The translations under genes and the position numbers were made by a program. The notes under the pieces were generated by a model. It ran no database searches. It was not told where the DNA came from and saw only the letters and a program-made list of their open reading frames with translations. From NCBI GenBank assembly GCA_965248925.1, contig CBDFLE010000006.1, positions 2,304,001 through 2,368,000 of the forward strand: a stretch of 64,000 nt of DNA. Reading direction: 5' to 3'. Position 1 is the first letter of the stretch. Each line of letters starts with the position of its first letter. Below are positions 1-64,000 of the stretch, one piece after another. This stretch comes from Candidatus Multivoradales bacterium (GTDB taxonomy: Bacteria; Acidobacteriota; Thermoanaerobaculia; Multivoradales; J023).

Positions 1-498
1 CTTCGCCGGCAATCGCCAGCACTTCCTCGACCAAAGCATCACCAAGTCGAACGCCCTCTGCCGGATCGCTCGGACGACAGGGCCGATTTCGGAAAGCAGT
101 CCCTCTCGCTTCGCCTTCAAGAGAACACCGAGAGTTCCCGTCAGCGAGATGCCTAGGCGCCTGGCGTGGCGACGGCCGAGACGTTCGTCGATCACCACCA
201 AGTCGGCGCCTCGCTCTTGAGCCAGGGCAACAACCTCGGCTTCGCCCCGGTCCAGGTCTGACAAAAGATCGACCCGGTGCGGGTCTCGCAACTCCACGGA
301 CTTGATCCAAGGTGGGGCGGCGAGCCGGGGCGCACCGGCTCGAGTCGGCCCGCCAGCCTGGACTTCCAGGCGAACAGCGGCGGGGATCAGGACAGTGTCG
401 TAAAGGTCGCGCAGCAAGTCGAGTTGATCAACGATGGCCAAGGTAATGATGGGCGTCGAGTTGACGACCACCACGCGGCGGCGGTCTTCATCAGGCAT
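1..498 (-). pseudogene. DUF3368-family PIN-domain toxin; runs off the window, apparent frameshift near the 3' end
   Basis: Manual translation from ATG 498: MPDEDRRRVVVVNSTPIITL...LLRDLYDTVLIPAAVRLEV...LDRGEAEVVALAQE...LVVIDERLGRRHARRLG...GTLGVLLKAKREGL, typical DUF3368 motifs. The usual tail GVRLGDALVEEVLAIAGE lies in another frame after about position 60. Confidence 0.8.
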
Positions 499-643
499 TA
501 GCGAGATCCTGCCGAAGCTCCTCGGGATCGACGCCAACTGCCGACAACCCGAAGCGGCCCAGCAGGAACATGAACTCCACACGCCCCACCCCGGGCAGCG
601 CGAGGGCTAGCAAGGCAAAGAGCAGGCAGCGGACACGGCGCAT
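491..643 (-). pseudogene. Chimeric/truncated UPF0175-type antitoxin (50 aa)
   Basis: MRRVRCLLFALLALALP-GVGRVEFMFLLGRFGLSAVGVDPEELRQDLANA*. The C-half matches the UPF0175 tail and overlaps the toxin start. The N-half looks like a signal peptide. Confidence 0.6.
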
Positions 644-741
644 GACAACAGACTGCTTTGGGCGATTCCGAGTACGGGCTCAGGATGAATTGCGGAGATA
701 ATTCGTATCAGTTTCTTGTCAACGACCTCTATCATCGGCGC

Positions 742-975
742 ATGCGCCAACTGCGGCTGGATGAGGAGAGCGAACACCTGCGCCAGCTCCTGCAGGAGAT
801 CCGGCGCGAGTTGGGCGTCACCCAGGTCGAACTCGCAGAGCGCTTGGATGTGCCGCAGTCCTTCGTCTCGAAGTACGAGACGGGCGAACGGCAGTTGGAG
901 TTCGTGACGGTGGAGGCGGTGTGCCGGGCGTTGGGGCTGGGGTTTGGGGAGTTTGTGGGGCGGTGGGAACTCTAG
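742..975 (+). CDS. XRE-family HTH transcriptional regulator
   Basis: RRELGVTQVELAERLDVPQSFVSKYETGERQL is an HTH_3 signature. Start at ATG 742 is preferred over TTG 658. Confidence 0.9.
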   Translation: MRQLRLDEESEHLRQLLQEIRRELGVTQVELAERLDVPQSFVSKYETGERQLEFVTVEAVCRALGLGFGEFVGRWEL

Positions 976-1021
976 ATCGCCCCGACGCTATATCAGCGCC
1001 GGGACAACCTGCAGGCTAGAC

Positions 1022-4000
1022 CTACTGTTCAGTTGAAGACCAGAACGTCGTATCACCCGACTCGAAGCCGTCGTGGAACAGCAGGCCCAGCGGGCAGACT
1101 GCGGCATCCAAGATCACCACGTCATCGACCCACCAGCCCAAGCCGTCGCTCACGGCATCATCCGAACCCATCCGCCAGCGGAAGCGCACGCTGTGGCCAG
1201 CCAGGTCGCTGAGATCGACAATGGTGTTGACCCAGCCACTGCTGATTCCCGACCAAGCCTGGCGACCAGCCAGTGGATTGGCACAGCAAACATCGAGGCT
1301 GCTGTTGTAAGGCTCCGACACGAATCGTGCTGAGTTGGCAGGAATCGCGGCGCCATCGCCGTCCAGGATGTCGAACCAACTGATCGCACCATCCACCGAG
1401 TACTCCAGCACACCGCCGTCGAAGCCTGCTTCGGTTTCGTAGCGTTGCCAGAATTGGAGCGTGGCGCCGGTATCGACTAGTGGCGTGCTGAACGCAGCCA
1501 CCAGCAATTGGTCTTTGACCTGATCCTCCTCGCTGGCGAACCAGGACTGCGTGGGCGAATAGCTGTCGCTGCTCGTGACCACCCACGGCGTCGTGCCGCC
1601 GCCATCGTTCGGACCCGTTGCCGTGTTCCAGTTGACGGTGCCGTTTTCTATTTCATCGACACAGCTGATCGCGAAATCGGCACTGATCGTGACATCAGCC
1701 TCCATTGACAACTCGCATGTTTCCGTTCTGACGCAACCTCCGCCGCTCCAGACGCTGAACTTCGAACCTACGCCAGCTAGAGCGCTGAGGGAAACAGCCG
1801 CCTGATAGGGATAGCTTTCCGTGCAGTCGTTGCCACAGTCAATTCCCGCTGTGGCGCTGACCACCCTGCCGTTCCCGGCACCGGTGCGCTCAACCGCCAA
1901 CTCGTAGTCACTCGGCTCGAACGTCCCGGTGATAGTCAGGGCGCCTTCCAAGATGAAGGTGCAGGGGTCGCTATCCGGACAAGCCGCCAGATCCCAGCTG
2001 ACGAAGGAAGAAACCGGTTCGGCAATGGGCGTCAAAGTCACCTCAGTGCCATGATCGAATTCGGCCGTGCACTCTGGCTCGCAGGCGATCCCAGCGGGAT
2101 CACTGACAATCGTTCCGGCACCATCCACGATCACCGTCAGCAGATACCGATTCCGTTCGAAAGTCGCCGTGATGGTTGTATCCGCCGTGACGGTGACTGC
2201 GCAGGAGTCAGTACCTGGACAGTTCGGGTCATCCCAGCCGATGAAGTGAGAGCCCGTTCCAGGCGTCGCGGTCAGCGTGACCACTTCGCCATAGGTGAAG
2301 GTTGCTGAGCAGGTTGGTTGGCAACTGATCGCAGCTGGACTGCTCAGCACTGTCCCGTTACCGTCAACCTCCACTGTGAGTTCATAGTCCCGCGGTTCGA
2401 AGCGCGCCGTCACCTGTTTGTCGCTGTCCATGACCAGAGGGCAGTTTCCCGAGCCGCTGCAGTCGCCACCCCATTCGATGAACTCAGAACCCGCAGCGGG
2501 CGTTGTACTCAGCACGATCGGCGTGCCCGTGGGATAGGCCTCGCTACAGTCGTCGCCACAGTTGATGCCATTGGGCGAGGCGATCACCGTACCGGTTCCA
2601 GCACCGATCTTCGTCACGACCAGATTCTTGAAAGTCTGAGCCACCGGGAAAGCGTAGTCTTCGACTTCGCCGTCCAGCGCCAGTCCGGAGAAAGCGAGCC
2701 CACCGCTACTGCTGAAGCGGAAGCGCGCGAACGCCACCGCACCCGGAGTAGCTCCGCACGGCACGCTGATACTCAGCGAATTGGTACCGGCAACAAGTGC
2801 CAAGCTGGTGACTACCTGTTCGCCAGCATCGACCCAATCACCAGCGGTGTTGAAATCGATCCAGGCATCGAGCAGACCAGCGCTGGCTGCCACGACCTCC
2901 AGATCGGCGGTCTGGCAGGGCGTCAGCGCGGTCAGAACAATGACCCCATCCTCATCGGCAGCACCGCTGAGATTGTCACCATCGGCTGCCAAACTGGGCT
3001 GACCATCGACCTCGCCGTCAACTACCGCCCCGAGATGGAGCCCAGGCACGATGCCATGCCGGGCACCGTTGTCTGCCAACTTCGTCGGATACGCCCACGG
3101 TGGCCCCAGCGCTGTATCCGGCGCATCGCCAAAGTCCAGGTCACGCAGCGTCGTGGTGTCGCTGCCCTGATTATTGGTCGGATCCGGATCGGTGCTGCTC
3201 GCACCAGCAGAAACAGTAGCAGTCTGTATGATGCTGCCCGTCGCCCCGGCGGCAATCCGGCCCTGGATCTCGTAGATCTTGGACTCAGCCGGCCCCACCG
3301 TCACCGCATCGATGAGATCGCCGATCTGAGTGGGGGTACAAGCGCTGCCGGCACACCAGAGCACATCCGTGAGCTGTGGGAAAGCCGCCTGGACATTCGC
3401 CCCGCTGGCCATACTCGGCCCGTTGTTCGTGACCGTCAAGGTGTAGCCAGTGGGCTGGCCTGGCACCGCCAAGGCCAGCCCATCGTCGATCACCGCTAGG
3501 AGATCAGCCTGGTGCTCGACCACCAGTCGTACCACCTGTTGGTCATCGGAAGTCTCTGGCGTACCGTCAGAAACTGTGACGGTCACGTCCCACGCGCCAG
3601 CCGGGAAGTCGGCGGCAGACGACCAGTTGAAGACCGCACTCTGTGGCCCGGTAGAGGTCACCGTAGCGCCAGCAGGCGGGTTGGTCAGCGCGAACGTGAG
3701 GTTGTCGCCATTCTCATCTTGTGCTGTGACCTCAAGGCTCAACGCAGTGCCTGCGACTACGGTAATCGGCGAGGGGATGGGATCGAGCACGGGCGGTCGC
3801 TCCGGCCCCGCTACCCGCAGGATTTTCATTTCGGACTCGTTGTTGCTGAAGTTCAGCTCCGGAATCTGACCGGGTCCCGGTGGATTGATACGAGCCCAGA
3901 TCCTGTGCTCACCAGGAACCGAAGGCGCCACGACTGGCAGCTCGAACTGGTGGAAAGACGTAAAGTGACCGCGAACATCCGAGTAAGTGTCATAGAGCAC

Positions 4001-7000
4001 CTGCTCCACGCCCTCGACCTCGATCAGGACCTGGAACGGCACCATTCTCAAGTCGAAGCCATCCGAGCTGTTGCGCGTGTTGACCTCTAGGTCAATCTCC
4101 GTGCCGGGATCGAGCGCGTTGCTAGTGACGAAGCCCAGGCTGACGGTGTAGTCCGGCAGCACTGAGTTCATCACCGGTACCCTGGCTTGATCGAGGAAAA
4201 GCACTTGACCCGACTGGTTCTTTGCTTCGACCTCGATGTAGTAGGTGCCGGTCGGAAGCTCTTCGTCGGTCAAGAGCGTGCGAGTGCAGTTCCCATTCCG
4301 TCCCGGATTGATATTGGCCAGGTGGCAGAACTGCCCGCCGGAGCCACCGAGAATTCGCAGATCCCCAGTGGAGGCGTTGAGGACCCGGAAGTAGAGGATC
4401 ACGTACTCGCTGGACGAGCCCTGGTTGGCGACGTCGAAGCGGTACTCGGCGTTCTCTCCAGCCTCCAGGACCCCATCTTCGTCGATGACTACGCCAGCTT
4501 GCCAGCGGACCTGGGAATAGGAGGCTGGTGTTCCGTTGGAGATCAGCACCGTCGCGCTCTCCTGGCCAAAGCCAGAGCTGCCGATCTGCAAGCTCGCCGC
4601 GGTGTCCGTGAGGTCTGCTGGAGTCACCTCCGTATCGATGTCGATCTCCACCAGCGTTTGTCCTGCCGGCAGCACTACCGAGCTTGGATGGTCCAGCAAA
4701 CCGCCCGGCGTGGAACCGATCGTGATGGTGCGATTCGTGGCCTCCGGCTCTTGGAACCAGACGCTCAGCCGCACAGAATCGTTTTCCATCACGCGGTACG
4801 GATACCTGGAGAGATACATCGGCGGCTGATCAGCGAGCGGCAAAGTCCATTCGATCGTGTGGGGAAGCGGTAGCTCGCTTCCGTTATCGTCGACGACCGC
4901 CCCGGCGGGAATCGTCGCGATGTACGTCGCACCGCGTTCCAGCGTTGCGTCGCTCTGGAGGTACAGCCGGTGCCGGATAGGTGTGCCGAACTGGCTGACA
5001 ATTGGCGTGAAGGAAATGTCTGTTCCGTCCGAGCGTCGATAGGTGATATTTCCGCTGTTCGAGCCCAGACTCACCGGCCGATTAAGGAAAAACATCGGGT
5101 CGTTCGTATAAGTCGTATCGCCACTGACCGGGAAGGTGTAGAGCACAGTTAGCGCATCGGGCAGACCAAAGGAGGCCCGAATCGTCCGATCGCCGAACAG
5201 CGGGAACGAACACGTAGCAGTGCCAAAGCAAAGATCGCCGGCAAAGCCGATCCAAGTCGAGCTTCCATCAGCAGTCCCAGAAAGCGTGAAGTTCTCACCA
5301 TCAGGAATCGTGACACTGGTCGAGGTACAACCCGGCGGACAGTTCAAACTGCCCAAGATCGTGCCATCACCATCGCCTTGCTTGAGCACCGTCAGCGTAT
5401 AGCCCGGACCGGTGACCGGCGGGTCATAGGTGAAGTCGCTCGTGTCCACCTGCTCTTTGGCGCCGGTCGTGTCCTCGACGAACAGACGCAGAGTCACGTT
5501 GCCTGCACTGGCACCAAACGCTGCCGGATCGACGTTGGAGGCAGAGAAGGTACCCGAGGTGCCGCTGCAAGATGTTGATGATCCGCTGCCGCAGAGCACA
5601 GCTTCGCTGCCACCATTGACGAAGCTCACCGTGAGGCGCGCCAGACCATCGGCATCCGTAGCATTGGCGATAACGGTTACCGTCCCGGTCTGAGTGCCGG
5701 TGGGGCTGGTGATAGAGCCGGAGGGGAGGGAGTTGCCGGAGCTGGCGAGAACAAGAAACTTCAGCTCGCTGTGCACGACAAGACCTCGGCCGTCGCCGCT
5801 GATGGCGACGACCGTATGAACCGTGTCTTTGGCCACATCCGGTGGTTGCCAAACAACCTCCGTAAACCTAGCCTGGTCGATTGCGGAGAAAGAGCCCTTT
5901 GAAGCACTCCAAAAATATGTCAGAGCGTCACCATCACCGTCTTCTGAGGACCCTGAGAGGGTAATAGGCCCAGACACTGGCTGAGGTGGTGCACCAACCC
6001 CGACCAACTGCTCCGGCGCGCCTATATTAGTGTCGTCGATGTCCTGATCGAAGAATCTTCCAACTGATGACAGAGCAGCTCCTTGAGTGCCCTCAGTCCG
6101 AGCTTCAATGCCTGAAAGCTCTGGACACAGATTGCCACCAGCGTCAATCCGGCACAGAATTCGGAGACTAGAAGCAATTTTGACGATCTCAGCGCGGTTA
6201 ATATGATTCAAAGGCCTAAAATGAGAACTGCTATAACCCTCCAGGACCATTGCCCTGGGAATCGAATCAGGCACAGACTCGACCGAATCCAAAGATGCGC
6301 GAGTCATCCACGAGACATACTTGTGAGCCCAGCTGATCTCCGAACCCATCGCAGGTAGATCGTTAAACTCAACTGGGGGATGCGTAGCCAATAGCCCAGG
6401 GTGGCTCTCGTCGACTCGAAATACTTCTGAGCAGGTCTTTACCGCCTCGGCCCTGGTTATAAATCGGTCAGGAAAGAAACAAAAAGAGTTCGACTCCGGA
6501 GACTCAATATACTCATCGCCGATCTGTACGCACCTCACACCTTCCACAAATTCTTCGACTTCAGCATCGGCGACATAGGGATAGAACCAGTCGTCGGAAT
6601 TAACATCAATGAAGGTCGAACTCGCTGACTGATTGACATGCTCCCCAGCGGCCTTGTACGCGATCTTTAACACCTCAGCCCTTGTTGCCTCTCGTTCAGG
6701 CTTGAAAGTGTTGTCTGGGAATCCACCGACTATGCCCTTGGGCGCTGCGTACTTCAAATACGGTGCGTACCATTCGTTGTCAGGCACATCCGAGAATCCA
6801 GCCTCCGATGAAAAGAACCCGACGTAGTTCCAGAGATCTCGGGAGCTGCCAATAAAGTCCCTGCTTTTCACTCGAAGCTGAGAACTGCCGCCTCCGTCGA
6901 GCTGAATCGAGTCGCTGGCTCCGCAACTTAGAAGTTGTTGATGCGCGTAGTCCGGACTAGCAGAAAGGGAAGTGTAGATAAGAATAGTCTCTTTCGAGCC

Positions 7001-7879
7001 GTCTCCGTCAGTATCGGCCGAAGCGCCGAAAGTCCTGGGCCTCAGAACTGCACCTCCAGGCAAAAAATCCTTCGAGAAAGACAGTAGCTCTATTGGGCAT
7101 CTCTCTGGGCAGCCAGAACTTCCAGTTGTATCGACCCTGAAATAGGGGCAAACCTCAGCGAAGTCCTTGTGATTGTCTATGCATAGGACGCGATGGTTTT
7201 CAATTTGCTGTTCGGGAAACAGGCCGAGAGGGTCTGCGTACCCAGCTGTTACCAGCCCGCTCCCTAATCGCAACGAAAAGGTGAGCTGGCCATACTCATA
7301 GTTCGCGGGGAAGCGCCCCCCAAAAGCGGCGCTCGAAATCGCAGCAGGCACCAACCCTTCGGAGGTCCTGCCTTCTTCAATTGGAATGCTGAAGAACTCG
7401 GGCGATGGCCCCCCAAAAGACCCACGGTCCGGACAATCTGGAGAAGGGGTGCAGGATTGGTCGTCAAATGGACAGCATGGCTCCTGACGTCTGACAGGAC
7501 CCAAAAGAAGCTGAAGTTCAGCCGTATTCAAGTCAACTGCCAGGATGTAGTCATCTTCGCAACCAGCACACTGAGCCTCTTTCTTGTATAGTTCAATCCC
7601 GGACGACCCTGAAATAACCGCCTCTGGCTTGTAGCTACCGCACTGCAACTGGCCTTCGAGGGCATTTGGCACCAACACTGCGAGAGCCAGAAACACATGG
7701 GCTACGCCGTGGCGAAGAGAGACCCGAGGGCGGGGTATAGCTGAGAGAATACTGGTGAGTATCTGCCGCTGGCCCGGATAAACTTCATTTCTTCTCACTT
7801 GACCACCTCTGTGACATTCTGTCGGTTTATTTGCAGGGGTATTTTTCGTCATTTCTTCAAGATTTCTAGACGGACCCAC
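1022..7879 (-). CDS. Giant secreted surface protein: phosphodiester-glycosidase-like domain, 3 SLH repeats, Ig-like/CARDB, DUF11, GEVED, InlB-B-like repeats, C-terminal jelly-roll
   Basis: Hydrophobic signal (VFLALAVLVPNALEG); RT...LDGGGSSQL; FSDV..WY...G...F.P...TRAE x3; DPDPTNN (DUF11); DFGDAP...LDAWIDFN...FARFR...GEVEDY; repeated G.G.V.S.P.GI.C...C; ends LFHDGFESGDTTFWS. True start probably downstream of 7879. Confidence 0.85.
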   Translation of the reverse strand: MGPSRNLEEMTKNTPANKPTECHRGGQVRRNEVYPGQRQILTSILSAIPRPRVSLRHGVAHVFLALAVLVPNALEGQLQCGSYKPEAVISGSSGIELYKKEAQCAGCEDDYILAVDLNTAELQLLLGPVRRQEPCCPFDDQSCTPSPDCPDRGSFGGPSPEFFSIPIEEGRTSEGLVPAAISSAAFGGRFPANYEYGQLTFSLRLGSGLVTAGYADPLGLFPEQQIENHRVLCIDNHKDFAEVCPYFRVDTTGSSGCPERCPIELLSFSKDFLPGGAVLRPRTFGASADTDGDGSKETILIYTSLSASPDYAHQQLLSCGASDSIQLDGGGSSQLRVKSRDFIGSSRDLWNYVGFFSSEAGFSDVPDNEWYAPYLKYAAPKGIVGGFPDNTFKPEREATRAEVLKIAYKAAGEHVNQSASSTFIDVNSDDWFYPYVADAEVEEFVEGVRCVQIGDEYIESPESNSFCFFPDRFITRAEAVKTCSEVFRVDESHPGLLATHPPVEFNDLPAMGSEISWAHKYVSWMTRASLDSVESVPDSIPRAMVLEGYSSSHFRPLNHINRAEIVKIASSLRILCRIDAGGNLCPELSGIEARTEGTQGAALSSVGRFFDQDIDDTNIGAPEQLVGVGAPPQPVSGPITLSGSSEDGDGDALTYFWSASKGSFSAIDQARFTEVVWQPPDVAKDTVHTVVAISGDGRGLVVHSELKFLVLASSGNSLPSGSITSPTGTQTGTVTVIANATDADGLARLTVSFVNGGSEAVLCGSGSSTSCSGTSGTFSASNVDPAAFGASAGNVTLRLFVEDTTGAKEQVDTSDFTYDPPVTGPGYTLTVLKQGDGDGTILGSLNCPPGCTSTSVTIPDGENFTLSGTADGSSTWIGFAGDLCFGTATCSFPLFGDRTIRASFGLPDALTVLYTFPVSGDTTYTNDPMFFLNRPVSLGSNSGNITYRRSDGTDISFTPIVSQFGTPIRHRLYLQSDATLERGATYIATIPAGAVVDDNGSELPLPHTIEWTLPLADQPPMYLSRYPYRVMENDSVRLSVWFQEPEATNRTITIGSTPGGLLDHPSSVVLPAGQTLVEIDIDTEVTPADLTDTAASLQIGSSGFGQESATVLISNGTPASYSQVRWQAGVVIDEDGVLEAGENAEYRFDVANQGSSSEYVILYFRVLNASTGDLRILGGSGGQFCHLANINPGRNGNCTRTLLTDEELPTGTYYIEVEAKNQSGQVLFLDQARVPVMNSVLPDYTVSLGFVTSNALDPGTEIDLEVNTRNSSDGFDLRMVPFQVLIEVEGVEQVLYDTYSDVRGHFTSFHQFELPVVAPSVPGEHRIWARINPPGPGQIPELNFSNNESEMKILRVAGPERPPVLDPIPSPITVVAGTALSLEVTAQDENGDNLTFALTNPPAGATVTSTGPQSAVFNWSSAADFPAGAWDVTVTVSDGTPETSDDQQVVRLVVEHQADLLAVIDDGLALAVPGQPTGYTLTVTNNGPSMASGANVQAAFPQLTDVLWCAGSACTPTQIGDLIDAVTVGPAESKIYEIQGRIAAGATGSIIQTATVSAGASSTDPDPTNNQGSDTTTLRDLDFGDAPDTALGPPWAYPTKLADNGARHGIVPGLHLGAVVDGEVDGQPSLAADGDNLSGAADEDGVIVLTALTPCQTADLEVVAASAGLLDAWIDFNTAGDWVDAGEQVVTSLALVAGTNSLSISVPCGATPGAVAFARFRFSSSGGLAFSGLALDGEVEDYAFPVAQTFKNLVVTKIGAGTGTVIASPNGINCGDDCSEAYPTGTPIVLSTTPAAGSEFIEWGGDCSGSGNCPLVMDSDKQVTARFEPRDYELTVEVDGNGTVLSSPAAISCQPTCSATFTYGEVVTLTATPGTGSHFIGWDDPNCPGTDSCAVTVTADTTITATFERNRYLLTVIVDGAGTIVSDPAGIACEPECTAEFDHGTEVTLTPIAEPVSSFVSWDLAACPDSDPCTFILEGALTITGTFEPSDYELAVERTGAGNGRVVSATAGIDCGNDCTESYPYQAAVSLSALAGVGSKFSVWSGGGCVRTETCELSMEADVTISADFAISCVDEIENGTVNWNTATGPNDGGGTTPWVVTSSDSYSPTQSWFASEEDQVKDQLLVAAFSTPLVDTGATLQFWQRYETEAGFDGGVLEYSVDGAISWFDILDGDGAAIPANSARFVSEPYNSSLDVCCANPLAGRQAWSGISSGWVNTIVDLSDLAGHSVRFRWRMGSDDAVSDGLGWWVDDVVILDAAVCPLGLLFHDGFESGDTTFWSSTEQ

Positions 7880-8006
7880 CGCGACCTCCTCAGCAACTGT
7901 TTTAAATGATCCAACTAAATCGAGTGGCCGGCAAGCCGCCGTTTTGGACCTTCACTACAAAGGATGATGCCTCCACCACGAACCGGCTCCTTCACCTCTC
8001 GACCGT

Positions 8007-10859
<2,853 letters not shown>

Positions 10860-10948
10860 CGGTATCCCTCTCGTGGTCGGCACAGCACGTCGCTCTGCCA
10901 GCTGTCCTACGAAGGCGCAGAACGGCAGCGAAGTGGCTCACGCCAGCG

Positions 10949-11545
10949 TCAATTTTTTTTCTTTAGCTCGCGCGCCAGCCAGTGCCGCGCAAAGGTCCAG
11001 TCGCGCTTAACGGTCGCCCGGGAGATCTCGAGGTACTCGGCGATTTCCCGATGGGTCATTCCGGAGTAGAAGCGCAGTACGACTACATTCGCAGCCCGCG
11101 CGTCCTCTACCTCCAGTCGCCTCAGCACCTCGTCCAGCGCCAGGAGCCGGTCAGAATCCAGCCCGCCAGACGCAGGTACGCCCAGTGCCTCTTCCAGGAC
11201 GACCATGACCTGCTTCCCGCCACGGAATTCAGCCTTGCGCCGGCGGGCATAGTCGATTAGGACCCGCCGCATCTCCCGGCCAGCGAAGGCGAAAAACTGA
11301 GCCCGGCACTGGAAGTGCAGCTTCTCTTGGCCGAGGATCCTGAGATAGGCCTCGTGGACCAGAGCAGTGGGTTGCAGCGTGAGTTGGCGGGATTCACCTT
11401 GGAAATAGACCGCTGCGATTTTCCGCAGCTCCTTGTAGACCAGTGGCAGCAGGCGCTCGCGCGCCGACTCATCCCCATTCGTCCAGTCGACCAACAGTGC
11501 AGTGACCTCAGCAGGAGAGGTCAACACGGTTCCCTGTGCAGACAT
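10949..11545 (-). CDS. ECF sigma factor, TIGR02999 / STK-associated (ECF43-like)
   Basis: LLPLVYKELRKIA...TLQPTALVHEAYLR...MRRVLIDYARRRKA..RGG...TVKRDW.FAR.WL; directly upstream of the kinase. Confidence 0.93.
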   Translation of the reverse strand: MSAQGTVLTSPAEVTALLVDWTNGDESARERLLPLVYKELRKIAAVYFQGESRQLTLQPTALVHEAYLRILGQEKLHFQCRAQFFAFAGREMRRVLIDYARRRKAEFRGGKQVMVVLEEALGVPASGGLDSDRLLALDEVLRRLEVEDARAANVVVLRFYSGMTHREIAEYLEISRATVKRDWTFARHWLARELKKKN

Positions 11546-12070
11546 AGATCCGCCTCCCCGTCTACTCTCTTCGCTAAACTCCTCCAGATGGACAGTAAGT
11601 CAAACTGGAGATCGCATCAGAAGACCCCAGCAAACCAACCTCAGCTGCGCCAGGATCAATTCTAATAACATAAAGTCATAGAGAACCCCTGACCTTACGC
11701 TCCAACACGGCCACGCTAGTCGAATTGATCGGCAGAAGAAAGTATATTTTTTTCTTGCCGAGAGCACCCTACACCCAAGACGTCCGGGCCGAGCGCCACT
11801 GCTGAACTGCTTGCTGCTACTCGATCATACGCCTTTTCGCGGCGGCAGGTTACTCAACATCCTGAGCGGTGGCGAGAGTTTGAGGTTCGAAAGTCTTATC
11901 TTACATACAACTTTCGTGGCGCAACTATCTCCATTCAGAACGCAATAGCGTCCAGTAGCTTCCCAGGCACCCTCTGGATCTTACAATGGAAAACGCCTTC
12001 CCGCCTCTTTCGTTCCTGCTTTCCCTCTCCTCCTCGCTCGCTTCATTTCTTGCCTTTGCCGCTAGCTCCT

Positions 12071-12145
12071 TGGCCTATTCCGACGAAACCGACCAGCCAT
12101 TCAGATCGAAATCGGCCACTTGTCGGAGCGAAGCGACGCTGGCGC
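12071..12145. mobile_element. Orphan IS21-family-like terminal sequence (no transposase)
   Basis: Two tandem imperfect repeats (TATTCCGACGAAACCGACCA, CATTCAGATCGAAATCGGCCA) followed by TGTCGGAGCGAAGCGACGCTGG, a layout recalled from IS21-family right ends. Confidence 0.55.
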
Positions 12146-12240
12146 TCTCCTCAGCTGTAGGTGTCCTACTTTCGTTGTAGCTGGAGTCCTCCTTCCGGCT
12201 CTTCTTCTTGATTGATTGTAATCAAAGACCCCGGCGTCGG

Positions 12241-12432
12241 GGCTGTGCGTAGCTTTGGGAAACGCGGGTGGGGGGCCCGCGGGGGGTCTTTCCAAGCGGT
12301 TGTGGGAATAGCAGAGCGATTTCCGCAACCGCGGCAGCTTCCGTAGTCCATCTGGGATCTTGTCCGGATCGGGCCCCCGGCCCGCTGGCCAGTCAGGATC
12401 GGCGGGGAGGGACCTTCGCACTCATCCCAGAT
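12241..12432. repeat. Nested inverted-repeat (multi-hairpin) non-coding element
   Basis: GCGGTTGTGGGAAT(12296)/ATTTCCGCAACCGC; TTGGGAAA/TTTCCAA enclosing GCGGG/CCCGC; ATCTGGGAT(12350)/ATCCCAGAT(12424). Confidence 0.6.
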
Positions 12433-12459
12433 CCAGCTCGCTTTTCCAGTAGCAACCAT

Positions 12460-12609
12460 TCAGCGGTGATAGGGCTGCCCGATGGTGAGCCCGGAAAGCG
12501 CCCTGTAATGTTTGCAGTTGAACGTCAGGAGGGTGGCGGAATAGCCGATCGAACAAGCCGCGATCAGGGAGTCCAAGAGTCCCAGACCATGGGACAGGTG
12601 CATGCCCAT
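12460..12609 (-). pseudogene. VapC/PIN toxin remnant (C-terminal third only)
   Basis: MGM-HLSHGLGLLDSLIAACSIG..ATLLTFN.KHY...GL...QPY is a PIN C-terminus. The N-terminal LDTD region is absent. Confidence 0.75.
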
Positions 12610-12610
12610 C

Positions 12611-12868
12611 TCAACCTGTTCGCCTCTCGGCCTGGCGGCGGATCTCACGGGCGTGGGTCTGGCTGTCCTTGATGTCAGGCCGCGAACCGATCACACCTTC
12701 TCGACGCCAAGAGGCTACGAGTTCAGCCCCGTTGGCCGGCTTCGCCTTCGTCTTTGGAACGTCACCAAGCAGCCGCAGCGCGTACTGCTCGACAGGAAGA
12801 CCCAAGTGCAGCGCCTCTGCGGTGAGCCGGTGTTCCAGGTCTTTGGGTAAGTCCAGGGTTAGAGTCAT
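12611..12868 (-). CDS. Putative antitoxin (RHH-like N-terminus)
   Basis: MTLTLDLPKDLEHRLTAEA...GLPVEQYA; GGAAG RBS; ends immediately before the PIN remnant. Confidence 0.75.
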   Translation of the reverse strand: MTLTLDLPKDLEHRLTAEALHLGLPVEQYALRLLGDVPKTKAKPANGAELVASWRREGVIGSRPDIKDSQTHAREIRRQAERRTG

Positions 12869-13153
12869 CTTGATTCTTCCTTGCAGATCAAGCGATTCTG
12901 ATGATCTTGGCCGATCCTTGATCGCCGCTCAAGATCGCTTCAAGTTTACCAGTCCACTGCACACTCGGTAAGGAATCGCTCGGCCAGGGTCGGTGCCTCG
13001 CGGGTCCGCTGGCGGTCCTCGCAGGAATCTCCACCGCTTGCCGCGTTTATGAGCCGCTCGCGGGCAAGCCGTCGAGCCTCGGCTGGTGCCGACCTGCCGT
13101 GCGAGCCAGAAGCCAGGACGATCCCCGGCACTGCCCAAGCTCCCGCACCCCGT

Positions 13154-16100
13154 TCAACCGCGCTTCGCCAAGGCATCTTTCTTATCCCCCTCATCCCGCC
13201 CCCTAATCGCCGGCTCTTTCTTCTTCCTCGGCGGGCGCTCTTCGGCCGGTTTGACCTCGAAGTCGATCTGGTGACTGGCTTCACCTCGGCGCAGCTCTAA
13301 CTGGTAGCTACCAGGGGTAATGTAAAGCTGACGTTGGAGGCGCACTAGCTCGGCCCAGGGAGTCTTGGCCCGTTTGCCGCGTTCGGTCTTGGCAGGGTCG
13401 GCGGCGGCGGCTTCCTTTTTAGCGCGCCGGCTTTTCTTCTTACTGTCGCTCTTCTCGGCTTCTTGCTCGGCCAGCTTCTCGCTCTCGGCGGCTAGCGCCA
13501 GCTCTTGGTCGAGCAGCAAGTTCCAGATAAAGGTGCCGACGCCGCGCTCTGCTGGGTGCTCGATGCGGCGGAGCTCGCGGCCGTCTTCATCGAGCAAGAT
13601 CAGCTCTACCACGCCAGCCTCAGCGGACCAGAAAGGGATCTTCAACTCGGGGGCGTCTTCGGCGCGGTAGAACCACTCGGAACGCCGCCGCTTCCAACCC
13701 CGCTGGTAGTCGACCGCCTCGACCGGGAAGAGATGCACGGGCTCGGCACGCAACTCTTCAGTGAGTTCTTGCACTGGCAATACGTCGACTACCCAGACGC
13801 TGCGTCCATGGGTGCCGGCAATCAGCTCGCGTTGGCGTGGATGGACCACCAAATCGTGCACTGGAACGTTGGGCAACGCCCCTTGCAAGGCTTGCCAGAT
13901 CTGGCCGCGGTCGAGGCTGACGTAGACCCCGCGATCGCTGCCGACGTAGAGCACGTCTGGGTTGACCGGATCTTCGCACACCACGTTGATCGCTTCGGCG
14001 GGTAGGCCGGCGGAGAGGTCTTGCCAGGTGGTTCCCAGGTCGGCGGTGCGGTAAAGGTAGGGGGTTACATCGTCGTTGCGGTAGCCGTTGAGACTGAGGT
14101 AGGCGACATCTTTGTCGAAATTCGACGCCTCGACCCGGCTGACCCAGCGGTCGGCGGGCAGCTGAGCACCCACGTCTCGCCAGTTCTGGCCACCGTCGGT
14201 GGTCAGGTGGATCTGGCCGTCGTCACTACCGACCCAAATACGACCGAATTCGAGGGGCGATTCGGAGATCGTGGTCAAGGTGGCGTAGGGCACGTCGCCG
14301 CGTTCCTGGGAGCGGGTCAGATCGGGGCTGATGGCGGTCCAGGTTTCACCCTGATCGAGCGAGCGGTAGAGTTTCTCGGCACCGTAGTAGACGATGTCGG
14401 CATGGTGTGGCGATAGCCTCACCGGGGTGTTCCAGTTGTAACGCAACGCTGGCTCGCCAAGACCGTCGCGGGGGCGCACTGTGGCCCGTTCGCCATCGGG
14501 ATCGAGACGCTGGTAGAAGCCGAATTGGAAGCCGAGGTAGGTGGTCTGGTTGTCCCGCGGATCGACCTGGACGTGCATGCCATCGCCACCGCCGACCCGC
14601 CGCCACGGTTGGCTGATGCCGAGTTGGTAGTCGCTGGGACCTTTTAAAGTGCCGTTGTCTTGTAAGCCGCCATAGATGTTGTATGGCTCGGCGAGGTCGA
14701 CGGCAACGGTGTAGAGCTGGCCCACCGCCTGGGCATCGAGCTTGAGCCAGCTGACCCCACCGTCGTAGCTCAGGTCGAGACCACCGTCGTTGCCGACGAT
14801 CATTCGCTGGGGGTAGTGGGGATCGATCCAGAACTCGTGATGATCGACATGCACCCCGCGACCATTGAGTCCACTCCACGTCTGGCCGCCGTCGGCCGAG
14901 GTGATCACTGGCACGCCGAGCACGTAGAGCCGCTGTGGGTCGTCCGGCGCCACGCGGATCTGGCCGAAATAATAGCCGTAGGTGTAGGCCACCTGGCGAA
15001 TCGGCTGCTCGTGGGTCAGGCGCCAGCTGGCGCCGCCATCGTCTGAACGCCAAATCTCGAGACCGCGGATGTCAGTCTGGAACAAGCTGGCGTTGGCGTC
15101 GTCGAGTTCGGCGAGCAGATCTTCGAGGGTGATTTCTTCGGCCTCGACCATGTCGAGCAGGGTCTCAGCGTCGATCTCGATGGCCAGGTCGCTGGCGCGG
15201 ATGAAGTCTTCGATCTCTTCGGGATCTTGGTCCAGGAACTCTACGCGGGTCATCTGCCGCAAGCGCTTGGCGGTGACCGCGCCATCGCCCAGGTCCCACT
15301 GCTCTTCGGGCAACGGCTGTTGATTGTCGAGCGCGGCGTAGAGGGTTTGCGGTCGGCTAGCGGCAAGGGCCAGGCCGATGCGTCCAACATGGGTTCCACG
15401 AGGCAAGCCACCGTCCAGACGCTGCCAGTGGGAGCCGCCATCGACGGATTTCCAAATACCACTGCCGGCGCCGCCCTCGACGAAATCCCAGGGTCGCCGA
15501 GAACGCTCCCAGGTGGCGGCGTAGAGCACTTGGTGATTGGCCGGATCGATCACCAGATCGACCACCCCGGTCAGCTCACCTGTATCGAGCACCTGCTGCC
15601 AGCTCTGACCCCCGTCGACGGTGCGATAAACCCCTCGGCCACCACCCGAGGTGTAGAGCTTGCCGAGGGCAGCGACGTAGACCCGCCGCGAATCCTGCGG
15701 ATCGACCAGCACCCGACCGATCCGATCGACCTCTTCCAGGCCCAGGTGCTGCCAACTCTGGCCGCCGTCGGTGGAACGATAGATGCCCCGACCGCCATAG
15801 GAGGAACGTGACGAGTTGCTCTCGCCGGTGCCCACCCAAAGGGTCTGCGGTGCCTGTGGATCGACCGCCAGATCGCCCATTATCAGGGTCTGCTGGTGGT
15901 CAAAGAGGGGCTCGAAGGTGACCCCGTTATTGGTCGTCTTCCACAGCCCGCCGGAAGCGTAAGCGACGTAGAAAGTGTAGGGCTCTCCAGGGACTGATTC
16001 GATGTCGACCACTCGTCCGCCCTGCACCACCGGCCCCACCGAGCGCCATTCGAGACCCTTGAAGAGGGAGGACTGTTCGAGTTCCTGATGTCGCTGCCAA

Positions 16101-16255
16101 GAGGCGCGATGCTGCTCAACGGTTGCCGGGCCGCTGGCTGCCTGGCGCTCGGCCCGGGCCACAGCACCGCCAATCCCGCACAGGTTGCCGATCCCAGTGA
16201 TAGTGAAACCGACCAACAGTAGGGCGCCGAGGCGCGGTGGCGTCTGGCGAATCAT
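13154..16255 (-). CDS. Secreted VPS10/BNR-repeat beta-propeller protein (glycosyl-hydrolase-like)
   Basis: WRSVGP...GGR, many S/T-x-D-G-G-x-S/T-W Asp-boxes, HVDHH, GGLQDNG, RYNWNTP, GTHGRS; signal peptide after ATG 16255. Confidence 0.92.
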   Translation of the reverse strand: MIRQTPPRLGALLLVGFTITGIGNLCGIGGAVARAERQAASGPATVEQHRASWQRHQELEQSSLFKGLEWRSVGPVVQGGRVVDIESVPGEPYTFYVAYASGGLWKTTNNGVTFEPLFDHQQTLIMGDLAVDPQAPQTLWVGTGESNSSRSSYGGRGIYRSTDGGQSWQHLGLEEVDRIGRVLVDPQDSRRVYVAALGKLYTSGGGRGVYRTVDGGQSWQQVLDTGELTGVVDLVIDPANHQVLYAATWERSRRPWDFVEGGAGSGIWKSVDGGSHWQRLDGGLPRGTHVGRIGLALAASRPQTLYAALDNQQPLPEEQWDLGDGAVTAKRLRQMTRVEFLDQDPEEIEDFIRASDLAIEIDAETLLDMVEAEEITLEDLLAELDDANASLFQTDIRGLEIWRSDDGGASWRLTHEQPIRQVAYTYGYYFGQIRVAPDDPQRLYVLGVPVITSADGGQTWSGLNGRGVHVDHHEFWIDPHYPQRMIVGNDGGLDLSYDGGVSWLKLDAQAVGQLYTVAVDLAEPYNIYGGLQDNGTLKGPSDYQLGISQPWRRVGGGDGMHVQVDPRDNQTTYLGFQFGFYQRLDPDGERATVRPRDGLGEPALRYNWNTPVRLSPHHADIVYYGAEKLYRSLDQGETWTAISPDLTRSQERGDVPYATLTTISESPLEFGRIWVGSDDGQIHLTTDGGQNWRDVGAQLPADRWVSRVEASNFDKDVAYLSLNGYRNDDVTPYLYRTADLGTTWQDLSAGLPAEAINVVCEDPVNPDVLYVGSDRGVYVSLDRGQIWQALQGALPNVPVHDLVVHPRQRELIAGTHGRSVWVVDVLPVQELTEELRAEPVHLFPVEAVDYQRGWKRRRSEWFYRAEDAPELKIPFWSAEAGVVELILLDEDGRELRRIEHPAERGVGTFIWNLLLDQELALAAESEKLAEQEAEKSDSKKKSRRAKKEAAAADPAKTERGKRAKTPWAELVRLQRQLYITPGSYQLELRRGEASHQIDFEVKPAEERPPRKKKEPAIRGRDEGDKKDALAKRG

Positions 16256-16461
16256 GGCGTCTTCTCCTCTAAGCGATTGTGCGGTGACTGGGCGAGCGGT
16301 AGCATACCTTGCCGCCACGAGACCGCTAGGGCGAACACCACCGCGGCGAAGACCGTTATGTAGCGGAGAAAGTGAGCGGACATCGAGCTGAGCATCGGCT
16401 CTGGCAAGAGCTGACCCACTGCAATCCTCCCCGAGCGTCGAAATTGCCGAGAACTGCTAAA

Positions 16462-18081
16462 ATGACTCCCTTGGAACGATCTACCACCCTCCGTCGCCGC
16501 CTTCTAAGCACCGTACTTGCTCTGAGCACCTTGCTTTTCGTCGCCACTTTCGGCGGCGCGGTGGCGAGTGCGGATACCTTTCCGCTACTGGCTTTCGGCG
16601 ACAGCTTGACCAAGGGTGCTCAGGATACCGGCATCAGCTGCAACGGCATCAAATCTGGTGGCTACCCACCGCGGTTGCAAATCTTGCTGGCGCAGCGCAA
16701 ATGGGACACCGAGATCGCCAGCTCCGGCATCTGTGGCGAGACCACCCCAGAAGGACTGAGCCGGATCGGCGGGGTGCTGGCCGAGGAGTTGCCGATCTTG
16801 GTCTTCATCCTCGAAGGCACCAACGACATCAACAGTGAGATCTCAATCGAATCTTCGCTGTTCAATCTGCGCACCATGACCGAGATCGCCGCCGACGCAG
16901 GCGTGCAGCCACTGCTGGCGACTCCACCTCCCATCGGCACCTCGGTAGTGGGCCTCAACTCGGGGCCCTTGGCCTCTCGGGTGCGTTCGATGGCGGCCAA
17001 CCGGGGGATTCCGTTCGTCGATTTGTTTGGCGAGCTGAGCAATATTCCAGACCTGTTCCAGACCCTCTATCAGGATCCTTTTCACCCCAATCCCGACGGC
17101 TACCAAGTGGTCGCAGAGCTGTTCTTGCAGCGCACCATCAACACCTTGCGCTCGATCGACGCGCTGCCGATCGGCAACGGCAACTTCTGCCGTGATTTCG
17201 GCCCGTGCCAACATGGCGAAGGCGATTGCGATGGCGATGAGGAATGCGCTGAGGACCATGTCTGCCAAGACAACGTCGGGGTCGAGTTTGGCCTCTCGGA
17301 GAACACCGATATCTGTGTCAGCCAGGCGATCCTGGATTGCCCGCTGGTCAACGGCAATCCGCGCCGCTGCACCGATTGCGGCCCCTGCTCCGAAGGTCAG
17401 GGGGATTGCGACAACGACGGTGAATGCCTGCTCGGCCTGATCTGCGGCGAGGATCTGGGCCCGATGTTCGGCTTTGGCGCTACGGTCGATATCTGCGTGC
17501 AGGCGGCAACACCTACCACTTGCACCGACCCGCTGGGCTCGGGCTCCTTCTGCACCTTCTGTGGCCCCTGCGGTGAGGGCGAGGGCGACTGCGACAGCGA
17601 CGCCGAGTGTGCCGCGGGCTTGGTTTGCACCGACAACGTTGGCGAGATGTTTGGCTTCTCACCCAACGTCGACGTGTGTCTGAGCAACGGTGAGCCACCA
17701 CCGCCACCTCCAGCTTGCCCGCTGGCCAACGGCGATTCGCGGTTCTGCACCGAATGCGGCCCCTGCCAGGACAGCCAGGGCGACTGTGATGGCGACGCCG
17801 AATGCGCCGCCGGCACCACTTGCGTGAACAACGTCGGTGCCATGTTCGGCTTCTCAGCTGCCACCGACGTCTGCCTGACCTCCACCGAGCCACCACCGCC
17901 CACCGAGTGCACTCTGCCGCTGGGCAACGGCCGCTACTGCACCGAATGTGGCCCCTGTCAGAGCGGCCAGGGCGACTGTGACAACGATGGCGAATGCGCC
18001 CCCGGACTAACTTGCACCGAGAACCGCGGCGAAGAATTCGGTTTCGCCCCAGCGGTCGACGTCTGCCTACCGCCGCAGTAG
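16462..18081 (+). CDS. Secreted SGNH/GDSL hydrolase with five C-terminal Cys-rich repeats
   Basis: AFGDSLT, G.CGETT, EGTND and DPFHPN blocks; signal peptide; repeats of C..CGPC..G.GDCD.D.EC..G..C..N.G..FG.....DVC. Confidence 0.9.
   Translation: MTPLERSTTLRRRLLSTVLALSTLLFVATFGGAVASADTFPLLAFGDSLTKGAQDTGISCNGIKSGGYPPRLQILLAQRKWDTEIASSGICGETTPEGLSRIGGVLAEELPILVFILEGTNDINSEISIESSLFNLRTMTEIAADAGVQPLLATPPPIGTSVVGLNSGPLASRVRSMAANRGIPFVDLFGELSNIPDLFQTLYQDPFHPNPDGYQVVAELFLQRTINTLRSIDALPIGNGNFCRDFGPCQHGEGDCDGDEECAEDHVCQDNVGVEFGLSENTDICVSQAILDCPLVNGNPRRCTDCGPCSEGQGDCDNDGECLLGLICGEDLGPMFGFGATVDICVQAATPTTCTDPLGSGSFCTFCGPCGEGEGDCDSDAECAAGLVCTDNVGEMFGFSPNVDVCLSNGEPPPPPPACPLANGDSRFCTECGPCQDSQGDCDGDAECAAGTTCVNNVGAMFGFSAATDVCLTSTEPPPPTECTLPLGNGRYCTECGPCQSGQGDCDNDGECAPGLTCTENRGEEFGFAPAVDVCLPPQ
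17164..18070 (+). repeat. Five tandem ~55-60 aa Cys-rich repeats with Pro/Thr linkers
   Basis: Visible in the protein and in the DNA (ggcccctg, ggcgactgtga recurring about every 180-190 bp). Confidence 0.9.
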
Positions 18082-18115
18082 CGGCAAAACCCGGACCGCT
18101 CGCCGGGCGGAACTC

Positions 18116-19120
18116 CTACTTCCCATTCAGCAGATCCGCGGCCAGCGGCTCCTCAGCCGCTGGCGAGCCGGAGGGTTCTGCCCTGGCGAGCAAGAACCGG
18201 CGCGCATCAGCAGCCGTGCGGAGCGGAATCTCCTCCATCGGTAGATGGCCGGCGTCGTCGTAGATCACCACTTCGGCTTGGGGTAAAAAGGCGGCGAATC
18301 TTTTGGCGTGGGCCACCGGCAACCACGGGTCTTGGCGCCCCCACATCACCAAGGTGGGCTGCTCGATATCGCGCAAGCGATCGGGGTAGACCAGGCCAGG
18401 CTCGCTGAGCCGTGCCACCAAAGCCGCCCGGTTGCCGCGCCTCAAAGTCAGCAGGTAGTAGCGGTCGATCAACTCTGGAGTGACTTTCGACGGGTCGGCA
18501 TAGATCTCCTCCAGGGCATTGCTGAACAAGAACCGCGGCGTTACTCGGGTGGCCATCTGACGCACTCCGGGAGTACGCCCAACATCGAAGACGCTACGCC
18601 GCTGCGGCGGCGGGAAACCCGCGGCATCGATCAACACCAAGCGCTCGACCCGCTGTGGATGGGCGGCGGCAAAGCGCCAGGCGATCAGCCCCCCCAAGGA
18701 GTTGCCCGCCAGATGGACCCGCGATAACTCCAGATGGTCGAGAAACGCCGCCACATGCTCGACGTAACGCTCGGTGCGGTAATCATGATCGACCGACGGG
18801 CCGGTCAAGCCGAAGCCCGGCAGGTCGAGACGCAGAACTCTGAAATCACTGGCCAGCTCGGCCGCCCAACCATCCCAGGTGTGCAACGAAGCCGCCGTGC
18901 CGTGCAGCAGCAGCAGCGGTGGCCCGCTACCCTGGTCGCGATAATGCACTCGGTCGCCCTCGACCGCGGCAAAGCGGGAGCTGGCATCGGCGTAGCGCCG
19001 CTCCAAGTCGACCGCCGGAATGTCCCCCCGGTAGTGGCGGAAAATCAGCGCCATCGGCACCAAGGTGATCAGTCCCAGGATCGCCGCCACCCAATAGTTC
19101 GAAATTCGCCGTTGAGCCAT
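18116..19120 (-). CDS. Membrane-anchored alpha/beta hydrolase
   Basis: LLLHG, DLPGFG, GNSLGG, WG..D and GHLP motifs; N-terminal TM after ATG 19120. Confidence 0.9.
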   Translation of the reverse strand: MAQRRISNYWVAAILGLITLVPMALIFRHYRGDIPAVDLERRYADASSRFAAVEGDRVHYRDQGSGPPLLLLHGTAASLHTWDGWAAELASDFRVLRLDLPGFGLTGPSVDHDYRTERYVEHVAAFLDHLELSRVHLAGNSLGGLIAWRFAAAHPQRVERLVLIDAAGFPPPQRRSVFDVGRTPGVRQMATRVTPRFLFSNALEEIYADPSKVTPELIDRYYLLTLRRGNRAALVARLSEPGLVYPDRLRDIEQPTLVMWGRQDPWLPVAHAKRFAAFLPQAEVVIYDDAGHLPMEEIPLRTAADARRFLLARAEPSGSPAAEEPLAADLLNGK

Positions 19121-19255
19121 CAGCTGCCCTCCCCGCGGCGCTGCCGCGCCAGACTCAGTCTCTGCATTGCGCTCTCGCCGCACATGGAAAACCTCCAGCG
19201 CGGCAGTATAGAGGGTCTCGATGCCCGATAGCGGGCTCTCTGGTACGGTCACCGG

Positions 19256-20188
19256 ATGACTGTGCCGACCCCAGATCAGCAGCCCCCTCGACCCCGCCTG
19301 GGACTGACCGACCTGCACCGCCATCTCGACGGCTCGCTGCGCCCGGCTACCTTGCAAGAGCTCGCCGCTCAGCATCACCTGCAACTACCCGAGACGGTTG
19401 GCTTCTACCTCGGCATGGGCTTGGAAAAAGCGCTGGCTTGTTTTGATCTCACACTGGCCGTGCTGCAACATCCTGACGCCGTGCAGCGGGTCGCCGGAGA
19501 AATCTGTCAGGACGCGGCCGTTGAAGGGGTCAGTCGATTGGAGATTCGTTTTGCCCCGCAGCTGCACCGTGGCGCAGCAATGGAGGAGATCGTCGACGCC
19601 GCGCTCGATGGCATCGACGGCCGTGCCGGCTTGCTACTCTGCGGCCTCTACGGCGAACCGCCCAAACTCTTCGAACGGCTGATCGACCTGGCTAGCAACC
19701 GCGATGGCGTGGTGGGCCTCGACCTCGCCGGTAGCCCGAGCACCGCCGACCCGTTCTCGCTGGTCGACTACGCCCCGGCCTTCAGCCAAGCGCGCCGCCT
19801 CGGCCTCGGCCGCACCGTCCATGCCGGCGAAGGTCGATCAGCGAGAGAGATCGCCACCGCCATCGACTCCTTGCACGCCACCCGCATTGGTCACGGCACA
19901 ACCTTGCTCGAGGATCCACGACTGGTCCAGCGCGTGGTCGAGCGCGGCATCGTGATCGAGGCTTGCCTGACCTCGAACCTCCACACCGGTGCCATCACCA
20001 GCATCGCCGAACACCCCCTGCCACGCTGGCTCGATGCTGGAGTGCAAGCAACCATCAACACCGACAACACCCTATTCTCAGGCGTAAACGCAGCGAGCGA
20101 GTATCGCCAGGCCCTGACCATCCCCGGCATGGACCGTGACCGGCTTGCCAGTTGTATTATCAATGGTCACGCGGCTGCTTTCGGCTAA
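19256..20188 (+). CDS. add: Adenosine deaminase family protein
   Basis: DLHRHLDGS, EIRFAP, GLDLAG, TVHAGE, RIGHG, C.TSN and NTDN motifs. Confidence 0.9.
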   Translation: MTVPTPDQQPPRPRLGLTDLHRHLDGSLRPATLQELAAQHHLQLPETVGFYLGMGLEKALACFDLTLAVLQHPDAVQRVAGEICQDAAVEGVSRLEIRFAPQLHRGAAMEEIVDAALDGIDGRAGLLLCGLYGEPPKLFERLIDLASNRDGVVGLDLAGSPSTADPFSLVDYAPAFSQARRLGLGRTVHAGEGRSAREIATAIDSLHATRIGHGTTLLEDPRLVQRVVERGIVIEACLTSNLHTGAITSIAEHPLPRWLDAGVQATINTDNTLFSGVNAASEYRQALTIPGMDRDRLASCIINGHAAAFG

Positions 20189-20214
20189 AAAAAGGGCGCC
20201 CCGATGGGCGCCCC
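20186..20214. terminator. Intrinsic terminator-like hairpin between convergent units
   Basis: AAAAAAGGGCGCCC-CGAT-GGGCGCCCC; gives a U-tract on the minus strand. Confidence 0.65.
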
Positions 20215-20578
20215 AAGCGATCGCACGGGATCGAGGTTGATAGACACGGCTAGCACCTGAGTGCGGCTCATTGAGCGGGGGAAAGGCAACTACTTGCCCG
20301 CGTCCTCAGACCCATGGTCGCCGCCTGATGTCTCGGTTCGGTGGACGATCTTTCGCCATTGCTGCTGGTCAACAGCTTTTGCAGATCCGGTGCCAGAAGC
20401 AGCAGCAGCGGGAACCCGGCAACCACTCGCTTTGAGCTGAACCGCAAAGCCCTGGGATGCAAACTCTGTTGTCAGTGGGAGAGGCCGCGACGGAAGAGGG
20501 AGCGCTAGCTGCCAACTTCGTAGCCAGCAGCTAGCGCAGCTGCCCGCGCACTAAGCAGGCAGGTGAGGCAAGTCGAAC

Positions 20579-21919
20579 TCAGAAGTGAAAGGAGAAACCC
20601 ACCAACGCCGAGACGATCGAGTTGCGTAGGGTCACGGTGGCACCCGGCACGCCGGTGAAGGGACCGGTGATCTCGTTCTCCGGGGTGTAATAGGCACCGA
20701 AATCGAGATTGAAGCCGGGGTACACGGCGAGACTCGCCCCCACCGTGTAGTGCTCTTCGAACACCGACGGCGTGCCACCACTGTTCAAGGTCACCGACTC
20801 TCGAATCGGACTGTCGTTGAAATTGAGCCCGGCGCGTAGGGTAAGGGTCGGACTCTTCTGCCACTCGACACCGAACATGTACGCCAAGATATCGTCCCAG
20901 CCAATCGACACCAAGCGCTGGCGGTCGTCAATTCCACCGTCGCCACCAATACCCTGGGTACTGGCATAGCCCACCCAACGAATGTCGAGAGCGAACTTCA
21001 AAGCTGGCCCTGGAGTGAAGCCCAGACCAGCGGTAGCGATCGGCGGCTGATCGAGGTCGATCTCGATAACTTGTGGATGGCCAAAAGCGTTTGGACCAGT
21101 AGTGATGTTTGGGTTGACGTGGAACGAATTCCACTGGTAAGGATCCGTATCGAGTTCCGAGGTGTAGGAAACGCCCAGGCTCCATTGTGGGTTGAAGCGA
21201 TAGAACAGGCCCAGCTGGGCGGAGAAGGCGATCTCGCTGACCATCACGCCGGTGCTGGGACGGTAGCAATCTTCATTCTGGAACGGCTCCACGGCGGGTA
21301 GGCAATCAGGTTCCACCACCGGCAGAGGATTGATGATCAAGCGACTCTGAACCAGATTGAGGGAGCCCCCTAAGGACAGATTGTCATTCACCTGCCAGGC
21401 AGCGGCGAAGGGCACTTTGGTCACCTGTAGTTCGGTGTTGAGGCGACCGAACCCGATCGGTTGCGGCGCCAGCAGCAGACTGTCGGGATCGACCGGCCAG
21501 TTGGTGCGAAAACCGGCTACGCCCAGCAGGCCCCAACCCACCGCCCAATTTTTCCCCGGCTTGTGTAAGCTCCAGCCCACCGCCGGCAAGACCCCGGGTT
21601 CACCATCGGAATCGGTGGTTACCGGCGACTCTCCCGCCTCTTGAGTAGAGAGGCTGAGGTCGTCGACAAAGAGTTCGACACTGATACCGACATTGACCCC
21701 GTCGAGTTGGGTGAGCAGCGCCGGGTTGAGGTGCAAGGCACCGATCACGTCCAGCGGCTGGCCGGTCCCGGCACCGCCCATCGAGCTGTTGATAGCCCCA
21801 ACACCATGCAACAAATGACCGTTGCCGGCCAACAGTGGCCCGCCGACCAAGAAGGCGCAAACCAGGAAGGTAAAGAGCAAGGCAAGCACGCGATTCTTCG
21901 CCATCAGCTTCTCCCTCAA
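20579..21919 (-). CDS. FadL/OmpP1/TodX outer-membrane channel for hydrophobic molecules
   Basis: Signal peptide, NGH.L.G.G....MGGAG...NPA.L hatch motif, amphipathic beta-strands, terminal Phe. Start may be ATG 21904. Confidence 0.88.
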   Translation of the reverse strand: MREKLMAKNRVLALLFTFLVCAFLVGGPLLAGNGHLLHGVGAINSSMGGAGTGQPLDVIGALHLNPALLTQLDGVNVGISVELFVDDLSLSTQEAGESPVTTDSDGEPGVLPAVGWSLHKPGKNWAVGWGLLGVAGFRTNWPVDPDSLLLAPQPIGFGRLNTELQVTKVPFAAAWQVNDNLSLGGSLNLVQSRLIINPLPVVEPDCLPAVEPFQNEDCYRPSTGVMVSEIAFSAQLGLFYRFNPQWSLGVSYTSELDTDPYQWNSFHVNPNITTGPNAFGHPQVIEIDLDQPPIATAGLGFTPGPALKFALDIRWVGYASTQGIGGDGGIDDRQRLVSIGWDDILAYMFGVEWQKSPTLTLRAGLNFNDSPIRESVTLNSGGTPSVFEEHYTVGASLAVYPGFNLDFGAYYTPENEITGPFTGVPGATVTLRNSIVSALVGFSFHF

Positions 21920-22146
21920 GATCCACTTGCCGAGAGTTCAAAGCCCCCCTGCGCAGGGCAGAACAAGTGAACCTCAACGTATTTGTCCCGGGGGGGGGAA
22001 CGACGATCCGTCGCCGCCCCGGCTCTCGATTTTCGATCGCTAGCTACTCTCGCCAACAGTGACTACCGGGGAGAACGCTGCAGTTCTCGACTGCGCTGAG
22101 CTTCGACCTGTGCAGCAATCCCCGCGAGATAGTAGGATCAGCTGGA

Positions 22147-22203
22147 ATCTTCTCTTATCGAGTTTCTGGGAGCAATGGGTCGCGGGATCTAAAAAGGATC
22201 CAT
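22147..22203 (-). promoter_or_regulatory. Putative activator-dependent promoter of the fadL-like gene (shares motif with 45684-45740)
   Basis: Minus strand: GGATCCTTTTTAGATCC box, then TTGCTC-N17-GAAGAT. 23/33 ungapped identity with 45708-45740. Confidence 0.5.
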
Positions 22204-22279
22204 GGGCCGAAATTTGCGTGTTTTCCCTAGCAGGAGACCGATCATCAGCACCTCCCACAGCGCAAGAAAAGACCCCGTA

Positions 22280-22798
22280 ATGGACGATTTTGAGCTTGCC
22301 GGACTTGATGGGCGACGCCATGGCTTGCCCCACTTGCTGCGCCAGCGACGCGGTCTGGTGGTGGTTTTCTGGTCCAGTACCTGCGCGCATTGCCAGCGCT
22401 ACGATGGCTGGCTGGGCGATTTCGCCGAGCACCATCCAGAGATCGGTCTGGTGGCGGTGGCGGCCCGGCGCGGCGAATCGCCGCAGCAGCTGGCGGCGGC
22501 GGTCGCCCAGCGGGATCTGCGCTTCCTGCTGCTGCTCGATAGCGACCGCCAGCTGGCCGTTCGTTGGCAGGTCGAGCAGACCCCAAGAGCCTTCTTGCTC
22601 GACCCCGCGCGGCGACTGATTTATCGCGGGGCGATCGACAACTTCAAATACCCCGAGGATCCTGCCTACCGGGCATACCTAGAGCCGGCGATTGCCGACC
22701 TGCTGGCTGGCCGGCCGGTGGCCCGAGCCGAGACCGCCAGTTTCGGCTGTCCGATCGATGCTGCTTACTATGATCTGCCGGCGCTGCGGCGACGCTAG
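22280..22798 (+). CDS. Redoxin (AhpC/TSA/thioredoxin-like) protein
   Basis: VVFWSSTCAHC, TPRAFLLD...YRGAID, GC.I motifs. Confidence 0.88.
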   Translation: MDDFELAGLDGRRHGLPHLLRQRRGLVVVFWSSTCAHCQRYDGWLGDFAEHHPEIGLVAVAARRGESPQQLAAAVAQRDLRFLLLLDSDRQLAVRWQVEQTPRAFLLDPARRLIYRGAIDNFKYPEDPAYRAYLEPAIADLLAGRPVARAETASFGCPIDAAYYDLPALRRR

Positions 22799-22803
22799 CC
22801 TGA

Positions 22804-25158
22804 ATGATGCGCGCCGCCAACCTAGCTCACTGGCTCGACCGCCCTGCCCGACTGACAGAGGAAGGCTTGGACCAGCTTGCGGCAACTTTGCGCGCCGCTC
22901 AGCTGGCGACCCGCGAATTGGCCCAAGGCGGGCCGATCGAGCGGTCACCGGACCGCACCGCAGCACCCGGCCAGCTGCCGCGGAATGTCGATACCGCCAC
23001 TGCCGAACTGGCCAATCGCCTCACTCGCCTGGCGCGCTCGACCCCAAGATCGGCAATCGCTTACTCGCGGCTGCTGGGCGATACGGCCAGCGCCTTGCGC
23101 CACAGCTTTGGCTTCGTTTTCGCCTTGCCCCGCCGCCAACGCTGGTCGGCTTTGTTGGAACTGCCTTTCTCGGTCGCTACCCTGGCCGTGCAAGAGGCCC
23201 TGCGGGGGTTGCTGGCGGCGCAAGCGGTGCCGAGCGAGCAAATCGGCGACCTGGCCAGTTTCGTGGTCGAGGTCTTCGGCGATCTCGACACCTATTTCGG
23301 CTTGCGCTATCAGGACGAGCTGGAGCGCTACCGGCGGCATCTGGAGCGCCATCCTGACGACAGCGCAGCACGGCTCGAGCTGGGCCGGATCTACCTCAAA
23401 TGCGGCCTCTTTCGCGAAGCAGACCCTGAATTCGCGCTCGCTGCCAATGACCCCTGGCGCCGGCGTCAAGCGCTCTATCAGAAGACCGTCGCCAGCTACC
23501 ACCGCGGTGATTTCGCCACCGCAGTGGGTGACGCGGTGGACTGCCTGAGCGAGGCACCTGAGGATCTGCGAGCCCGCTGGTGGCTGTGGCTGGCGAGCCG
23601 AGAGACCGGCGGCTACCCGGCCGTCGTTCCGCCGGCGATGCGATTCGAAGTCAGCGATGGGTTCCACCCCAGCAAACTACGCTTCACCGATGTGGCCGCC
23701 GAGATCGGCCTCGATAAGACCGCAGGCGGGCGTGGTTCGGCGATCTTCGATGCCACCGGCGACGGCTATCTCGACGTGGTGCTCGCCGGCACTCACTCGA
23801 GCTGTGGGCTCTATCTCAACAACGGCGACGGCACTTTCGTCGACGCCACGATAGGCAGCGGACTCGAGAGCTGCGTCTACGGCTTCGCGCTACTGGCCGC
23901 CGACTTCGACTCCGATGGGCGCCGCGACCTGCTGGTCACCAGCATGGGATTTTTCGATGGCGAGTGCCGCTTGCTGCACAACCAGGGGGGCGGACGCTTT
24001 GTCGATGTCACCCACGATGCCGGCCTCGGCGGTTGGGGTCCGACCTTCACCGCCGCCTGGGGCGACTACGACGGCGATGGCCAGTTGGACCTCTTCATGG
24101 TCAACAACCTGGGCGGGCTGTTTGACCGCAAAACACCCAACCGCCTGCTGCGCAACCGCGGCGATGGCACCTTTACCGAGGTGGCGGCTGAAGCCGGCCT
24201 GCTCACCCCTTGGCCTAGCCTGGGCTGCGCTTGGGGAGACTTCTGGAACCGGGGTCGGCAGGACCTGTTCGTCAGCAACTTGGGCCGAGCGCAGCTGTTT
24301 AGTAACAACGGCGACGGCACCTTCGCCGACGTCAGCCGCCAAGCCGGCATCGATCGGCCGGCGATCGGTTCGGTGGTTTTGGTGCTGGATTTCGACAACG
24401 ATGGTTGGCTCGACATCCTACAGTTCACCTACTCGCGGCCTGAGGACGCTATCCACACCCTGCGCCATGGCTGTGGTCCGCCCGGCGGCGCACCACCGCG
24501 GCTCTTCCGCAACAATCGAAACGGCACCTTCACCGATGTTGCTGCCGCGGTGGGCCTGACCGGCTGTTGGGGCACGATGAGCGCCGCAGTGGGCGACTTC
24601 GCCAACAGTGGCCATCCGGGCTTGTGGCTGGGCAATGGCGACCCGTCGATGGACCGCACCGAGCCGACAATACTGTACGAGAACGACGGTCAACGCTTCC
24701 ACAACATCACTTTCACCGCCGGCCTGCCCTTCACCGGCAAGGGACACGGCGCCAACCTGGCCGACCTGGCGGGTGACGGGCGTTTGCATCTGTTGGTGGC
24801 GTCGGGCGGCCTCTACCCAGGCGACCTGCTGACCACCGCGGTCTACCGACCGGTCGAACTCCCTGGCCGGTACCTCAACGTGCGGCTGGTCGGCAGCGCG
24901 GGCAATCGCGACGCTTTCGGTGCCCGCCTAGTGCTCGATGCCGGCGGCCGGCGGCAGCATCGGCTGATCTCCGGGGGTACCGGCTTCGGCTGCCCGCCCA
25001 CCGAACAGCATTTTGGTCTCGGCGCGGCGACCATCATCGCTAGCCTGGAAGTTCGATGGCCTAACGGAGAACGCCAGTGCTTCGCCGACCTGCCGCTCGA
25101 CACCACCCTTGAGATCACTGCCGGCAGGGACGGCTGGAGACTGGTCTACCAGCGCTAG
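22804..25158 (+). CDS. TPR + FG-GAP propeller + ASPIC/UnbV (CRTAC1-family) protein
   Basis: Repeated D.D.DG.LD and N.GDGTF.DV motifs; C-terminal NRDA.GAR...HFGLG...EVRWP; TPR at about aa 180-270; no obvious signal peptide. Confidence 0.9.
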   Translation: MMRAANLAHWLDRPARLTEEGLDQLAATLRAAQLATRELAQGGPIERSPDRTAAPGQLPRNVDTATAELANRLTRLARSTPRSAIAYSRLLGDTASALRHSFGFVFALPRRQRWSALLELPFSVATLAVQEALRGLLAAQAVPSEQIGDLASFVVEVFGDLDTYFGLRYQDELERYRRHLERHPDDSAARLELGRIYLKCGLFREADPEFALAANDPWRRRQALYQKTVASYHRGDFATAVGDAVDCLSEAPEDLRARWWLWLASRETGGYPAVVPPAMRFEVSDGFHPSKLRFTDVAAEIGLDKTAGGRGSAIFDATGDGYLDVVLAGTHSSCGLYLNNGDGTFVDATIGSGLESCVYGFALLAADFDSDGRRDLLVTSMGFFDGECRLLHNQGGGRFVDVTHDAGLGGWGPTFTAAWGDYDGDGQLDLFMVNNLGGLFDRKTPNRLLRNRGDGTFTEVAAEAGLLTPWPSLGCAWGDFWNRGRQDLFVSNLGRAQLFSNNGDGTFADVSRQAGIDRPAIGSVVLVLDFDNDGWLDILQFTYSRPEDAIHTLRHGCGPPGGAPPRLFRNNRNGTFTDVAAAVGLTGCWGTMSAAVGDFANSGHPGLWLGNGDPSMDRTEPTILYENDGQRFHNITFTAGLPFTGKGHGANLADLAGDGRLHLLVASGGLYPGDLLTTAVYRPVELPGRYLNVRLVGSAGNRDAFGARLVLDAGGRRQHRLISGGTGFGCPPTEQHFGLGAATIIASLEVRWPNGERQCFADLPLDTTLEITAGRDGWRLVYQR

Positions 25159-25191
25159 GAATTTAGCAGCCCGCCGTGGGCAGCCTGGCGC

Positions 25192-26952
25192 GTGACGAGG
25201 GCCAGAACGGCAGGCTATGATCTCCCCATGGCTTTTGATTCGGCACACTATCCGTCGATCGAGCCGGCGCCAGCGAAACCTGATCCGGGCCGCAGGATGC
25301 CGACCTTGATCAAAGCACTGCAGCAGCAAGAGAGTCTGCGCTCGGTGATCGAATCGATCTCCAGCGAACTCGACCTGCGGCCCTTGCTAACCCAGATAGT
25401 GCGTCACGCCTGCGAGTTGCTCGATGCCTGGGATGGCGCCATCGGTCTCTATGACCCGGAGCAAGATCTGATCCGGATCGAAGCCTGCTACCGCATGCCG
25501 AAAGATGAGATCGGCAGTGAGTTTCGACTCGGCGTAGGTCTCGCCGGCCAGGTGCTGGAACAGCGCGGACCGGTGACTTTCGACAACTATCTCGAGGTCC
25601 CCAACCCGACTCGCAACGACCGCCCCGGATTCGCCGTTGTCGGCGTGCCGATCATCTGGCAAGACCGCCTGATCGGTTTCTTCGGCCTTGGTGCGCCAGC
25701 GCCACACTCCTTCGGCGATGCCGACATCGAAAGCCTGGCCCTACTCGGCCGCCACGCGGCGATCGCCATCCACAACGCGCGCCGCTACCAAGACGAGCGC
25801 GAGCGCGCCCAACGCTGGGCCTTGGTCGCCCGCGTCGGTAAGCTGATCACCTCGGGCCTGGATGTCGACCGATTGCTGCAAACCGCCGTTGACGCCATCC
25901 ATGAAACCCTCGGCTATTCGACGGTCTGCATTGGTCTAGTGGACGAAGAAGACTCCAGCCGATTGCGCATCGATGCGATCGGCGGCATTTACCGCGAGCT
26001 GCTTTCCGGCCAGACTCACTACCTGCCTATCGATCGCGGCATCATGGGAGCGGCGGTCAGGGAGCGCGCGGTGCAGCGGGTTAACGACGTCGGCCAGGAT
26101 CCACGCTACATTCCACCGCCTGGAACCCGCGGCATTCGCGCCGAGCTGGCGGTACCCTTGCAGCTCGACCGCAAGGTGCTCGGCACCCTCAACGCAGAGA
26201 GCAGCACTCCTTTCAGCGACCATGACGTAGCTAGTTTCCAACTAGTCGCCGATCACCTGGCGGTGGCGATCGACAACGCCCGTCTGTTCGCCACCGCGCA
26301 ACGGCTGGCGGTGCTCGAAGAGCGTCAACGGCTGGCCCACGACCTGCACGACTCGGTGAGCCAACGAATCTTCAGCACCTTGCTGTTGGCGCAGTCGATC
26401 GTACCGGCCTGGAAGCGCAACCCTGACGAAGGCCAACGGCTAGTGGCACAGGTGGTGCGGCAAAGCCAAGAAGCGCAGGTTGAGATGCGCTTCCTCTTGG
26501 CCGAGCTGCGCCCCGACGCCGACCCCTCGTCACCGGCTCCCAACATCAGCGGGTCGCGCGACCTGTTGGATGCCTTGGCCGACCACGCCCGAGAACTCGA
26601 ACAACATGGCGTAGAGCTGAAATTGGACGGTTCCGAATACCAACCTCAATCGGCCATGGCCGAGGACATCCTCTACCGCATCGCCCGCGAAGCGTTGCAC
26701 AACGTGATCAAGCACGCCCAGGCCCGGCAAGTAGAGATTCTCCTGAGTTCATCAGGCCGCCGCCTGGTCCTCGAAGTCACCGACGACGGGATCGGTCCCG
26801 CCGCTGAATCTCGGGGCAATGGCCTCGGTCTCATCAGCATGCGCAGCCGCGCCGAAGAGCATGGTGGGCGCTGCGAGCTGGCCGCCGGGGCCGGTGGTGG
26901 CAGCGTCCTTCGCGCCGAGCTGCCCGCTGGAATCCAGGAGCAAGAGCCTTGA
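25192..26952 (+). CDS. Soluble GAF-GAF HisKA_3 sensor histidine kinase
   Basis: Two GAF domains (AIAIHNAR, AVAIDNAR), EERQRLAHDLHDSVSQ, EALHNV.KHA, DDGIG, GLGL. Start may be ATG 25228. Confidence 0.92.
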   Translation: MTRARTAGYDLPMAFDSAHYPSIEPAPAKPDPGRRMPTLIKALQQQESLRSVIESISSELDLRPLLTQIVRHACELLDAWDGAIGLYDPEQDLIRIEACYRMPKDEIGSEFRLGVGLAGQVLEQRGPVTFDNYLEVPNPTRNDRPGFAVVGVPIIWQDRLIGFFGLGAPAPHSFGDADIESLALLGRHAAIAIHNARRYQDERERAQRWALVARVGKLITSGLDVDRLLQTAVDAIHETLGYSTVCIGLVDEEDSSRLRIDAIGGIYRELLSGQTHYLPIDRGIMGAAVRERAVQRVNDVGQDPRYIPPPGTRGIRAELAVPLQLDRKVLGTLNAESSTPFSDHDVASFQLVADHLAVAIDNARLFATAQRLAVLEERQRLAHDLHDSVSQRIFSTLLLAQSIVPAWKRNPDEGQRLVAQVVRQSQEAQVEMRFLLAELRPDADPSSPAPNISGSRDLLDALADHARELEQHGVELKLDGSEYQPQSAMAEDILYRIAREALHNVIKHAQARQVEILLSSSGRRLVLEVTDDGIGPAAESRGNGLGLISMRSRAEEHGGRCELAAGAGGGSVLRAELPAGIQEQEP

Positions 26953-27611
26953 GCAAATCGATTCGTTTAGTCATCGCCGACGACCACGCCATCGTCCGCC
27001 AGGGCCTCAAGACTCTGCTCGCAGACGAGCCGGGAATCGAGGTTGTTGGCGAAGCGGCCAACGGCGACGAAGCCGCCGAAGTGGCCGAGAAACTCGCCGC
27101 CGATGTCCTGCTGCTCGACCTGCAAATGCCGGGAAGCAGCGGGATGGCGGCGATCGAGGCCCTCGGTGAACGTTCCTCGGCGGTACGCATCATCGTGCTG
27201 AGCAGCTTTGCCGAGGACCGCCAGGTACGCCAGGCAATTCAAGCGGGAGTCGCCGGCTACTTGCTGAAAGACGTAGATCGAGCTGGCTTGGTGCAAGCGA
27301 TCCACGATGCCCACGCCGGTCAACCGGCCCTCCACCCCGAGGTCCAGCGTCGGCTGATGCGCCAACTCAGCACTCCCGAAGCTCCTAACCCGGTCGAGAC
27401 CCTCACCGCCCGCGAACTCGACGTGCTGCGCCAGATCGCCGCCGGCCGCAGCAACAAAGAAATCGCCAAAGCCCTGCACTTGAGCGAAGGCACCATCAAG
27501 GGCTACACCAGCACCCTCTTCGGCAAGCTAGGGGTCAACGACCGCACCCAAGCGGCCTTATTCGCGCTGCGCGCCGGAGTGTCACCAGCTGGACAGGGTG
27601 AGGGTGGATAG
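26949..27611 (+). CDS. NarL/LuxR-family response regulator
   Basis: ADDH, LLDLQMP, GYLLK, LTARE...SNKEIA...TIK; overlaps the kinase stop. Confidence 0.95.
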   Translation: MSKSIRLVIADDHAIVRQGLKTLLADEPGIEVVGEAANGDEAAEVAEKLAADVLLLDLQMPGSSGMAAIEALGERSSAVRIIVLSSFAEDRQVRQAIQAGVAGYLLKDVDRAGLVQAIHDAHAGQPALHPEVQRRLMRQLSTPEAPNPVETLTARELDVLRQIAAGRSNKEIAKALHLSEGTIKGYTSTLFGKLGVNDRTQAALFALRAGVSPAGQGEGG

Positions 27612-27640
27612 AGCCCGGTAACCGGGGACGGCTCAGCGTC

Positions 27641-29392
27641 TCAGGACAGACGCTCGACCTCGGATGCACTGCGAAAGCAGTCCATCACCCGCGGATCCAG
27701 ACGCCACGGGTAGCTCTCCTCACAGCTCTCACACTCCGCCCAGCGACGGCGGAAGTCCTCGCCGTCGAATTGCAGGCGCTGAATACGGAATCCCTCGACG
27801 AATTGTCGGTTCTCCACCGCCTGGGGCTCTTCGAGCACCACCGCAGCGACGTGCGCCGCCACCCACAAGGCCATCTCTTCGAGGTTCTCCAGCTGCTGAG
27901 CGAGAATGCGCTTGGCCTGATCGATCTCGACCCCGACCTCATAGAAGGTCTTCTCGGCCAGACTCAAGGTCTGGATCTCGGTGAAGTCGAAGAACACCGG
28001 CTCTTTGAGCGGTTGCCGGTGCTGCCGCTTCCACTGGTAGTAGTCGCTCAGATAACCCTGCAAGCCGCGGTTGATCGGCCCCAGACGACTGAACAAACGC
28101 ATGAAAGCGAGCAAGAATCGGCGTTCGGTGAAGAAATCGTTGATGAAGGGAAAAACGTAGTAAGCGAAGTAAATCGCCAATTCCCAGGTGTATTTGAGCG
28201 AAAACACCTCTTGATCGCCGAGGGCATCGTAGCTGAGTTCGTAGGATGGCACATAGGCGGAATAGACCACCCGCATGGCTTGCTCATAGAGTTCGCACTT
28301 GCTGGCCAATTGGGCCGGGTCGTCGGTCTTGATGGCGTCGACGATCAGCGTGTTGTAGATGGCTATCAGGTCCGAACCGGGGCTGTAGAGCGGGTCGGTA
28401 AAGCGCCCTGACTCACCAGCCAATGCCCAACGCTGGGCACTGAGGGTCTGCTGGCAATCGTAGGAGTAGCTCTTGAGTCCACCGAAATCGAGCACTTTAC
28501 GCTGCGGCAAGTCGCGGGCAAAGCAGGGGAAATGCTCGCACACCCAGCGGGTGGCTTTCTCGACCGTAAACACATCACGAGGATCGATCACCCGCTTATC
28601 GAACACTAACCCAAGACTCGTCTTGCCTTGCAGCGGTATGACCCAGAACCACAGACCCTCAGCGCAAAAGTGATTGGTGGCAAGCCAGAACGGTAGATGG
28701 CCAGTATGCCTTCGCTCTTTCTTTAGTCGTACTTCTCTGCGTGAGGCATCGGTTAAATGATCGATATCGACCAAGCCTTCGACCCACCAAAAGAAAGATC
28801 CGTGATCGATCGAATTCTTCTTCGCTAGCCCCATGCGGCGTTCCAAGTGCTTGCTGCGCCCGGTGGTGTCCACTACCCAATGAGTGCTGACTTGGCGGCT
28901 TTCCCCTTGGCGGCCCAGCTGATAACGCACCTGGTGCTCAGCACCACCCTCCGCCAACTCAACATCGAGCTTCAACGCTTCGAGTTCGATGGTAAAGCGT
29001 GGGTCTTGGCGATTGCGACGCAGAACCTCGGCCTCGAAGGTGTTGCGGTCGAGCTGATAGCTGGCGACGTTCGAGAACGGCCGGATGTAGGAGTGGCTAT
29101 AGTCCTCGAAGCGACTGTTGTCGCGACCGGTGCTGGGCCAGTAGAAGCGCAGGTTGTACTTCATCAGTTGGTCGCGCAACATGTGCTCTTCCAGATCAAG
29201 CACTTTGGAGAAGTAGTAGCCGGCAACCTGCACCGACGACTCGCCTACCTTTTGGTGTGGCGATGGCAGGCTGGCGCGCTTCTCCAGCAGCAGAATGGTC
29301 TTCTTCGTATCTAGCAACAGGTGGCGAGCCAGGGTCAGCCCAGCCAAGCCTCCACCCAGGATAACCACGTCGTAGCGGCGAGTCCTAGTCAT
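27641..29392 (-). CDS. Flavin-dependent halogenase-like oxidoreductase
   Basis: GGGLAG, KVGES, KYNLRF (candidate catalytic Lys), YQLDR..FE, WFWVIP (WxWxIP), GE...F.DPLYSPG. Confidence 0.8.
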   Translation of the reverse strand: MTRTRRYDVVILGGGLAGLTLARHLLLDTKKTILLLEKRASLPSPHQKVGESSVQVAGYYFSKVLDLEEHMLRDQLMKYNLRFYWPSTGRDNSRFEDYSHSYIRPFSNVASYQLDRNTFEAEVLRRNRQDPRFTIELEALKLDVELAEGGAEHQVRYQLGRQGESRQVSTHWVVDTTGRSKHLERRMGLAKKNSIDHGSFFWWVEGLVDIDHLTDASRREVRLKKERRHTGHLPFWLATNHFCAEGLWFWVIPLQGKTSLGLVFDKRVIDPRDVFTVEKATRWVCEHFPCFARDLPQRKVLDFGGLKSYSYDCQQTLSAQRWALAGESGRFTDPLYSPGSDLIAIYNTLIVDAIKTDDPAQLASKCELYEQAMRVVYSAYVPSYELSYDALGDQEVFSLKYTWELAIYFAYYVFPFINDFFTERRFLLAFMRLFSRLGPINRGLQGYLSDYYQWKRQHRQPLKEPVFFDFTEIQTLSLAEKTFYEVGVEIDQAKRILAQQLENLEEMALWVAAHVAAVVLEEPQAVENRQFVEGFRIQRLQFDGEDFRRRWAECESCEESYPWRLDPRVMDCFRSASEVERLS

Positions 29393-29485
29393 AATCTCGA
29401 TCTCCTGACGGGTCGGCCGACCCGGTTCGCTTAACCCCGCGCACCAAATGAGAAAACGGCAAGAAAAACAACAACCATGCCTCGC

Positions 29486-30793
29486 TCAAGCCGAGGGTGA
29501 TTTCTTCACTGGCGGCGCGGCGACACCGCTGGTCACCCATGCCGGCAGCTGATCCGCGGCGACTCGCCAGTCGGCAACCTGGCGCCAGGTGGGCAAGGCG
29601 CTGACGACGACGTTGTAATGCTGAGTAAAGTGCCGCAACAAGAAGCTACGCTCGAGCTGCTCTTTCGAGATCCCCAACTCGCTGCTGGCACGCCCGCCGC
29701 TGAGCAAGTTGGCGAATTGGATATAACTCGACAGTGGATCGACACTTCCCGGCCGCGGCATCGCCGCCGGCAGCAGACCCCGCACCGAATCCAGTAGGCC
29801 GCCGCCGAAGGGGAGGTAATCAGCCATTCTCTCGCCCCAACTCATCGGATCCAACGACACATTGAGCACCTTCTCCGGTCGATCAGCAACAAAAGCCATA
29901 CGCACCCGCACCTCACCATCGAGGCCGACATGGAAACAGATCGACTGGCAAGCCGCCTTGAAACTCCCCGGCCCATAGGCCAACAAACCCTTTTCTGGAT
30001 CGGGCAGAAAGGCCCAGCCAATGCCATAGCGGCCGAGTTCGGTCTCGGAAGCACGGTCGCGACGGACGATGAAGTCGTCGCTCACCACCAGGTAGCTTGA
30101 CTCCGGCAGCGGCACCACCAGATGCGGCGCATCCTCACCCAGGGGTGCCAGGCGGAGCTGAAAATCGAAGATGTCTACTTTGAGAATGATCCACTCATAA
30201 GTCGACTCGACGGCGGTCAGGTCGACCGCAAAGCGCTCGCCAGCGGCAAAACGCCCGATCTTGCCATCCTCGCGCCGTTTGTAGAGCAACTGCTCAAAAC
30301 CAAATCCACCGCGCCGATCGGTTTCTTCCTTGCACCAAGCCAGCGGCCGTAGCACGCTAGGGGGATCGCAGGGTTCAGTGGCGGGGAAAGCCTCGGCGCG
30401 GCAAAAATCACTGACTCTGACGAAGTAGCGCAGCGCAAACTCCCGCACCTGCCCCTTGAGCCAACGGGCAGCCTGTCCAAGGTTGCCGCCATGGGGTTTC
30501 GGGCGATCGAAAAACATTTCCCGTACATTGCCCATCACCGCCAACTGGCGGCCGGCCACCGGTGCCTTGCCGGTGAAACCGAAGCTAGTATCTGCCGGCC
30601 AAGAACGTGCCGAGAGTTCGAAGCGACCGTCATAGGCATTGTCGCGCTGCAGCTCACGCCGCCATTTCTCGAGCTCGACACCGGCCGCGAGTCCGCTCTC
30701 GACCGCGGCCAGCAAGTGGCGTTCGAGTTCGCTCCAAAGCAGCCGTTGGGGCTCGGTCGGCGTCGAGCGGTCAAATTCTTTAGTCGCATCCAT
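29486..30793 (-). CDS. Hypothetical protein of the PKS-like operon
   Basis: 435-aa co-oriented ORF with host-like composition; no family recognised. Confidence 0.75.
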   Translation of the reverse strand: MDATKEFDRSTPTEPQRLLWSELERHLLAAVESGLAAGVELEKWRRELQRDNAYDGRFELSARSWPADTSFGFTGKAPVAGRQLAVMGNVREMFFDRPKPHGGNLGQAARWLKGQVREFALRYFVRVSDFCRAEAFPATEPCDPPSVLRPLAWCKEETDRRGGFGFEQLLYKRREDGKIGRFAAGERFAVDLTAVESTYEWIILKVDIFDFQLRLAPLGEDAPHLVVPLPESSYLVVSDDFIVRRDRASETELGRYGIGWAFLPDPEKGLLAYGPGSFKAACQSICFHVGLDGEVRVRMAFVADRPEKVLNVSLDPMSWGERMADYLPFGGGLLDSVRGLLPAAMPRPGSVDPLSSYIQFANLLSGGRASSELGISKEQLERSFLLRHFTQHYNVVVSALPTWRQVADWRVAADQLPAWVTSGVAAPPVKKSPSA

Positions 30794-30814
30794 CAGCGTT
30801 GGTTCCCCAGGGTT

Positions 30815-31426
30815 CTACTCTTCCTGCCGACGACGATAAAGGGTCTTCAGACCTTCACCCGCGCGCTCGATCTGACCCGCTTCAATGCACCGAGTAAGCG
30901 CCGCCCGCAGCGCCGCCCGACCTTTGCCGGTACTCTTCACTAGCTGACTCAAGGTCGCACTGCCACCCAGAGAGACCAACGCCGCGTCCAGAGAATGGGC
31001 CTTGGCAGCGGCAGGGGTGGCGGCGCTAGCTTTGGTTCTCTTCTTGCGGCTCCGCGGCTGCTTGGGTTGAGCGGCCTCAGGTTGCTGCGCCGGCAACTCT
31101 GGCCGAGACCAGCCGCAAATCTCGCGCAAATGCAACCGCAGGTGGCGCGGCAAACACTCAGAGCTGGCTTGCTGACCAGCCAGGTAGCTATCGATCAACC
31201 GCTCGCTGATCTGCTCCGCTGAACGCTGGCCCGACTCCATCACTTCGCCTCTTTCGAGGATCTCCGGCGCTTGCTGGCGTACTGAAACCAAGGTGTAGCG
31301 AAACAGGCACACCGGCTTCATCGATCGCCCTCCAGATCGCCGCCGCTGCGCGCCGAGCCAGTCGATCAGCCGGCCAACGACTCCGTCAAATCCTCGACCC
31401 CATTCGCCTAGTGGATTCTCGTTCAT
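30815..31426 (-). CDS. Hypothetical protein, paralog of 32636-33100, with C-terminal winged-helix-like domain
   Basis: ATGA coupling; V.L..Y..VS.....E.LE core; basic linker; GGSATLSQLVKSTG...LRAAL......GQIER.G....T.Y. Confidence 0.72.
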   Translation of the reverse strand: MNENPLGEWGRGFDGVVGRLIDWLGAQRRRSGGRSMKPVCLFRYTLVSVRQQAPEILERGEVMESGQRSAEQISERLIDSYLAGQQASSECLPRHLRLHLREICGWSRPELPAQQPEAAQPKQPRSRKKRTKASAATPAAAKAHSLDAALVSLGGSATLSQLVKSTGKGRAALRAALTRCIEAGQIERAGEGLKTLYRRRQEE

Positions 31427-32607
31427 AAATTCTCCCCGAAATCACCGCCAGTGCCTTCGAGATCAAACAGCACGCCCGGACCAAGACTGGAAAGCTCAGC
31501 GAGCCGAGCCAATTTCGACGCCACCGGCTCCAGCACCCACTGACGCCAGCGGCGGGCCGGCGGGCCGGCGGCCGGCTGATATGCAAGAAAACTCTCCAAC
31601 AACGCTTCTCGACCCACCACATAGGCCCACAGCGACAACGCCGAGGCAATCCCACACCGCGTCGCCTTTTGCAGGTCGGGTGGGAGCTGCAAGAGCTGTG
31701 CGTCAAGCTGATCTAGCAGCTCGGCCAGCACCGCCGGCGCGGTGAGGTTGACCAACGTAGTCGCCCAGAACAAACCCGACAAGGCGTTCGCTCGCGCCAC
31801 CTCTGCGGGCGCCTTCGCGGTGCCGGCCAAGGCGCTGCCGGTCAGCCGCAAAGCCTCGTCAAAAGCCGCTTTGCCGGACCCCGGTAGCAAGCGGCGGGGG
31901 CTGAAATAGAGCCCGCGGCCGAGCCCATGCCAGAAAGTCCCTCGCCGGGCCGGCAGTTCGGCGGCCAGGGTCGCGTCCAGGCGAGTGATAGCGGCGGGCG
32001 CCAAGCCGATAACGATCAACCCCAGGGCCTCGAACACAGCTCGGCTATAACCCGGCCGCGAGCTAGTTCGGCAGACCTGCACCAAATCGCGCAAGGCCAT
32101 CGCGCCGGCTGGCGACCGAAGATCGTCCAAGCGCCGCCGTGCCAGCGCCAACCCCATGCCGGTGTGCAAGGGCAGCAGCTCACCGGCAGTGGCTATCTCG
32201 TTGTCGACCTGGCGCAGCCCGACACCGGCCATGCCGAGCTGAAAACCCAAGCCCTCCAAGACCCAAAGAGCGCGCCACGGGGGCAAGCGCCGGCTCGCCG
32301 CCACCTGCCGCGCCAATCCCGAAGTCCCGGCGATGGCCTGCTCGGCAAAACGGAAATCCTCGAAAGCCAGCAGCTTGTTACCGAGTTCGCTCAGATCGAC
32401 GGCCGCCCGGCCACCGACCCATGGACCGGCGGCCAGCACCGAACCCCGCAGACCGACCAGAGCCGAGCGCAGCATTCCCCGTGGCAGATCCCCTAGCGCC
32501 AGCGGACGGTCGCCACGCAGCGCCGCCAGCATCGAGCTGGTCTGTTCGAGCCCGAGTTTCGACATCGACGCCGAAAATTTAGCCACCGCGGTGAAAAGCT
32601 GCTGCAT
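31423..32607 (-). CDS. DUF1702/UnbL-like helical protein (copy 2)
   Basis: ALW..EGLG, LHTGMGLALA, FEALG, FWHGLGRGLYF.P, TLVNL; paralog of 34747-36045. Start ATG 32607 inferred from the shared N-terminal motif. Family call is tentative. Confidence 0.65.
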   Translation of the reverse strand: MQQLFTAVAKFSASMSKLGLEQTSSMLAALRGDRPLALGDLPRGMLRSALVGLRGSVLAAGPWVGGRAAVDLSELGNKLLAFEDFRFAEQAIAGTSGLARQVAASRRLPPWRALWVLEGLGFQLGMAGVGLRQVDNEIATAGELLPLHTGMGLALARRRLDDLRSPAGAMALRDLVQVCRTSSRPGYSRAVFEALGLIVIGLAPAAITRLDATLAAELPARRGTFWHGLGRGLYFSPRRLLPGSGKAAFDEALRLTGSALAGTAKAPAEVARANALSGLFWATTLVNLTAPAVLAELLDQLDAQLLQLPPDLQKATRCGIASALSLWAYVVGREALLESFLAYQPAAGPPARRWRQWVLEPVASKLARLAELSSLGPGVLFDLEGTGGDFGENL

Positions 32608-32635
32608 CAGTTCTTTGCTCGCAAGGTCCAGAATC

Positions 32636-33100
32636 TCAGTCTTGCTCCGCTGACCAGCGATCGAGAACTTGAAAGCAAACCCGCAGGAACTCTCGGTCCG
32701 CCGGCTCGATCTGCTGTTTGCCACCGCGCTGCAAGTAGTCGGCGATACGCCACGCGGCGAAGGCTTCGCGGCTCATGCTGCGGGCCACTAGAAGTTGCTC
32801 GCTCTCCAGCACCCGCTCGCGGCCGCTGTGGATCGACACCACCGCATACTCCACCAGCTTGACCATTGAATCGGCGAGATCTTGGGCTGCGCTGACTCCG
32901 GAACTGCCAGTGCCAACCGGGATCAGGCCACCCGCCAGCCGGCCCGAGACGGTGTCGTAGCTCTCTCCTGCCAGGCCGTGGAACCCACGGGCCGCTTGGG
33001 CAAACATCTCACTGCCGGCGGCGAAGGCATCCACCGGCATCAGCGCCAGCCGACCACAGCGGCTCAGTATTCGACCAAAACCCGAATTCAGCTCGCTCAT
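32636..33100 (-). CDS. Hypothetical protein
   Basis: GGAG RBS, in operon, paralogous to 30815-31426. Confidence 0.75.
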   Translation of the reverse strand: MSELNSGFGRILSRCGRLALMPVDAFAAGSEMFAQAARGFHGLAGESYDTVSGRLAGGLIPVGTGSSGVSAAQDLADSMVKLVEYAVVSIHSGRERVLESEQLLVARSMSREAFAAWRIADYLQRGGKQQIEPADREFLRVCFQVLDRWSAEQD

Positions 33101-33148
33101 CTCGTCTCCAAGGTCACCGGGCCACGGCTGCTCTTGGCCCGGCAGAGT

Positions 33149-34750
33149 TCAATCCGCTACCGCTAACACCCTGAGCAAGAAACCACCCAACAGCAGGAAG
33201 GTCACCGCCGCACCGGTCTCCACCCAACGACTCTCCAAGCCGGCCCGCAGCAGGGCCGGAGTAGCTAGCACCACGGCCAACATCATCGCCCCCAAGGCGC
33301 CGGCTACCGTCCAACGATCACGGTGGCCCTCGGCCACAAGGCCGCGTTCGAGAGGCGGCTGAAAGCCTTCAGGACTCTCACTCAGGTCCAACAGCAGATC
33401 GATTTTCTGCGGTAGATCGAGCAACAAATCCGTACCCTGTTCGAGCATCGGCGCTAGCCGCCGCGGTGAGCTGAGGGTACGAAACTGGCTCCACCCGGCC
33501 AACCATTGCAAGCTGTTGAGCGCTTCGCCCAGAGTGTCTCGCTGCGGATCTAGTCGATGAGCCAAGCTCGCCGACTCCACCAGTCCGCGAAAGAAGACCC
33601 GCAGGTCGGCCCGACCGCGGTAGCCAGCTTCGCGCGCCAACCGCCAATGCAGCATCGCATGCTCGGCCAAGCTGTCGCCACGCCGCGACCACGCCCCATC
33701 ACGAAAAGGAACTGCTTGCCGCAGGCGCAAGCGCAGCTCGGCGGCGGTGCTCGTGCGGCGAGTCGCCACCATCTCGCGCAGCAAGTAGTTGGCGGCCCGC
33801 TCCGGCTGGTGCGCGGCGGCGGCCCGCAGGTAATTCCACAGCCGCACTTGCGAGGTCGCCGGCAGGCTGGCGAAGGTGCCATGACGAATTCCCCAGCGAC
33901 CGTCTGCCAGCACCACCCACTCGGCAGTGACCGGGAAGGCTCGCGCCACCAAAGCTAGTTGCAACCAAACCAGGCTCAAGCGGCGCGACAACTCAGCCTG
34001 CTCGGCAGCACCAAGGTCAGCTTGCGGGTCGTCCCATCGCCGGCCGGCGAGATAAGTCGTCGACAGCACTCGGCTCGAACATAGGGCTGGCAAGACAGCG
34101 GCCACCCGCACCAGGTCGGAGCCCTCGGTGGCGCTAGCCAGAACTTCCAGATGTTCGGCCTGGCGCGCCAGGTCGATCCGCGCTTCCAGGTGACAGCGGA
34201 AATCCTCGACCAGCCGAGAGAAATCAAGCTCCGCCGGCCAACGCACTCGCTCAAGCGGTGCCAACCGCTCGCCGAGAGCGGTCAGCTCGCTGTCGGCACC
34301 GGGACGCACCACCCGCAATACGACCGCGCTACCATCGGCCAACACCCCGCGGTGAGCCTGCAACAGCCAATCGCTGGCCACCGGGTCGGAATCGAGATCG
34401 GCAAAGGCCTCGGCCGCCGCCACTCCCAGCTCATCGCCGAGGCGCTCGCGAATGCTCGCCCAGGAAGCTGGCGGGCAATCCCCGCGAACCGCGCCCAAGC
34501 GCAGGCACTCGCGAGCCGAGAAGTAGTCACCGCGCGAGCCGAGATAGGCGGCAAAGGCCGCCAAGGGCCCACCAAACTCAGCCAACACCGTGGCCAATCC
34601 AGCGACCAAATCTTCTCTCGACAGCCCCTCGCTCGATCGCCGGAGCAGGCGCCGCGGACCGCGCGCCAAGCCCAGCTCGAGCAGCCGCCGCTGCAACTCC
34701 GAGACCCGCAGACGGCGGTGGTCTGAGAACCTGGCCCCGGCCCTGCTCAT
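33149..34750 (-). CDS. AarF/UbiB/ABC1-family pseudokinase, 2 C-terminal TMs
   Basis: ABC1 layout (ELG....F..D..PVAS...Q.H.G.L.DG..V..RV.RP) but KxGQ, HxD..N and DFG are absent. Confidence 0.8.
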   Translation of the reverse strand: MSRAGARFSDHRRLRVSELQRRLLELGLARGPRRLLRRSSEGLSREDLVAGLATVLAEFGGPLAAFAAYLGSRGDYFSARECLRLGAVRGDCPPASWASIRERLGDELGVAAAEAFADLDSDPVASDWLLQAHRGVLADGSAVVLRVVRPGADSELTALGERLAPLERVRWPAELDFSRLVEDFRCHLEARIDLARQAEHLEVLASATEGSDLVRVAAVLPALCSSRVLSTTYLAGRRWDDPQADLGAAEQAELSRRLSLVWLQLALVARAFPVTAEWVVLADGRWGIRHGTFASLPATSQVRLWNYLRAAAAHQPERAANYLLREMVATRRTSTAAELRLRLRQAVPFRDGAWSRRGDSLAEHAMLHWRLAREAGYRGRADLRVFFRGLVESASLAHRLDPQRDTLGEALNSLQWLAGWSQFRTLSSPRRLAPMLEQGTDLLLDLPQKIDLLLDLSESPEGFQPPLERGLVAEGHRDRWTVAGALGAMMLAVVLATPALLRAGLESRWVETGAAVTFLLLGGFLLRVLAVAD

Positions 34751-36045
34751 CGATCTTCCCCAGCCAACGTCGCGTAGCGGTCGGCAAGTTGGAGCTGGCC
34801 AGCGAGCGCCCGCTGACCGGGCTGACGGACGGCACGCTGCCAGAGGGCAGCCCGCGCGGCGTCGGCTGGCTGGTGGTCGAGAAAGGCGGCCAAATCGCTG
34901 TCCTCGGGGGTGATCTGCTGACGCATCACAAGCGACGCCAGCAGGCCCTCGTGGAAGGGGCCTTGGGCAAGCTGATCCTCCCCGTGGCAGAGCAATGCTT
35001 CTTCGAGCACCTGCGGTGTTCTTAAGTTGACCAAGGTGAAGGCATAACCGACCCCTGCCAGGGCGGCGGCGGTCTGGGTCCCCGCGGGAGATTCCTCTGC
35101 AACCATCGCCAACGCCTGGCCGAGAGAGCCGTAGCCCGGCACGAAGCTCACCGGCGCAAAGTAGATCGCGCGGCCAACTCCGTGCCAGAAGGTCTGCCGC
35201 AATCTCCCCTCGACGCGCTGTTCAAGCGCCCGATCAAGGCCTCCCAGGAGATCCGGGAAGAAGCAGCGAGCGACCAAACCCAGGGCCTCGAGAGCAGCTT
35301 CAAGATGGGCTTCGAGAGCACTCGCCTGACAAAGTCCCGCGAAGCGCTCGACAACGCTGGCGAACTCTGCCTGCGCCGAGTCTGGCCGCAAGTCAGCGAG
35401 CAAATGCTCAGCCACTGCCAGCCCAAGGCCGGCGTGAATGATCGGCAGCGTGTGGGCGGGCAGCAGATCGAGTTCAGCCGTGGCCAGCAGATCGGCGGTG
35501 GGACGGCGACAAGTCGCCGACTGGCGAACGCCCAGCAGCTCCACCTGGACAAAACCGTGGCTCAGCCCCTCGATCAACCACAGCGCCCGTCGGGGCGGCT
35601 GGCGGAGAGCGATCTCCACCCACCGCGGGAGACTAAAAGGCACCCCCCGCGGTGGCAGTCCGAGTTCGTCGGCAACCCCGCGCACCAACTTGAAGACTTC
35701 CACTTTGTTGCTCAGCTCGCGGCGCCGGGCGGCACCCACGGCGGCGGGACTAACGAAGCGCAGAGTGTCCAGCGAATGCCGCGCCAGCCGCTGCGCGCCT
35801 TGGCGCCAGGCCGCCGGATCCAGAGTATCCCAGGCCAATTCCAAACCCTCGTCCTGCAACGCCCCACCGGCCTGATATGCACCCTGCAACAAATCACCAA
35901 GCTGCCGCTGGGCTGTCCAGGTCAGCGCATCGAGCGACTCCCCAGGTGACATCGTCGCCGGCCGCAGCAGGCCGATAGCTCGCTCCGCGCCATAGAGCGA
36001 CGCCGCCCAGGAAAAACGCAGCATGGATTTGGCCAGGGTTTGCAC
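34747..36045 (-). CDS. DUF1702/UnbL-like helical protein (copy 1) with amphipathic N-domain
   Basis: ELSNK, ALW..EGL.H, IHAGLGLA.A, LEALG, FWHGVGRAIYFAP, TLVNL; N-terminus similar to 36063-36443. Family call is tentative. Confidence 0.68.
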   Translation of the reverse strand: MQTLAKSMLRFSWAASLYGAERAIGLLRPATMSPGESLDALTWTAQRQLGDLLQGAYQAGGALQDEGLELAWDTLDPAAWRQGAQRLARHSLDTLRFVSPAAVGAARRRELSNKVEVFKLVRGVADELGLPPRGVPFSLPRWVEIALRQPPRRALWLIEGLSHGFVQVELLGVRQSATCRRPTADLLATAELDLLPAHTLPIIHAGLGLAVAEHLLADLRPDSAQAEFASVVERFAGLCQASALEAHLEAALEALGLVARCFFPDLLGGLDRALEQRVEGRLRQTFWHGVGRAIYFAPVSFVPGYGSLGQALAMVAEESPAGTQTAAALAGVGYAFTLVNLRTPQVLEEALLCHGEDQLAQGPFHEGLLASLVMRQQITPEDSDLAAFLDHQPADAARAALWQRAVRQPGQRALAGQLQLADRYATLAGEDR

Positions 36046-36062
36046 AGCTCAGGATCCAGAAT

Positions 36063-36443
36063 CTAGCTGTCGGCGGCTGCAGCGACTGTTTCGCTCGCCG
36101 CCCCAACTTCGGCCTTGTTGCTCAGCGTACTCCAAGAACGATCCACGGTTTCCCAGCCACGTTTCATCGCCTCCCCCAGAACTTCACCGGGCTTCGACCA
36201 CTCGCCACTAGCCAGGTCGGTGAGGGCGTTGACCATCCCCCCTTGGAACTCGTCGCCCGCCCGGTAGACATTGCGCACCGTCTCGCCCATCTGGCCCTCG
36301 GCGGCGTGGCTGAGGGCATCGAAGGCCGAAGTGGACTTACCCCAGCCTTCACCCGGCAACAGCAGTTGACTCGCCTGGCGTAGGCCGAGCATCGACATCG
36401 CCCAGGAGAAGCGGAACATAGATTTGGTCAGATCGCGCATCAT
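36063..36443 (-). CDS. Small amphipathic helical protein
   Basis: AAGGA RBS; KSM.RFSWA.S..G motif shared with neighbouring proteins. Confidence 0.8.
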   Translation of the reverse strand: MMRDLTKSMFRFSWAMSMLGLRQASQLLLPGEGWGKSTSAFDALSHAAEGQMGETVRNVYRAGDEFQGGMVNALTDLASGEWSKPGEVLGEAMKRGWETVDRSWSTLSNKAEVGAASETVAAAADS

Positions 36444-36466
36444 TTTTTCCTTTCGTTGCTAGTTGA

Positions 36467-38188
36467 TCATCTCACCAACACCCACAGGCGGCACAATAAG
36501 ACCACCGCGGCAGCGCCGGCAAAGGTCAGCTGTGCGGTCCACAGATTAGCGCCCAGCGCTGGCGGCGGCGGGCTGAGGGTCAAGGCCAGGGTGGCCAGGA
36601 GCAGCGCCGCGACGAGCCCGGCCACCCGCCATCGCATCGCCGCCCGGTCGGCCGGGGGGCCTGGCTTGGCGCTCAGCGGCAGTTCACCGGCGGTCAGCCG
36701 GTCGAGCAAGCGGCTGGCGCGGCGCGGCCCATGCTCAAACAACTTGCCGCTAGCGGCGGAGAAGTCGAGCAGACGCTGGGCGGTAAAGCGCTCGCGGCGA
36801 CCCTGCCAAACCAGATATCGGGCACAAGACTTGGCCAAATAAGCACCCACCTCGAACGTCGGCTCGAAGCGAGTGATCAAGCCATCGATGGCAATCGCCG
36901 AACGGATGTACTTGACAATTGCCCGCTCCGGTAGCACACCGGTCTTGCGCGACAGGGTAAGCATCTCACCCATGATGCGGGTGAAGTTGGCGTGCAAGCG
37001 CTGCGCTTGGCCGCTGTCGGGCTGGTAGTCCTCGTACCAACCCGCGGCCAGCCGGTCGAGGCCGACGCGAAAACCCTGCAAGTCGGACTTCGGGCCAATG
37101 CTGGTGACTTGCAAGAAGTCATGGTTGAGGCGCTGCATATCGCCTTCGGCCAGGGCCAAGGTCATCGCCACCAGGTGGCGCCGAGAATAGCGACTCATCA
37201 GGCCGGTGATGCCAAAGTCGACATAGCCCACCACGTTGTGGTCGAGAATCAGCAGATTCGCCGGATGCAGGTCGGCATGGTAGATACCGTTCTCAAAAGC
37301 ATCGCCAAGAAAGTTGTCGATGATGTTGGCGGCAAAACGCACCGGCTCGAAGCCGCGCTGAGCCAAGCGCTCGGCCAGCAGCGAGTCTCCCCGTTCGCGG
37401 CCGCGCAGGTATTCGAGCAAGGTGACGCCGTTAAGAAACTCCATCACCAAGATGCGCCGGGTGGTGAACTCCTCCCACACTCGCGGCACATGTTGCACCG
37501 GGTTGTCAGCGGCGTGAATAGCCAACCTCTCAGCGTACCGCGCCTCATTGCGGAAATCGATCTCCTCTTCGGTCCAAGCAATGAATTCGCTGGTTGGTTC
37601 CACCAGCCAATACAGGGGTCGCAAGCGCAACCATTGAATCAGCCGCACCACCGCCACCATCAGGCGAATATCGCTGCCGAAGTCCTGCTCGACATCGGGT
37701 CGCTGGATTTTCACCGCTACTTTTTGGCCGTCCAACCAAGCCACATGGACCTGCCCCACGGAGGCGGTGGCCAGCGGCTGGCGGTCGAAATCAGTAAAAA
37801 CTTCTTCGAGGCCCCGACCGTGTTCGGCGCGGAAGATCTCGTCCGCCAGGGTAAAAGAAAAGGGCTCGATGCGATCAAGCAGATTAAACAGTGCATTGCA
37901 GTATTCGAGCGAGATGATGTCGGGCTGCAGGGCCAGCATCTGACCGAACTTGATAAAGGTGCCGCCGATATCCTCAAGCACTTGACGCAAGCGATCTGGA
38001 GGCGCCAGGTCGCCGGCGGGCAAGCGCCGCGCCAGTCTCGGCCAACGCTCGAGCCGCTGGCCCAGGCCCAGCGACAGACCATGCCGAGCCGCCACCGCAA
38101 CTATGCGCAACAAGCGGCGCCCGCTCGACAACAGCAAACTTCCCCAGCCCAGTCGATCCCAGACTAGCCGGCGCCAGAGGAACTTCAT
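36467..38188 (-). CDS. AarF/UbiB/ABC1-family atypical kinase
   Basis: IKFGQ, ATASVGQVH, VAVKIQRP, EIDFRNEA, YHADLHPAN, VDFG; 2 C-terminal TMs. Confidence 0.93.
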   Translation of the reverse strand: MKFLWRRLVWDRLGWGSLLLSSGRRLLRIVAVAARHGLSLGLGQRLERWPRLARRLPAGDLAPPDRLRQVLEDIGGTFIKFGQMLALQPDIISLEYCNALFNLLDRIEPFSFTLADEIFRAEHGRGLEEVFTDFDRQPLATASVGQVHVAWLDGQKVAVKIQRPDVEQDFGSDIRLMVAVVRLIQWLRLRPLYWLVEPTSEFIAWTEEEIDFRNEARYAERLAIHAADNPVQHVPRVWEEFTTRRILVMEFLNGVTLLEYLRGRERGDSLLAERLAQRGFEPVRFAANIIDNFLGDAFENGIYHADLHPANLLILDHNVVGYVDFGITGLMSRYSRRHLVAMTLALAEGDMQRLNHDFLQVTSIGPKSDLQGFRVGLDRLAAGWYEDYQPDSGQAQRLHANFTRIMGEMLTLSRKTGVLPERAIVKYIRSAIAIDGLITRFEPTFEVGAYLAKSCARYLVWQGRRERFTAQRLLDFSAASGKLFEHGPRRASRLLDRLTAGELPLSAKPGPPADRAAMRWRVAGLVAALLLATLALTLSPPPPALGANLWTAQLTFAGAAAVVLLCRLWVLVR

Positions 38189-39849
38189 TCAGCAGGCCCC
38201 GCGGAGTCCCAGAGATTGCCAAAGAAGATCGACCGACGTTGCTCCCTCATCTCGACCAAGGTGCTGGCGATACGCTCCTTGATCTGCCGGCCCACCGCCC
38301 GCACCACTGCCGGATCCTCGGCTGCTTCGGGGCCATATTGGAGTTCGACATGGACCGGTTCGAGAAATTGAGTATGCCACTTGGAAGGCAGCGGCACACT
38401 GCCCATGGTGGGCGTGATCGGCAAGAACGGCCATTCACTGAGACGTTTGAACCAGGCCCATTCGATGCGGCCGAAAATAGGAAAGATCTCCGCCGAACCA
38501 ACAGTCACGAAGGGCACGATCGGCACCTGATGGCGAAGCGCCATCTTGACGTACTCGTGACGCGCAAAACGGCGCAAGGTGTAAGCATCGCGATACATGC
38601 AGAAAGCACCGCGGATGCCCTCTGGGAAGACCCCGATCAGATGACCGCGAGAGAGCGCCCAATCAGCGTTGTCATGCGACGCATGGATGCCGCCGAGCTT
38701 GATGATGTAAGGCGCCAGGAAGGGGAACTTCGCCAACGCCGGGTGGATCAGAAAGCGCGGATAGCGCCCCAGCTGGCGCGCTAGCAGGTGTAGCAGCATC
38801 ACCGCATCCCAGGGCTGATGACCGCGGTGAACCCCCACCAACACCGCCGCTCCCTGCCGTGGTACATGCTTCAGACCCCGATGCTCGATGCGCCACCAGG
38901 CGTCGTGCAAGAAACGAAAGAGAGTGCGCCCGAGACGGTCGATGTAAACCCGGTCCATGCCAAAGGGGTCAAATTCGTCGTCTTGATGCGGAACAACAGT
39001 CGCCGGCAGAGATGTACCCTGAGACTTCGCCGCCGCCAAAGCGCGCAACGCGGCGGCGCTGGTGTATCGAGGCTCGAAGCCGAGCTGCTCAGCGATCTTG
39101 ACCGCTGACACCGTTGCTGGATAGCACCGGCCATCGAGCTGGCCCTTGGGCACTAGCCAGCGCACCAGCCAAGACGGCAGCGGCAAGCGGCGCACCCCCG
39201 CCAGAGCCAACGCGCGCCGCTGCGGCACCACCGCCGAGGGAGCAACATTCAACACGCCGAGCGGGCACTCCTCGAACACTCGCCGCAGAGCCGACGCCAG
39301 ATCATCCGGCGCCAGCACCTGCAGCGACGGATCGAAACCGATGGGCGTTACCGCCACCGCGCCACTGAACAGGCGACTCGCCCCATCCTCACCTCCCGGC
39401 ACCGCGGTAGGCGCCGCCCGCAGCACCGTCAGGCGCTTCTCGCCCACCACCTCGAGCGCCCGAGCCTCAAGCCGACGCCAGCTCGTGGCCATTGGATTTT
39501 CCTGCCGAGAAGTGCCACCGAAAACCTCGTCGACCATTCCAGGATGGTGGTGGCTCGACTGATGAATCGCACTGCTGGCCAGTACGATCAGCCGACATGC
39601 CGACAAGCGGCCGAGGTGATCGAGCAAACTGCCAGCCGCGGCCGCGGCGAGGTCTCCATCGGCATGCTGGGAGGCCGCCCAGACCACCGTATCGACCCCT
39701 TCGCCGGGAGCCAGAAGTTGGTCCAAAGAACGGTCGTCGAGAGACGCTCCGCTACAGCTGGCCACCGCTGGGCTAACGGCCAGAGCAGCCACCAAAAGCT
39801 CACGCAGGGGGGCATGGGGCGCGCAGACCAAGACCTTGGCAGACATCAC
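38185..39849 (-). CDS. Degenerate NAD-epimerase/SDR domain fused to a PlsC/LPLAT acyltransferase
   Basis: C-terminal DPFG.D, H(RGHQPW)D, VFPEG, VPIVP..VG.AE, PLPSKW. The N-terminal SDR-like part lacks GxxGxxG and YxxxK. Confidence 0.85.
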   Translation of the reverse strand: MMSAKVLVCAPHAPLRELLVAALAVSPAVASCSGASLDDRSLDQLLAPGEGVDTVVWAASQHADGDLAAAAAGSLLDHLGRLSACRLIVLASSAIHQSSHHHPGMVDEVFGGTSRQENPMATSWRRLEARALEVVGEKRLTVLRAAPTAVPGGEDGASRLFSGAVAVTPIGFDPSLQVLAPDDLASALRRVFEECPLGVLNVAPSAVVPQRRALALAGVRRLPLPSWLVRWLVPKGQLDGRCYPATVSAVKIAEQLGFEPRYTSAAALRALAAAKSQGTSLPATVVPHQDDEFDPFGMDRVYIDRLGRTLFRFLHDAWWRIEHRGLKHVPRQGAAVLVGVHRGHQPWDAVMLLHLLARQLGRYPRFLIHPALAKFPFLAPYIIKLGGIHASHDNADWALSRGHLIGVFPEGIRGAFCMYRDAYTLRRFARHEYVKMALRHQVPIVPFVTVGSAEIFPIFGRIEWAWFKRLSEWPFLPITPTMGSVPLPSKWHTQFLEPVHVELQYGPEAAEDPAVVRAVGRQIKERIASTLVEMREQRRSIFFGNLWDSAGPAE

Positions 39850-39894
39850 GATCCCCCTACACTAGCGCCATTTTTCAACTCCAGCCGCACCAGT

Positions 39895-41442
39895 TCACCA
39901 GCCGGCGGCTACCGCCGCTCGCCCGGCCACTTCGTCGAGCGGCCAGGGCACTGAAGAGGTCGCACCGGCGACCTCGGCGGCGACCTGTTGGGCGGAGACG
40001 ATCACCGGTGTAATGCCACCTCCCGGCCGGGTCCAATGGCCGACCAGATAGAGATTCTTGATCGGCGATTCGATTCCCGGCCGGCGGCTGCCGAGTTGAT
40101 CGGGCGACATTTCCCAACCCAGCATGGCGCCAAACTTATTGCCGGTAAATCGCCAAGAAGTCAGGGCTGAGGCACTCACTTGGACAACGATCTTGCGCGA
40201 GATCCCCGGCACCAGATCTTCGAGGTGCGAGACCACGTAGTCTTCCACCTCGCGCTTGTGCGCCGGCCAATCGGTGATCTCTCGGTAGTCGAGCTGCTGC
40301 ACTTTTTGCAGGATCACCACCTGCCCGCCAACCGGCGCCATCCGTGGCTCGTAGACCGTCGGCACGAAAACCTTGCAGCGCAAACCCCCGTCGCCCACTT
40401 GATCAGGGTCCCAGGAATTCCAGTAGTAACCCTGCACCGCCTCCAGCACCTCGGGTTCGATATCGCGCAAGCCGATGTGGGTTAAGAAGCAAGGAAAACT
40501 CGGACGCAGGGATCGCACTTGCTTCAGGTAAGCCGGGTCCAGCACCCCGGCGGGTAGCAACCGCTCTAGGGTTTGCAGCATGTCGGCGTTGGAAATCACC
40601 GTTCGCGCCAGTACCCGCCGCTGGCCCTGCAAAGGGCCGCGCAGAGTCTTCAACTCGACACCCTGAGCGCGGCCATCTCGCACCAAGATGTGCTCGGCGC
40701 GGGTACTCATCAGAATGTGGCCACCGCGAGCCTCGAAACAGCGCGCCAGCTCGTCGGCGAAAGCCTGCGATCCCAGTACCGGATAGTAGTTGCCGAGAAA
40801 GTAGGACAACCGCAACATCGAGTCGAAGACAAACGAAGTCCGGGCCGGCGGCGAACCCCAATGCGGACAATCAGCGGTCAACAGCAGCTTCAACTTCCGG
40901 TCGGTGAAATGCCGATCGAGCACCTGGCGCACAGAAAGATCTCGGTAACGCTCCAGACGCGGCGTCTCACGACCCCTGAAATAGGCCAGCAAGCCGAGTA
41001 AGTAGGCCTCGCGAACCTCGCTGAAAAATTTATCGAGGTTGGCCTGCTCGGCGGGGAATGCCTGCTTGACCATGGCCAGGTAGGTGTCGAAATCCCCCGG
41101 TACCTCGAACTTGCTGCCATCGGGAAAGTGAAAAGTATCGACCGGGTCCATTTTCACCCAGCCGGTCTCCACCCCGAGCTCGCCGAGCAACTTGCCAGTC
41201 AAGGTGAGGGGATTGCCCAGCAGCGGATAGAAGTGGGTAGCGGCATCAAAGGTGTAGCCCTTGCGCCGGAAGGTGCTGCAATAGCCACCCACCATGTAGT
41301 GCTGCTCGACCAGCAGCACTTTCAGACCTTCGCGGGCCAGCAAGTTGGCGGTGACCAAGCCGCCGACCCCGGCACCGATGATCACCGTGTCGTAGGCCGG
41401 CTCCGGGGCCTCGCGGCGCAGCCCTCTGAACAAGCGTTTCAC
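39895..41442 (-). CDS. Phytoene-desaturase / retinol-saturase family FAD oxidoreductase
   Basis: IGAGVGGL...VEQH..VGG....F.RKGY.FD; C-terminal LYLVG.WT.PGGG. Confidence 0.9.
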   Translation of the reverse strand: MKRLFRGLRREAPEPAYDTVIIGAGVGGLVTANLLAREGLKVLLVEQHYMVGGYCSTFRRKGYTFDAATHFYPLLGNPLTLTGKLLGELGVETGWVKMDPVDTFHFPDGSKFEVPGDFDTYLAMVKQAFPAEQANLDKFFSEVREAYLLGLLAYFRGRETPRLERYRDLSVRQVLDRHFTDRKLKLLLTADCPHWGSPPARTSFVFDSMLRLSYFLGNYYPVLGSQAFADELARCFEARGGHILMSTRAEHILVRDGRAQGVELKTLRGPLQGQRRVLARTVISNADMLQTLERLLPAGVLDPAYLKQVRSLRPSFPCFLTHIGLRDIEPEVLEAVQGYYWNSWDPDQVGDGGLRCKVFVPTVYEPRMAPVGGQVVILQKVQQLDYREITDWPAHKREVEDYVVSHLEDLVPGISRKIVVQVSASALTSWRFTGNKFGAMLGWEMSPDQLGSRRPGIESPIKNLYLVGHWTRPGGGITPVIVSAQQVAAEVAGATSSVPWPLDEVAGRAAVAAGW

Positions 41443-42704
41443 CGCTCTTCCTCGGCCTCCGGCTCGATCTCGGGCTCGGGGGGATTGCGACCATAGGTTT
41501 CGTGCGCGACCACGAACTCGCCGCTGCCGATGGCGCCGCCCATCGACAACTCACCTGCCAGAATCGTCGCAGCGAAAATCTCAGCCAACCGCAGGGCATC
41601 CCCCGTCCCCTCGCAGCCGAGCATCGCCAGGCACTCGCGGCTGGTCCCGAGGCCGGTGCCGCCGCCGACCGTGGCCACCGACAGAGAGGGCAAGGTCACG
41701 CTGGCGTACAACCCGCCGTCGGCAGTGAGTTCGAAATTGGTAATGCCGACCGCCGAGTTGGCGACATTGGCGACGTCTTGACCGCAAGCGATGTAGAGCG
41801 CGGTCAAACCGTTGGCGTAATGGCCGTTGTAGCCTAGAGCACCCGCCTGTAGATGGCCAAGAACGGTGTGATGCCACATATGCACCAGTTGCTCGGGCAA
41901 GAGGTGCAGGACCGATTTCACCACCTGTCGCGGCAACCGCGCTCCGGCCACCACTTTCTTGCCCTTACCCCCCGCCAGTACCGCGCCGCTGGCGCGCTTC
42001 TCCGAGTTGTAGCCGCTAAAAACGTAGTACCGCTCGCTACCGAGGTTGCTGGCAATCCACTGGCAGATCGCTTCCACTGCCTTGACGATCATATTCATGC
42101 CCTGGGCGTCGGCGGTATGAAAACGGCAGTTGACGATCACCTCCCGCCCCACCGGCAGACACTCCAGCGCTAACAAACGACCGTGGGAGGTCGTCGCTTC
42201 GGCCACCTGTCGCAAGTCGTCAAAAGCAGCCTCAACCCGAGCCGCGAAATCGTACGCTTCGGCCACGCCGGCGAGAAAGAAGACTGGTGCGACCCGGTTC
42301 TCGTCCAACCACACCCGGGTTACCGCACCGCCGGCCCGGGTCAGGGCAACCATTCCTCGCTCATAAGAGCGCACCAAGGCCCCTTCGGTGGTTGCCAGCG
42401 GGACGTAGAACTCCCCCTTTGCGTGCTCGCCCCTTAGCCGCAAAGGGCCAGCGACGCCGAGGGGCATCTGGACCGCGCCGATGGGGTTCTCGATATTGCC
42501 GCGAAACTCCTCGCTGGGCAGGCTCGAGCGACCGACATGCGACAGTTGGGTGTCGGTGCGCTGCTCCACCCAAGCCCGGCGGCGAGCCACCAGATCAGCG
42601 CTGTAGCCTTGGTCCTTATAACGTGGTACCAAGCGGATACGCTGCCGCTCAGGCTCTACCAGAACCGGGCGCGCGGGTGCCTCTGTAGGCGAGCTTCTGG
42701 ACAT
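41439..42704 (-). CDS. Class I HMG-CoA reductase homologue
   Basis: NIEN.IG, VPLATTEGAL, DAQGMNM, GQD.A, VGGGT, AGELS and C-terminal catalytic H (AHETYGR). ATG 42704 is coupled to the upstream stop. Confidence 0.92.
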   Translation of the reverse strand: MSRSSPTEAPARPVLVEPERQRIRLVPRYKDQGYSADLVARRRAWVEQRTDTQLSHVGRSSLPSEEFRGNIENPIGAVQMPLGVAGPLRLRGEHAKGEFYVPLATTEGALVRSYERGMVALTRAGGAVTRVWLDENRVAPVFFLAGVAEAYDFAARVEAAFDDLRQVAEATTSHGRLLALECLPVGREVIVNCRFHTADAQGMNMIVKAVEAICQWIASNLGSERYYVFSGYNSEKRASGAVLAGGKGKKVVAGARLPRQVVKSVLHLLPEQLVHMWHHTVLGHLQAGALGYNGHYANGLTALYIACGQDVANVANSAVGITNFELTADGGLYASVTLPSLSVATVGGGTGLGTSRECLAMLGCEGTGDALRLAEIFAATILAGELSMGGAIGSGEFVVAHETYGRNPPEPEIEPEAEEER

Positions 42705-42705
42705 C

Positions 42706-44019
42706 TCAAGAACCCCCGGTAGTAGGTTCCCCGGCCGCCACACGGGCCAAGCCCGCACCACGTTCGAGCACCAAGGCGGCGATGTTGCCATCGAGTCCGA
42801 CAGTATCGACCAAGCCCAATCGCAAGTCGGCCACGGGCGCCGGCGAGGTCAGTGGCGCCAGACACCAGCGAGACAGCTCCTCCTCGAGGCCAGCGATACT
42901 CGGCACCAAACCATCCAGCATGGCGCCCAACAGGGCCACCACTTGCAATGCGCCGGCGGCGCCGAAGGTTTCGCCGAGAATCGACTTGCTGGCCATCACC
43001 GGCAGTTTGCCGGCGTGTTCGCCAAACGCCGCCACCAGTCCCGCGGCCTCGTTCAGGTCGCCCCGCGGACTGCCGTTGGCCGAGGCACTGACTAGGTCAA
43101 TCTGCGCCGGCTCGAGCCCGGCATCGGCCAAGGCAGTGGTGATGGCATAGCATAAAGCGGCGCTGGCGGACTCTGGCTGCTGACCACGGGAGAGGTCATA
43201 ACAACTGGCATGGCCGCGAATCTCAGCCAAGATGGTGGCCCCGCGGCGTTCGGCGAGGGAGGCTTCCTCGAGCATCAGCAGGGCGGCGCCTTCACCAGCG
43301 GCGAAACCGTTGCGACGGCCATCGAAGGGCACGGCACAAGCCGGTTGGCCATTCGTCGCGGCAGCCAACATGCCCGCTTGGTCGAAGCCGCAGAAAGACT
43401 CGAAACACAATTCTTCGGCACCACCGGCGAGCAGCATCTCGGCGCGACCGGAGCGAATCAGGTCGGCACCCTGGGCGATCGCCTGCAAACCCGCCGTGGT
43501 GCCGCCGGTGAAAGTCGAGTTGACCCCGCGCAGACCGTGCCAGATCGCTGCCTGGCCCGCCGCCGCGTTGATCACCGTATTGGCGAACACCAGCGGTTTG
43601 GCATAGTTCGGCCCGGCGGTCTGTGCCCGCACATCGAATTCAGAGATGGTGTGCACACTGCCAAACATCGTCCCCAGCACCAATCCAAGTTCATGCTCGG
43701 CCCGCGCCTCAACGCTCCAACCGCTGGCGGCGAGAGCCAGCTGGGCAGCCACTACGGTCAGTCGCCCGGTACGGTCCAGCGGTCGCAGATTGACCTTGCC
43801 GAGATACTCCAGCGGCGCGAAATCGCGAATCTCGGCACCGAGCGCGGTCGACAAGGACGAGGTATCGAACATCTCCACCGCCGCCAAACCGCTGCACCCC
43901 TGGCGTTGAGCCGCCCACAAGGCCACCGGTGAGTCGCCCACCGCCGACAGCATCCCCACCCCGGTGACCACCACCCGCCGCTCACCTCCTGCCTCCGCTA
44001 GGCCGTTCGCCCTACTCAT
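42706..44019 (-). CDS. Non-catalytic ketosynthase / chain-length factor
   Basis: KS fold; triad replaced: AAC to GGT, SAHG to SASA, GHT to GET. Confidence 0.88.
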   Translation of the reverse strand: MSRANGLAEAGGERRVVVTGVGMLSAVGDSPVALWAAQRQGCSGLAAVEMFDTSSLSTALGAEIRDFAPLEYLGKVNLRPLDRTGRLTVVAAQLALAASGWSVEARAEHELGLVLGTMFGSVHTISEFDVRAQTAGPNYAKPLVFANTVINAAAGQAAIWHGLRGVNSTFTGGTTAGLQAIAQGADLIRSGRAEMLLAGGAEELCFESFCGFDQAGMLAAATNGQPACAVPFDGRRNGFAAGEGAALLMLEEASLAERRGATILAEIRGHASCYDLSRGQQPESASAALCYAITTALADAGLEPAQIDLVSASANGSPRGDLNEAAGLVAAFGEHAGKLPVMASKSILGETFGAAGALQVVALLGAMLDGLVPSIAGLEEELSRWCLAPLTSPAPVADLRLGLVDTVGLDGNIAALVLERGAGLARVAAGEPTTGGS

Positions 44020-45233
44020 CCGGCATACCGCCGGAAAAGCACCGAGGCATTGTTGCCACCAAAGGCATAGGCGTTGTTCATCGCCACCTCGACCGCTAGT
44101 TGGCGCGCCTCGTTGGGTACGCAGTCGAGTTCACACTGCGGATCAGGCTCGGAAAAATTCATGGTGGGCGGGATCTCGCTCTGGTCGATCGCCAAACAGC
44201 AGATAGCGCTCTCGATAGCCGAGGCAGCGCCCATGGTGTGGCCGATCATCGATTTCACCGAACTGATCGGCAGCCGCGCGAGGCCATCACCAAAGACTCG
44301 CTGCACCGCCAAAGTTTCGAGGCGGTCGTTGGTCGGTGTGCCAGTACCGTGGGCGCTGACGTAGCTGACCGCCGCCGGCTCGATACCACTAGTCGCCAAA
44401 GCCTGCTCCATGGCGCGGGCGGCACCATCGCCCTCGGGATGGGCAGCGGTCATGTGATGGGCGTCGCAGGAGAGGCCAAAGCCAGCCATCTCAGCGTAGA
44501 TCCGCGCCCCCCGACGCCGCGCGCGGTCGAGAGTCTCGAGCACCAACACCGCCGCCCCCTCGCCCGGGATCATCCCCTTGCGATGGAGGTCAAACGGCTG
44601 GCAGATCTCCGGTGCGATCGCCCCGAGGCGGGCAAAACCGGTGTAGGTGATGCGCGAGAAAGAGTCGGCTCCGCCGGCCAACATGACCTCGGCGCGACCG
44701 GCGCGCAGCGCATCGAAAGCATAGGCCATGGCGTAGTTGCCGGCCGCGCAGGCGGCGGGGATCATCGCATTGATGCCGCCGAAGCCGACTTCGACCGCGA
44801 CCTGGCCGGCGATCACATGACAGGGATAAGCGTGGGCAAACCGAGGGCCGAGCTGATCGAGGCTGTCGGCCATCATGCGATCGTCGAAATGCTCGACCTC
44901 GCGCGGCTCACCCGAAGTAGTGCCCATCACCACACCTGCTCGATGAGGATCCGCGGGGCGCTCCAGGCCGGCATCTTCGACCGCCTCGTGGGCAGCGCAG
45001 ATCGCCAGTTGGGAAGCGCGGCCAACCTGTGTCGGATCCAGTAGTCGCAGGGCCAGCGCAGGGTCAAAACCCTGAATCTCGGCACCCAGCTTGGCCCGAT
45101 GCTTGCTTGTGTCGAACGAGGTCACGGCACTGAAGCCACTGCAGCCAGCGAGCAGCTGGCGCCAGCTCTGATCGCGGTCGGTGCCCACGGGCGTAACCGC
45201 ACCGATGCCGGTGACGACGACCCGTGGCAACAT
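44016..45233 (-). CDS. Type II beta-ketoacyl-ACP synthase (FabF-like KS-alpha)
   Basis: AACAAG, SAHGTGT..ND, KSMIGHTMGA, FGGNN; intact Cys-His-His. Confidence 0.95.
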   Translation of the reverse strand: MLPRVVVTGIGAVTPVGTDRDQSWRQLLAGCSGFSAVTSFDTSKHRAKLGAEIQGFDPALALRLLDPTQVGRASQLAICAAHEAVEDAGLERPADPHRAGVVMGTTSGEPREVEHFDDRMMADSLDQLGPRFAHAYPCHVIAGQVAVEVGFGGINAMIPAACAAGNYAMAYAFDALRAGRAEVMLAGGADSFSRITYTGFARLGAIAPEICQPFDLHRKGMIPGEGAAVLVLETLDRARRRGARIYAEMAGFGLSCDAHHMTAAHPEGDGAARAMEQALATSGIEPAAVSYVSAHGTGTPTNDRLETLAVQRVFGDGLARLPISSVKSMIGHTMGAASAIESAICCLAIDQSEIPPTMNFSEPDPQCELDCVPNEARQLAVEVAMNNAYAFGGNNASVLFRRYAG

Positions 45234-45234
45234 C

Positions 45235-45513
45235 TCAGGCTACTTCCTCGGCGGCGCCCACGTCGAGATGCTCCAGCACCAGGTCGACCGAATCCTGCAC
45301 CGTGCGCAACTCCTGTAAGCGCTCTTCCGGCACCCCGAGCTTGAACTCGAAATCGACGTCGACCCCGATCTCCATCAAGGACAGAGAATCCAATTCCAAA
45401 TCATCGATAAAAGAAGCATTGTCGGCGATCTCCGCCGGCTCGATGCTAGTGACATTGGAGATGATCTCCTTGATCTTGGCCCGAATCTCCGGGATCTTAT
45501 CTGTGACAGCCAT
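45235..45513 (-). CDS. Acyl carrier protein
   Basis: Acidic 92 aa; DLELDSL phosphopantetheine site. Confidence 0.95.
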   Translation of the reverse strand: MAVTDKIPEIRAKIKEIISNVTSIEPAEIADNASFIDDLELDSLSLMEIGVDVDFEFKLGVPEERLQELRTVQDSVDLVLEHLDVGAAEEVA

Positions 45514-45683
45514 TCCCTACTTCCTCCAGCTTGCGGTGGCGCTGCTCAGTCAGCACGCGACGGTAGGAGGACGGCCGGCAAGGCCGCCTCCCGATCTCTT
45601 CCCCTGATCTCGAGAATCATCGACTCACTCCAGCGCCACGGACGGTCAGAAACTCCGCAGACAACCAAAGTAACTCAGCACAG

Positions 45684-45740
45684 ATGCTATAGCCGGCTCG
45701 GTAGAGCAGCAATGGCTCTGGTGGTGCAAAAAAGATCTAG
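45684..45740 (-). promoter_or_regulatory. Putative sigma70-type promoter of the ACP-KS operon with upstream activator box
   Basis: Minus strand: TTGCTG(45712-45707)-N17-TAGCAT(45689-45684), preceded by AGATCTTTTTT. Confidence 0.6.
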
Positions 45741-45746
45741 TGCCTC

Positions 45747-46484
45747 CTACCTTGCCGCCGGCCAACCCGGTAGGGACTGCTCCATCAGACCGAGTGCCAG
45801 AGCGCGCCGAATCGCTCCGCGGCGCTGCCCGACACCGAGCTTGTCGAGGATCTTGTGAACATGATTCTTCACCGTTGGCAGGCTGATCGCCAGCCGTTGA
45901 GCGATTTCCTTGTTGCGCAAACCTCCGCCGATTAGCCTTAGCACCTGATCCTCCCTTGGCGTCAGCCGCACCACCACCTGCTCACGGGATTTCACCGGCA
46001 ACTGCTCAGCCAGCTCAGAGATGCGACTGAGCACGCTAGCCGCCAGTCGCGGCGTACACGGTGGCCGGTTGGCGAGCACATCGGCAATCGCCTGGCGCAA
46101 CTCAGCCAATCCAGCGGCGGCAGGCAAATGCCCACTGGCCCCCTCTTCAATCAGCGCCAGCCCCTCGCGCTCGCCGTCGACGCCCAACACCAGCACTTTG
46201 GCGCGAGGATACTGCCGCCGAGCCCAGCGGGTCGCGACGCGGGTCTGGCCCGCGCCGCCGAGGGCATCGATCAGCACCACCTTCGGCACGTTATTCGGCA
46301 CATTGTTCGGCACAGAATTCGCCGCCGAGCCCGGCTCCGCAACACATCCATCAGCGTCCGGTGCAGCTATTGTCCGCAAGCAGGCGGTGGCGCCAAACGT
46401 GGCCACCAAAGCCTGCGCCACCAAGGGTGAGGGGTGGACGAGCCACACCTCCGGGCGGTGGCCATTGGCGGCCACGTCCCTCAC
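45747..46484 (-). CDS. LuxR-family regulator with atypical receiver
   Basis: LTPRE...NKEIAQRL.IS..TVKNHVH.IL.KL; GTGA coupling at 46481-46484; acidic DD pocket missing. Confidence 0.88.
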   Translation of the reverse strand: MRDVAANGHRPEVWLVHPSPLVAQALVATFGATACLRTIAAPDADGCVAEPGSAANSVPNNVPNNVPKVVLIDALGGAGQTRVATRWARRQYPRAKVLVLGVDGEREGLALIEEGASGHLPAAAGLAELRQAIADVLANRPPCTPRLAASVLSRISELAEQLPVKSREQVVVRLTPREDQVLRLIGGGLRNKEIAQRLAISLPTVKNHVHKILDKLGVGQRRGAIRRALALGLMEQSLPGWPAAR

Positions 46485-47170
46485 CCGGCCTCCCGCACCA
46501 AGCGATGGCGACGATCCCTGATCCAACCATGACGATAGGCATGGCGCACCGCCGCGCCGCGATCGCCAACCTCGAGCTTCTCGAAAATGTGATGCACATG
46601 GTTCTTGACCGTGTAGACCGAGAGGTTGAGCTGCTCGGCGATCTGCCGGTTGCTCGAATCATCGGCGATCAGCTGCAAGATCTCGATCTCGCGCGGGGTC
46701 AGCTTGAAGACCTCGGCGCGGTCGTGCTCTCGGCGTTGTCGCGCCACGTCGGCCAAGCGGGTGAACAGTGAATCGGCGATATCGGTCGAACAAAGCACCT
46801 CGCCTTGCAGCACCCGGTCGAGGGTGTCCACCAGCTTCCCCCAGTGGTTTTCCTTACCCACGAAAGCGTCTACGCCGGCCTCGACACAACGCAGAATCGC
46901 CCGTTGATGCAGCGGTAAACCAAGGACCACGACCTTCGGTGCCGGCTCCATTTGGCGCGTCTCGCGAACCAGACAGCCGAGGCGCTCCTTGGCTCTGTTG
47001 ATATCGATCAGCAACAAGTCCGGCGGCTCGGCGCGCACCGCGGCCAGCGCAGATTCCGGCCGCTCGGCAACCGCCACCGAGAAGCGAGGGCCCGAAGAAA
47101 GATGAGCTGCCAACGCCTCCCGCGCCACCCCATGACAGCTGTAGAGCAGAATCCGCGACCGTCGGCTCAT
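46481..47170 (-). CDS. LuxR-family regulator with atypical receiver
   Basis: LTPRE.EIL...SNRQIAEQL.LS..TVKNHVH; beta1 ends YSCH instead of DD. Start uncertain (47170-47224). Confidence 0.9.
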   Translation of the reverse strand: MSRRSRILLYSCHGVAREALAAHLSSGPRFSVAVAERPESALAAVRAEPPDLLLIDINRAKERLGCLVRETRQMEPAPKVVVLGLPLHQRAILRCVEAGVDAFVGKENHWGKLVDTLDRVLQGEVLCSTDIADSLFTRLADVARQRREHDRAEVFKLTPREIEILQLIADDSSNRQIAEQLNLSVYTVKNHVHHIFEKLEVGDRGAAVRHAYRHGWIRDRRHRLVREAG

Positions 47171-47453
47171 CCGCCGTTCTCCCGTCAAACAAGACATCCA
47201 CCCGCCCGGTTCCGCAGCCATCAAGCGGCTCGGGCGGCAGCAAATGTCCCTGCTGCTGAATCTGAATAGCTAAAGCGATCGAGCTGAGATTAGCATATTG
47301 CCGAGCCGGCAAACCAAGCCGCCGAATGGTTTGCACCGACCGGCGCAGGATGACTGAAATTGACCAGCCGCAGAGGTTTCTACCCTCGGCAGCCGACGGC
47401 CAAGAGACTCTGAGCTAGGAACGTCGGCCGTTCTTGTGGTGAGGGCGCAGAGA

Positions 47454-49724
47454 TTACCAGGGGCCGCAATTTGCACCGTCCGCCACCGGTTCGAGAATCA
47501 ACGCCGCGAGCGGCGGCAGATCGATAGGCAGGGTGGCCGGCCACTCATCCCGCGGCTGTTCGCCGGCAATGGGCTCCACTGCGGTGGCATAGCCGCTGCC
47601 GCCATAGCGCTCGTCGTCTGAAGACAGCAGCAACCGGTAGGGTCCAGGGTGGGGCACTCCCAGGCTATAGCCGGGGCGTGGCACCGGCGTCAGGTTGAGC
47701 ACCACTAGTACCGAGTCTTCGGCAGAGCGGCGTTGATAGGCGATGACCGACCGCTGCCGATCGTCGCAACTCAACCAACGAAAACCTTCGGGATCGGGAT
47801 CGCTTTGCCACAGACAGGGGCGCGATTGATAAAGCTTTCCGAGATCGCAGAGCAAGTTGTAGATGCCCTGGTGGTCGGCGTCTTCGAGCAGCTGCCAATC
47901 GAGTTCGCCCTGCCACGCCCACTCTTTGCGGGGTGCCAACTCACTGCCCATGAACAGTAACTTCTTGCCCGGTCGGCTGAGCTGATAAGCGTAAAGCAAA
48001 CGCAGATTGGCCAGCTGCTGCCACGGGTCGCCGTACATCTTGGCTTGCAACGAGCCTTTACCATGCACTACTTCATCATGGGACAACGGATTCAAAAAAC
48101 ACTCGCTGTATTCATAGACCATGGCGAAGGTGAGCTGGTCGTGGCAGCCCGAGCGAAACAAGGGGTCGACTGCCAGATAGCTCAGGGTGTCGTGCATCCA
48201 GCCCAGGTTCCATTTCAGGTCGAAACCCAACCCGCCCTCCGTGGGAGACTTTGTGACCCCTGGCCACGAGGTGCTTTCTTCAGCTAGGGTAAAGCATCCA
48301 GGGAATTCTTCGTGGACCCGCTGGTTGACCGCCTGTAAAAAACTGATCGCTTCGAGGTTCTCGCGCCCTCCCCGCTCATTGGCCAACCACTCCCCTTCTT
48401 TGCGGCTGTAGTCGAGATAGAGCATCGAAGCCACCGCGTCGACCCGCAAGCCGTCGATGTGCATCACGTCGAGCCAGTAAAGGGCGTTGGCAATGAGAAA
48501 GTTGCGCACTTCGTAGCGCCCCAAATTGAAGATCAGGGTGCCCCAATCCGGATGCAGGCCACGGCGTGGATCGGCGTGCTCGTAGAGGGCCGTGCCATCG
48601 AACTTCGCCAGCCCGTGGGCATCGGTGACAAAGTGGCCAGGGACCCAGTCGAGAATCACCCCAATGCCATGCTGATGGCAGTGATCGACAAAAAAGCGGA
48701 AGTCGTCGGGGTCGCCGTGGCGGGAGGTCGGTGCGTAGTAGCCAGTGACTTGATAACCCCAAGAACCGCCGTAGGGATGCTCGCTGATCGGCAACAGTTC
48801 GAGATAGTTGAAACCCAGAGGCAGCAGGTGTTCGACCAGCAGTGGCGCTAACTCGCGATAGCTCAACAGCTGACCGTCGCGATGCCGCCAAGAAGCCAGG
48901 TGTACCTCGTAGATGTGCATTGGCGCCCGCCCGGGCTGCAATTCGCGCCGCGCTGTCAGCCAAGCTTGGTCAGACCAGCTGTAGGCCGAACTGAAAGTCC
49001 GCGAAGCGGTCTCGGGTGGCTGCTCGGCCCAAACCGCCAACGGATCGGCTTTGAGCCGCACTTCGCCGTCGGCGCCGAGGATCTCAAACTTGTAGAGTTC
49101 TCCCGTCTCTAGCTCCGGGATGAAGATCTCAAACACGCCACTGTTGCCCAAACGGCGCATCGGGTAGCGCCGTCCGTCCCAATTGCAAAAGTCCCCCACC
49201 AGACTGACCCGTTGGGCGTTGGCAGCCCAGACGGCGACCGCGAACCCAGCGACCCCCAAGAGGGTACGAGGACGGGCGCCGAGACTCTCCCACAACCGCC
49301 AATGGGTTCCCTCGCCCAGCAAGTAGAGATCGACCTCGCCCAAGCTGGGTGGGAAGCGGTAGGGATCTTCGATCTGGCGCGCCTCCCCTCCCACTTGCTC
49401 GACGACCTGTAGACGATAGGCCAGCTCGGCTTGCTCAGCCGGCAGCCAGGCGGCCCACAGGCCGCGCGGGTCGATTTGTTCGAGGGCCAGCGAATCACCG
49501 CTCGGCAACACTACGGCCACGGACTCCACCGCCGGAAATTGCACTCGCAAGACGACCCCTGACTCACCGTCGAGAGTCGCCGCGTGCGGACCGAGCAGGC
49601 GGTGCGGATCGGCGTGTTGCCCGTCGAGCAGGGCTTGGCAATCGGCCAAGTCGCCGGCCAGCAACTGGCGTCGTGGATCGCCGGGCTTGGAATTACCGCG
49701 TTCAGAAGTACTGTTTGCAGACAT
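47454..49724 (-). CDS. glgB: 1,4-alpha-glucan branching enzyme
   Basis: IYEVHL.SW, SWGYQ, LDWVPGHF, DGLRVDAVASMLY, AEEST, LSHDEVVHGK. Confidence 0.97.
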   Translation of the reverse strand: MSANSTSERGNSKPGDPRRQLLAGDLADCQALLDGQHADPHRLLGPHAATLDGESGVVLRVQFPAVESVAVVLPSGDSLALEQIDPRGLWAAWLPAEQAELAYRLQVVEQVGGEARQIEDPYRFPPSLGEVDLYLLGEGTHWRLWESLGARPRTLLGVAGFAVAVWAANAQRVSLVGDFCNWDGRRYPMRRLGNSGVFEIFIPELETGELYKFEILGADGEVRLKADPLAVWAEQPPETASRTFSSAYSWSDQAWLTARRELQPGRAPMHIYEVHLASWRHRDGQLLSYRELAPLLVEHLLPLGFNYLELLPISEHPYGGSWGYQVTGYYAPTSRHGDPDDFRFFVDHCHQHGIGVILDWVPGHFVTDAHGLAKFDGTALYEHADPRRGLHPDWGTLIFNLGRYEVRNFLIANALYWLDVMHIDGLRVDAVASMLYLDYSRKEGEWLANERGGRENLEAISFLQAVNQRVHEEFPGCFTLAEESTSWPGVTKSPTEGGLGFDLKWNLGWMHDTLSYLAVDPLFRSGCHDQLTFAMVYEYSECFLNPLSHDEVVHGKGSLQAKMYGDPWQQLANLRLLYAYQLSRPGKKLLFMGSELAPRKEWAWQGELDWQLLEDADHQGIYNLLCDLGKLYQSRPCLWQSDPDPEGFRWLSCDDRQRSVIAYQRRSAEDSVLVVLNLTPVPRPGYSLGVPHPGPYRLLLSSDDERYGGSGYATAVEPIAGEQPRDEWPATLPIDLPPLAALILEPVADGANCGPW

Positions 49725-49743
49725 GGGGGCTTGGCTAACCAGT

Positions 49744-50517
49744 CTACACCGTGAAGGGCGAGTCAACGGCCGCCCACCTCGGTGTCTCGTCCAATTCGGG
49801 CCGTCCGGCGAGGATCTCGTGCGGCTGATAGCGGGCTTTGTAGCGCATGCTCTGGTTACCCTCGACCCAATAACCCAGGTAGAGGTTTTCTACTCCCCGA
49901 GTCTTGGCCAAGAGCAGCTGCTGCAGCACCGAGAAGACCCCTAGGCCGCGCTGGCGCAAGTCGGGATCGTAGTAGCAATAGACCGCTGATACCGCCTTGG
50001 GCAGCAGGTCCACCAACGCCACCCCGACCAAATTGCCATCGAGCACAAATAGCAGTTCGTGGCCAAAGTCGTGCTGGCCGTCGACAAAGGTGAAGAAGTA
50101 TTCCTCGGCAGTGATCGCTTTTTCTTTCCAACCGCGACGGTGATGCATGTCGCGGTGATAGCGCTGGTAGAGATCGAGATGGGCGGCCGTGACGCAGGGG
50201 CGGCCGAGCAAGGTGTGGAGATCTTGATTGCGCTTGCCAGTGCGCCGCATCGAGCGGTTGGGGGCAAAGCTGTCGACCGCCACCCGCAGGCTGCGGCACT
50301 GCTGGCAATTGGCACAGACCGGGCGAAAAAACGCCCGGCCAAAACGTCGCCAGCCGCGCCCGAGCAAGCGCTGATAGTCCTCTGCGGGACAAGCGCCGAT
50401 GACCCGGTAGGCCATTTGCGAGGTCAGGTCAGGGAGGTAAGGGCAGGGCTCGCCCGCGCTGAGTTCCTCGGTGATCGAGCCGAGCACCGTGAGGCTACCC
50501 GCCGCCGGGTCTCTCAT
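49744..50517 (-). CDS. ate: ATE1/Bpt-family aminoacyl-tRNA--protein transferase
   Basis: CPYL, GWRRFG...FRP.C..C..C..LR, SAVYCYYDPD, LYLGYWV....M.YK. Confidence 0.92.
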   Translation of the reverse strand: MRDPAAGSLTVLGSITEELSAGEPCPYLPDLTSQMAYRVIGACPAEDYQRLLGRGWRRFGRAFFRPVCANCQQCRSLRVAVDSFAPNRSMRRTGKRNQDLHTLLGRPCVTAAHLDLYQRYHRDMHHRRGWKEKAITAEEYFFTFVDGQHDFGHELLFVLDGNLVGVALVDLLPKAVSAVYCYYDPDLRQRGLGVFSVLQQLLLAKTRGVENLYLGYWVEGNQSMRYKARYQPHEILAGRPELDETPRWAAVDSPFTV

Positions 50518-52604
50518 CGCCTGGCCCCAGGCTCAGATACCACCCCGGCCAAAGCTACGGCCGGACCCGCCAGCGGGTAGCTTGGCGGCAGCGGTCGCGG
50601 TCGTTGTTCGGCGGCGGAGGTATCGAGCAACAACCGCCAACTGCCGCTGAGCGCCATCGCCTCGACGGCGAAGGGTACCGTCCGCGAGTGGCCGTTGACC
50701 ATGATTAGCACTTGCTTGAGTTCTCCTGGTGGCACCACGCCGCCACTCAGCCAGACGGCAAAGGCGCCGCGATTTGATTCACTGCCGGGCGAGCCCGCCA
50801 GCGGCTGGCCAGCGGCAAGAAACCAGCGAATGGCCGCGCCCGGCGGCAGCTCATCAGCCTGCCAAGGGCCGAGAACTACCTCGGGCAAGCGGCGGCGCAG
50901 CCGCAGCAGGTAGCGAACGAAATCCAGGCCGGCCCGGCCCGCCGGGTCTAGCCGCCAACTGATCCAGCTGAACTCGTTATCTTGACAGTAGGCGTTGTTG
51001 TTGCCCTCTTGGCTGTGCCCCAGCTCGTCGCCGGCAGCCAGCATCGGCACCGCGCTCGACAGCAGCAAGGTGGCTAGCAGATTGCGCCGAGCCCGTTCGC
51101 GAGCTTGGCGGATCGCCGGATCCTCAGTGGGGCCTTCATGACCCCAATTGCGACTCAGGTTGTGCTGGCTGCCATCGCGGCCGTGCTCGCCGTTGGCAAA
51201 GTTGTGCCGCTGCTCGTAGCTCACCAGGTCGGCCAGGGTGAAGCCATCGTGGCAGGTGATGAAGTTGATTCCGCGGGCGGCCCGCTTGCGCTGCCGCGGC
51301 AGGAGATCGCGGCTACCGCTGAGGCGGCGGCAAAGCTCAGCTCCGGTTTCGATCTCGCCGCGCCAGAAGCGCCGGACAGCATCGCGGTAACGATCGTTCC
51401 ATTCGCCCCAATGGGCGGGAAACGCCCCCAGGCGATAACCGTCCGGGCCCAGATCCCAGGGTTCAGCGATCATCTTGACCTCGGCCAGCAGCGGATCTTC
51501 GGCCAACCGGCGCAACAACGGCGCCGCGGCGTCGAATAGGTCGCCATCGCGGCCCAACACGGTTGCCAGATCGAAGCGAAAGCCATCGACCCCCATCTCC
51601 TGCACCCAATAGCGCAGGCTCTCGACAATCAAGTGTTGCACTGCCTCGCTGGCGGCGTCGAGGCTGTTGCCGCAGCCGCTGTAGTCGGCAAAACGGCGCC
51701 GGTTGCGCGGCCGCAAGCGGTAGTAAGAGAGGTTATCGAAACCCCTTAACGACAGGGTCGGGCCGCGATGGTCTCCCTCCGCCGTGTGGTTGTAAACCAC
51801 ATCGAGAATCACTTCGATACCGGCCCGGTGCAGCTGCCGCACCATGGTGCGGAATTCGTCGACCTGCTGGCCGGCCACGCCGCCACTGGCATAACCGGCG
51901 TGCGGCGCGAAATAGCCCAGCGTGCTGTAACCCCAATAGTTGCGCAGGCCACGCTGCTGCAAGTGTTGTTCGCTGGCAATTTGCTGCACCGGCAGCAGCT
52001 CTAGGGCGGTCACTCCGAGGGCTTGTAGATGCTCGATCACCGCCGGATGCGCTAGTCCGAGGTAGGTTCCTCGCAGCGGCTCGGGCACCTCGGGATGCAG
52101 CCGGGTGAGCCCGCCGACGTGGCATTCGTAGATCACGCTGTGGCGCCAGGGAGTGCGGGGGCGCTCGACCCCCTGCCAATCGAAGGCTGGGTCGACCACT
52201 ACCGAACGCGGCATCCAGGGGGCGCTATCCAGAGAGCTGAAGGAAGACTCGCCACGCCGCGGATCGTGCGCCAACAGGGCCTCGTGCCAACGCGGCTCGC
52301 CGGTGATCGCCCGCGCCCAGGGATCGACCAGCAGTTTGCCGGCATTGAAGCGATGCCCCCGCTGCGGCTGGTAGGGACCCGCGACCCGATAACCGTAGAG
52401 CTGCCCCGGCCCGAGACCTGCAACAAAGATACTCCACAGCCCATCAGCCCCACGCCGCAGCTGCAAGCGACGGTTCTCGTAGCCTTGGCGCAGATCGTCG
52501 AACAAGCACAGCGAAACTGCCTCGGCATGGCGCGAGAACACCGCGAAGCGCACCCCTCGGCCAGTCCAGCAGGCCCCCAAGGGATACTCGGCGGTAGGAC
52601 TCAC
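50514..52604 (-). CDS. glgX: Glycogen debranching enzyme
   Basis: YPLGA, NYWGY, DVVYNHTAEG, DGFRFDLA, IAEPWD, HDGFTL.D, GNNNAYCQDN. GTG 52604 preferred as start. Confidence 0.96.
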   Translation of the reverse strand: MSPTAEYPLGACWTGRGVRFAVFSRHAEAVSLCLFDDLRQGYENRRLQLRRGADGLWSIFVAGLGPGQLYGYRVAGPYQPQRGHRFNAGKLLVDPWARAITGEPRWHEALLAHDPRRGESSFSSLDSAPWMPRSVVVDPAFDWQGVERPRTPWRHSVIYECHVGGLTRLHPEVPEPLRGTYLGLAHPAVIEHLQALGVTALELLPVQQIASEQHLQQRGLRNYWGYSTLGYFAPHAGYASGGVAGQQVDEFRTMVRQLHRAGIEVILDVVYNHTAEGDHRGPTLSLRGFDNLSYYRLRPRNRRRFADYSGCGNSLDAASEAVQHLIVESLRYWVQEMGVDGFRFDLATVLGRDGDLFDAAAPLLRRLAEDPLLAEVKMIAEPWDLGPDGYRLGAFPAHWGEWNDRYRDAVRRFWRGEIETGAELCRRLSGSRDLLPRQRKRAARGINFITCHDGFTLADLVSYEQRHNFANGEHGRDGSQHNLSRNWGHEGPTEDPAIRQARERARRNLLATLLLSSAVPMLAAGDELGHSQEGNNNAYCQDNEFSWISWRLDPAGRAGLDFVRYLLRLRRRLPEVVLGPWQADELPPGAAIRWFLAAGQPLAGSPGSESNRGAFAVWLSGGVVPPGELKQVLIMVNGHSRTVPFAVEAMALSGSWRLLLDTSAAEQRPRPLPPSYPLAGPAVALAGVVSEPGARR

Positions 52605-52633
52605 AGTGTTCGGATCCTGAGTCTTGTAGCCGT

Positions 52634-53851
52634 TCAGCGAGCGCGTACCTGGACCGTCTCGCCAATGGCGTCGAGCATTTCCCGCAGACGATCGTAGTCT
52701 GGATGCTTGACCCGCACCCAGGCATTGGCCATGTAGCCCGCCTCGACCGGTTGGGTCTGACTGCCCACCGGCGGCAGGTGGGTGTCGATGATCCACGGAG
52801 CGATCTGCTCGAGCAAGTGCAGACCCTTGTAAGCGACGATGCGGCCGTCGCAGTCGGGACGCAGGTTGATCAAGCCGGCGGAGTAGCGCTTCGACGGCTC
52901 GGCGCCGGGCTTACCGTGCGCCAAGGCCATTGCCCATTCGCGGTAGACATCCATCTCATGCGCCGCGCAGTAGAGATCCCAGGCCCCGACCCCCGGTGGC
53001 CGGCAGCCGATCTCGGAAAACTTCAGCCCCTTGGGGCCAAAGAACCACTCCATGTGGGTGGCCGAAGTGCCAATGCCGAGCACTTCGATCACCTTCTTGC
53101 CCAGCTCCCGCACTTCGTCGTAGCCTTCGGCATTGAGCCGGTTGGTGGTGATGAACTGGGGCGAGATCCAGCGGGTGCGCATCGCTTCAAGCACTCCCGG
53201 GTAGTAGTGGGTGACGAATTCATGCATCACCTCACCCTCGACACAGAGGGTGTCGTAGAAGCCTTCGTGGCCTTCGATAAACTCCTCGACCGCTACTCCC
53301 GCCCCCTGGCCAACACCCGACTCTTCGATCGCCTGCTCCAGCTGCTCATCGTCGTCAACCCGCCAGGTATTGGCGGCACCAGCGGCATCGCGGGGTTTGA
53401 TGATCAGTGGAAAACCCACTTGGCGGGCGAATTGCCGCACCTCTTCAGGATCGCTGGTGCCGGTGCTTTGGGCAGTGGGTACCCCGGCCTGGCGCAGCGC
53501 TTCCTTCATCGCCGGCTTGTCGCGACACAGATAGGAGGTCTTGACGCTAGTGCCGGGAATGCCGCAAGTCTCGCGCACCCGCGCCGCGGCCATGATGTGG
53601 GCCTCGATCGTGGCCTCCAGCCGATCGACCCAGCCCCGCGCCTGAACCTTTTTCACCGCCGCCAGCAAGGACGGCTCGTGGACCACGCTGGGTACCTGCT
53701 CGTAAGCGTGCAACCACTGTCGCACATCACTCGGCAGAGCTGAGGCCGGAAGCTCACCAATGCCGGTAACCTGAGCACCGACGGCACGCAGAGCGCGAAC
53801 AAACTGCTTCTGATTGTAGGGAAAACAAGGCTCGACAAATATGACGTGCAT
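52634..53851 (-). CDS. ATP-grasp domain protein
   Basis: RDK..MK, GFPLIIKP...AG, VEEFIEG.E, HMEWF, FSEIGCRPPG. Confidence 0.9.
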   Translation of the reverse strand: MHVIFVEPCFPYNQKQFVRALRAVGAQVTGIGELPASALPSDVRQWLHAYEQVPSVVHEPSLLAAVKKVQARGWVDRLEATIEAHIMAAARVRETCGIPGTSVKTSYLCRDKPAMKEALRQAGVPTAQSTGTSDPEEVRQFARQVGFPLIIKPRDAAGAANTWRVDDDEQLEQAIEESGVGQGAGVAVEEFIEGHEGFYDTLCVEGEVMHEFVTHYYPGVLEAMRTRWISPQFITTNRLNAEGYDEVRELGKKVIEVLGIGTSATHMEWFFGPKGLKFSEIGCRPPGVGAWDLYCAAHEMDVYREWAMALAHGKPGAEPSKRYSAGLINLRPDCDGRIVAYKGLHLLEQIAPWIIDTHLPPVGSQTQPVEAGYMANAWVRVKHPDYDRLREMLDAIGETVQVRAR

Positions 53852-53998
53852 GGCTCGCCTCGCAGACGGTAGGCCGACAAAGGCCGGGACGAATCCCGGT
53901 GCGAAAGGAGCCACGATACTAACACCTAGACAACGGCCGAGCGGCCCGGATCGGGAGATCTCCGGGCCTCTCTTGACCGTTGCGCGAGGATTTCTGAG

Positions 53999-54865
53999 TC
54001 AGATCCGATCGAGATGAATTCGGCCGTTGGTGGCGCGCAGGCTGATCAGCGGCCCACCTCCGTTGAGATCGAAACTGACCCGCTTGTGCCGGCTGTGGTG
54101 GCGCTTGTGGTTGGCGGGGCGCTCGACCAAGTCGCCATCGATCGTGCCATTCTGAGTGCGAGCCTCTATCGAAGCCGCCAGACTAGCGTCCACCGCCAGC
54201 TCGATCGAACCGTTGGTGGTCGATAGCTCAATATCTTCGCTCAGCGAATTGGCAAGCATCTCAGCGCTAATGCTGCCATTGGTCGAAGAAGCATCGACCC
54301 GGCCGCCGATGCGCCGCGCACGGATACCGCCATTGGTAGTCGATGCTTCGAGATCGCCACCGATGTCAACCGCCTCGATACCGCCGTTGACAGTGTGCAG
54401 CGAGACCTCTCCCCCCACCCCCTCGGCCGAGACACCGCCGTTGGCCGAGTGGACATCGACGGCGATGTCGCGGGGCACCATGATCTCGTAGTCGACCTTA
54501 TAGTGGACCCCTCGATTCCAGCTCTCGCGACCCGGCACCAGGGTTTCGATCGCGACCCGGCCCGCGGTCTCGCGGATGTCGACTTCGATCTGCTGTAGCA
54601 ACTCGGCGGCGTTGCCGTTCTTGGAACGCACTTTCTTCTGCGCCGTGATGCCAACCTGGGTCCGATCCCAAGCCTTAATGGTAATGCTGCCATTGATGCT
54701 TTCGATCACCAACGCACCGCCGGCGCCAAGCTCTACCGTGCGCTCAATAACCTCTTTCTCCCAGTCGCCACGACTGCCCCTATCCGCGGCCGCGGTGGCC
54801 ACCCAAAACATCGACAGCAAGATCGACAGCGATAGGGCCACGGTTGAAAAGACCCATTTCTTCAT
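53999..54865 (-). CDS. Exported DUF4097 beta-strand repeat protein
   Basis: Signal peptide; repeated S/T-x-N-G-x-I units. ATG 54865 has a GGAGG RBS. Confidence 0.9.
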   Translation of the reverse strand: MKKWVFSTVALSLSILLSMFWVATAAADRGSRGDWEKEVIERTVELGAGGALVIESINGSITIKAWDRTQVGITAQKKVRSKNGNAAELLQQIEVDIRETAGRVAIETLVPGRESWNRGVHYKVDYEIMVPRDIAVDVHSANGGVSAEGVGGEVSLHTVNGGIEAVDIGGDLEASTTNGGIRARRIGGRVDASSTNGSISAEMLANSLSEDIELSTTNGSIELAVDASLAASIEARTQNGTIDGDLVERPANHKRHHSRHKRVSFDLNGGGPLISLRATNGRIHLDRI

Positions 54866-54914
54866 GCGTTTCACCTCCACAGGGCGTTGTTGTATTGCTT
54901 GACTCTCTGCTCCA

Positions 54915-54943
54915 TAGACGCCGGTCCGAGGCGAAAGGTTTGA
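54915..54943 (-). promoter_or_regulatory. ECF (SigW/RpoE-like) promoter upstream of the DUF4097 gene
   Basis: TCAAAC-N17-CGTCTA on the minus strand. Confidence 0.55.
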
Positions 54944-55059
54944 GCCCGGTTTGAGTCCCGCTTGAGCCGTTGGCGATCAGAGCGTATCGTCCATGCTGCG
55001 GCTTAGACCTCCTGGTAGGCTAGCTTTACTCCCAACTGTCTAGCCGATAGGAACCGCCG

Positions 55060-55887
55060 ATGCGCCGATACCGACCCGCCCGAACTCTTGTCAGCCTCAC
55101 CCTCTTGCTCACTCTGGCCACCGCTTGCGGCGACGATCGACTCCAGCTGGTCGGCACGGTCGAGCGCAAGACCCTGGAGTTGGCGGTGCCGATTTCCGAG
55201 GTGATCACCGAGATCCCGGTGGCGGTGGGCAGCCGCATCGAGGCCGAGGAGGTGGTGGTTCAGCTGGACACCGAGGTGGCGGCCGCCGAATTGCGGGCCG
55301 CCGAGGCAGCCCGCGATGCGGCACAAGCAGGGGTCATCGAGACTCGCGGCGTGTTCAGCCGCGTCGAGCGGCTGCGGCGCTCAGGGGTCAAACCGCAGCA
55401 GGCCCTCGACGTGGCTCGGCGCCAGCGAGACGAAGCCCTGGCCCAGTTGGCTTCCTGCGAAGCGCGGATCGTCCAGGCCAGCCATCACCTGGCAGATTTG
55501 ACTGTCCGCACTCTGTCCGCCGGCATTGTCGACCAACTGCCCTACGAGATCGGCGAGCGAGCCCCCGCTGGCGGCGTGGTGGCGGTGGTGCTAGCCGACA
55601 CCAAACCCTGGGTGCGGGTGTGGCTGCCGGCCCGGGTGGTGGCACGGTTGACTCCAGGGCACGCCGCCCAGGTCAGCATTGAAGGGCTCGACAAAGCCCT
55701 GGTGGGGCGCCTGCTCGACATTGCTCGCGAGCCCGAATTCACTCCCCACTATGCCCTCACCGAACGGGAGTCCGCCCACCTGGTGTACGAGGCCCGAATA
55801 GAATTGCAAGACGCCCCCGCCGACTTGCCTCCCGGCCTGCCAGCACGGATCACGCTGCATGCCGACGCACAGGAAACAGCGGGTTGA
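55060..55887 (+). CDS. HlyD-family membrane fusion lipoprotein (YbhG-like)
   Basis: Lipobox ATAC, barrel-sandwich and helical hairpin, EFTP motif. Confidence 0.88.
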   Translation: MRRYRPARTLVSLTLLLTLATACGDDRLQLVGTVERKTLELAVPISEVITEIPVAVGSRIEAEEVVVQLDTEVAAAELRAAEAARDAAQAGVIETRGVFSRVERLRRSGVKPQQALDVARRQRDEALAQLASCEARIVQASHHLADLTVRTLSAGIVDQLPYEIGERAPAGGVVAVVLADTKPWVRVWLPARVVARLTPGHAAQVSIEGLDKALVGRLLDIAREPEFTPHYALTERESAHLVYEARIELQDAPADLPPGLPARITLHADAQETAG

Positions 55888-56840
55888 GCGACGCTGAGCT
55901 GGTGATCGACGCCCGCGGCCTGGTGCGTCGCTTTGGCGATCGGGTGGCGGTGGACGGAGTCGACCTCGAGGTTCGCCGCGGCGAGGTGTTCGGTTTTCTG
56001 GGTCCCAACGGCGCCGGCAAATCGACCCTGATTCGGATGCTGGTCGGCCTGCTCTCGCCGAGCGCCGGCAATGCCGAAGTTCTGGGGCTCGAGATCCCCG
56101 CCCAAGCGGAGCAGCTGCGCTCCAGACTTGGCTACATGACCCAGAAATTCTCCCTCTACGACGATCTGTCAATCGAGGAGAATCTCCGCTTCGCCGCCGA
56201 GATCTTCGGCATGCATGGCGAGGAGGCCACGCAGCGGGTCGAAACTCAGCTGGCCGAATATGGCCTTGCCGAACGCCGCCAGCAGCGCCCAGCAACTTTG
56301 TCCGGTGGCTGGAAACAGCGCCTGGCCCTGGCGGTAGCGACCGTCCACCGGCCCGAGCTGCTCTTCCTCGACGAGCCCACCGCCGGCGTTGACCCCGACA
56401 GCCGGCGCGAGTTCTGGGAGAAGCTGTTCGAGCTCGCGGCGGCTGGCACCACCTTGCTGGTGTCGACCCACTACATGGACGAGGCGGTGCGCTGCCACCG
56501 CATCGGCATTCTCAAGAGTGGTCGCTGGATGGCAATCGCTCGGCCGATGGAGCTCACCGAACACCTAGCTGGCCGCGTTGTAGAGCTACGCGCCGAGCCT
56601 ATCGAGCGGGCGCTGGCCGAGCTGCGCCGGTTGCCGCAAGTGCTCAGCGTCACCCAACTCGGCTACCGGGTGCATGTGCTGCTCACCGAAGACGCGCCGC
56701 CAGCGGCCGAAGCCGCGGCAGGCCTGGCCGCCGCGCTCGAAGCCCGCGGCTTGCGCTCCTTCGAAGCGATGGCTGAAGAACCCAATCTGGAGGATGTCTT
56801 CGTCGCCCTGACCCAAGAGCCGGCGGGGATCGAGGCGTGA
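55884..56840 (+). CDS. ABC transporter ATP-binding protein (YbhF-like)
   Basis: GPNGAGKST, LSGG, LDEPT, STH motifs. Confidence 0.95.
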   Translation: MSDAELVIDARGLVRRFGDRVAVDGVDLEVRRGEVFGFLGPNGAGKSTLIRMLVGLLSPSAGNAEVLGLEIPAQAEQLRSRLGYMTQKFSLYDDLSIEENLRFAAEIFGMHGEEATQRVETQLAEYGLAERRQQRPATLSGGWKQRLALAVATVHRPELLFLDEPTAGVDPDSRREFWEKLFELAAAGTTLLVSTHYMDEAVRCHRIGILKSGRWMAIARPMELTEHLAGRVVELRAEPIERALAELRRLPQVLSVTQLGYRVHVLLTEDAPPAAEAAAGLAAALEARGLRSFEAMAEEPNLEDVFVALTQEPAGIEA

Positions 56841-58051
56841 GCCACCGCGGCAGTTGGCGCCAGGGCTGGCTAGCAAGTTGGCGGCGGGTGCGCTCGGTGG
56901 CGGTCAAGGAACTCCGCCAACTGATCAGAGACCCCTTCACCCTCGGCTTCGCGGTCGGGGTGCCAGCGGCGCAGCTCCTGCTCTTTGGCTACGCCATCAA
57001 CCAGGACATCCGCCAAGTACCCACGGCGGTGGTCGATCAGGCCAACAGCACCGTTTCGCGGCGCCTGGTGGGCCAGATGGAAGCCAGCCAGACTTTCGAA
57101 ATCAAGTTCCGGCCCACCAACGAGCAGCGTGCCCGGCGGCTACTCCAGCAAGGCAAGGCCAAGGTCGTGGTGGTGATTCCGGCCGACTTCAGCCGCGCCG
57201 TCTATCGCGGTCGCGGCGCCGAGGTCTCGGTATTGGTCGACGCCTCCGATCCCACCGTGGCGCGGGCCGTACGGACCACCGCCAACGGCATGATGGAGCG
57301 CCACAACAAACGCTTGCAGCACTTTCAGCTGGGGCCGAACCAGGGTTCGCAGCGGGTCTCGCGCCAGCGTTCGCAATTCGGCAGCGAAAAGCGACTGGTG
57401 GGTAGTCAGTTCCTGCGCTTCGCGGTACTCAATTATTACAATCCGGAGCTACGAACACCCGTCTTCGTGGTCCCGGCCCTGCTCGGCGTGATTCTGACCA
57501 CAACGATGATTTTGATGACCGCCCTGGCCATCGTGCGCGAGCGCGAGCGCGGTACCTTCGAATTCCTGATCGCCACTCCGATCCGCCGGGTCGAGCTGAT
57601 GGCGGGCAAGATCCTGCCCTATGTCGGCATCGGAGTGATGCAGATCTTCATCGTCTTGATCACCGGCCTGGTGCTCTTCCGAGTGCCTATCGAGGGGCGG
57701 GTGCTCGACCTGCTGGCCGCCTCGCTGGTGTTTATCGCCGCCAATCTGGTGCTCGGCTTGGTCATTTCATCAGTGACCTCGACCCAATTTCAGGCCACCC
57801 AATTGTCGTTCTTCTTCTTCCTTCCCTCGGTGCTGCTGTCGGGTTTCATGTTCCCCTTCGAAGCGATGCCGATTCCAGCGCAGTGGTTGGGCGAGATGCT
57901 GCCCCTGACCCACTTCATCCGCATCACCCGCAGTATCCTCTTGCGTGGCACCTCGCTGTTCGACCTCGGCGGCGAGGTCGGTGCCATGCTGCTGTTCACC
58001 GTGGTCGGCTTCATCGCCGCCACGCGGTTGTTCACCAAGAAGCTCGACTGA
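56837..58051 (+). CDS. ABC-2 permease (YbhS/R-like)
   Basis: KE..Q..RD, FGYAIN, RERERGTFE, LSGF.FP, PLTHF. Confidence 0.93.
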   Translation: MSHRGSWRQGWLASWRRVRSVAVKELRQLIRDPFTLGFAVGVPAAQLLLFGYAINQDIRQVPTAVVDQANSTVSRRLVGQMEASQTFEIKFRPTNEQRARRLLQQGKAKVVVVIPADFSRAVYRGRGAEVSVLVDASDPTVARAVRTTANGMMERHNKRLQHFQLGPNQGSQRVSRQRSQFGSEKRLVGSQFLRFAVLNYYNPELRTPVFVVPALLGVILTTTMILMTALAIVRERERGTFEFLIATPIRRVELMAGKILPYVGIGVMQIFIVLITGLVLFRVPIEGRVLDLLAASLVFIAANLVLGLVISSVTSTQFQATQLSFFFFLPSVLLSGFMFPFEAMPIPAQWLGEMLPLTHFIRITRSILLRGTSLFDLGGEVGAMLLFTVVGFIAATRLFTKKLD

Positions 58052-58076
58052 GAGCTACCAACGAAGGAGGGGGGAG

Positions 58077-58664
58077 ATGCCCCGCAAACCGCACCCGACC
58101 GCTCTGCGACCACGCCTGCTCAGGACTCTTCATGCCGCCACCGTAGTCGTTTGTTTGATGGCCAGCTTGGCGGCCTGCGCGGTGGCCGGAGGATCGTCCT
58201 TGACCCTTGGCGAACCAATGCCGGCGTTTGAACTGGCTAATCTGGCCGGCGGCACCCTGGCGAGCGAAGACTTGCGGGGCGCGGTGACAGTGATCAACTT
58301 CTGGGCGACTTGGTGTGGCCCCTGCCGGCGTGAGATTCCGGCACTGCGGGAAATCGGCCAAGTCGCTCGGGTGATAGGGATCAGCCTCGACGACGCCGGC
58401 GAGCAAGGGGCGGTGCGCCAGTTCATCGCCGGCGAAAATATCGACTACACCGTGCTCCAAGGCACCAGGGCACTGACCAGCCAATTCGGTATTCGCAGCA
58501 TTCCCTTCACCCTGATCCTCGATCCGCAGCTCAACGTCACCGCCACTTATCGCGGAGTAGTCCGCCAACGTCGTTTGCGCAAGGCGATCCAAAGAGCATC
58601 TCGGGCTGGCCTCGGCAAGCTCGAGCCGGCCCACTCGGACAGCCGCGAAGGAAGTCCGACATGA
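58077..58664 (+). CDS. TlpA-family thiol-disulfide oxidoreductase (lipoprotein)
   Basis: NFWATWCGPC..EIP, cis-Pro SIP; GGAGG RBS before ATG 58077. Confidence 0.88.
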   Translation: MPRKPHPTALRPRLLRTLHAATVVVCLMASLAACAVAGGSSLTLGEPMPAFELANLAGGTLASEDLRGAVTVINFWATWCGPCRREIPALREIGQVARVIGISLDDAGEQGAVRQFIAGENIDYTVLQGTRALTSQFGIRSIPFTLILDPQLNVTATYRGVVRQRRLRKAIQRASRAGLGKLEPAHSDSREGSPT

Positions 58665-59395
58665 TCGCCCACAACCGTCCCATTTGGCAGCCGTGGCTGC
58701 TAACTCTAGGCCTCGGACTGCTGCTGGCGACCAGCGCTTTCGCCGAGGAGGTTTGGTTCATCGCCGGCAGCGAGCAACAGCTGACCCAGACCGAGGCCCG
58801 CGAGCTGATCCTCGACGGCAAGTACAAGATGACCAAGGTGACCGAAGGCGAGCTCACCCGCGCGATCCTCTACAACAGCACTGACGAGCTGACCCCTTAC
58901 CTGCCGGCAGCCGCCATCGAGCGCATGAACCGGCCAGTGGAGTGGATCGATCCCCTTATGGCGTGGAGTGGCAAGAAATACCCTGACTTCGAATTCACCG
59001 GCCTCGACGGCTCGCGGCTGCGCTCGGCCGATCTGGCGGGGCGAGTGGCGGTGTTGAACTTCTGGTTCATCGCCTGCTTGCCCTGCGTCGAAGAGCTGCC
59101 AGTGCTCAACCAGCTGGTCGAACACTATGCCGAGAGCGAAGTAAACTTCGTCGCCGCCACCTTCGACCCAGCCGAGAAAGTGACCGCCTTCCTGGCCAAG
59201 AGGCCTTTCGACTACCAGCAAACCACCCTCGACCACTCTCTGCTGCAGAAACTCAGCATCGGCGCTTTTCCCACCCACGTCATCCTCGGCCGCGACGGCA
59301 AGATGCGCGCTTTCGTAACCGGCCTCGCCGGTGGCTCAAACAGCCTCCGCGATGAACTCAGCAAAGAGATTGACGCGGCGTTGGCAGGGGACTAG
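58661..59395 (+). CDS. TlpA-family oxidoreductase with extra N-terminal domain
   Basis: Signal peptide; NFWFIACLPCVEELP, FPT. Confidence 0.88.
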   Translation: MIAHNRPIWQPWLLTLGLGLLLATSAFAEEVWFIAGSEQQLTQTEARELILDGKYKMTKVTEGELTRAILYNSTDELTPYLPAAAIERMNRPVEWIDPLMAWSGKKYPDFEFTGLDGSRLRSADLAGRVAVLNFWFIACLPCVEELPVLNQLVEHYAESEVNFVAATFDPAEKVTAFLAKRPFDYQQTTLDHSLLQKLSIGAFPTHVILGRDGKMRAFVTGLAGGSNSLRDELSKEIDAALAGD

Positions 59396-59641
59396 GCGCT
59401 GAGCCAAAGCACGGCAGCCAACTCCACACGCCATCACGGTCGCAGGTCCACCGCTTAGGCGAGTTGACAGCAAGATAGCTCCATAATAGAGTGCTCACGC
59501 GGTTACCGTCTACACGAATCGCATTCAACTCCAGCAAAGTTCTGGCGCGATGCCTGCCGGGTTGGCAAGCACACGTTTGAGTTGTTCCGCCCAATACTCA
59601 TATGATAACACTGAGACAAAGGTCTCCAAAAGTAACAGAAT

Positions 59642-60667
59642 ATGGAAAAAACACCCAAGAAACCAATCAAGTTGCGAATGAATGTTGACTTTGAATCTTT
59701 TGACAAGAAAAGGAAGGAATCATTCCTAGAAGATCTCTCAAGGCTATCGGGTGTTCCTCGGGAAGAGATTACGAAAATCTCTTTCAGGCAAGGATGTGTA
59801 ATATTTGAAGCCAGCTTGGACCGTGAAGCGGCAGAAAGACTTGCTGAACTATTCCTTCATCGCAATGACACACAGAACTCTGAAGAACTGGTGGCACTCA
59901 GGGCATTTGTCAAGAAGTACGGTGTCCACTCGCTCACAGACGACCTGTCCTACCGCATTCAAATCGTGACATCGAGAAAAGCAGCCGAGATCACTCATGT
60001 TGTTTTTGTGCATGGATGGCGAGGAGACGAATTATCATTTGGAAAGATGCCAGAGTTGCTGAATGCTGTTTCTGGCTTGGAATCGCTTGTCTACCCTTAC
60101 CCGACGGGAGTTTGGAAGTCGTCGCCATCGATTCAATACATTGCGAGAAATCTCGAAAATTGGATAAGGAATAGAGTTCGAGGAAATGGAAAGCTGGCCT
60201 TGATTGCTCATAGCATGGGCGGAGTTATCTCGCGACAATTCATCGTCTCTCAGATATGGCGAGATCGCCCAATCAGCAAAGCCATCAAGCTGATTACTCT
60301 GATTGCTTCCCCGCACCACGGTATGGCCTTGGCAGACATCGCGAGGCTATTGCCGGCTGTCAGCGACGAACAGCTGAGAGACCTTTCTCCAAACTCACCA
60401 TTTCTCGTTGAACTAAATCAGCAATGGGCGAAATGGAGCTCTCAGAATGTCCCAGAGAGTTGTCGCGTTCGCTGCATTTACGGGACGAAAGATAAAGTTG
60501 TGCCTACTGCGAGCGCATCTGCATTGGATTCGGAAGCGGTTCCAATGCTCAATGCGACTCACCGTGGGATAGTAAAAATAGGATCTAGAGAAGACGAAGT
60601 ACTCGTGACCTTCACGCGCTTCCTTGAAGAGGCCGGCCTCTTGAAACAGCGCTTACTAGAGCAATAA
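59642..60667 (+). CDS. Low-GC alpha/beta hydrolase (PGAP1/DUF676-like) with N-terminal SEA-like domain
   Basis: VFVHG, AHSMGG, SPHHG, D.VV and H..IVK motifs. Sample 60-nt lines counted by hand give 33% and 40% GC. Confidence 0.85.
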   Translation: MEKTPKKPIKLRMNVDFESFDKKRKESFLEDLSRLSGVPREEITKISFRQGCVIFEASLDREAAERLAELFLHRNDTQNSEELVALRAFVKKYGVHSLTDDLSYRIQIVTSRKAAEITHVVFVHGWRGDELSFGKMPELLNAVSGLESLVYPYPTGVWKSSPSIQYIARNLENWIRNRVRGNGKLALIAHSMGGVISRQFIVSQIWRDRPISKAIKLITLIASPHHGMALADIARLLPAVSDEQLRDLSPNSPFLVELNQQWAKWSSQNVPESCRVRCIYGTKDKVVPTASASALDSEAVPMLNATHRGIVKIGSREDEVLVTFTRFLEEAGLLKQRLLEQ

Positions 60668-60762
60668 TAAGCAGGAGATCCGCAGCCGACTTCAAGATCG
60701 AATTGAGTGCAAATAACAAACGCCTCATCGTCAGTTACTCTTCGAGTCGGCGTCTGCCCTCC

Positions 60763-62637
60763 CTACTGCAAGTACCCCAACGCCCGTAGTTGCTCGCGTT
60801 CTTCTTCGCTCAACACCAGTTCTTCGGCCTCGGCCCCTACACGCTGCGCTAGCCAGCGGTCGAGCAAGGCCGCCAAGCGCTGCTCCTCGGCCAAGCCTTG
60901 GCCGGCTAGGTTGACCCGTTCTGCGGGGTCTGCTTGCAGATCGTAGAGGTAAGCCGGCTCGGGAACTTGTGGGTTGTCGTGACTGCGAAAGTACTTGAAA
61001 CGGGCGGTCCGCACCATCGCTCCGCGGTTGTTGGCGTGTTCGGTGAACACCACCGGGCGGCCTGGGTGTTCACGGGCGGCCAGCTCGAGCAGATCGCGAC
61101 CGTCCCGACCCGGCGGTTCGACACCGGCAGCGCGCAGCAGGGTGGGAAAAAGATCGAGGCTCTGCACCAGGCCCTCGAGGCGACGGCCGACGCGCACCTC
61201 TCCCGGCCAGCGAATCATCAGCGGCACATGGGTGGTGGTTTCCCAAAGGCCGGCATGACCATAGAGGATGTCGTGATCTTCGAGATTTTCACCGTGATCG
61301 GCAATGAACACCAAGATCGTGTTGCGGAACAGGCCGCGACTATCCAAGAAGTCCATCAAGCGATCGATCTGGCGATCTAGGTAAGCCACCTCCCCCGCGT
61401 AGAGGTCTTTCTCACCTCCGTGCAGGGTGTTGACGAACTGGCGCGGTCCCGGCTCGCGGAAAGGTTGCCATTCCGCCACCGGGTTGAGGCCGTAGCGCCG
61501 GGCGGGACGGTAGCCCTCCGCATAGGGCCGCGGCGGAGTGTGGGGAGTATGCACGTCATAGAGATGCATGAAGAGAAAGAAGGGCGGCTGGCGACCGTCT
61601 ATCCAGTTCATCGCCAGATCGATCGGTAGCTCGCCTTTGAAGGACCGATCGGGATAGGCAACTTCGCCGAAACCCTGGTGGATTCTGGCGCCGTGAAGGT
61701 GGCGGGCTGAGAGGATCGCGGAGCTGACGTAGCCGGCCTCGGCCAACAACGCAGCGATGGTAGCGTGCTCTTCAGGCAGACGCTGGTTGTTGGCGTAGAC
61801 CCCATGGTTCTTGCCGTAGAGCCCGGTCATCATCGAAGTGAAGCTGGGATTGGTGTTGTTGAAGGCGGTGTAAGCCTGCAACCACACGTCGCTCTCGGCC
61901 GCCAATTGATCGAGGGCCGGGGTGATCGACGGCTGCTGGCGCCAGGGGCCGAGGGCATCGGCGCGCAGAGTATCGACACCGATCCAAATGATGTTGGGAC
62001 GCTCATCGGCTAGTGGCGCTGGCTCGGCCAGTGGCGGCTGGCGACTGTAGACCGCGGCGCTGGCCCACAGCGCCCGGCGCCCCCCAGCCATACCCGGCTG
62101 CTCCTCGAGACCGAGCACCAAGTCGACCGCCTGGCCGGCAAAATCTTGCAGATCAATAGTCTGCCGCGGCGGCGGTGGACGCAACTCCAAAACCGCCGGC
62201 ACCGAGGCCAGCGGGTGCTCTACCCCAGCCGCATCACGCACCGCCACCTGGTAGACACACTGACAAGGCTCCGCCTCGACCGGCAGAGGAATAAATGAGA
62301 AGTAGGCCTGCTCACCCAATTGCAAAGGCTTGACCAACCGCGAGCCGACGTTGTGCTCCAGAACATTGACGCTGGGCGCCGACAGAGGGCGCTTACCTCG
62401 GCGCGACTCAGGGACCATGGCGCGCACTTCGGCGGCACCAAAGGGCGCCTTGACGTGCCGTACCTGATGCGGCAGACGCTCGCCCGCGAGATTCTCGACA
62501 TAGGGTCGATCAAACCACAGATCGACCCGCTGCCAAGCGCCGACGGGTGCCTCCCGGGGGGCGCAAGCAAGCACTCCGAGAAGGAGCACAAGAACCGTGG
62601 CGGCTATTCTCGACAAGCTGACTGCAACCCTCTTCAC
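60763..62637 (-). CDS. Sulfatase-fold (alkaline phosphatase superfamily) lipoprotein
   Basis: Lipobox VLAC; PNII..VDTLRAD, T.PS....MTG, H.YD.H.P, DHGE, EQLRALGY. Confidence 0.88.
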   Translation of the reverse strand: MKRVAVSLSRIAATVLVLLLGVLACAPREAPVGAWQRVDLWFDRPYVENLAGERLPHQVRHVKAPFGAAEVRAMVPESRRGKRPLSAPSVNVLEHNVGSRLVKPLQLGEQAYFSFIPLPVEAEPCQCVYQVAVRDAAGVEHPLASVPAVLELRPPPPRQTIDLQDFAGQAVDLVLGLEEQPGMAGGRRALWASAAVYSRQPPLAEPAPLADERPNIIWIGVDTLRADALGPWRQQPSITPALDQLAAESDVWLQAYTAFNNTNPSFTSMMTGLYGKNHGVYANNQRLPEEHATIAALLAEAGYVSSAILSARHLHGARIHQGFGEVAYPDRSFKGELPIDLAMNWIDGRQPPFFLFMHLYDVHTPHTPPRPYAEGYRPARRYGLNPVAEWQPFREPGPRQFVNTLHGGEKDLYAGEVAYLDRQIDRLMDFLDSRGLFRNTILVFIADHGENLEDHDILYGHAGLWETTTHVPLMIRWPGEVRVGRRLEGLVQSLDLFPTLLRAAGVEPPGRDGRDLLELAAREHPGRPVVFTEHANNRGAMVRTARFKYFRSHDNPQVPEPAYLYDLQADPAERVNLAGQGLAEEQRLAALLDRWLAQRVGAEAEELVLSEEEREQLRALGYLQ

Positions 62638-62640
62638 CGT

Positions 62641-62674
62641 GTTACTTTCTCCACCGCGTTACTTTCTCCACCGC
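62641..62674. repeat. Perfect 17-bp tandem duplication
   Basis: GTTACTTTCTCCACCGC x2, containing the GGAG RBS of the minus-strand gene. Confidence 0.9.
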
Positions 62675-62713
62675 TCGGGGCCTGCTGCCCCGCATCCTTC
62701 GGAGACCCTTGCC

Positions 62714-64000
62714 ATGACTGCCGTTCTGCCGCCAAAGATCCCCTGTCTGCACGTTGGTGACATCGAGTTGCCGCGCGAGTTCGAAAAACTCTACGAGCTG
62801 GCCTACAACCTGTGGTGGACCTGGTCACCGCCAGCGCGCGACCTGTTCGCGGCGATCGATTCAGCGCATTGGCAACTCTACGGTAATCCGGTTCAGGTGC
62901 TGATCAATGTCGAGCCCCAACGCTGGCATGTGCTGCTCGAGGACGAGGGCTTTATCGCCCGCTACCGGCAGGTGATCGGCGACTACGAACGCTACCTGCA
63001 CGGCGCCGAGGATACCTGGTTCCGGCAACACCACGGCAGCGAGTTGCAAGGCCCGGTGGCCTATTTTTCGATGGAATACGGCCTGCACCATTCCTTGGCG
63101 GTCTACTCCGGCGGTCTCGGAGTGCTTTCCGGCGACCACTGCAAGAGCGCCAGCGACCTGGGGCTACCCTTTGTCGCCGTCGGCCTGCTCTACCGCCAGG
63201 GCTATTTTCAGCAGTCGATCTCTGCCGAGGGTCTGCAGCAGCACACCTACCCGCGCTACGACTTCACTCGCCTGCCACTGCGACCGGTGGCCACCGCCAG
63301 TGGCCAGGAAGTGGTCGTGCAAGTGCCGCTGCCCGGCCGCGACGTGGCCGCCAAGGTGTGGCTGGCCCAGGTGGGCCGGGTGCCGCTGCTGTTGCTCGAC
63401 ACCGATCTCGACCAGAACCATCCGGCAGACCGACCGATCACCAACATCCTTTATGTCGCCGGCCGCGAGATGCGCTTGGTGCAGGAGTTAACACTTGGCC
63501 TAGGAGGCGCGAAGGTGATCCAGGCCCTCGGCATCGAGCCGGCGGTCTGGCACCTCAACGAAGGCCATTCGGTCTTCTTACAGCTCGAACGGCTGCGCTG
63601 GCGAGTCGCCGCCGGTGAGCAGCCGGCGAGGGCGCTAGAGAACATGCGCCGTGACACCGTCTTTACCACCCACACTCCGGTACCCGCCGGCAACGAGCAG
63701 TTCGACCCGCCCTTAATCCACAAATACCTCGGTAGCTTGACCGAGCAACTCGGTTTGTCGATGGATCAGCTGCTCGCCCTCGGCCGGGCCCACGACAGCG
63801 ACAGGTCGTTCAACTTGACCGCCCTGGCAATCCGCACCGCTAGCTTCCACAACGGCGTCAGCCGGCTCAACGCCCGAGTCACTAGCCGCATGTGGCGCCA
63901 CCTGTTCAGCGACGCGGAACCCACCGAGCAAGTGATCCAGCCGATCACCAACGGCATTCACTCCGCCACTTGGTTGGGCCTGGAGATTCGCCAGCTGCTC
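62714..64000 (+). CDS. glgP: Alpha-glucan (glycogen) phosphorylase, 3'-partial
   Basis: Manual translation: MTAVLPP...LAYNLWWTW...AYFSMEYG...YSGGLGVLSGDH.KSASDLG...HLNEGH...FTTHTPVPAG...ITNGIH; open to the window end. Confidence 0.96.
   Translation, partial: MTAVLPPKIPCLHVGDIELPREFEKLYELAYNLWWTWSPPARDLFAAIDSAHWQLYGNPVQVLINVEPQRWHVLLEDEGFIARYRQVIGDYERYLHGAEDTWFRQHHGSELQGPVAYFSMEYGLHHSLAVYSGGLGVLSGDHCKSASDLGLPFVAVGLLYRQGYFQQSISAEGLQQHTYPRYDFTRLPLRPVATASGQEVVVQVPLPGRDVAAKVWLAQVGRVPLLLLDTDLDQNHPADRPITNILYVAGREMRLVQELTLGLGGAKVIQALGIEPAVWHLNEGHSVFLQLERLRWRVAAGEQPARALENMRRDTVFTTHTPVPAGNEQFDPPLIHKYLGSLTEQLGLSMDQLLALGRAHDSDRSFNLTALAIRTASFHNGVSRLNARVTSRMWRHLFSDAEPTEQVIQPITNGIHSATWLGLEIRQLL

Follow-up and report, generated by a model that had tools for sequence, protein, structure and literature searches.

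An operon joining a KS-CLF pair to an HMG-CoA reductase paralogue in a Multivoradales bacterium: a candidate member of a conserved lipid-type gene cassette

What might be made by an operon that places a ketosynthase (KS), a CLF and an acyl carrier protein (ACP) beside a homologue of HMG-CoA reductase (HMGR), and is such an operon peculiar to one genome? The question is raised by a locus on contig CBDFLE010000006.1 of a Candidatus Multivoradales bacterium, and the window analysed here is the whole stretch of 64,000 nucleotides that contains it. The original prediction described 13 co-oriented genes. Every gene that it named is found on the minus strand where it had been placed, but the run at 27641-47224 comprises 17 co-oriented minus-strand ORFs, namely 15 from the ACP to the halogenase and two regulators (Table 1). 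Overlaps of 4 nt join the KS to the CLF, the HMGR to the CrtI-family gene, the acyltransferase to ABC1a, orphan A to ABC1b and orphan B to a small ORF, and the remaining intergenic gaps within the operon are at most 93 nt. Family profile scans detect no cyclase, aromatase, FabG, FabZ, FabD or mevalonate gene within the operon, which agrees with the absences noted earlier. We give roughly even credence to the view that the operon belongs to a conserved family of lipid-type gene cassettes, dedicated, FAS-like and so far uncharacterised; its product is probably a lipid. A literature search found no paper describing the cluster and no close match to a characterised biosynthetic gene cluster.

Table 1. 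Features of the operon and its flanks, with coordinates in the window.
Feature	Position	Strand	Evidence
FadL/TodX-type outer-membrane channel for hydrophobic compounds	20579-21919	-	Toluene_X 88.5 bits; association by adjacency only, uncertain
AhpC/TSA-type redoxin, adjoins FG-GAP gene upstream	22202-22798	+	AhpC-TSA 38 bits; link by adjacency only, uncertain
TPR/FG-GAP/UnbV_ASPIC (CRTAC1-type) protein	22804-25158	+	FG-GAP_3 141 bits, UnbV_ASPIC 47 bits
GAF-GAF-HisKA_3 histidine kinase	25192-26952	+	profile scan
NarL-type response regulator, convergent with operon	26949-27611	+	Response_reg 93 bits, GerE 70 bits
Flavin-dependent halogenase, last ORF of run	27641-29392	-	motifs GGGLAG, KVGES, WFWVIP
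Orphan, 435 aa, recurrent cluster member	29486-30793	-	305 representative relatives; present in 10/80 loci
Small basic ORF, possible DNA-binding C-terminus	30815-31426	-	PaaX E 8e-4, sub-threshold
Orphan B, all-helical, paralogue of A	31423-32724	-	34% identity to orphan A; aligns with A family
Small ORF	32636-33100	-	no family match; homologue in 2/80 loci only
Degenerate UbiB/ABC1 paralogue, pseudokinase-like (ABC1b)	33149-34750	-	ABC1 68 bits, profile positions 3-184 only
Orphan A, all-helical	34747-36045	-	32 homologues, none informatively named
Small ORF, resembles N-terminus of next protein (orphan A)	36063-36443	-	shared KSM.RFSWA motif
UbiB/ABC1 atypical kinase (ABC1a), motifs intact	36467-38188	-	ABC1 187 bits
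Acyltransferase, PlsC/GPAT superfamily, degenerate SDR-like N-terminal domain	38185-39849	-	PF01553 45 bits (residues 320-448)
CrtI/phytoene-dehydrogenase-family flavoenzyme (PDH)	39895-41442	-	Amino_oxidase 76 bits
Class-I HMGR paralogue, putative acyl-thioester reductase	41439-42791	-	PF00368, 354 bits
CLF-like dead ketosynthase	42706-44019	-	Cys->Thr, His->Ser, His->Glu
Ketosynthase, FabF-like, predicted active	44016-45233	-	Cys-His-His intact
Dedicated ACP	45235-45513	-	PP-binding 41 bits; serine motif LELDSLSL (DSL serine)
Second LuxR-family (GerE) regulator	45747-46526	-	GerE 59.1 bits
Response-regulator/LuxR (GerE) factor, run's first ORF	46481-47224	-	GerE 66.7 bits, Response_reg 31.7 bits

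The best PDB match of the KS is 9s5h_B with 454 bits, compared to 311 bits for the best FabF, and that of the CLF is 9s5h_C with 230 bits. In the KS/CLF phylogeny that had been suggested as a check, the KS forms a clade with Brocadia amxFabF2 (support 98/95) and all CLFs separate from KS and FabF at 100/100. The operon PDH and the Brocadia Cluster I PDH are reciprocal best matches at 293-295 bits and 34-36% identity. Judged by sequence, the closest relatives of the operon's KS, CLF and PDH are those of anammox Cluster I, the candidate genes for ladderane synthesis, to which the operon is thus nearest, although the original prediction had not recognised it as ladderane. Unlike Cluster I, the operon lacks FabZ and a B12 radical-SAM enzyme, whereas Brocadia lacks the HMGR homologue; for the missing functions, the best matches of the Brocadia proteins in the operon's own genome lie on another contig. 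The Brocadia KS-CLF heterodimer is described in a preprint as decarboxylating malonyl-ACP and forming acetoacetyl-ACP, with the dead subunit tuning chain-length preference (10.64898/2026.05.19.726425). Expression of the anammox PDH homologues in E. coli gave no lycopene, and no reaction is assigned to them in PMC4790861.

The HMGR paralogue probably starts at the ATG at 42704, directly past the CLF stop, which yields 421 aa compared to a homologue median of 408 aa. Its catalytic residues E559, K691, N755, D767 and H866 are kept in 120/120 homologues, R590 is replaced by V or I in all 120, and Lys occurs at position 735 in none (H 87, Q 12, R 7, D 4, E 3, other 7). In the cis-loop S684 is invariant (120/120), D690 is E in 120/120 and K692 is R in 118/120. 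According to PMC9500038, K735 forms a salt bridge with the terminal carboxylate of HMG, and there is a polar contact through R590. By this residue pattern the homologue is a neofunctionalised paralogue that has kept the hydride-transfer residues and lost two HMG-contacting ones. It is also independent of mevalonate metabolism. A separate IDI2-HMGR-MK-MDD-IPK operon is located elsewhere in the same genome, which uses the mevalonate pathway and gave no Dxr match; the HMGR of that operon retains R590 and K735 and scores 440 bits against TIGR00533 compared to 321 bits for the paralogue. Dxr is present in 34 of 40 other carrier genomes and mevalonate diphosphate decarboxylase is lacking in 36, the four that have it all falling among the six without Dxr. 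The residue changes suggest that the paralogue reduces a thioester on a non-HMG substrate, although the literature searched documents no HMGR paralogue doing so. The original proposal that the chain is released reductively or passed to a lipid is thus plausible, as the catalytic residues are kept, HMG-contacting residues are lost and a PlsC-type acyltransferase follows.

Related loci were defined by the HMGR paralogue, and nearly all of the 80 are labelled Acidobacteriota; all of the 80+80 related records listed are MAGs, and no RNA run contains the stretch. KS and CLF lie directly upstream of the HMGR homologue in 56 of the 66 loci with enough sequence, and an ACP homologue is co-oriented in 54/80. 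Downstream are found PDH (70/75 loci), acyltransferase (51/60) and ABC1 (28/60), and 18 loci carry a FabG-like ketoreductase between HMGR and PDH. The arrangement is far beyond chance because the order is conserved in other genomes, and the absence of conserved co-localisation that would have spoken against the original prediction is not what is seen around HMGR in the 80 loci. The cassette is common to many uncultured bacteria, its family occurring in well over 100 species-level genomes, so that the operon is no unusual singleton. KS and CLF were undetected anywhere in the available sequence of seven loci (L003, L006, L041, L044, L064, L067 and L074), each with at least 3.8 kb upstream; six of these retain PDH and five the acyltransferase too, which fits a role of these enzymes downstream of acyl-ACP supply. 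Of 120 other genomes sampled from the phylum at a completeness of at least 90%, 3 were found to have the cluster-type HMGR; such sparseness fits an accessory product better than a lipid of the core membrane.

The PDH scores 159 bits against crtI_fam, under the cut-off of 238, and only 91 bits against CrtI 4dgk; it could catalyse desaturation, saturation, isomerisation or oxidation. In the acyltransferase the HRGFMPxD, FPEGIRG and PIVPF motifs are kept across 49 sequences, whereas its N-terminal half, once labelled SDR, is without GxxGxxG and YxxxK in the same alignment. ABC1a carries KFGQ, QVH, HADLHPAN and DFG, and its hydrophobic windows 520-540 and 554-572 are predicted to form two C-terminal membrane helices. 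ABC1b also has two C-terminal hydrophobic helices but is without KxGQ, QVH and HxDxHPGN, in agreement with its designation as a pseudokinase. Orphans A and B, both previously called UnbL-like, have no Pfam or NCBIfam match, and the model of orphan A (pLDDT 86) has no convincing fold match. At other loci the small ORF at 36063-36443 groups with the orphan family or forms a fusion with it. The small basic ORF has no homologue in the 80 loci, and its "wHTH" label has the one sub-threshold PaaX match as its sole basis. The 435-aa orphan is fused to a second uncharacterised domain in several loci and has a paralogue at C6:400183-401409.

The explanation that best accommodates these genes, which we think has about an equal chance of being right or wrong, is a FAS-like cassette in which the chain would be altered by the PDH, freed by reduction through the HMGR paralogue and attached to a lipid. 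The KS-CLF heterodimer would extend a chain to a set length on the dedicated ACP, with FabD, FabG, FabZ and FabI shared with the housekeeping fatty-acid pathway. Some lineages have a FabG-like ketoreductase of their own beside the HMGR gene. The flavoenzyme would then alter chain saturation and, in this genome, the halogenase may act on the carrier-bound chain. With NAD(P)H the HMGR paralogue would convert the thioester to an aldehyde or alcohol and free it from the pantetheine arm. The acyltransferase would then either esterify the released product or add another acyl chain, yielding a lipid associated with the membrane, where the UbiB proteins and the helical proteins paired with them may handle it. 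The scheme gives no definite step to five conserved protein families, namely two orphan families, the small ORFs, FG-GAP/ASPIC and ABC1. Expression would be controlled by the LuxR regulators and the neighbouring GAF histidine kinase and NarL regulator. The expected product would be an unsaturated, here halogenated, lipid derived from a fatty alcohol or diol.

An aryl-polyene-like or highly reducing type II PKS is unlikely, yet has several points in its favour. Its KS-CLF would make a conjugated polyene acyl chain whose double bonds are tailored by the CrtI-family enzyme, together with an RPE65 oxygenase in some genomes, and the acyltransferase would attach the acyl chain itself to a lipid anchor, giving a protective pigment and leaving the HMGR paralogue a side role. 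The CLF is non-Gln as in reducing systems, the ishigamide KS 6kxd matches the operon KS with 309 bits, inside the FabF range, CrtI-family and RPE65 enzymes (the latter in 7 related loci) act on polyenes in known cases, the acyltransferase is conserved and a peroxiredoxin-type gene is nearby. However, the operon has no dehydratase, and therefore the polyene originally proposed is not indicated; nor, in this window, does the operon hold a ketoreductase. Aryl-polyene gene types include a thioesterase, a glycosyltransferase, LolA/MMPL export and an adenylating enzyme, all absent from the Pfam scans. A side role for the HMGR paralogue is moreover improbable, since no other partner is as constant and all 80 loci were defined by it.

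Rather doubtful is an alternative in which the HMGR paralogue would turn 3-hydroxyacyl thioesters into long-chain 1,3-diols, which the acyltransferase would acylate as the backbone of a glycerol-free "diol lipid". The cis-loop, with S684 and K691 kept and conservative changes at D690 and K692, together with the loss of K735 and R590, is compatible with it, as are the missing dehydratase, the ketoreductase immediately after the HMGR gene in 18 loci and a weak DAGAT match of the acyltransferase (23 bits). Residue analogy is nevertheless its sole basis, the CrtI-family enzyme is left without a role, and we know of no long-chain 1,3-diol lipids from these phyla.

That the gene encodes an ordinary mevalonate-pathway enzyme merely beside a fatty-acid-like operon is very improbable, for the strong PF00368 match, the intact catalytic residues and the genome's use of the mevalonate pathway are set against the second HMGR, the residue replacements, the carrier genomes and the conserved gene order with 4-nt overlaps, which together contradict it. 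A pathway to ladderanes, or one of the aromatic type II PKS kind, is hardly credible: the Cluster I proteins are nearest, but the radical-SAM enzyme and cluster FabZ are missing, and the absent cyclases and aromatases, the Thr rather than Gln of the CLF and the mere 227 bits of the actinorhodin KS uphold a non-aromatic KS-CLF. Of the original interpretation, the gene content, the non-aromatic KS-CLF and the lack of mevalonate genes in the operon are supported, whereas the polyene is not shown and halogenation is no defining trait.

Halogenation is an accessory feature of the cluster, orthologues of the halogenase being found in only 7/80 related loci; its best solved relatives (8zop, 3e1t, CmlS and PltA) are all halogenases. 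LuxR-type ORFs occur upstream of the ACP in 14-16/80 related loci, and HisKA_3 kinases lie upstream of the cluster in nine others. The conserved gene set reaches beyond the operon to the FG-GAP/UnbV_ASPIC gene, whose family is present in 50/80 related loci as well as in the window; in most loci it lies between PDH and acyltransferase and is here displaced to the far side of the operon. The N-terminus of the FadL/TodX-type protein is signal-peptide-like.

The co-oriented operon claimed in the original prediction is borne out by the ORF listing and the Pfam and NCBIfam scans, which give an uninterrupted run of 17 minus-strand ORFs extending from 47224 to 27641. By ORF coordinates, genes overlap by 4 nt at five junctions and the largest gap is 93 nt. 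The longest ORF of the HMG-CoA reductase (HMGR) homologue runs 86 nt into the CLF gene, and an ATG at 42704, directly past the CLF stop codon, gives a HMGR paralogue of 421 aa, the median length of its homologues being 408 aa. The Pfam and NCBIfam scans found no dehydratase domain among the 17 ORFs, no ketoreductase and no cobalamin-dependent radical-SAM gene in the window's operon, and no cyclase or aromatase domain in the operon or the window flank scanned. The FG-GAP/ASPIC gene past the halogenase is preceded by an AhpC-type redoxin; after it come a GAF histidine kinase and a NarL regulator, both convergent with the operon.

Features of the operon and its flank, with the separate mevalonate locus of the same genome (window positions unless a contig is named)
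Feature	Position	Strand	Remarks
Two LuxR/GerE regulators	start of run	-	receiver domain in the first
ACP	third ORF of run	-	PP-binding domain; DSL serine
KS	44016-45233	-	FabF-like (Pfam/NCBIfam)
CLF	42706-44019	-	second FabF-like protein (Pfam/NCBIfam)
HMGR paralogue	41439-42791 (longest ORF)	-	PF00368, 354 bits
PDH	39895-41442	-	CrtI/amine-oxidase-family flavoenzyme (Pfam/NCBIfam)
Acyltransferase		-	554 aa; PlsC-type domain is the C-terminal half
ABC1a		-	ABC1/UbiB protein
126-aa ORF		-	
Orphan A	34747-36045	-	432 aa
ABC1b		-	second ABC1 protein
154-aa ORF		-	
Orphan B	31423-32724	-	433 aa; paralogue of orphan A (34% identity)
203-aa ORF		-	
435-aa orphan	29486-30793	-	
Halogenase-like protein	27641-29392	-	583 aa; end of run
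FG-GAP/ASPIC gene	22804-25158	+	opposite strand to operon, past halogenase; window's copy of a conserved family
FadL-type channel	20579-21919		Pfam scan
Compact mevalonate operon (locus L083)	G000:C6:808000-826000 (contig C6 of the same genome, outside the window)		HMGR of class I; decarboxylase called as a homologue

The HMGR paralogue is one of two PF00368 genes in the 8.0-Mb genome. The other, 41% identical to the cluster copy, lies in the mevalonate operon between a type 2 IDI and genes for mevalonate kinase, diphosphomevalonate decarboxylase and isopentenyl-phosphate kinase, and scores 440 bits with the NADPH-HMGR model versus 321 bits for the cluster copy. A HMG-CoA-synthase-like gene is found elsewhere in the genome, which contains no match to Dxr. 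The paralogue shares fold and family with the class I HMGR structures (283 bits to archaeal 6hr7 and 182 bits to human 1dq8), and human numbering was placed by HMMER alignment to these two before the 120 best homologues were aligned. The catalytic Glu, Lys, Asp and His as well as Asn755 are invariant, with E559, K691, N755, D767, H866 and also S684 present in 120 of 120 sequences and H752 in 115, while D690 is replaced by Glu in all 120 and K692 by Arg in 118. R590 has become Val or Ile in every sequence and K735 is Lys in none of the 120 (His 87, Gln 12, Arg 7, Asp 4, Glu 3, other 7). The available text of PMC9500038 describes K735 as salt-bridged to the carboxylate of HMG and counts R590 among the polar-contact residues. 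Judged as a class I HMGR, the paralogue has the HMG-CoA_red fold and the catalytic residues and lacks these two HMG contacts, both of which are intact in the genome's own mevalonate HMGR. Mevalonate diphosphate decarboxylase (MDD) was detected in 4 of 40 other carrier genomes and Dxr in 34 (all MAGs, in which absence means not found); the four MDD-positive carriers all fall within the six Dxr-negative ones, a pattern repeated in the window's genome. Among these 40 MAGs the paralogue does not track the lower mevalonate pathway as a mevalonate HMGR would. On the residue pattern and the Dxr/MDD distribution, it is an active-looking reductase that would no longer fit HMG and that occurs mostly in Dxr-bearing genomes with no detected lower mevalonate pathway. 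CoA and holo-ACP both carry the pantetheine arm, and the paralogue may reduce an acyl thioester delivered by the neighbouring KS-CLF/ACP to an aldehyde or alcohol. A literature search on HMGR combined with ketosynthase/CLF, type II polyketide or Acidobacteria returned nothing relevant, and a related system was met solely in the ladderane literature.

Aligned with the genome's own FabF, the KS retains the Cys-His-His triad and the CLF has Thr, Ser and Glu at these positions; the latter is predicted to be a catalytically dead CLF-type subunit and does not have the Gln of aromatic systems. The best PDB match of the KS is chain 9s5h_B (454 bits), ahead of the best FabF (311), the ishigamide KS (6kxd, 309) and the actinorhodin KS (227), and the top match of the CLF is chain 9s5h_C (230 bits); entry 9s5i contains an ACP too. 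Because a degenerate motif made from 11 consecutive residues of 9s5h_B was found solely in three Candidatus Brocadia genomes, 9s5h and 9s5i are probably the Brocadia amxFabF2/amxFabF-mut proteins of a bioRxiv preprint of May 2026 (10.64898/2026.05.19.726425). The Brocadia KS gene is 49% identical to the window KS and scores the same 454 bits, and a literature search on the codes 9S5H and 9S5I gave false matches only. The preprint, in its available text, reports crystal structures of the anammox amxFabF2/amxFabF-mut heterodimer without and with ACP, the Cys being replaced by Val or Thr in amxFabF-mut. The heterodimer is described there as decarboxylating malonyl-ACP, as forming acetoacetyl-ACP and as preferring C6-C8 probes over C16, a preference tuned by the dead subunit, and the function of Cluster I, the anammox candidate ladderane-lipid genes to which the pair belongs, is itself called unproven (10.64898/2026.05.19.726425).

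Cluster I corresponds to KustE3603-3608 and encodes, in the Kuenenia order of Table 2 in the accessible part of PMC4790861, amxACP, amxFabZ, amxFabF2, amxFabF-mut, a phytoene-dehydrogenase homologue and a B12 radical-SAM enzyme. The Brocadia locus has the same order (ACP, FabZ, KS, CLF, PDH, radical-SAM). The window shares with Cluster I, in the same order, a dedicated ACP, an active FabF-like KS, an adjoining triad-dead CLF-like FabF with Thr or Val at the Cys position (for Cluster I from the same preprint text, 10.64898/2026.05.19.726425) and then a CrtI-family flavoenzyme, separated from the KS pair in the window by the HMGR paralogue gene. The window KS and PDH are reciprocal best matches of the Brocadia proteins, the PDH being 34-36% identical to its Brocadia counterparts (293-295 bits, versus 91 bits to true CrtI); by BLAST score, the CLF is no nearer to amxFabF-mut than to FabF. 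Unlike Cluster I, the window's operon contains neither FabZ nor a radical-SAM gene, and in their stead are found the HMGR paralogue, the PlsC-type acyltransferase, UbiB proteins, orphans, FG-GAP proteins and the halogenase. The genome's single match to Brocadia FabZ and its best matches to the Brocadia radical-SAM enzyme (at most 92 bits) are located on contig C5, and the HMGR paralogue has no match in the three Brocadia genomes. Similar KS/PDH/radical-SAM clusters in some deltaproteobacteria are described in the available text of Rattray et al. 2009 (PMC2649909), which mentions neither Acidobacteria nor HMGR.

The relationship of the two systems was addressed in a maximum-likelihood tree of 84 rows (LG+G4; supports given as ultrafast bootstrap/SH-aLRT), comprising every third sorted KS-family ORF of the 80 related loci (one third) together with all Brocadia, FabF and own-genome rows. 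The cluster KSs form a group (28 rows, 98/93) that is joined by Brocadia amxFabF2 (31 rows, 98/95) and then by a second Brocadia KS (34 rows, 98/96). The CLF-type proteins of both systems stand apart from every KS and FabF (32 rows, 100/100), a split that may carry long-branch effects because several rows are long-branched or deviate in composition. The evidence, which is that of sequence and gene order, supports the view that the ACP/KS-CLF/PDH module is conserved and probably shares common descent with the anammox cassette. The second Brocadia KS, next outgroup to amxFabF2 and the cluster KSs, is encoded with a dead-KS partner that joins amxFabF-mut (G203:C14:53483-57013 in one Brocadia genome, with equivalents in the other two, G201 and G202; loci L114-L116). 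The window's own genome also holds, outside the window, a second and very divergent KS and CLF-like pair (G000:C5:258916-261278), with a KS branch of 1.45 in the tree.

The acyltransferase retains the motifs HRGFMPxD, FPEGIRG and PIVPF in its C-terminal domain across 49 aligned sequences, in which the N-terminal Rossmann-like half has no glycine-rich GxxGxxG loop and no YxxxK. This half looks like a dead SDR because the nucleotide loop and YxxxK are both missing, and a sequence search found no solved relative of the protein. Its architecture resembles that of the myxobacterial ether-lipid proteins ElbD and MXAN_1675, described in the available text of PMC9131029 as a reductase-like domain fused to an AGPAT/GNPAT-like acyltransferase in the context of fatty-alcohol and ether-lipid synthesis; in both cases a Rossmann domain of reductase type precedes a domain of the glycerolipid acyltransferase kind. 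Clusters of the elb type are known from Acidobacteriota, Poribacteria and Latescibacterota, as stated in the accessible text of 10.64898/2026.06.23.733905. In contrast to ElbD and MXAN_1675, the window protein has neither an adenylation nor an ACP domain, and its Rossmann half is devoid of nucleotide-binding and catalytic motifs.

ABC1a and ABC1b each end in two C-terminal hydrophobic helices. ABC1a contains KFGQ, QVH, HADLHPAN and DFG and so has the series KxGQ, QVH, HxDxHPxN and DFG, which we take to be the motifs of UbiB/ABC1 atypical kinases; the first three are absent from ABC1b. None of the 32 homologues of orphan A bears an informative name, and its model is all-helical (pLDDT 86, pTM 0.87). 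Foldseek found no PDB match to it at E<=0.001, the best VIA-align match (Z 6.6) covers the N-terminal helices alone and gives no evidence of a new fold, and the ESM Atlas holds unnamed Acidobacteriota clusters only. The 435-aa orphan belongs to a family of about 305 representative clusters, has no usable match in the ESM Atlas and is fused to another uncharacterised domain in several Vicinamibacterales-type loci; among 13 longer relatives compared with Pfam, 11 have no family, one has Laminin_G_3 and one an alpha/beta-hydrolase domain. A 40%-identical paralogue is located outside the window on contig C6 (G000:C6:400183-401409), beside a region (C6:381820-396789) in which several type-I-PKS-like KS matches occur, and because of this neighbourhood the family is suggested to be a general PKS/FAS accessory protein. 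The 583-aa protein carries GGGLAG, KVGES and WFWVIP, in line with GxGxxG, a conserved Lys and WxWxIP, presumably the flavin-dependent halogenase signature. At E<=0.001 it has 10 solved relatives, every one a flavin-dependent halogenase (3e1t, CmlS and PltA among them), and it has the features expected of a predicted member of that class.

A scan for HMGR homologues with one genome per species returned 263 relatives, of which the best 80 loci were kept, and a second scan seeded with a Bryobacterales copy returned 156. All carriers listed by the two scans (80 + 80 records) are MAGs, with no cultured carrier among them. Four sequencing runs, all of one study, were listed as containing the window sequence, and no RNA run was among them. 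Most are labelled Acidobacteriota (Thermoanaerobaculia, Blastocatellia/Pyrinomonadaceae, Vicinamibacterales, Bryobacterales and Terriglobia), and a few Latescibacterota, Poribacteria, Nitrospinota, Zixibacteria or Clostridia, where binning errors are possible. When the 17 window proteins were compared by tblastn with the best 80 loci of the 263 relatives, co-oriented KS and CLF genes were found immediately upstream of HMGR in 56 of 66 loci with at least 3.8 kb upstream. Downstream of HMGR, in loci with enough sequence, lie PDH (70 of 75), the acyltransferase (51/60) and ABC1a (28/60). Homologues of orphan A, the 435-aa orphan and the halogenase occur in 17, 10 and 7 of the 80 loci, respectively. 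Clustering the ORFs of all 80 loci and scanning exemplars with Pfam added FG-GAP/UnbV_ASPIC proteins (50/80 loci, as a rule encoded singly or in pairs after PDH and before the acyltransferase), a FabG-like ketoreductase whose gene separates HMGR from PDH (18 loci), TetR (13), an RPE65-type oxygenase (7), cNMP-patatin (5) and DinB (5); no dehydratase family is among the annotated families of the 80 loci. The RPE65/carotenoid-oxygenase-family gene is found in L024, L033 and five other loci. L024, which has a halogenase, and L033 have no CrtI-family gene, which may reflect a different double-bond chemistry. No KS/CLF was detected anywhere in the available sequence of seven loci that have at least 3.8 kb upstream (L003, L006, L041, L044, L064, L067 and L074); PDH is present in six of these and the acyltransferase also in five, and their enzymes may also act on housekeeping acyl-ACPs.

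A CLF query does not separate divergent orthologues from housekeeping FabF, which reaches equal scores, and the phylum survey was therefore based on HMGR. Of 120 other same-phylum genomes, each at least 90% complete, 3 have a cluster-type HMGR (57-61% identity, about 500 bits), and 13 more gave matches of the ordinary kind only (38-46%). The unpublished genome G024 is one of those without a match; it was also sampled in the CLF survey, as were G049 and G152, and none of the three bears on any conclusion. Such a patchy distribution is more in keeping with an accessory lipid or metabolite than with a core component of the membrane.

The general scheme proposed here, for which the chances seem evenly balanced, is that a dedicated chain is synthesised, modified by the flavoenzyme, released reductively and esterified into a lipid; halogenation would be an addition confined to certain lineages. 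The ACP/KS-CLF/PDH module would be joined to a HMGR-derived reductive release enzyme and a glycerolipid-type acyltransferase, and is accompanied by membrane-anchored UbiB proteins and several uncharacterised families. A more specific reading, tentative and somewhat improbable when taken whole, is that the HMGR paralogue was recruited as a four-electron acyl-carrier thioester reductase, producing from KS-CLF-made (3-hydroxy)acyl chains the fatty alcohols or 1,3-diols from which an undescribed lipid class is built, halogenated in some lineages, and that the ACP-KS-CLF-PDH core is the ancestral module of the anammox ladderane cassette, in which a dehydratase and a B12 radical-SAM enzyme took the place of the reductase.

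A polyene pigment-lipid, with the acyl chain itself transferred, is unlikely. An acyltransferase for lipid attachment is part of aryl-polyene logic and is present in the window as in those KS-CLF systems, and a discrete ACP, a KS/CLF heterodimer, a non-Gln CLF and the absence of cyclases are shared with ishigamide Iga11/Iga12 (6kxd). The window KS, however, resembles Iga11 (309 bits) no more closely than it does FabF (311 bits), and whereas highly reducing type II PKS and aryl-polyene clusters encode a ketoreductase and one or more dehydratases, the window's operon has neither; to our knowledge, a HMGR paralogue and a CrtI-family enzyme are no part of such systems. A route restricted to 3-hydroxyacyl chains and 1,3-diols is consistent with the retention of the cis-loop residues in the HMGR paralogue, the lack of a dehydratase in the operon and the ketoreductase beside the HMGR gene in 18 loci (absent from the window's operon), and is still judged quite unlikely. 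An ordinary mevalonate, ladderane or aromatic polyketide role is in each case extremely improbable given the HMGR residues and co-occurrence pattern, the missing FabZ and radical-SAM genes, and a CLF with Thr where aromatic type II PKSs have Gln, with none of their cyclases or aromatases.

If the HMGR paralogue does act as a reductive release enzyme, this would be new enzymology for a textbook family and a new kind of reductive chain release. The whole paralogue clade retains the hydride-transfer machinery, has lost two HMG-contact residues including the carboxylate-binding lysine, and is tied to a carrier-protein pathway. The preprint, in its available text, describes Cluster I as 'unique to ladderane-producing bacteria' and presents the Cluster I CLF as the first of any fatty-acid pathway (10.64898/2026.05.19.726425). 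A sister cassette occurs in many genomes of Acidobacteriota type, as well as in a few MAGs assigned to other phyla, and offers comparative leverage on the role of the shared KS-CLF-PDH core beyond the genetically intractable anammox bacteria. The carriers belong to abundant uncultured lineages of soil, sediment and sponges, whose lipids serve as environmental proxies. An unrecognised lipid pathway in such lineages, if real, would matter to geochemistry and biochemistry alike.

Several other loci lie in the window. Immediately upstream of the operon and on the same strand (47454-52796, minus) are genes for a GlgB-type branching enzyme, an arginyl-tRNA-protein-transferase (ATE) homologue and a second CBM48/alpha-amylase protein, each with homologues at no more than 2 of 81 loci. 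The minus-strand ORF at 1022-7879 encodes 2285 aa with SLH, DUF11, GEVED and InlB B-repeat domains and is probably a giant cell-surface protein. An ECF sigma factor gene stands directly upstream of the minus-strand ORF at 8007-11545, whose product is a Ser/Thr protein kinase of 958 aa containing long arrays of TPRs. Three plus-strand ORFs of the 64-kb window are of the AhpC/TSA-redoxin type, one (22202-22798) adjoining the cluster's FG-GAP/ASPIC gene and two (57945-58664 and 58661-59395) in tandem after an ABC-2 transporter.

Follow-up and report, generated by a model that had tools for sequence, protein, structure and literature searches.

The switch from HMG-CoA reductase (HMGR) to acyl reductase was already published in 2025, with FcrA, an HMGR-like fatty acyl-CoA reductase whose activity was shown by assay (Grossi et al. 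2025, ISME J; PMC11948995). FcrA gives a fatty alcohol and reduces neither HMG-CoA nor free aldehyde (PMC11948995). Its markers are the replacement of Lys735 by a small residue, of Leu862 by a bulky one (Trp), and of Ser684 by Glu, and only part of the family has an N-terminal lipid-carrier (Lad) domain (PF25653) (PMC11948995). Two further systems bear comparison. Cluster I of anammox bacteria (KustE3603-3608) has been proposed for ladderane lipids (bioRxiv 10.64898/2026.05.19.726425), and ElbD is cited as a myxobacterial ether-lipid synthesis protein of the composition FadD-ACP-FAR-PlsC (PMC11948995). The protein analyzed here is a putative new HMGR-fold variant that stands beside FcrA, with two of the three marker changes common to both. 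It is probably an FcrA-type noncanonical homolog of class-I HMGR, the likely substrate being a lipid acyl thioester and not HMG-CoA.

The window, i.e., the whole stretch of DNA analyzed, covers 64 kb of the host genome (C6:2304001-2368000), and all the genes described below lie on its minus strand. Within the open reading frame at 41439..42791, translation from an in-frame ATG at 42704 gives an HMGR homolog of 421 aa (41439..42704). This protein is of the class-I type and matches the Pfam profile PF00368 (HMG-CoA_red) over nearly its full length (353.9 bits, residues 39-406, profile positions 2-368 of 368). Upstream of the catalytic domain there are only about 38 residues, and the Pfam profile search gave no match to PF25653, the N-terminal Lad domain, in the protein. 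The score against TIGR00533 is 321.3 bits, below the NCBIfam equivalog cut-off of 441.8. The characteristic motifs are found at residues 105-108 (TTEG), 229-240 (FSGYNSEKRASG), 277-284 (WHHTVLGH), 307-310 (CGQD), and 398-402 (VVAHE). An alignment with human HMGR (1dq8) and with 6hr7 was used to place the residues. In this alignment E559, K691, D767, H866, and N755 are kept, and the substitutions are D690→E, K692→R, K735→H, L853→M, L862→F, and R590→V. The catalytic Glu559, Lys691, Asp767, and His866 correspond to E107, K236, D310, and H401, which are invariant in 23 of the 23 subfamily rows; E235 stands for D690, R237 stands for K692, and K236 and N298 are both present. The motifs for NADPH are retained. 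The preliminary description of this DNA had reported the four catalytic residues as retained and the cis-loop as SGYNSEKR instead of SGNxCxDKK. All the motifs it quoted are found, and the structural alignment agrees; the loop reads FSGYNSEKR, is one residue shorter than the canonical one, and lacks the Asn and Cys of the canonical motif.

The relatives of this protein (hereafter cluster-type HMGRs) form a tight clade, mostly of Acidobacteriota. The substrate pocket was compared among 23 cluster-type rows, 11 canonical rows, and nine rows from a clade bearing PF25653. The Lys at position 735, found in 11 of the 11 canonical rows, is lost in 22 of the 23 cluster-type rows, where the residue is H in 14, Q in five, R in two, W in one, and K in one. 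The earlier alignment of the Lys of KNLxGS to a His (HTVLGH) thus stands for the window protein but not for the subfamily as a whole, in which the His varies (14/23); the residues of this motif that are invariant in the subfamily are W277, T280, G283, and H284. At position 862, 21 of the 23 cluster-type rows have Phe, all 11 canonical rows have Leu, and 9/9 rows of the PF25653-bearing clade have Trp. The equivalent of S684 depends on the alignment: without gaps it is Phe in 23/23 cluster-type rows and Ser in 11/11 canonical ones, whereas with gaps the Ser is retained next to a one-residue deletion. Altogether, 16 positions are fixed differently in the cluster-type and canonical clades, and the signature of the former can be written as FSG[YF]xSEKRASG, WxxTxxGH, DENR[VI]xP, LVRSYERGM, and GEFVxAHE.

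The gene is embedded in a conserved operon that has a dedicated acyl carrier protein (ACP; 45235..45513, 92 aa) carrying an LDSL motif. This is followed by a FabF-type ketosynthase (KS; 44016..45233, 405 aa) with an active-site Cys, whose best solved relative is 9s5h_B, and by a ketosynthase partner resembling a chain-length factor (CLF; 42706..44019, 437 aa) and lacking the Cys-His-His triad. The KS and the CLF match two chains of PDB 9s5h with 454 and 230 bits, respectively. Aligned to the KS, the CLF has Thr in place of the Cys and Ala and Glu in place of the two His; it is a true CLF, predicted to be catalytically dead. That the HMGR gene is coupled directly behind the CLF, as first proposed, is borne out, as the CLF stop codon (TGA, 42708-42706) is separated by a single base from the HMGR ATG. 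On the other side, the HMGR stop overlaps, as GTGA, the GTG start of a FAD enzyme of the CrtI/phytoene-desaturase family (39895..41442, 515 aa). Further downstream there is an acyltransferase (38185..39849, 554 aa), whose C-terminal half is of the PlsC/DAGAT type. Its N-terminal half weakly resembles extended SDRs/epimerases: nine of 14 homologs match Pfam Epimerase (best E 1.1e-5), the window copy not being among them, and the PDB profile matches have E values near 0.05, so that the SDR-like reading of this half is a weak one. Then come a first UbiB/ABC1 atypical kinase (36467..38188, 573 aa), a small conserved protein (36063..36443, 126 aa) that shares N-terminal similarity with the next protein, a conserved all-alpha protein assigned to no family (34747..36045, 432 aa), a second UbiB/ABC1 atypical kinase (33149..34750, 533 aa), and a paralog of the all-alpha protein (31423..32724, 433 aa). 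The predicted structure of the 432-aa protein (pLDDT 81.8) has no Foldseek match at E ≤ 0.001, its top VIA-align hit has a Z of 6.3 and spans 55 residues, and its matches in the protein Atlas are all acidobacterial clusters without names. A FAD-dependent halogenase/monooxygenase-like protein (27641..29392, 583 aa) recurs in related loci, and so, in many of them, do the two LuxR-type regulators found upstream of the ACP (45747-46526 and 46481-47224). Profile searches of the cluster ORFs found no ketoreductase, dehydratase, or enoyl reductase genes. The label of ladderane cluster was considered for this operon and ruled out, as neither FabZ nor radical-SAM domains were found in the window ORFs scanned.

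Among relatives, the gene order is almost always ACP-KS-CLF-HMGR-CrtI-acyltransferase-UbiB. This order was quantified in the 80 best genome loci. A CLF lies within 500 bp upstream of the HMGR in 63 of the 75 loci that have sufficient flanking sequence, KS and CLF are both present in 55/65, CrtI is found within 1.8 kb downstream in 62/71, and an acyltransferase follows in 43 of 53. Phylogenetic analysis places the cluster-type HMGRs in a monophyletic group with support 100 both with FastTree (23 of 162 rows) and with IQ-TREE (13 of 78 rows). The separation from the clade with canonical motifs, for which the preliminary description had called for a phylogeny, is supported at 99 and 100, in trees without a class-II root check. 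A sister noncanonical clade carries the N-terminal PF25653 domain (e.g., L097 and L099), and there a UbiB gene adjoins the HMGR in 11 of 22 loci, followed by a WS/DGAT or PlsC-type acyltransferase. In these trees FcrA is represented by stand-ins, i.e., homologs with PF25653 adjoining WS/DGAT, and not by the characterized FcrA sequences. Among 301 Planctomycetota genomes, a sample that may not include anammox bacteria, the only carrier of a cluster-type HMGR was the starting one.

The nature of the chain admits a second reading. Because the cluster lacks ketoreductase, dehydratase, and enoyl reductase genes, the KS would be expected to yield a 3-oxoacyl-ACP, barring the action of housekeeping enzymes. 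The reductase might then take a functionalized or short KS/CLF thioester (e.g., a 3-oxo- or 3-hydroxyacyl-ACP) to a 1,3-diol-type product or a hydroxy-alcohol instead of a plain fatty alcohol. The contacts in the region of the HMG hydroxyl would fit such a substrate, as each is either retained or replaced by a similar residue (E235 for D690, K236, R237 for K692, and N298), the changes D690→E and K692→R being conservative ones. Because of these changes, and because position 735 has His, Gln, Arg, or Lys instead of small residues, and so is still polar, the pocket may be partly polar and suited to a 3-hydroxy or 3-oxo acyl chain rather than a plain fatty acyl. However, Phe at both position 862 and the equivalent of S684 brings in hydrophobic bulk, as in FcrA, and the acyltransferase and UbiB neighbors are like those of the wax-ester-type clade. 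We thus regard a functionalized substrate as unlikely, if the best placed of the alternatives to a plain lipid acyl thioester.

Whether the substrate of such a lipid acyl-thioester reductase is bound to ACP rather than to CoA is, on present indications, about an even question. The coupling to ACP is not universal, because the CLF is absent directly upstream of the HMGR in 12 of 75 loci and because three genomes (G033, G100, and G180) have an HMGR-CrtI-acyltransferase-UbiB unit with no ACP, KS, or CLF nearby. Gene fusions also bear on this point. Two proteins (P0272 and P0273) are CLF-HMGR fusions, their CLF being 50% and their HMGR domain 60-62% identical to the window proteins. Moreover, proteins of about 1000 aa in which an AMP-binding domain is joined to an HMGR-like domain make up at least 20 clusters; PP-binding is recorded in three of these, and the order AMP-PP-HMGR was confirmed in P0277. 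Such an arrangement puts the HMGR fold in the place usually taken by a carrier-linked reductase domain. Together, the CLF-HMGR and AMP-binding-ACP-HMGR fusions suggest that HMGR-fold reductases can serve chains bound to carrier proteins.

The protein could instead be an ordinary mevalonate-forming HMGR, either as a second isozyme or as a source of mevalonate dedicated to the cluster. Its full-length PF00368 match (354 bits), the retained catalytic tetrad and NADPH motifs, and the host's use of the mevalonate (MVA) pathway would all be in keeping with such an enzyme. The genome has two PF00368 genes, 41% identical to each other. The second is canonical (TIGR00533, 439.9 bits, just under the cut-off) and is flanked by IDI-2 and mevalonate kinase, and MDD and IPK are close by. 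The only HMG-CoA synthase match is at C6:4429661, the only MDD match at C6:812984, and mevalonate kinase (MK) is found at C6:815403, with a weak match to the family (38 bits) at C6:2644770. These HMG-CoA synthase, MK, and MDD matches all lie outside the window, in line with the initial remark that neither HMG-CoA synthase nor mevalonate kinases are encoded there, and no mevalonate-pathway genes were found within its 64 kb. DXR and IspH were not found in the host genome, which is 96.9% complete. The host genome thus runs the MVA pathway and not, as far as this search for MVA versus MEP genes indicates, the alternative one. Since the MVA operon has its own canonical HMGR elsewhere, the cluster-type copy is a spare paralog; the opposite situation, in which a complete pathway would have had no other HMGR to rely on, is not what the genome contains. 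Other carriers point in the same direction. G033, G100, G180, G215, and G301 have no HMGR match besides the cluster-type gene, DXR is present in all five, and MDD gave no match in any of them (0/5). DXR is also found in 5/5 carriers from other phyla, and tblastn gave no matches to MK, MDD, IPK, or IDI-2 across 88 loci of cluster-type HMGR. The cluster-type HMGR is independent of the mevalonate pathway. Against an ordinary HMGR there are, besides the separate canonical copy, the sole cluster-type genes in DXR-bearing genomes without an MDD match, and the absence of MVA genes from the 88 loci, also the changes at K735, L862, and S684, the 16 positions fixed differently from the canonical clade, the TIGR00533 score of 321 bits, under 441.8, and the relatedness to FcrA, which does not reduce HMG-CoA (PMC11948995). 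Taken together, these data make mevalonate formation very improbable.

The idea that the HMGR fold is reused as an acyl-thioester reductase outside the MVA pathway, central to the preliminary description, is supported by every computational test run, from the separate canonical HMGR and the MVA-free loci to the FcrA-like pocket and the CLF-HMGR fusions. From these sequence comparisons we infer the identity of the substrate, the alcohol product, and the roles of the neighboring genes, and the following scheme can be proposed. The KS/CLF pair would most likely assemble the acyl chain on the dedicated ACP, and the CrtI-family flavoenzyme possibly desaturates, isomerizes, or saturates it. The HMGR-like reductase would then convert the acyl-ACP, or an acyl-CoA derived from it, into a fatty alcohol. 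As in HMGR, this would take two NADPH-dependent hydride transfers with catalysis by Glu, Lys, Asp, and His, the thioester passing through a bound hemithioacetal to the primary alcohol. In HMGR chemistry, the hemithioacetal or aldehyde stays bound and the reaction proceeds to the alcohol. A two-electron stop, with release of an aldehyde, the other product named in the preliminary description, and its processing by the CrtI-like or another enzyme, would give a role to the flavoenzyme translationally coupled downstream, but it runs against this chemistry, against the invariance of the four catalytic residues, including those of the second reduction, and against the precedent of FcrA, which gives an alcohol without reducing free aldehyde (PMC11948995), and we hold it the least probable reading of all. 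The fatty alcohol made by the acyl-thioester reductase would be moved into an ester or ether lipid by the SDR-like/PlsC-type acyltransferase, and the UbiB-family proteins may help to handle the hydrophobic product. A bolder version is possible, though we advance it tentatively: the enzyme may act on a chain still tethered to the cluster ACP, in which case it would be the first HMGR-fold enzyme to carry out reductive release as a stand-alone protein in a type II KS/CLF system, and the operon would make an undescribed class of alcohol-derived lipids, ester or ether.

A change of HMGR into an acyl reductase had been demonstrated for one enzyme, that of 2025, and the cluster-type clade would extend it to a structurally different version, without lipid-carrier domain, with other pocket residues, and wired to a KS/CLF/ACP set for chain building. 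To our knowledge, the products of such sets, which genome-mining tools label "ladderane-like," are not known outside anammox bacteria. No description of the subfamily or of its operon was found in the literature searched, most subscription journals lying outside its coverage. One practical consequence is that an annotation as hydroxymethylglutaryl-CoA reductase within this clade should not be taken to mean that a mevalonate pathway is present. Six to ten genes of the operon also make up a defined set for co-expression in the search for a new lipid. If HMGR-fold reductases do serve carrier-bound chains, engineered fatty-alcohol pathways would have in them release domains of a new kind. Should release from the tethered ACP prove true, Acidobacteriota and several other phyla would have an undescribed class of alcohol-derived lipids, and its product could be relevant to how bacteria make ether lipids aerobically, a route that is still unresolved.

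Canonical class-I HMGRs (EC 1.1.1.34; 1dq8, 6hr7, and the MVA copy of the host) share with the cluster-type proteins the fold, the catalytic residues, the NADPH motifs, and the tetramer-type architecture, in which the active site is formed between subunits. The cluster-type proteins differ from them by the loss of the Lys735 that binds the HMG carboxylate, by R590→V and L862→F, by the shorter cis-loop, and by the lack of adjoining MVA genes in any of 88 loci. The anammox Cluster I also has a dedicated ACP, a FabF-like KS with a triad-less FabF partner (a KS/CLF-like heterodimer), and a phytoene-dehydrogenase homolog. However, the window cluster has neither a FabZ nor a B12 radical-SAM gene, and Cluster I, as described, has no HMGR homolog. 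ElbD, as cited in PMC11948995, resembles the window cluster in that a carrier protein is combined with a reductase that takes thioesters to alcohols and with a PlsC-type acyltransferase, and the SDR-like N-terminal half of the window acyltransferase invites comparison with it. In the window, the reductase has an HMGR fold instead of an SDR fold, the functions are on separate genes, and the chain would come from KS/CLF, not from activation by a ligase. FcrA is the closest parallel. It shares the class-I HMGR fold with the catalytic Glu, Lys, Asp, and His kept, the loss of Lys735, the change of Leu862 to an aromatic residue, the occurrence in genomes without a mevalonate pathway or alongside a canonical HMGR, and acyltransferase neighbors (WS/DGAT or PlsC-like). 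In contrast, the cluster-type HMGRs lack the N-terminal Lad domain (PF25653) and form a separate clade with its own signature, FcrA being represented there by stand-ins. They have Phe at position 862 (Trp in FcrA), Phe or a gapped Ser at the equivalent of S684 (Glu in FcrA), and His, Gln, or Arg at position 735 where FcrA has a small residue, and they are translationally coupled to a KS/CLF/ACP set and to a CrtI-like enzyme.

The open reading frame at 41439..42791 (minus strand) contains an in-frame ATG at 42704, which yields an HMGR homolog of 421 aa (41439..42704), as placed there by the preliminary description. The protein matches PF00368 of Pfam over its full length (353.9 bits) and scores 321.3 bits on TIGR00533 of NCBIfam, under the cut-off of 441.8. 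Its closest solved structure is 6hr7 (283 bits), an archaeal class-I enzyme according to PMC11948995 (ref 50 therein); human HMGR (1dq8) gives 182 bits. In alignments to these structures, with residue roles taken from PMC7503714, the catalytic Glu559, Lys691, Asp767, and His866 are retained as E107, K236, D310, and H401, and Asn755 is likewise retained. The same alignments reveal the substitutions D690→E, K692→R, K735→H, L853→M, L862→F, and R590→V, and the cis-loop, FSGYNSEKR versus SGNxCxDKK, is one residue shorter. The retention of the four catalytic residues, the altered cis-loop, and the Lys to His change at K735 had been described previously and are borne out. A single base separates the CLF stop from the ATG, which agrees with the coupling directly behind the CLF that had been claimed, and the GTG start of the downstream gene overlaps the stop of the HMGR homolog. 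The upstream protein has Thr, Ala, and Glu where the aligned KS has its Cys-His-His triad and is, judging from this alignment, a true CLF.

Reading down the minus strand, the operon starts with two LuxR regulators, followed by an ACP, a FabF-type KS, the CLF, the HMGR homolog, a CrtI-family flavoenzyme (top PDB match 4dgk, 91 bits), an acyltransferase of 554 aa whose C-terminal half is of the PlsC/DAGAT type, a UbiB kinase, a 126-aa protein (36063-36443), a 432-aa all-alpha protein (34747-36045), a second UbiB, a 154-aa protein, a 433-aa paralog of the all-alpha protein (31423-32724), two further proteins without family assignment, and a halogenase-like flavoprotein. For the N-terminal half of the acyltransferase, 9 of 14 homologs show a weak resemblance to epimerase/SDR proteins; the window's own copy gives no such match. 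The operon was found to contain neither a mevalonate gene nor a gene for a ketoreductase, dehydratase, enoyl reductase, or thioesterase; the first agrees with the earlier remark that HMG-CoA synthase and mevalonate kinases are absent from the window. The two all-alpha paralogs (~430 aa) are 34% identical and both recur in related clusters; neither matched a Pfam family or had a convincing PDB fold match. The one at 34747-36045, whose structure model has a pLDDT of 81.8, has an N-terminal KSMxRFSWA motif in common with the 126-aa protein. A few kb past the cluster (16372-21919) are a GDSL lipase, an alpha/beta hydrolase, and a FadL-type outer-membrane transporter (hydrophobic compounds), and at 25192-27611 a GAF histidine kinase and a LuxR response regulator.

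Close relatives of the 421-aa protein number in the thousands at 65-76% identity, the few named ones being mostly labeled Acidobacteriota. A protein 89% identical to it (P0003) is filed in nr under the fish Nerophis lumbriciformis and is probably a bacterial contamination of the fish assembly. With each species represented by one genome, a scan yielded 322 confirmed loci, the best 80 of which were studied. Represented among these 80 are Thermoanaerobaculia, Pyrinomonadaceae/Blastocatellia, Vicinamibacteria, Holophagales, Terriglobia, and Bryobacteraceae, as well as Latescibacterota, Poribacteria, Zixibacteria, Nitrospinota, Planctomycetota, and a deltaproteobacterial MAG. Neighbors were mapped by tblastn of the window proteins (E <= 1e-8, at least 50% query coverage) and counted over those of the best 80 loci with sufficient flank. 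Upstream, the CLF lies within 500 bp in 63 of 75 loci, KS and CLF together are found in 55/65, and the ACP in 56/65. Downstream, the CrtI-like gene lies within 1.8 kb in 62/71 (L042, where it overlaps by one base, is scored as a miss), the acyltransferase is present in 43/53, and the first UbiB in 28/53. FG-GAP/ASPIC-UnbV repeat proteins recur in the neighborhood, for example at L021:12672-17713, at L013:12482-15424, and, on the plus strand of the window, at 22804-25158; in many loci, one or two of their genes separate the CrtI-like gene from the acyltransferase. Among eight additional loci from a phylum sample, three have ACP-KS-CLF upstream, three (in genomes G033, G100, and G180) have HMGR-CrtI-AT-UbiB with no ACP, KS, or CLF nearby, one has HMGR-CrtI only, and one HMGR alone. 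Taken together, these counts make the CrtI-like enzyme and the CLF the most constant partners. Queries with MK, MDD, IPK, and IDI-2 gave no matches across the 88 loci. The acidobacterial genome G266 has two copies of the type found in the window (hereafter cluster type), L094 (65% identity) and L095 (59%), whose surroundings differ: a CrtI-like gene follows one, and no other window cluster gene was detected beside the second.

The window's genome (7.98 Mb, 96.9% complete) contains exactly two PF00368 genes, 41% identical to each other. The other copy scores 439.9 bits on TIGR00533 and lies on the same contig in an operon (G000:C6:812000-819000, L006) encoding IDI-2, HMGR, mevalonate kinase, an MDD-like decarboxylase, and isopentenyl-phosphate kinase. 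A squalene/phytoene-synthase-like gene lies within this operon on the opposite strand. HMG-CoA synthase is encoded elsewhere in the genome, and neither DXR nor IspH was found at this completeness. Hence, the organism uses the mevalonate pathway, on which it seems dependent, and already owns a canonical reductase; the cluster copy is spare relative to that pathway. With its isopentenyl-phosphate kinase and MDD-like decarboxylase, the route is possibly the alternative mevalonate pathway. The preliminary description had proposed comparing mevalonate with MEP genes and had counted a mevalonate pathway lacking any other HMGR against its own reading; the genome has instead a separate canonical HMGR within its mevalonate operon.

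The phylum sample drawn around the window's genome coincides with one drawn around a Blastocatellia MAG, and the genome is accordingly taken to be acidobacterial. Among the 301 genomes of the phylum sample, 47 have any HMGR homolog and 8 the cluster type (at least 55% identity). The cluster type is the sole HMGR in G033 (99% complete), G100 (96%), G180 (93%), G215 (75%), and G301; DXR is present in all five and none has an MDD match. G005, G302, G303, and G304 have MDD, each with a separate HMGR copy within ~2 kb of it. G305, of unstated completeness, carries a single HMGR, and the searches for DXR and MDD gave no match in it. A search for DXR outside the phylum found it in 5/5 carriers.

FcrA, a class-I HMGR homolog, is reported by Grossi et al. 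(2025, PMC11948995) to convert fatty acyl-CoA (at least C14) into the alcohol using NADPH; HMG-CoA is not reduced, and simvastatin does not inhibit the enzyme. FcrA retains the four catalytic residues and replaces Ser684 by Glu, Leu862 by Trp, and the HMG-binding Lys (printed 'Lys795') by small residues. According to the same paper, some members have an N-terminal lipid-carrier domain and some an ACP fusion, and the FcrA clade makes up 57-77% of bacterial 'class-I HMGRs', frequently occurs in the absence of mevalonate genes, and may supply ether-lipid synthesis via PlsC-like proteins.

The trees combine the 150 top-ranking representatives of clusters at 50% identity with subfamily members and with sequences defined by context, and hold stand-ins (with the N-terminal domain, WS/DGAT-adjacent) rather than characterized FcrA references. 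In this phylogeny, which had been suggested earlier, the cluster type is a single clade with support of 100 both in FastTree (162 rows) and in IQ-TREE quick (LG+G4, 78 rows). A separate clade (99 and 100, respectively) unites the rows that bear the canonical motifs, both MVA-operon copies among them. A third clade, with the Pfam HMG-CoA_red_N domain, has support of 97 in both trees. UbiB is the next gene in 11 of its 22 loci, followed by WS/DGAT in 4 and a PlsC-type acyltransferase in 4; a weaker match to WS/DGAT lies on the opposite flank in one locus, and in one further locus a PlsC-type gene is directly next without UbiB. Another 52 of the FastTree rows (P0165-P0266) form a large clade of HMGR-like proteins (800-1000 aa) that have LDLST instead of GELSL and a long additional region following or preceding the domain. 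When the cluster-type clade is compared with the canonical one, 16 positions are fixed differently and 70 identically. At L862, the canonical clade has Leu (11/11), the stand-in FcrA clade Trp (9/9), and the cluster type Phe (21/23). At K735, the canonical clade has Lys (11/11), which the stand-ins never have, and the cluster type has H (14), Q (5), R (2), W (1), and K (1). At the S684 equivalent, canonical Ser (11/11) corresponds to Glu (5), Ser (3), or Asp (1) in the stand-ins and to Phe in the cluster type (23/23).

A search for longer relatives identified P0272 (869 aa) and P0273 (787 aa), in which a CLF-like domain (50% identical to the window's CLF over 413 residues) precedes a cluster-type HMGR domain (60-62% identity). 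Both are from metagenome assemblies, so adjacent genes may have been merged by sequencing error. In at least 20 protein clusters of ~1000 aa (P0274-P0296), all with FcrA-type markers, an AMP-binding domain precedes the HMGR-like domain. PP-binding is recorded in three of these, and a Pfam scan of four such proteins confirmed it in one, P0277, in the order AMP-binding, PP-binding, HMGR-like. This layout resembles carboxylic-acid reductase, but with the HMGR fold replacing the usual SDR reductase domain. In such fusions, the substrate would reach the reductase while bound to a carrier protein, which makes direct acyl-ACP use by the window's enzyme plausible, short of proof.

The best reading of these sequence comparisons is that the window's enzyme would represent a new subfamily of FcrA-type acyl-thioester reductases and be dedicated to the KS/CLF/ACP product. 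The KS/CLF/ACP system would make the chain, the HMGR homolog would reduce its acyl thioester, and the resulting alcohol would be handed to the co-encoded acyltransferase. Elsewhere, the genome encodes a WS/DGAT (C6:1610326-1611726), around which the scanned ORFs include no reductase gene; the enzyme might therefore additionally serve wax-ester synthesis.

The top solved relatives of KS and CLF are two different chains of PDB 9s5h (454 and 230 bits). This entry is tentatively the KS/CLF-like heterodimer of a ladderane-producing anammox bacterium in bioRxiv 10.64898/2026.05.19.726425. The anammox cluster described there comprises an ACP, FabZ, KS, a triad-less KS partner, a phytoene-dehydrogenase homolog, and a B12 radical-SAM enzyme. 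Of these six, the window's cluster has four, to which it adds the HMGR homolog. Clusters of this type are probably what genome-mining surveys call 'ladderane' outside anammox bacteria (PMC7298704). Compared with FcrA, the window's protein carries the general signature of the neofunctionalized branch, but it lacks the N-terminal domain and is a distinct variant of that branch.
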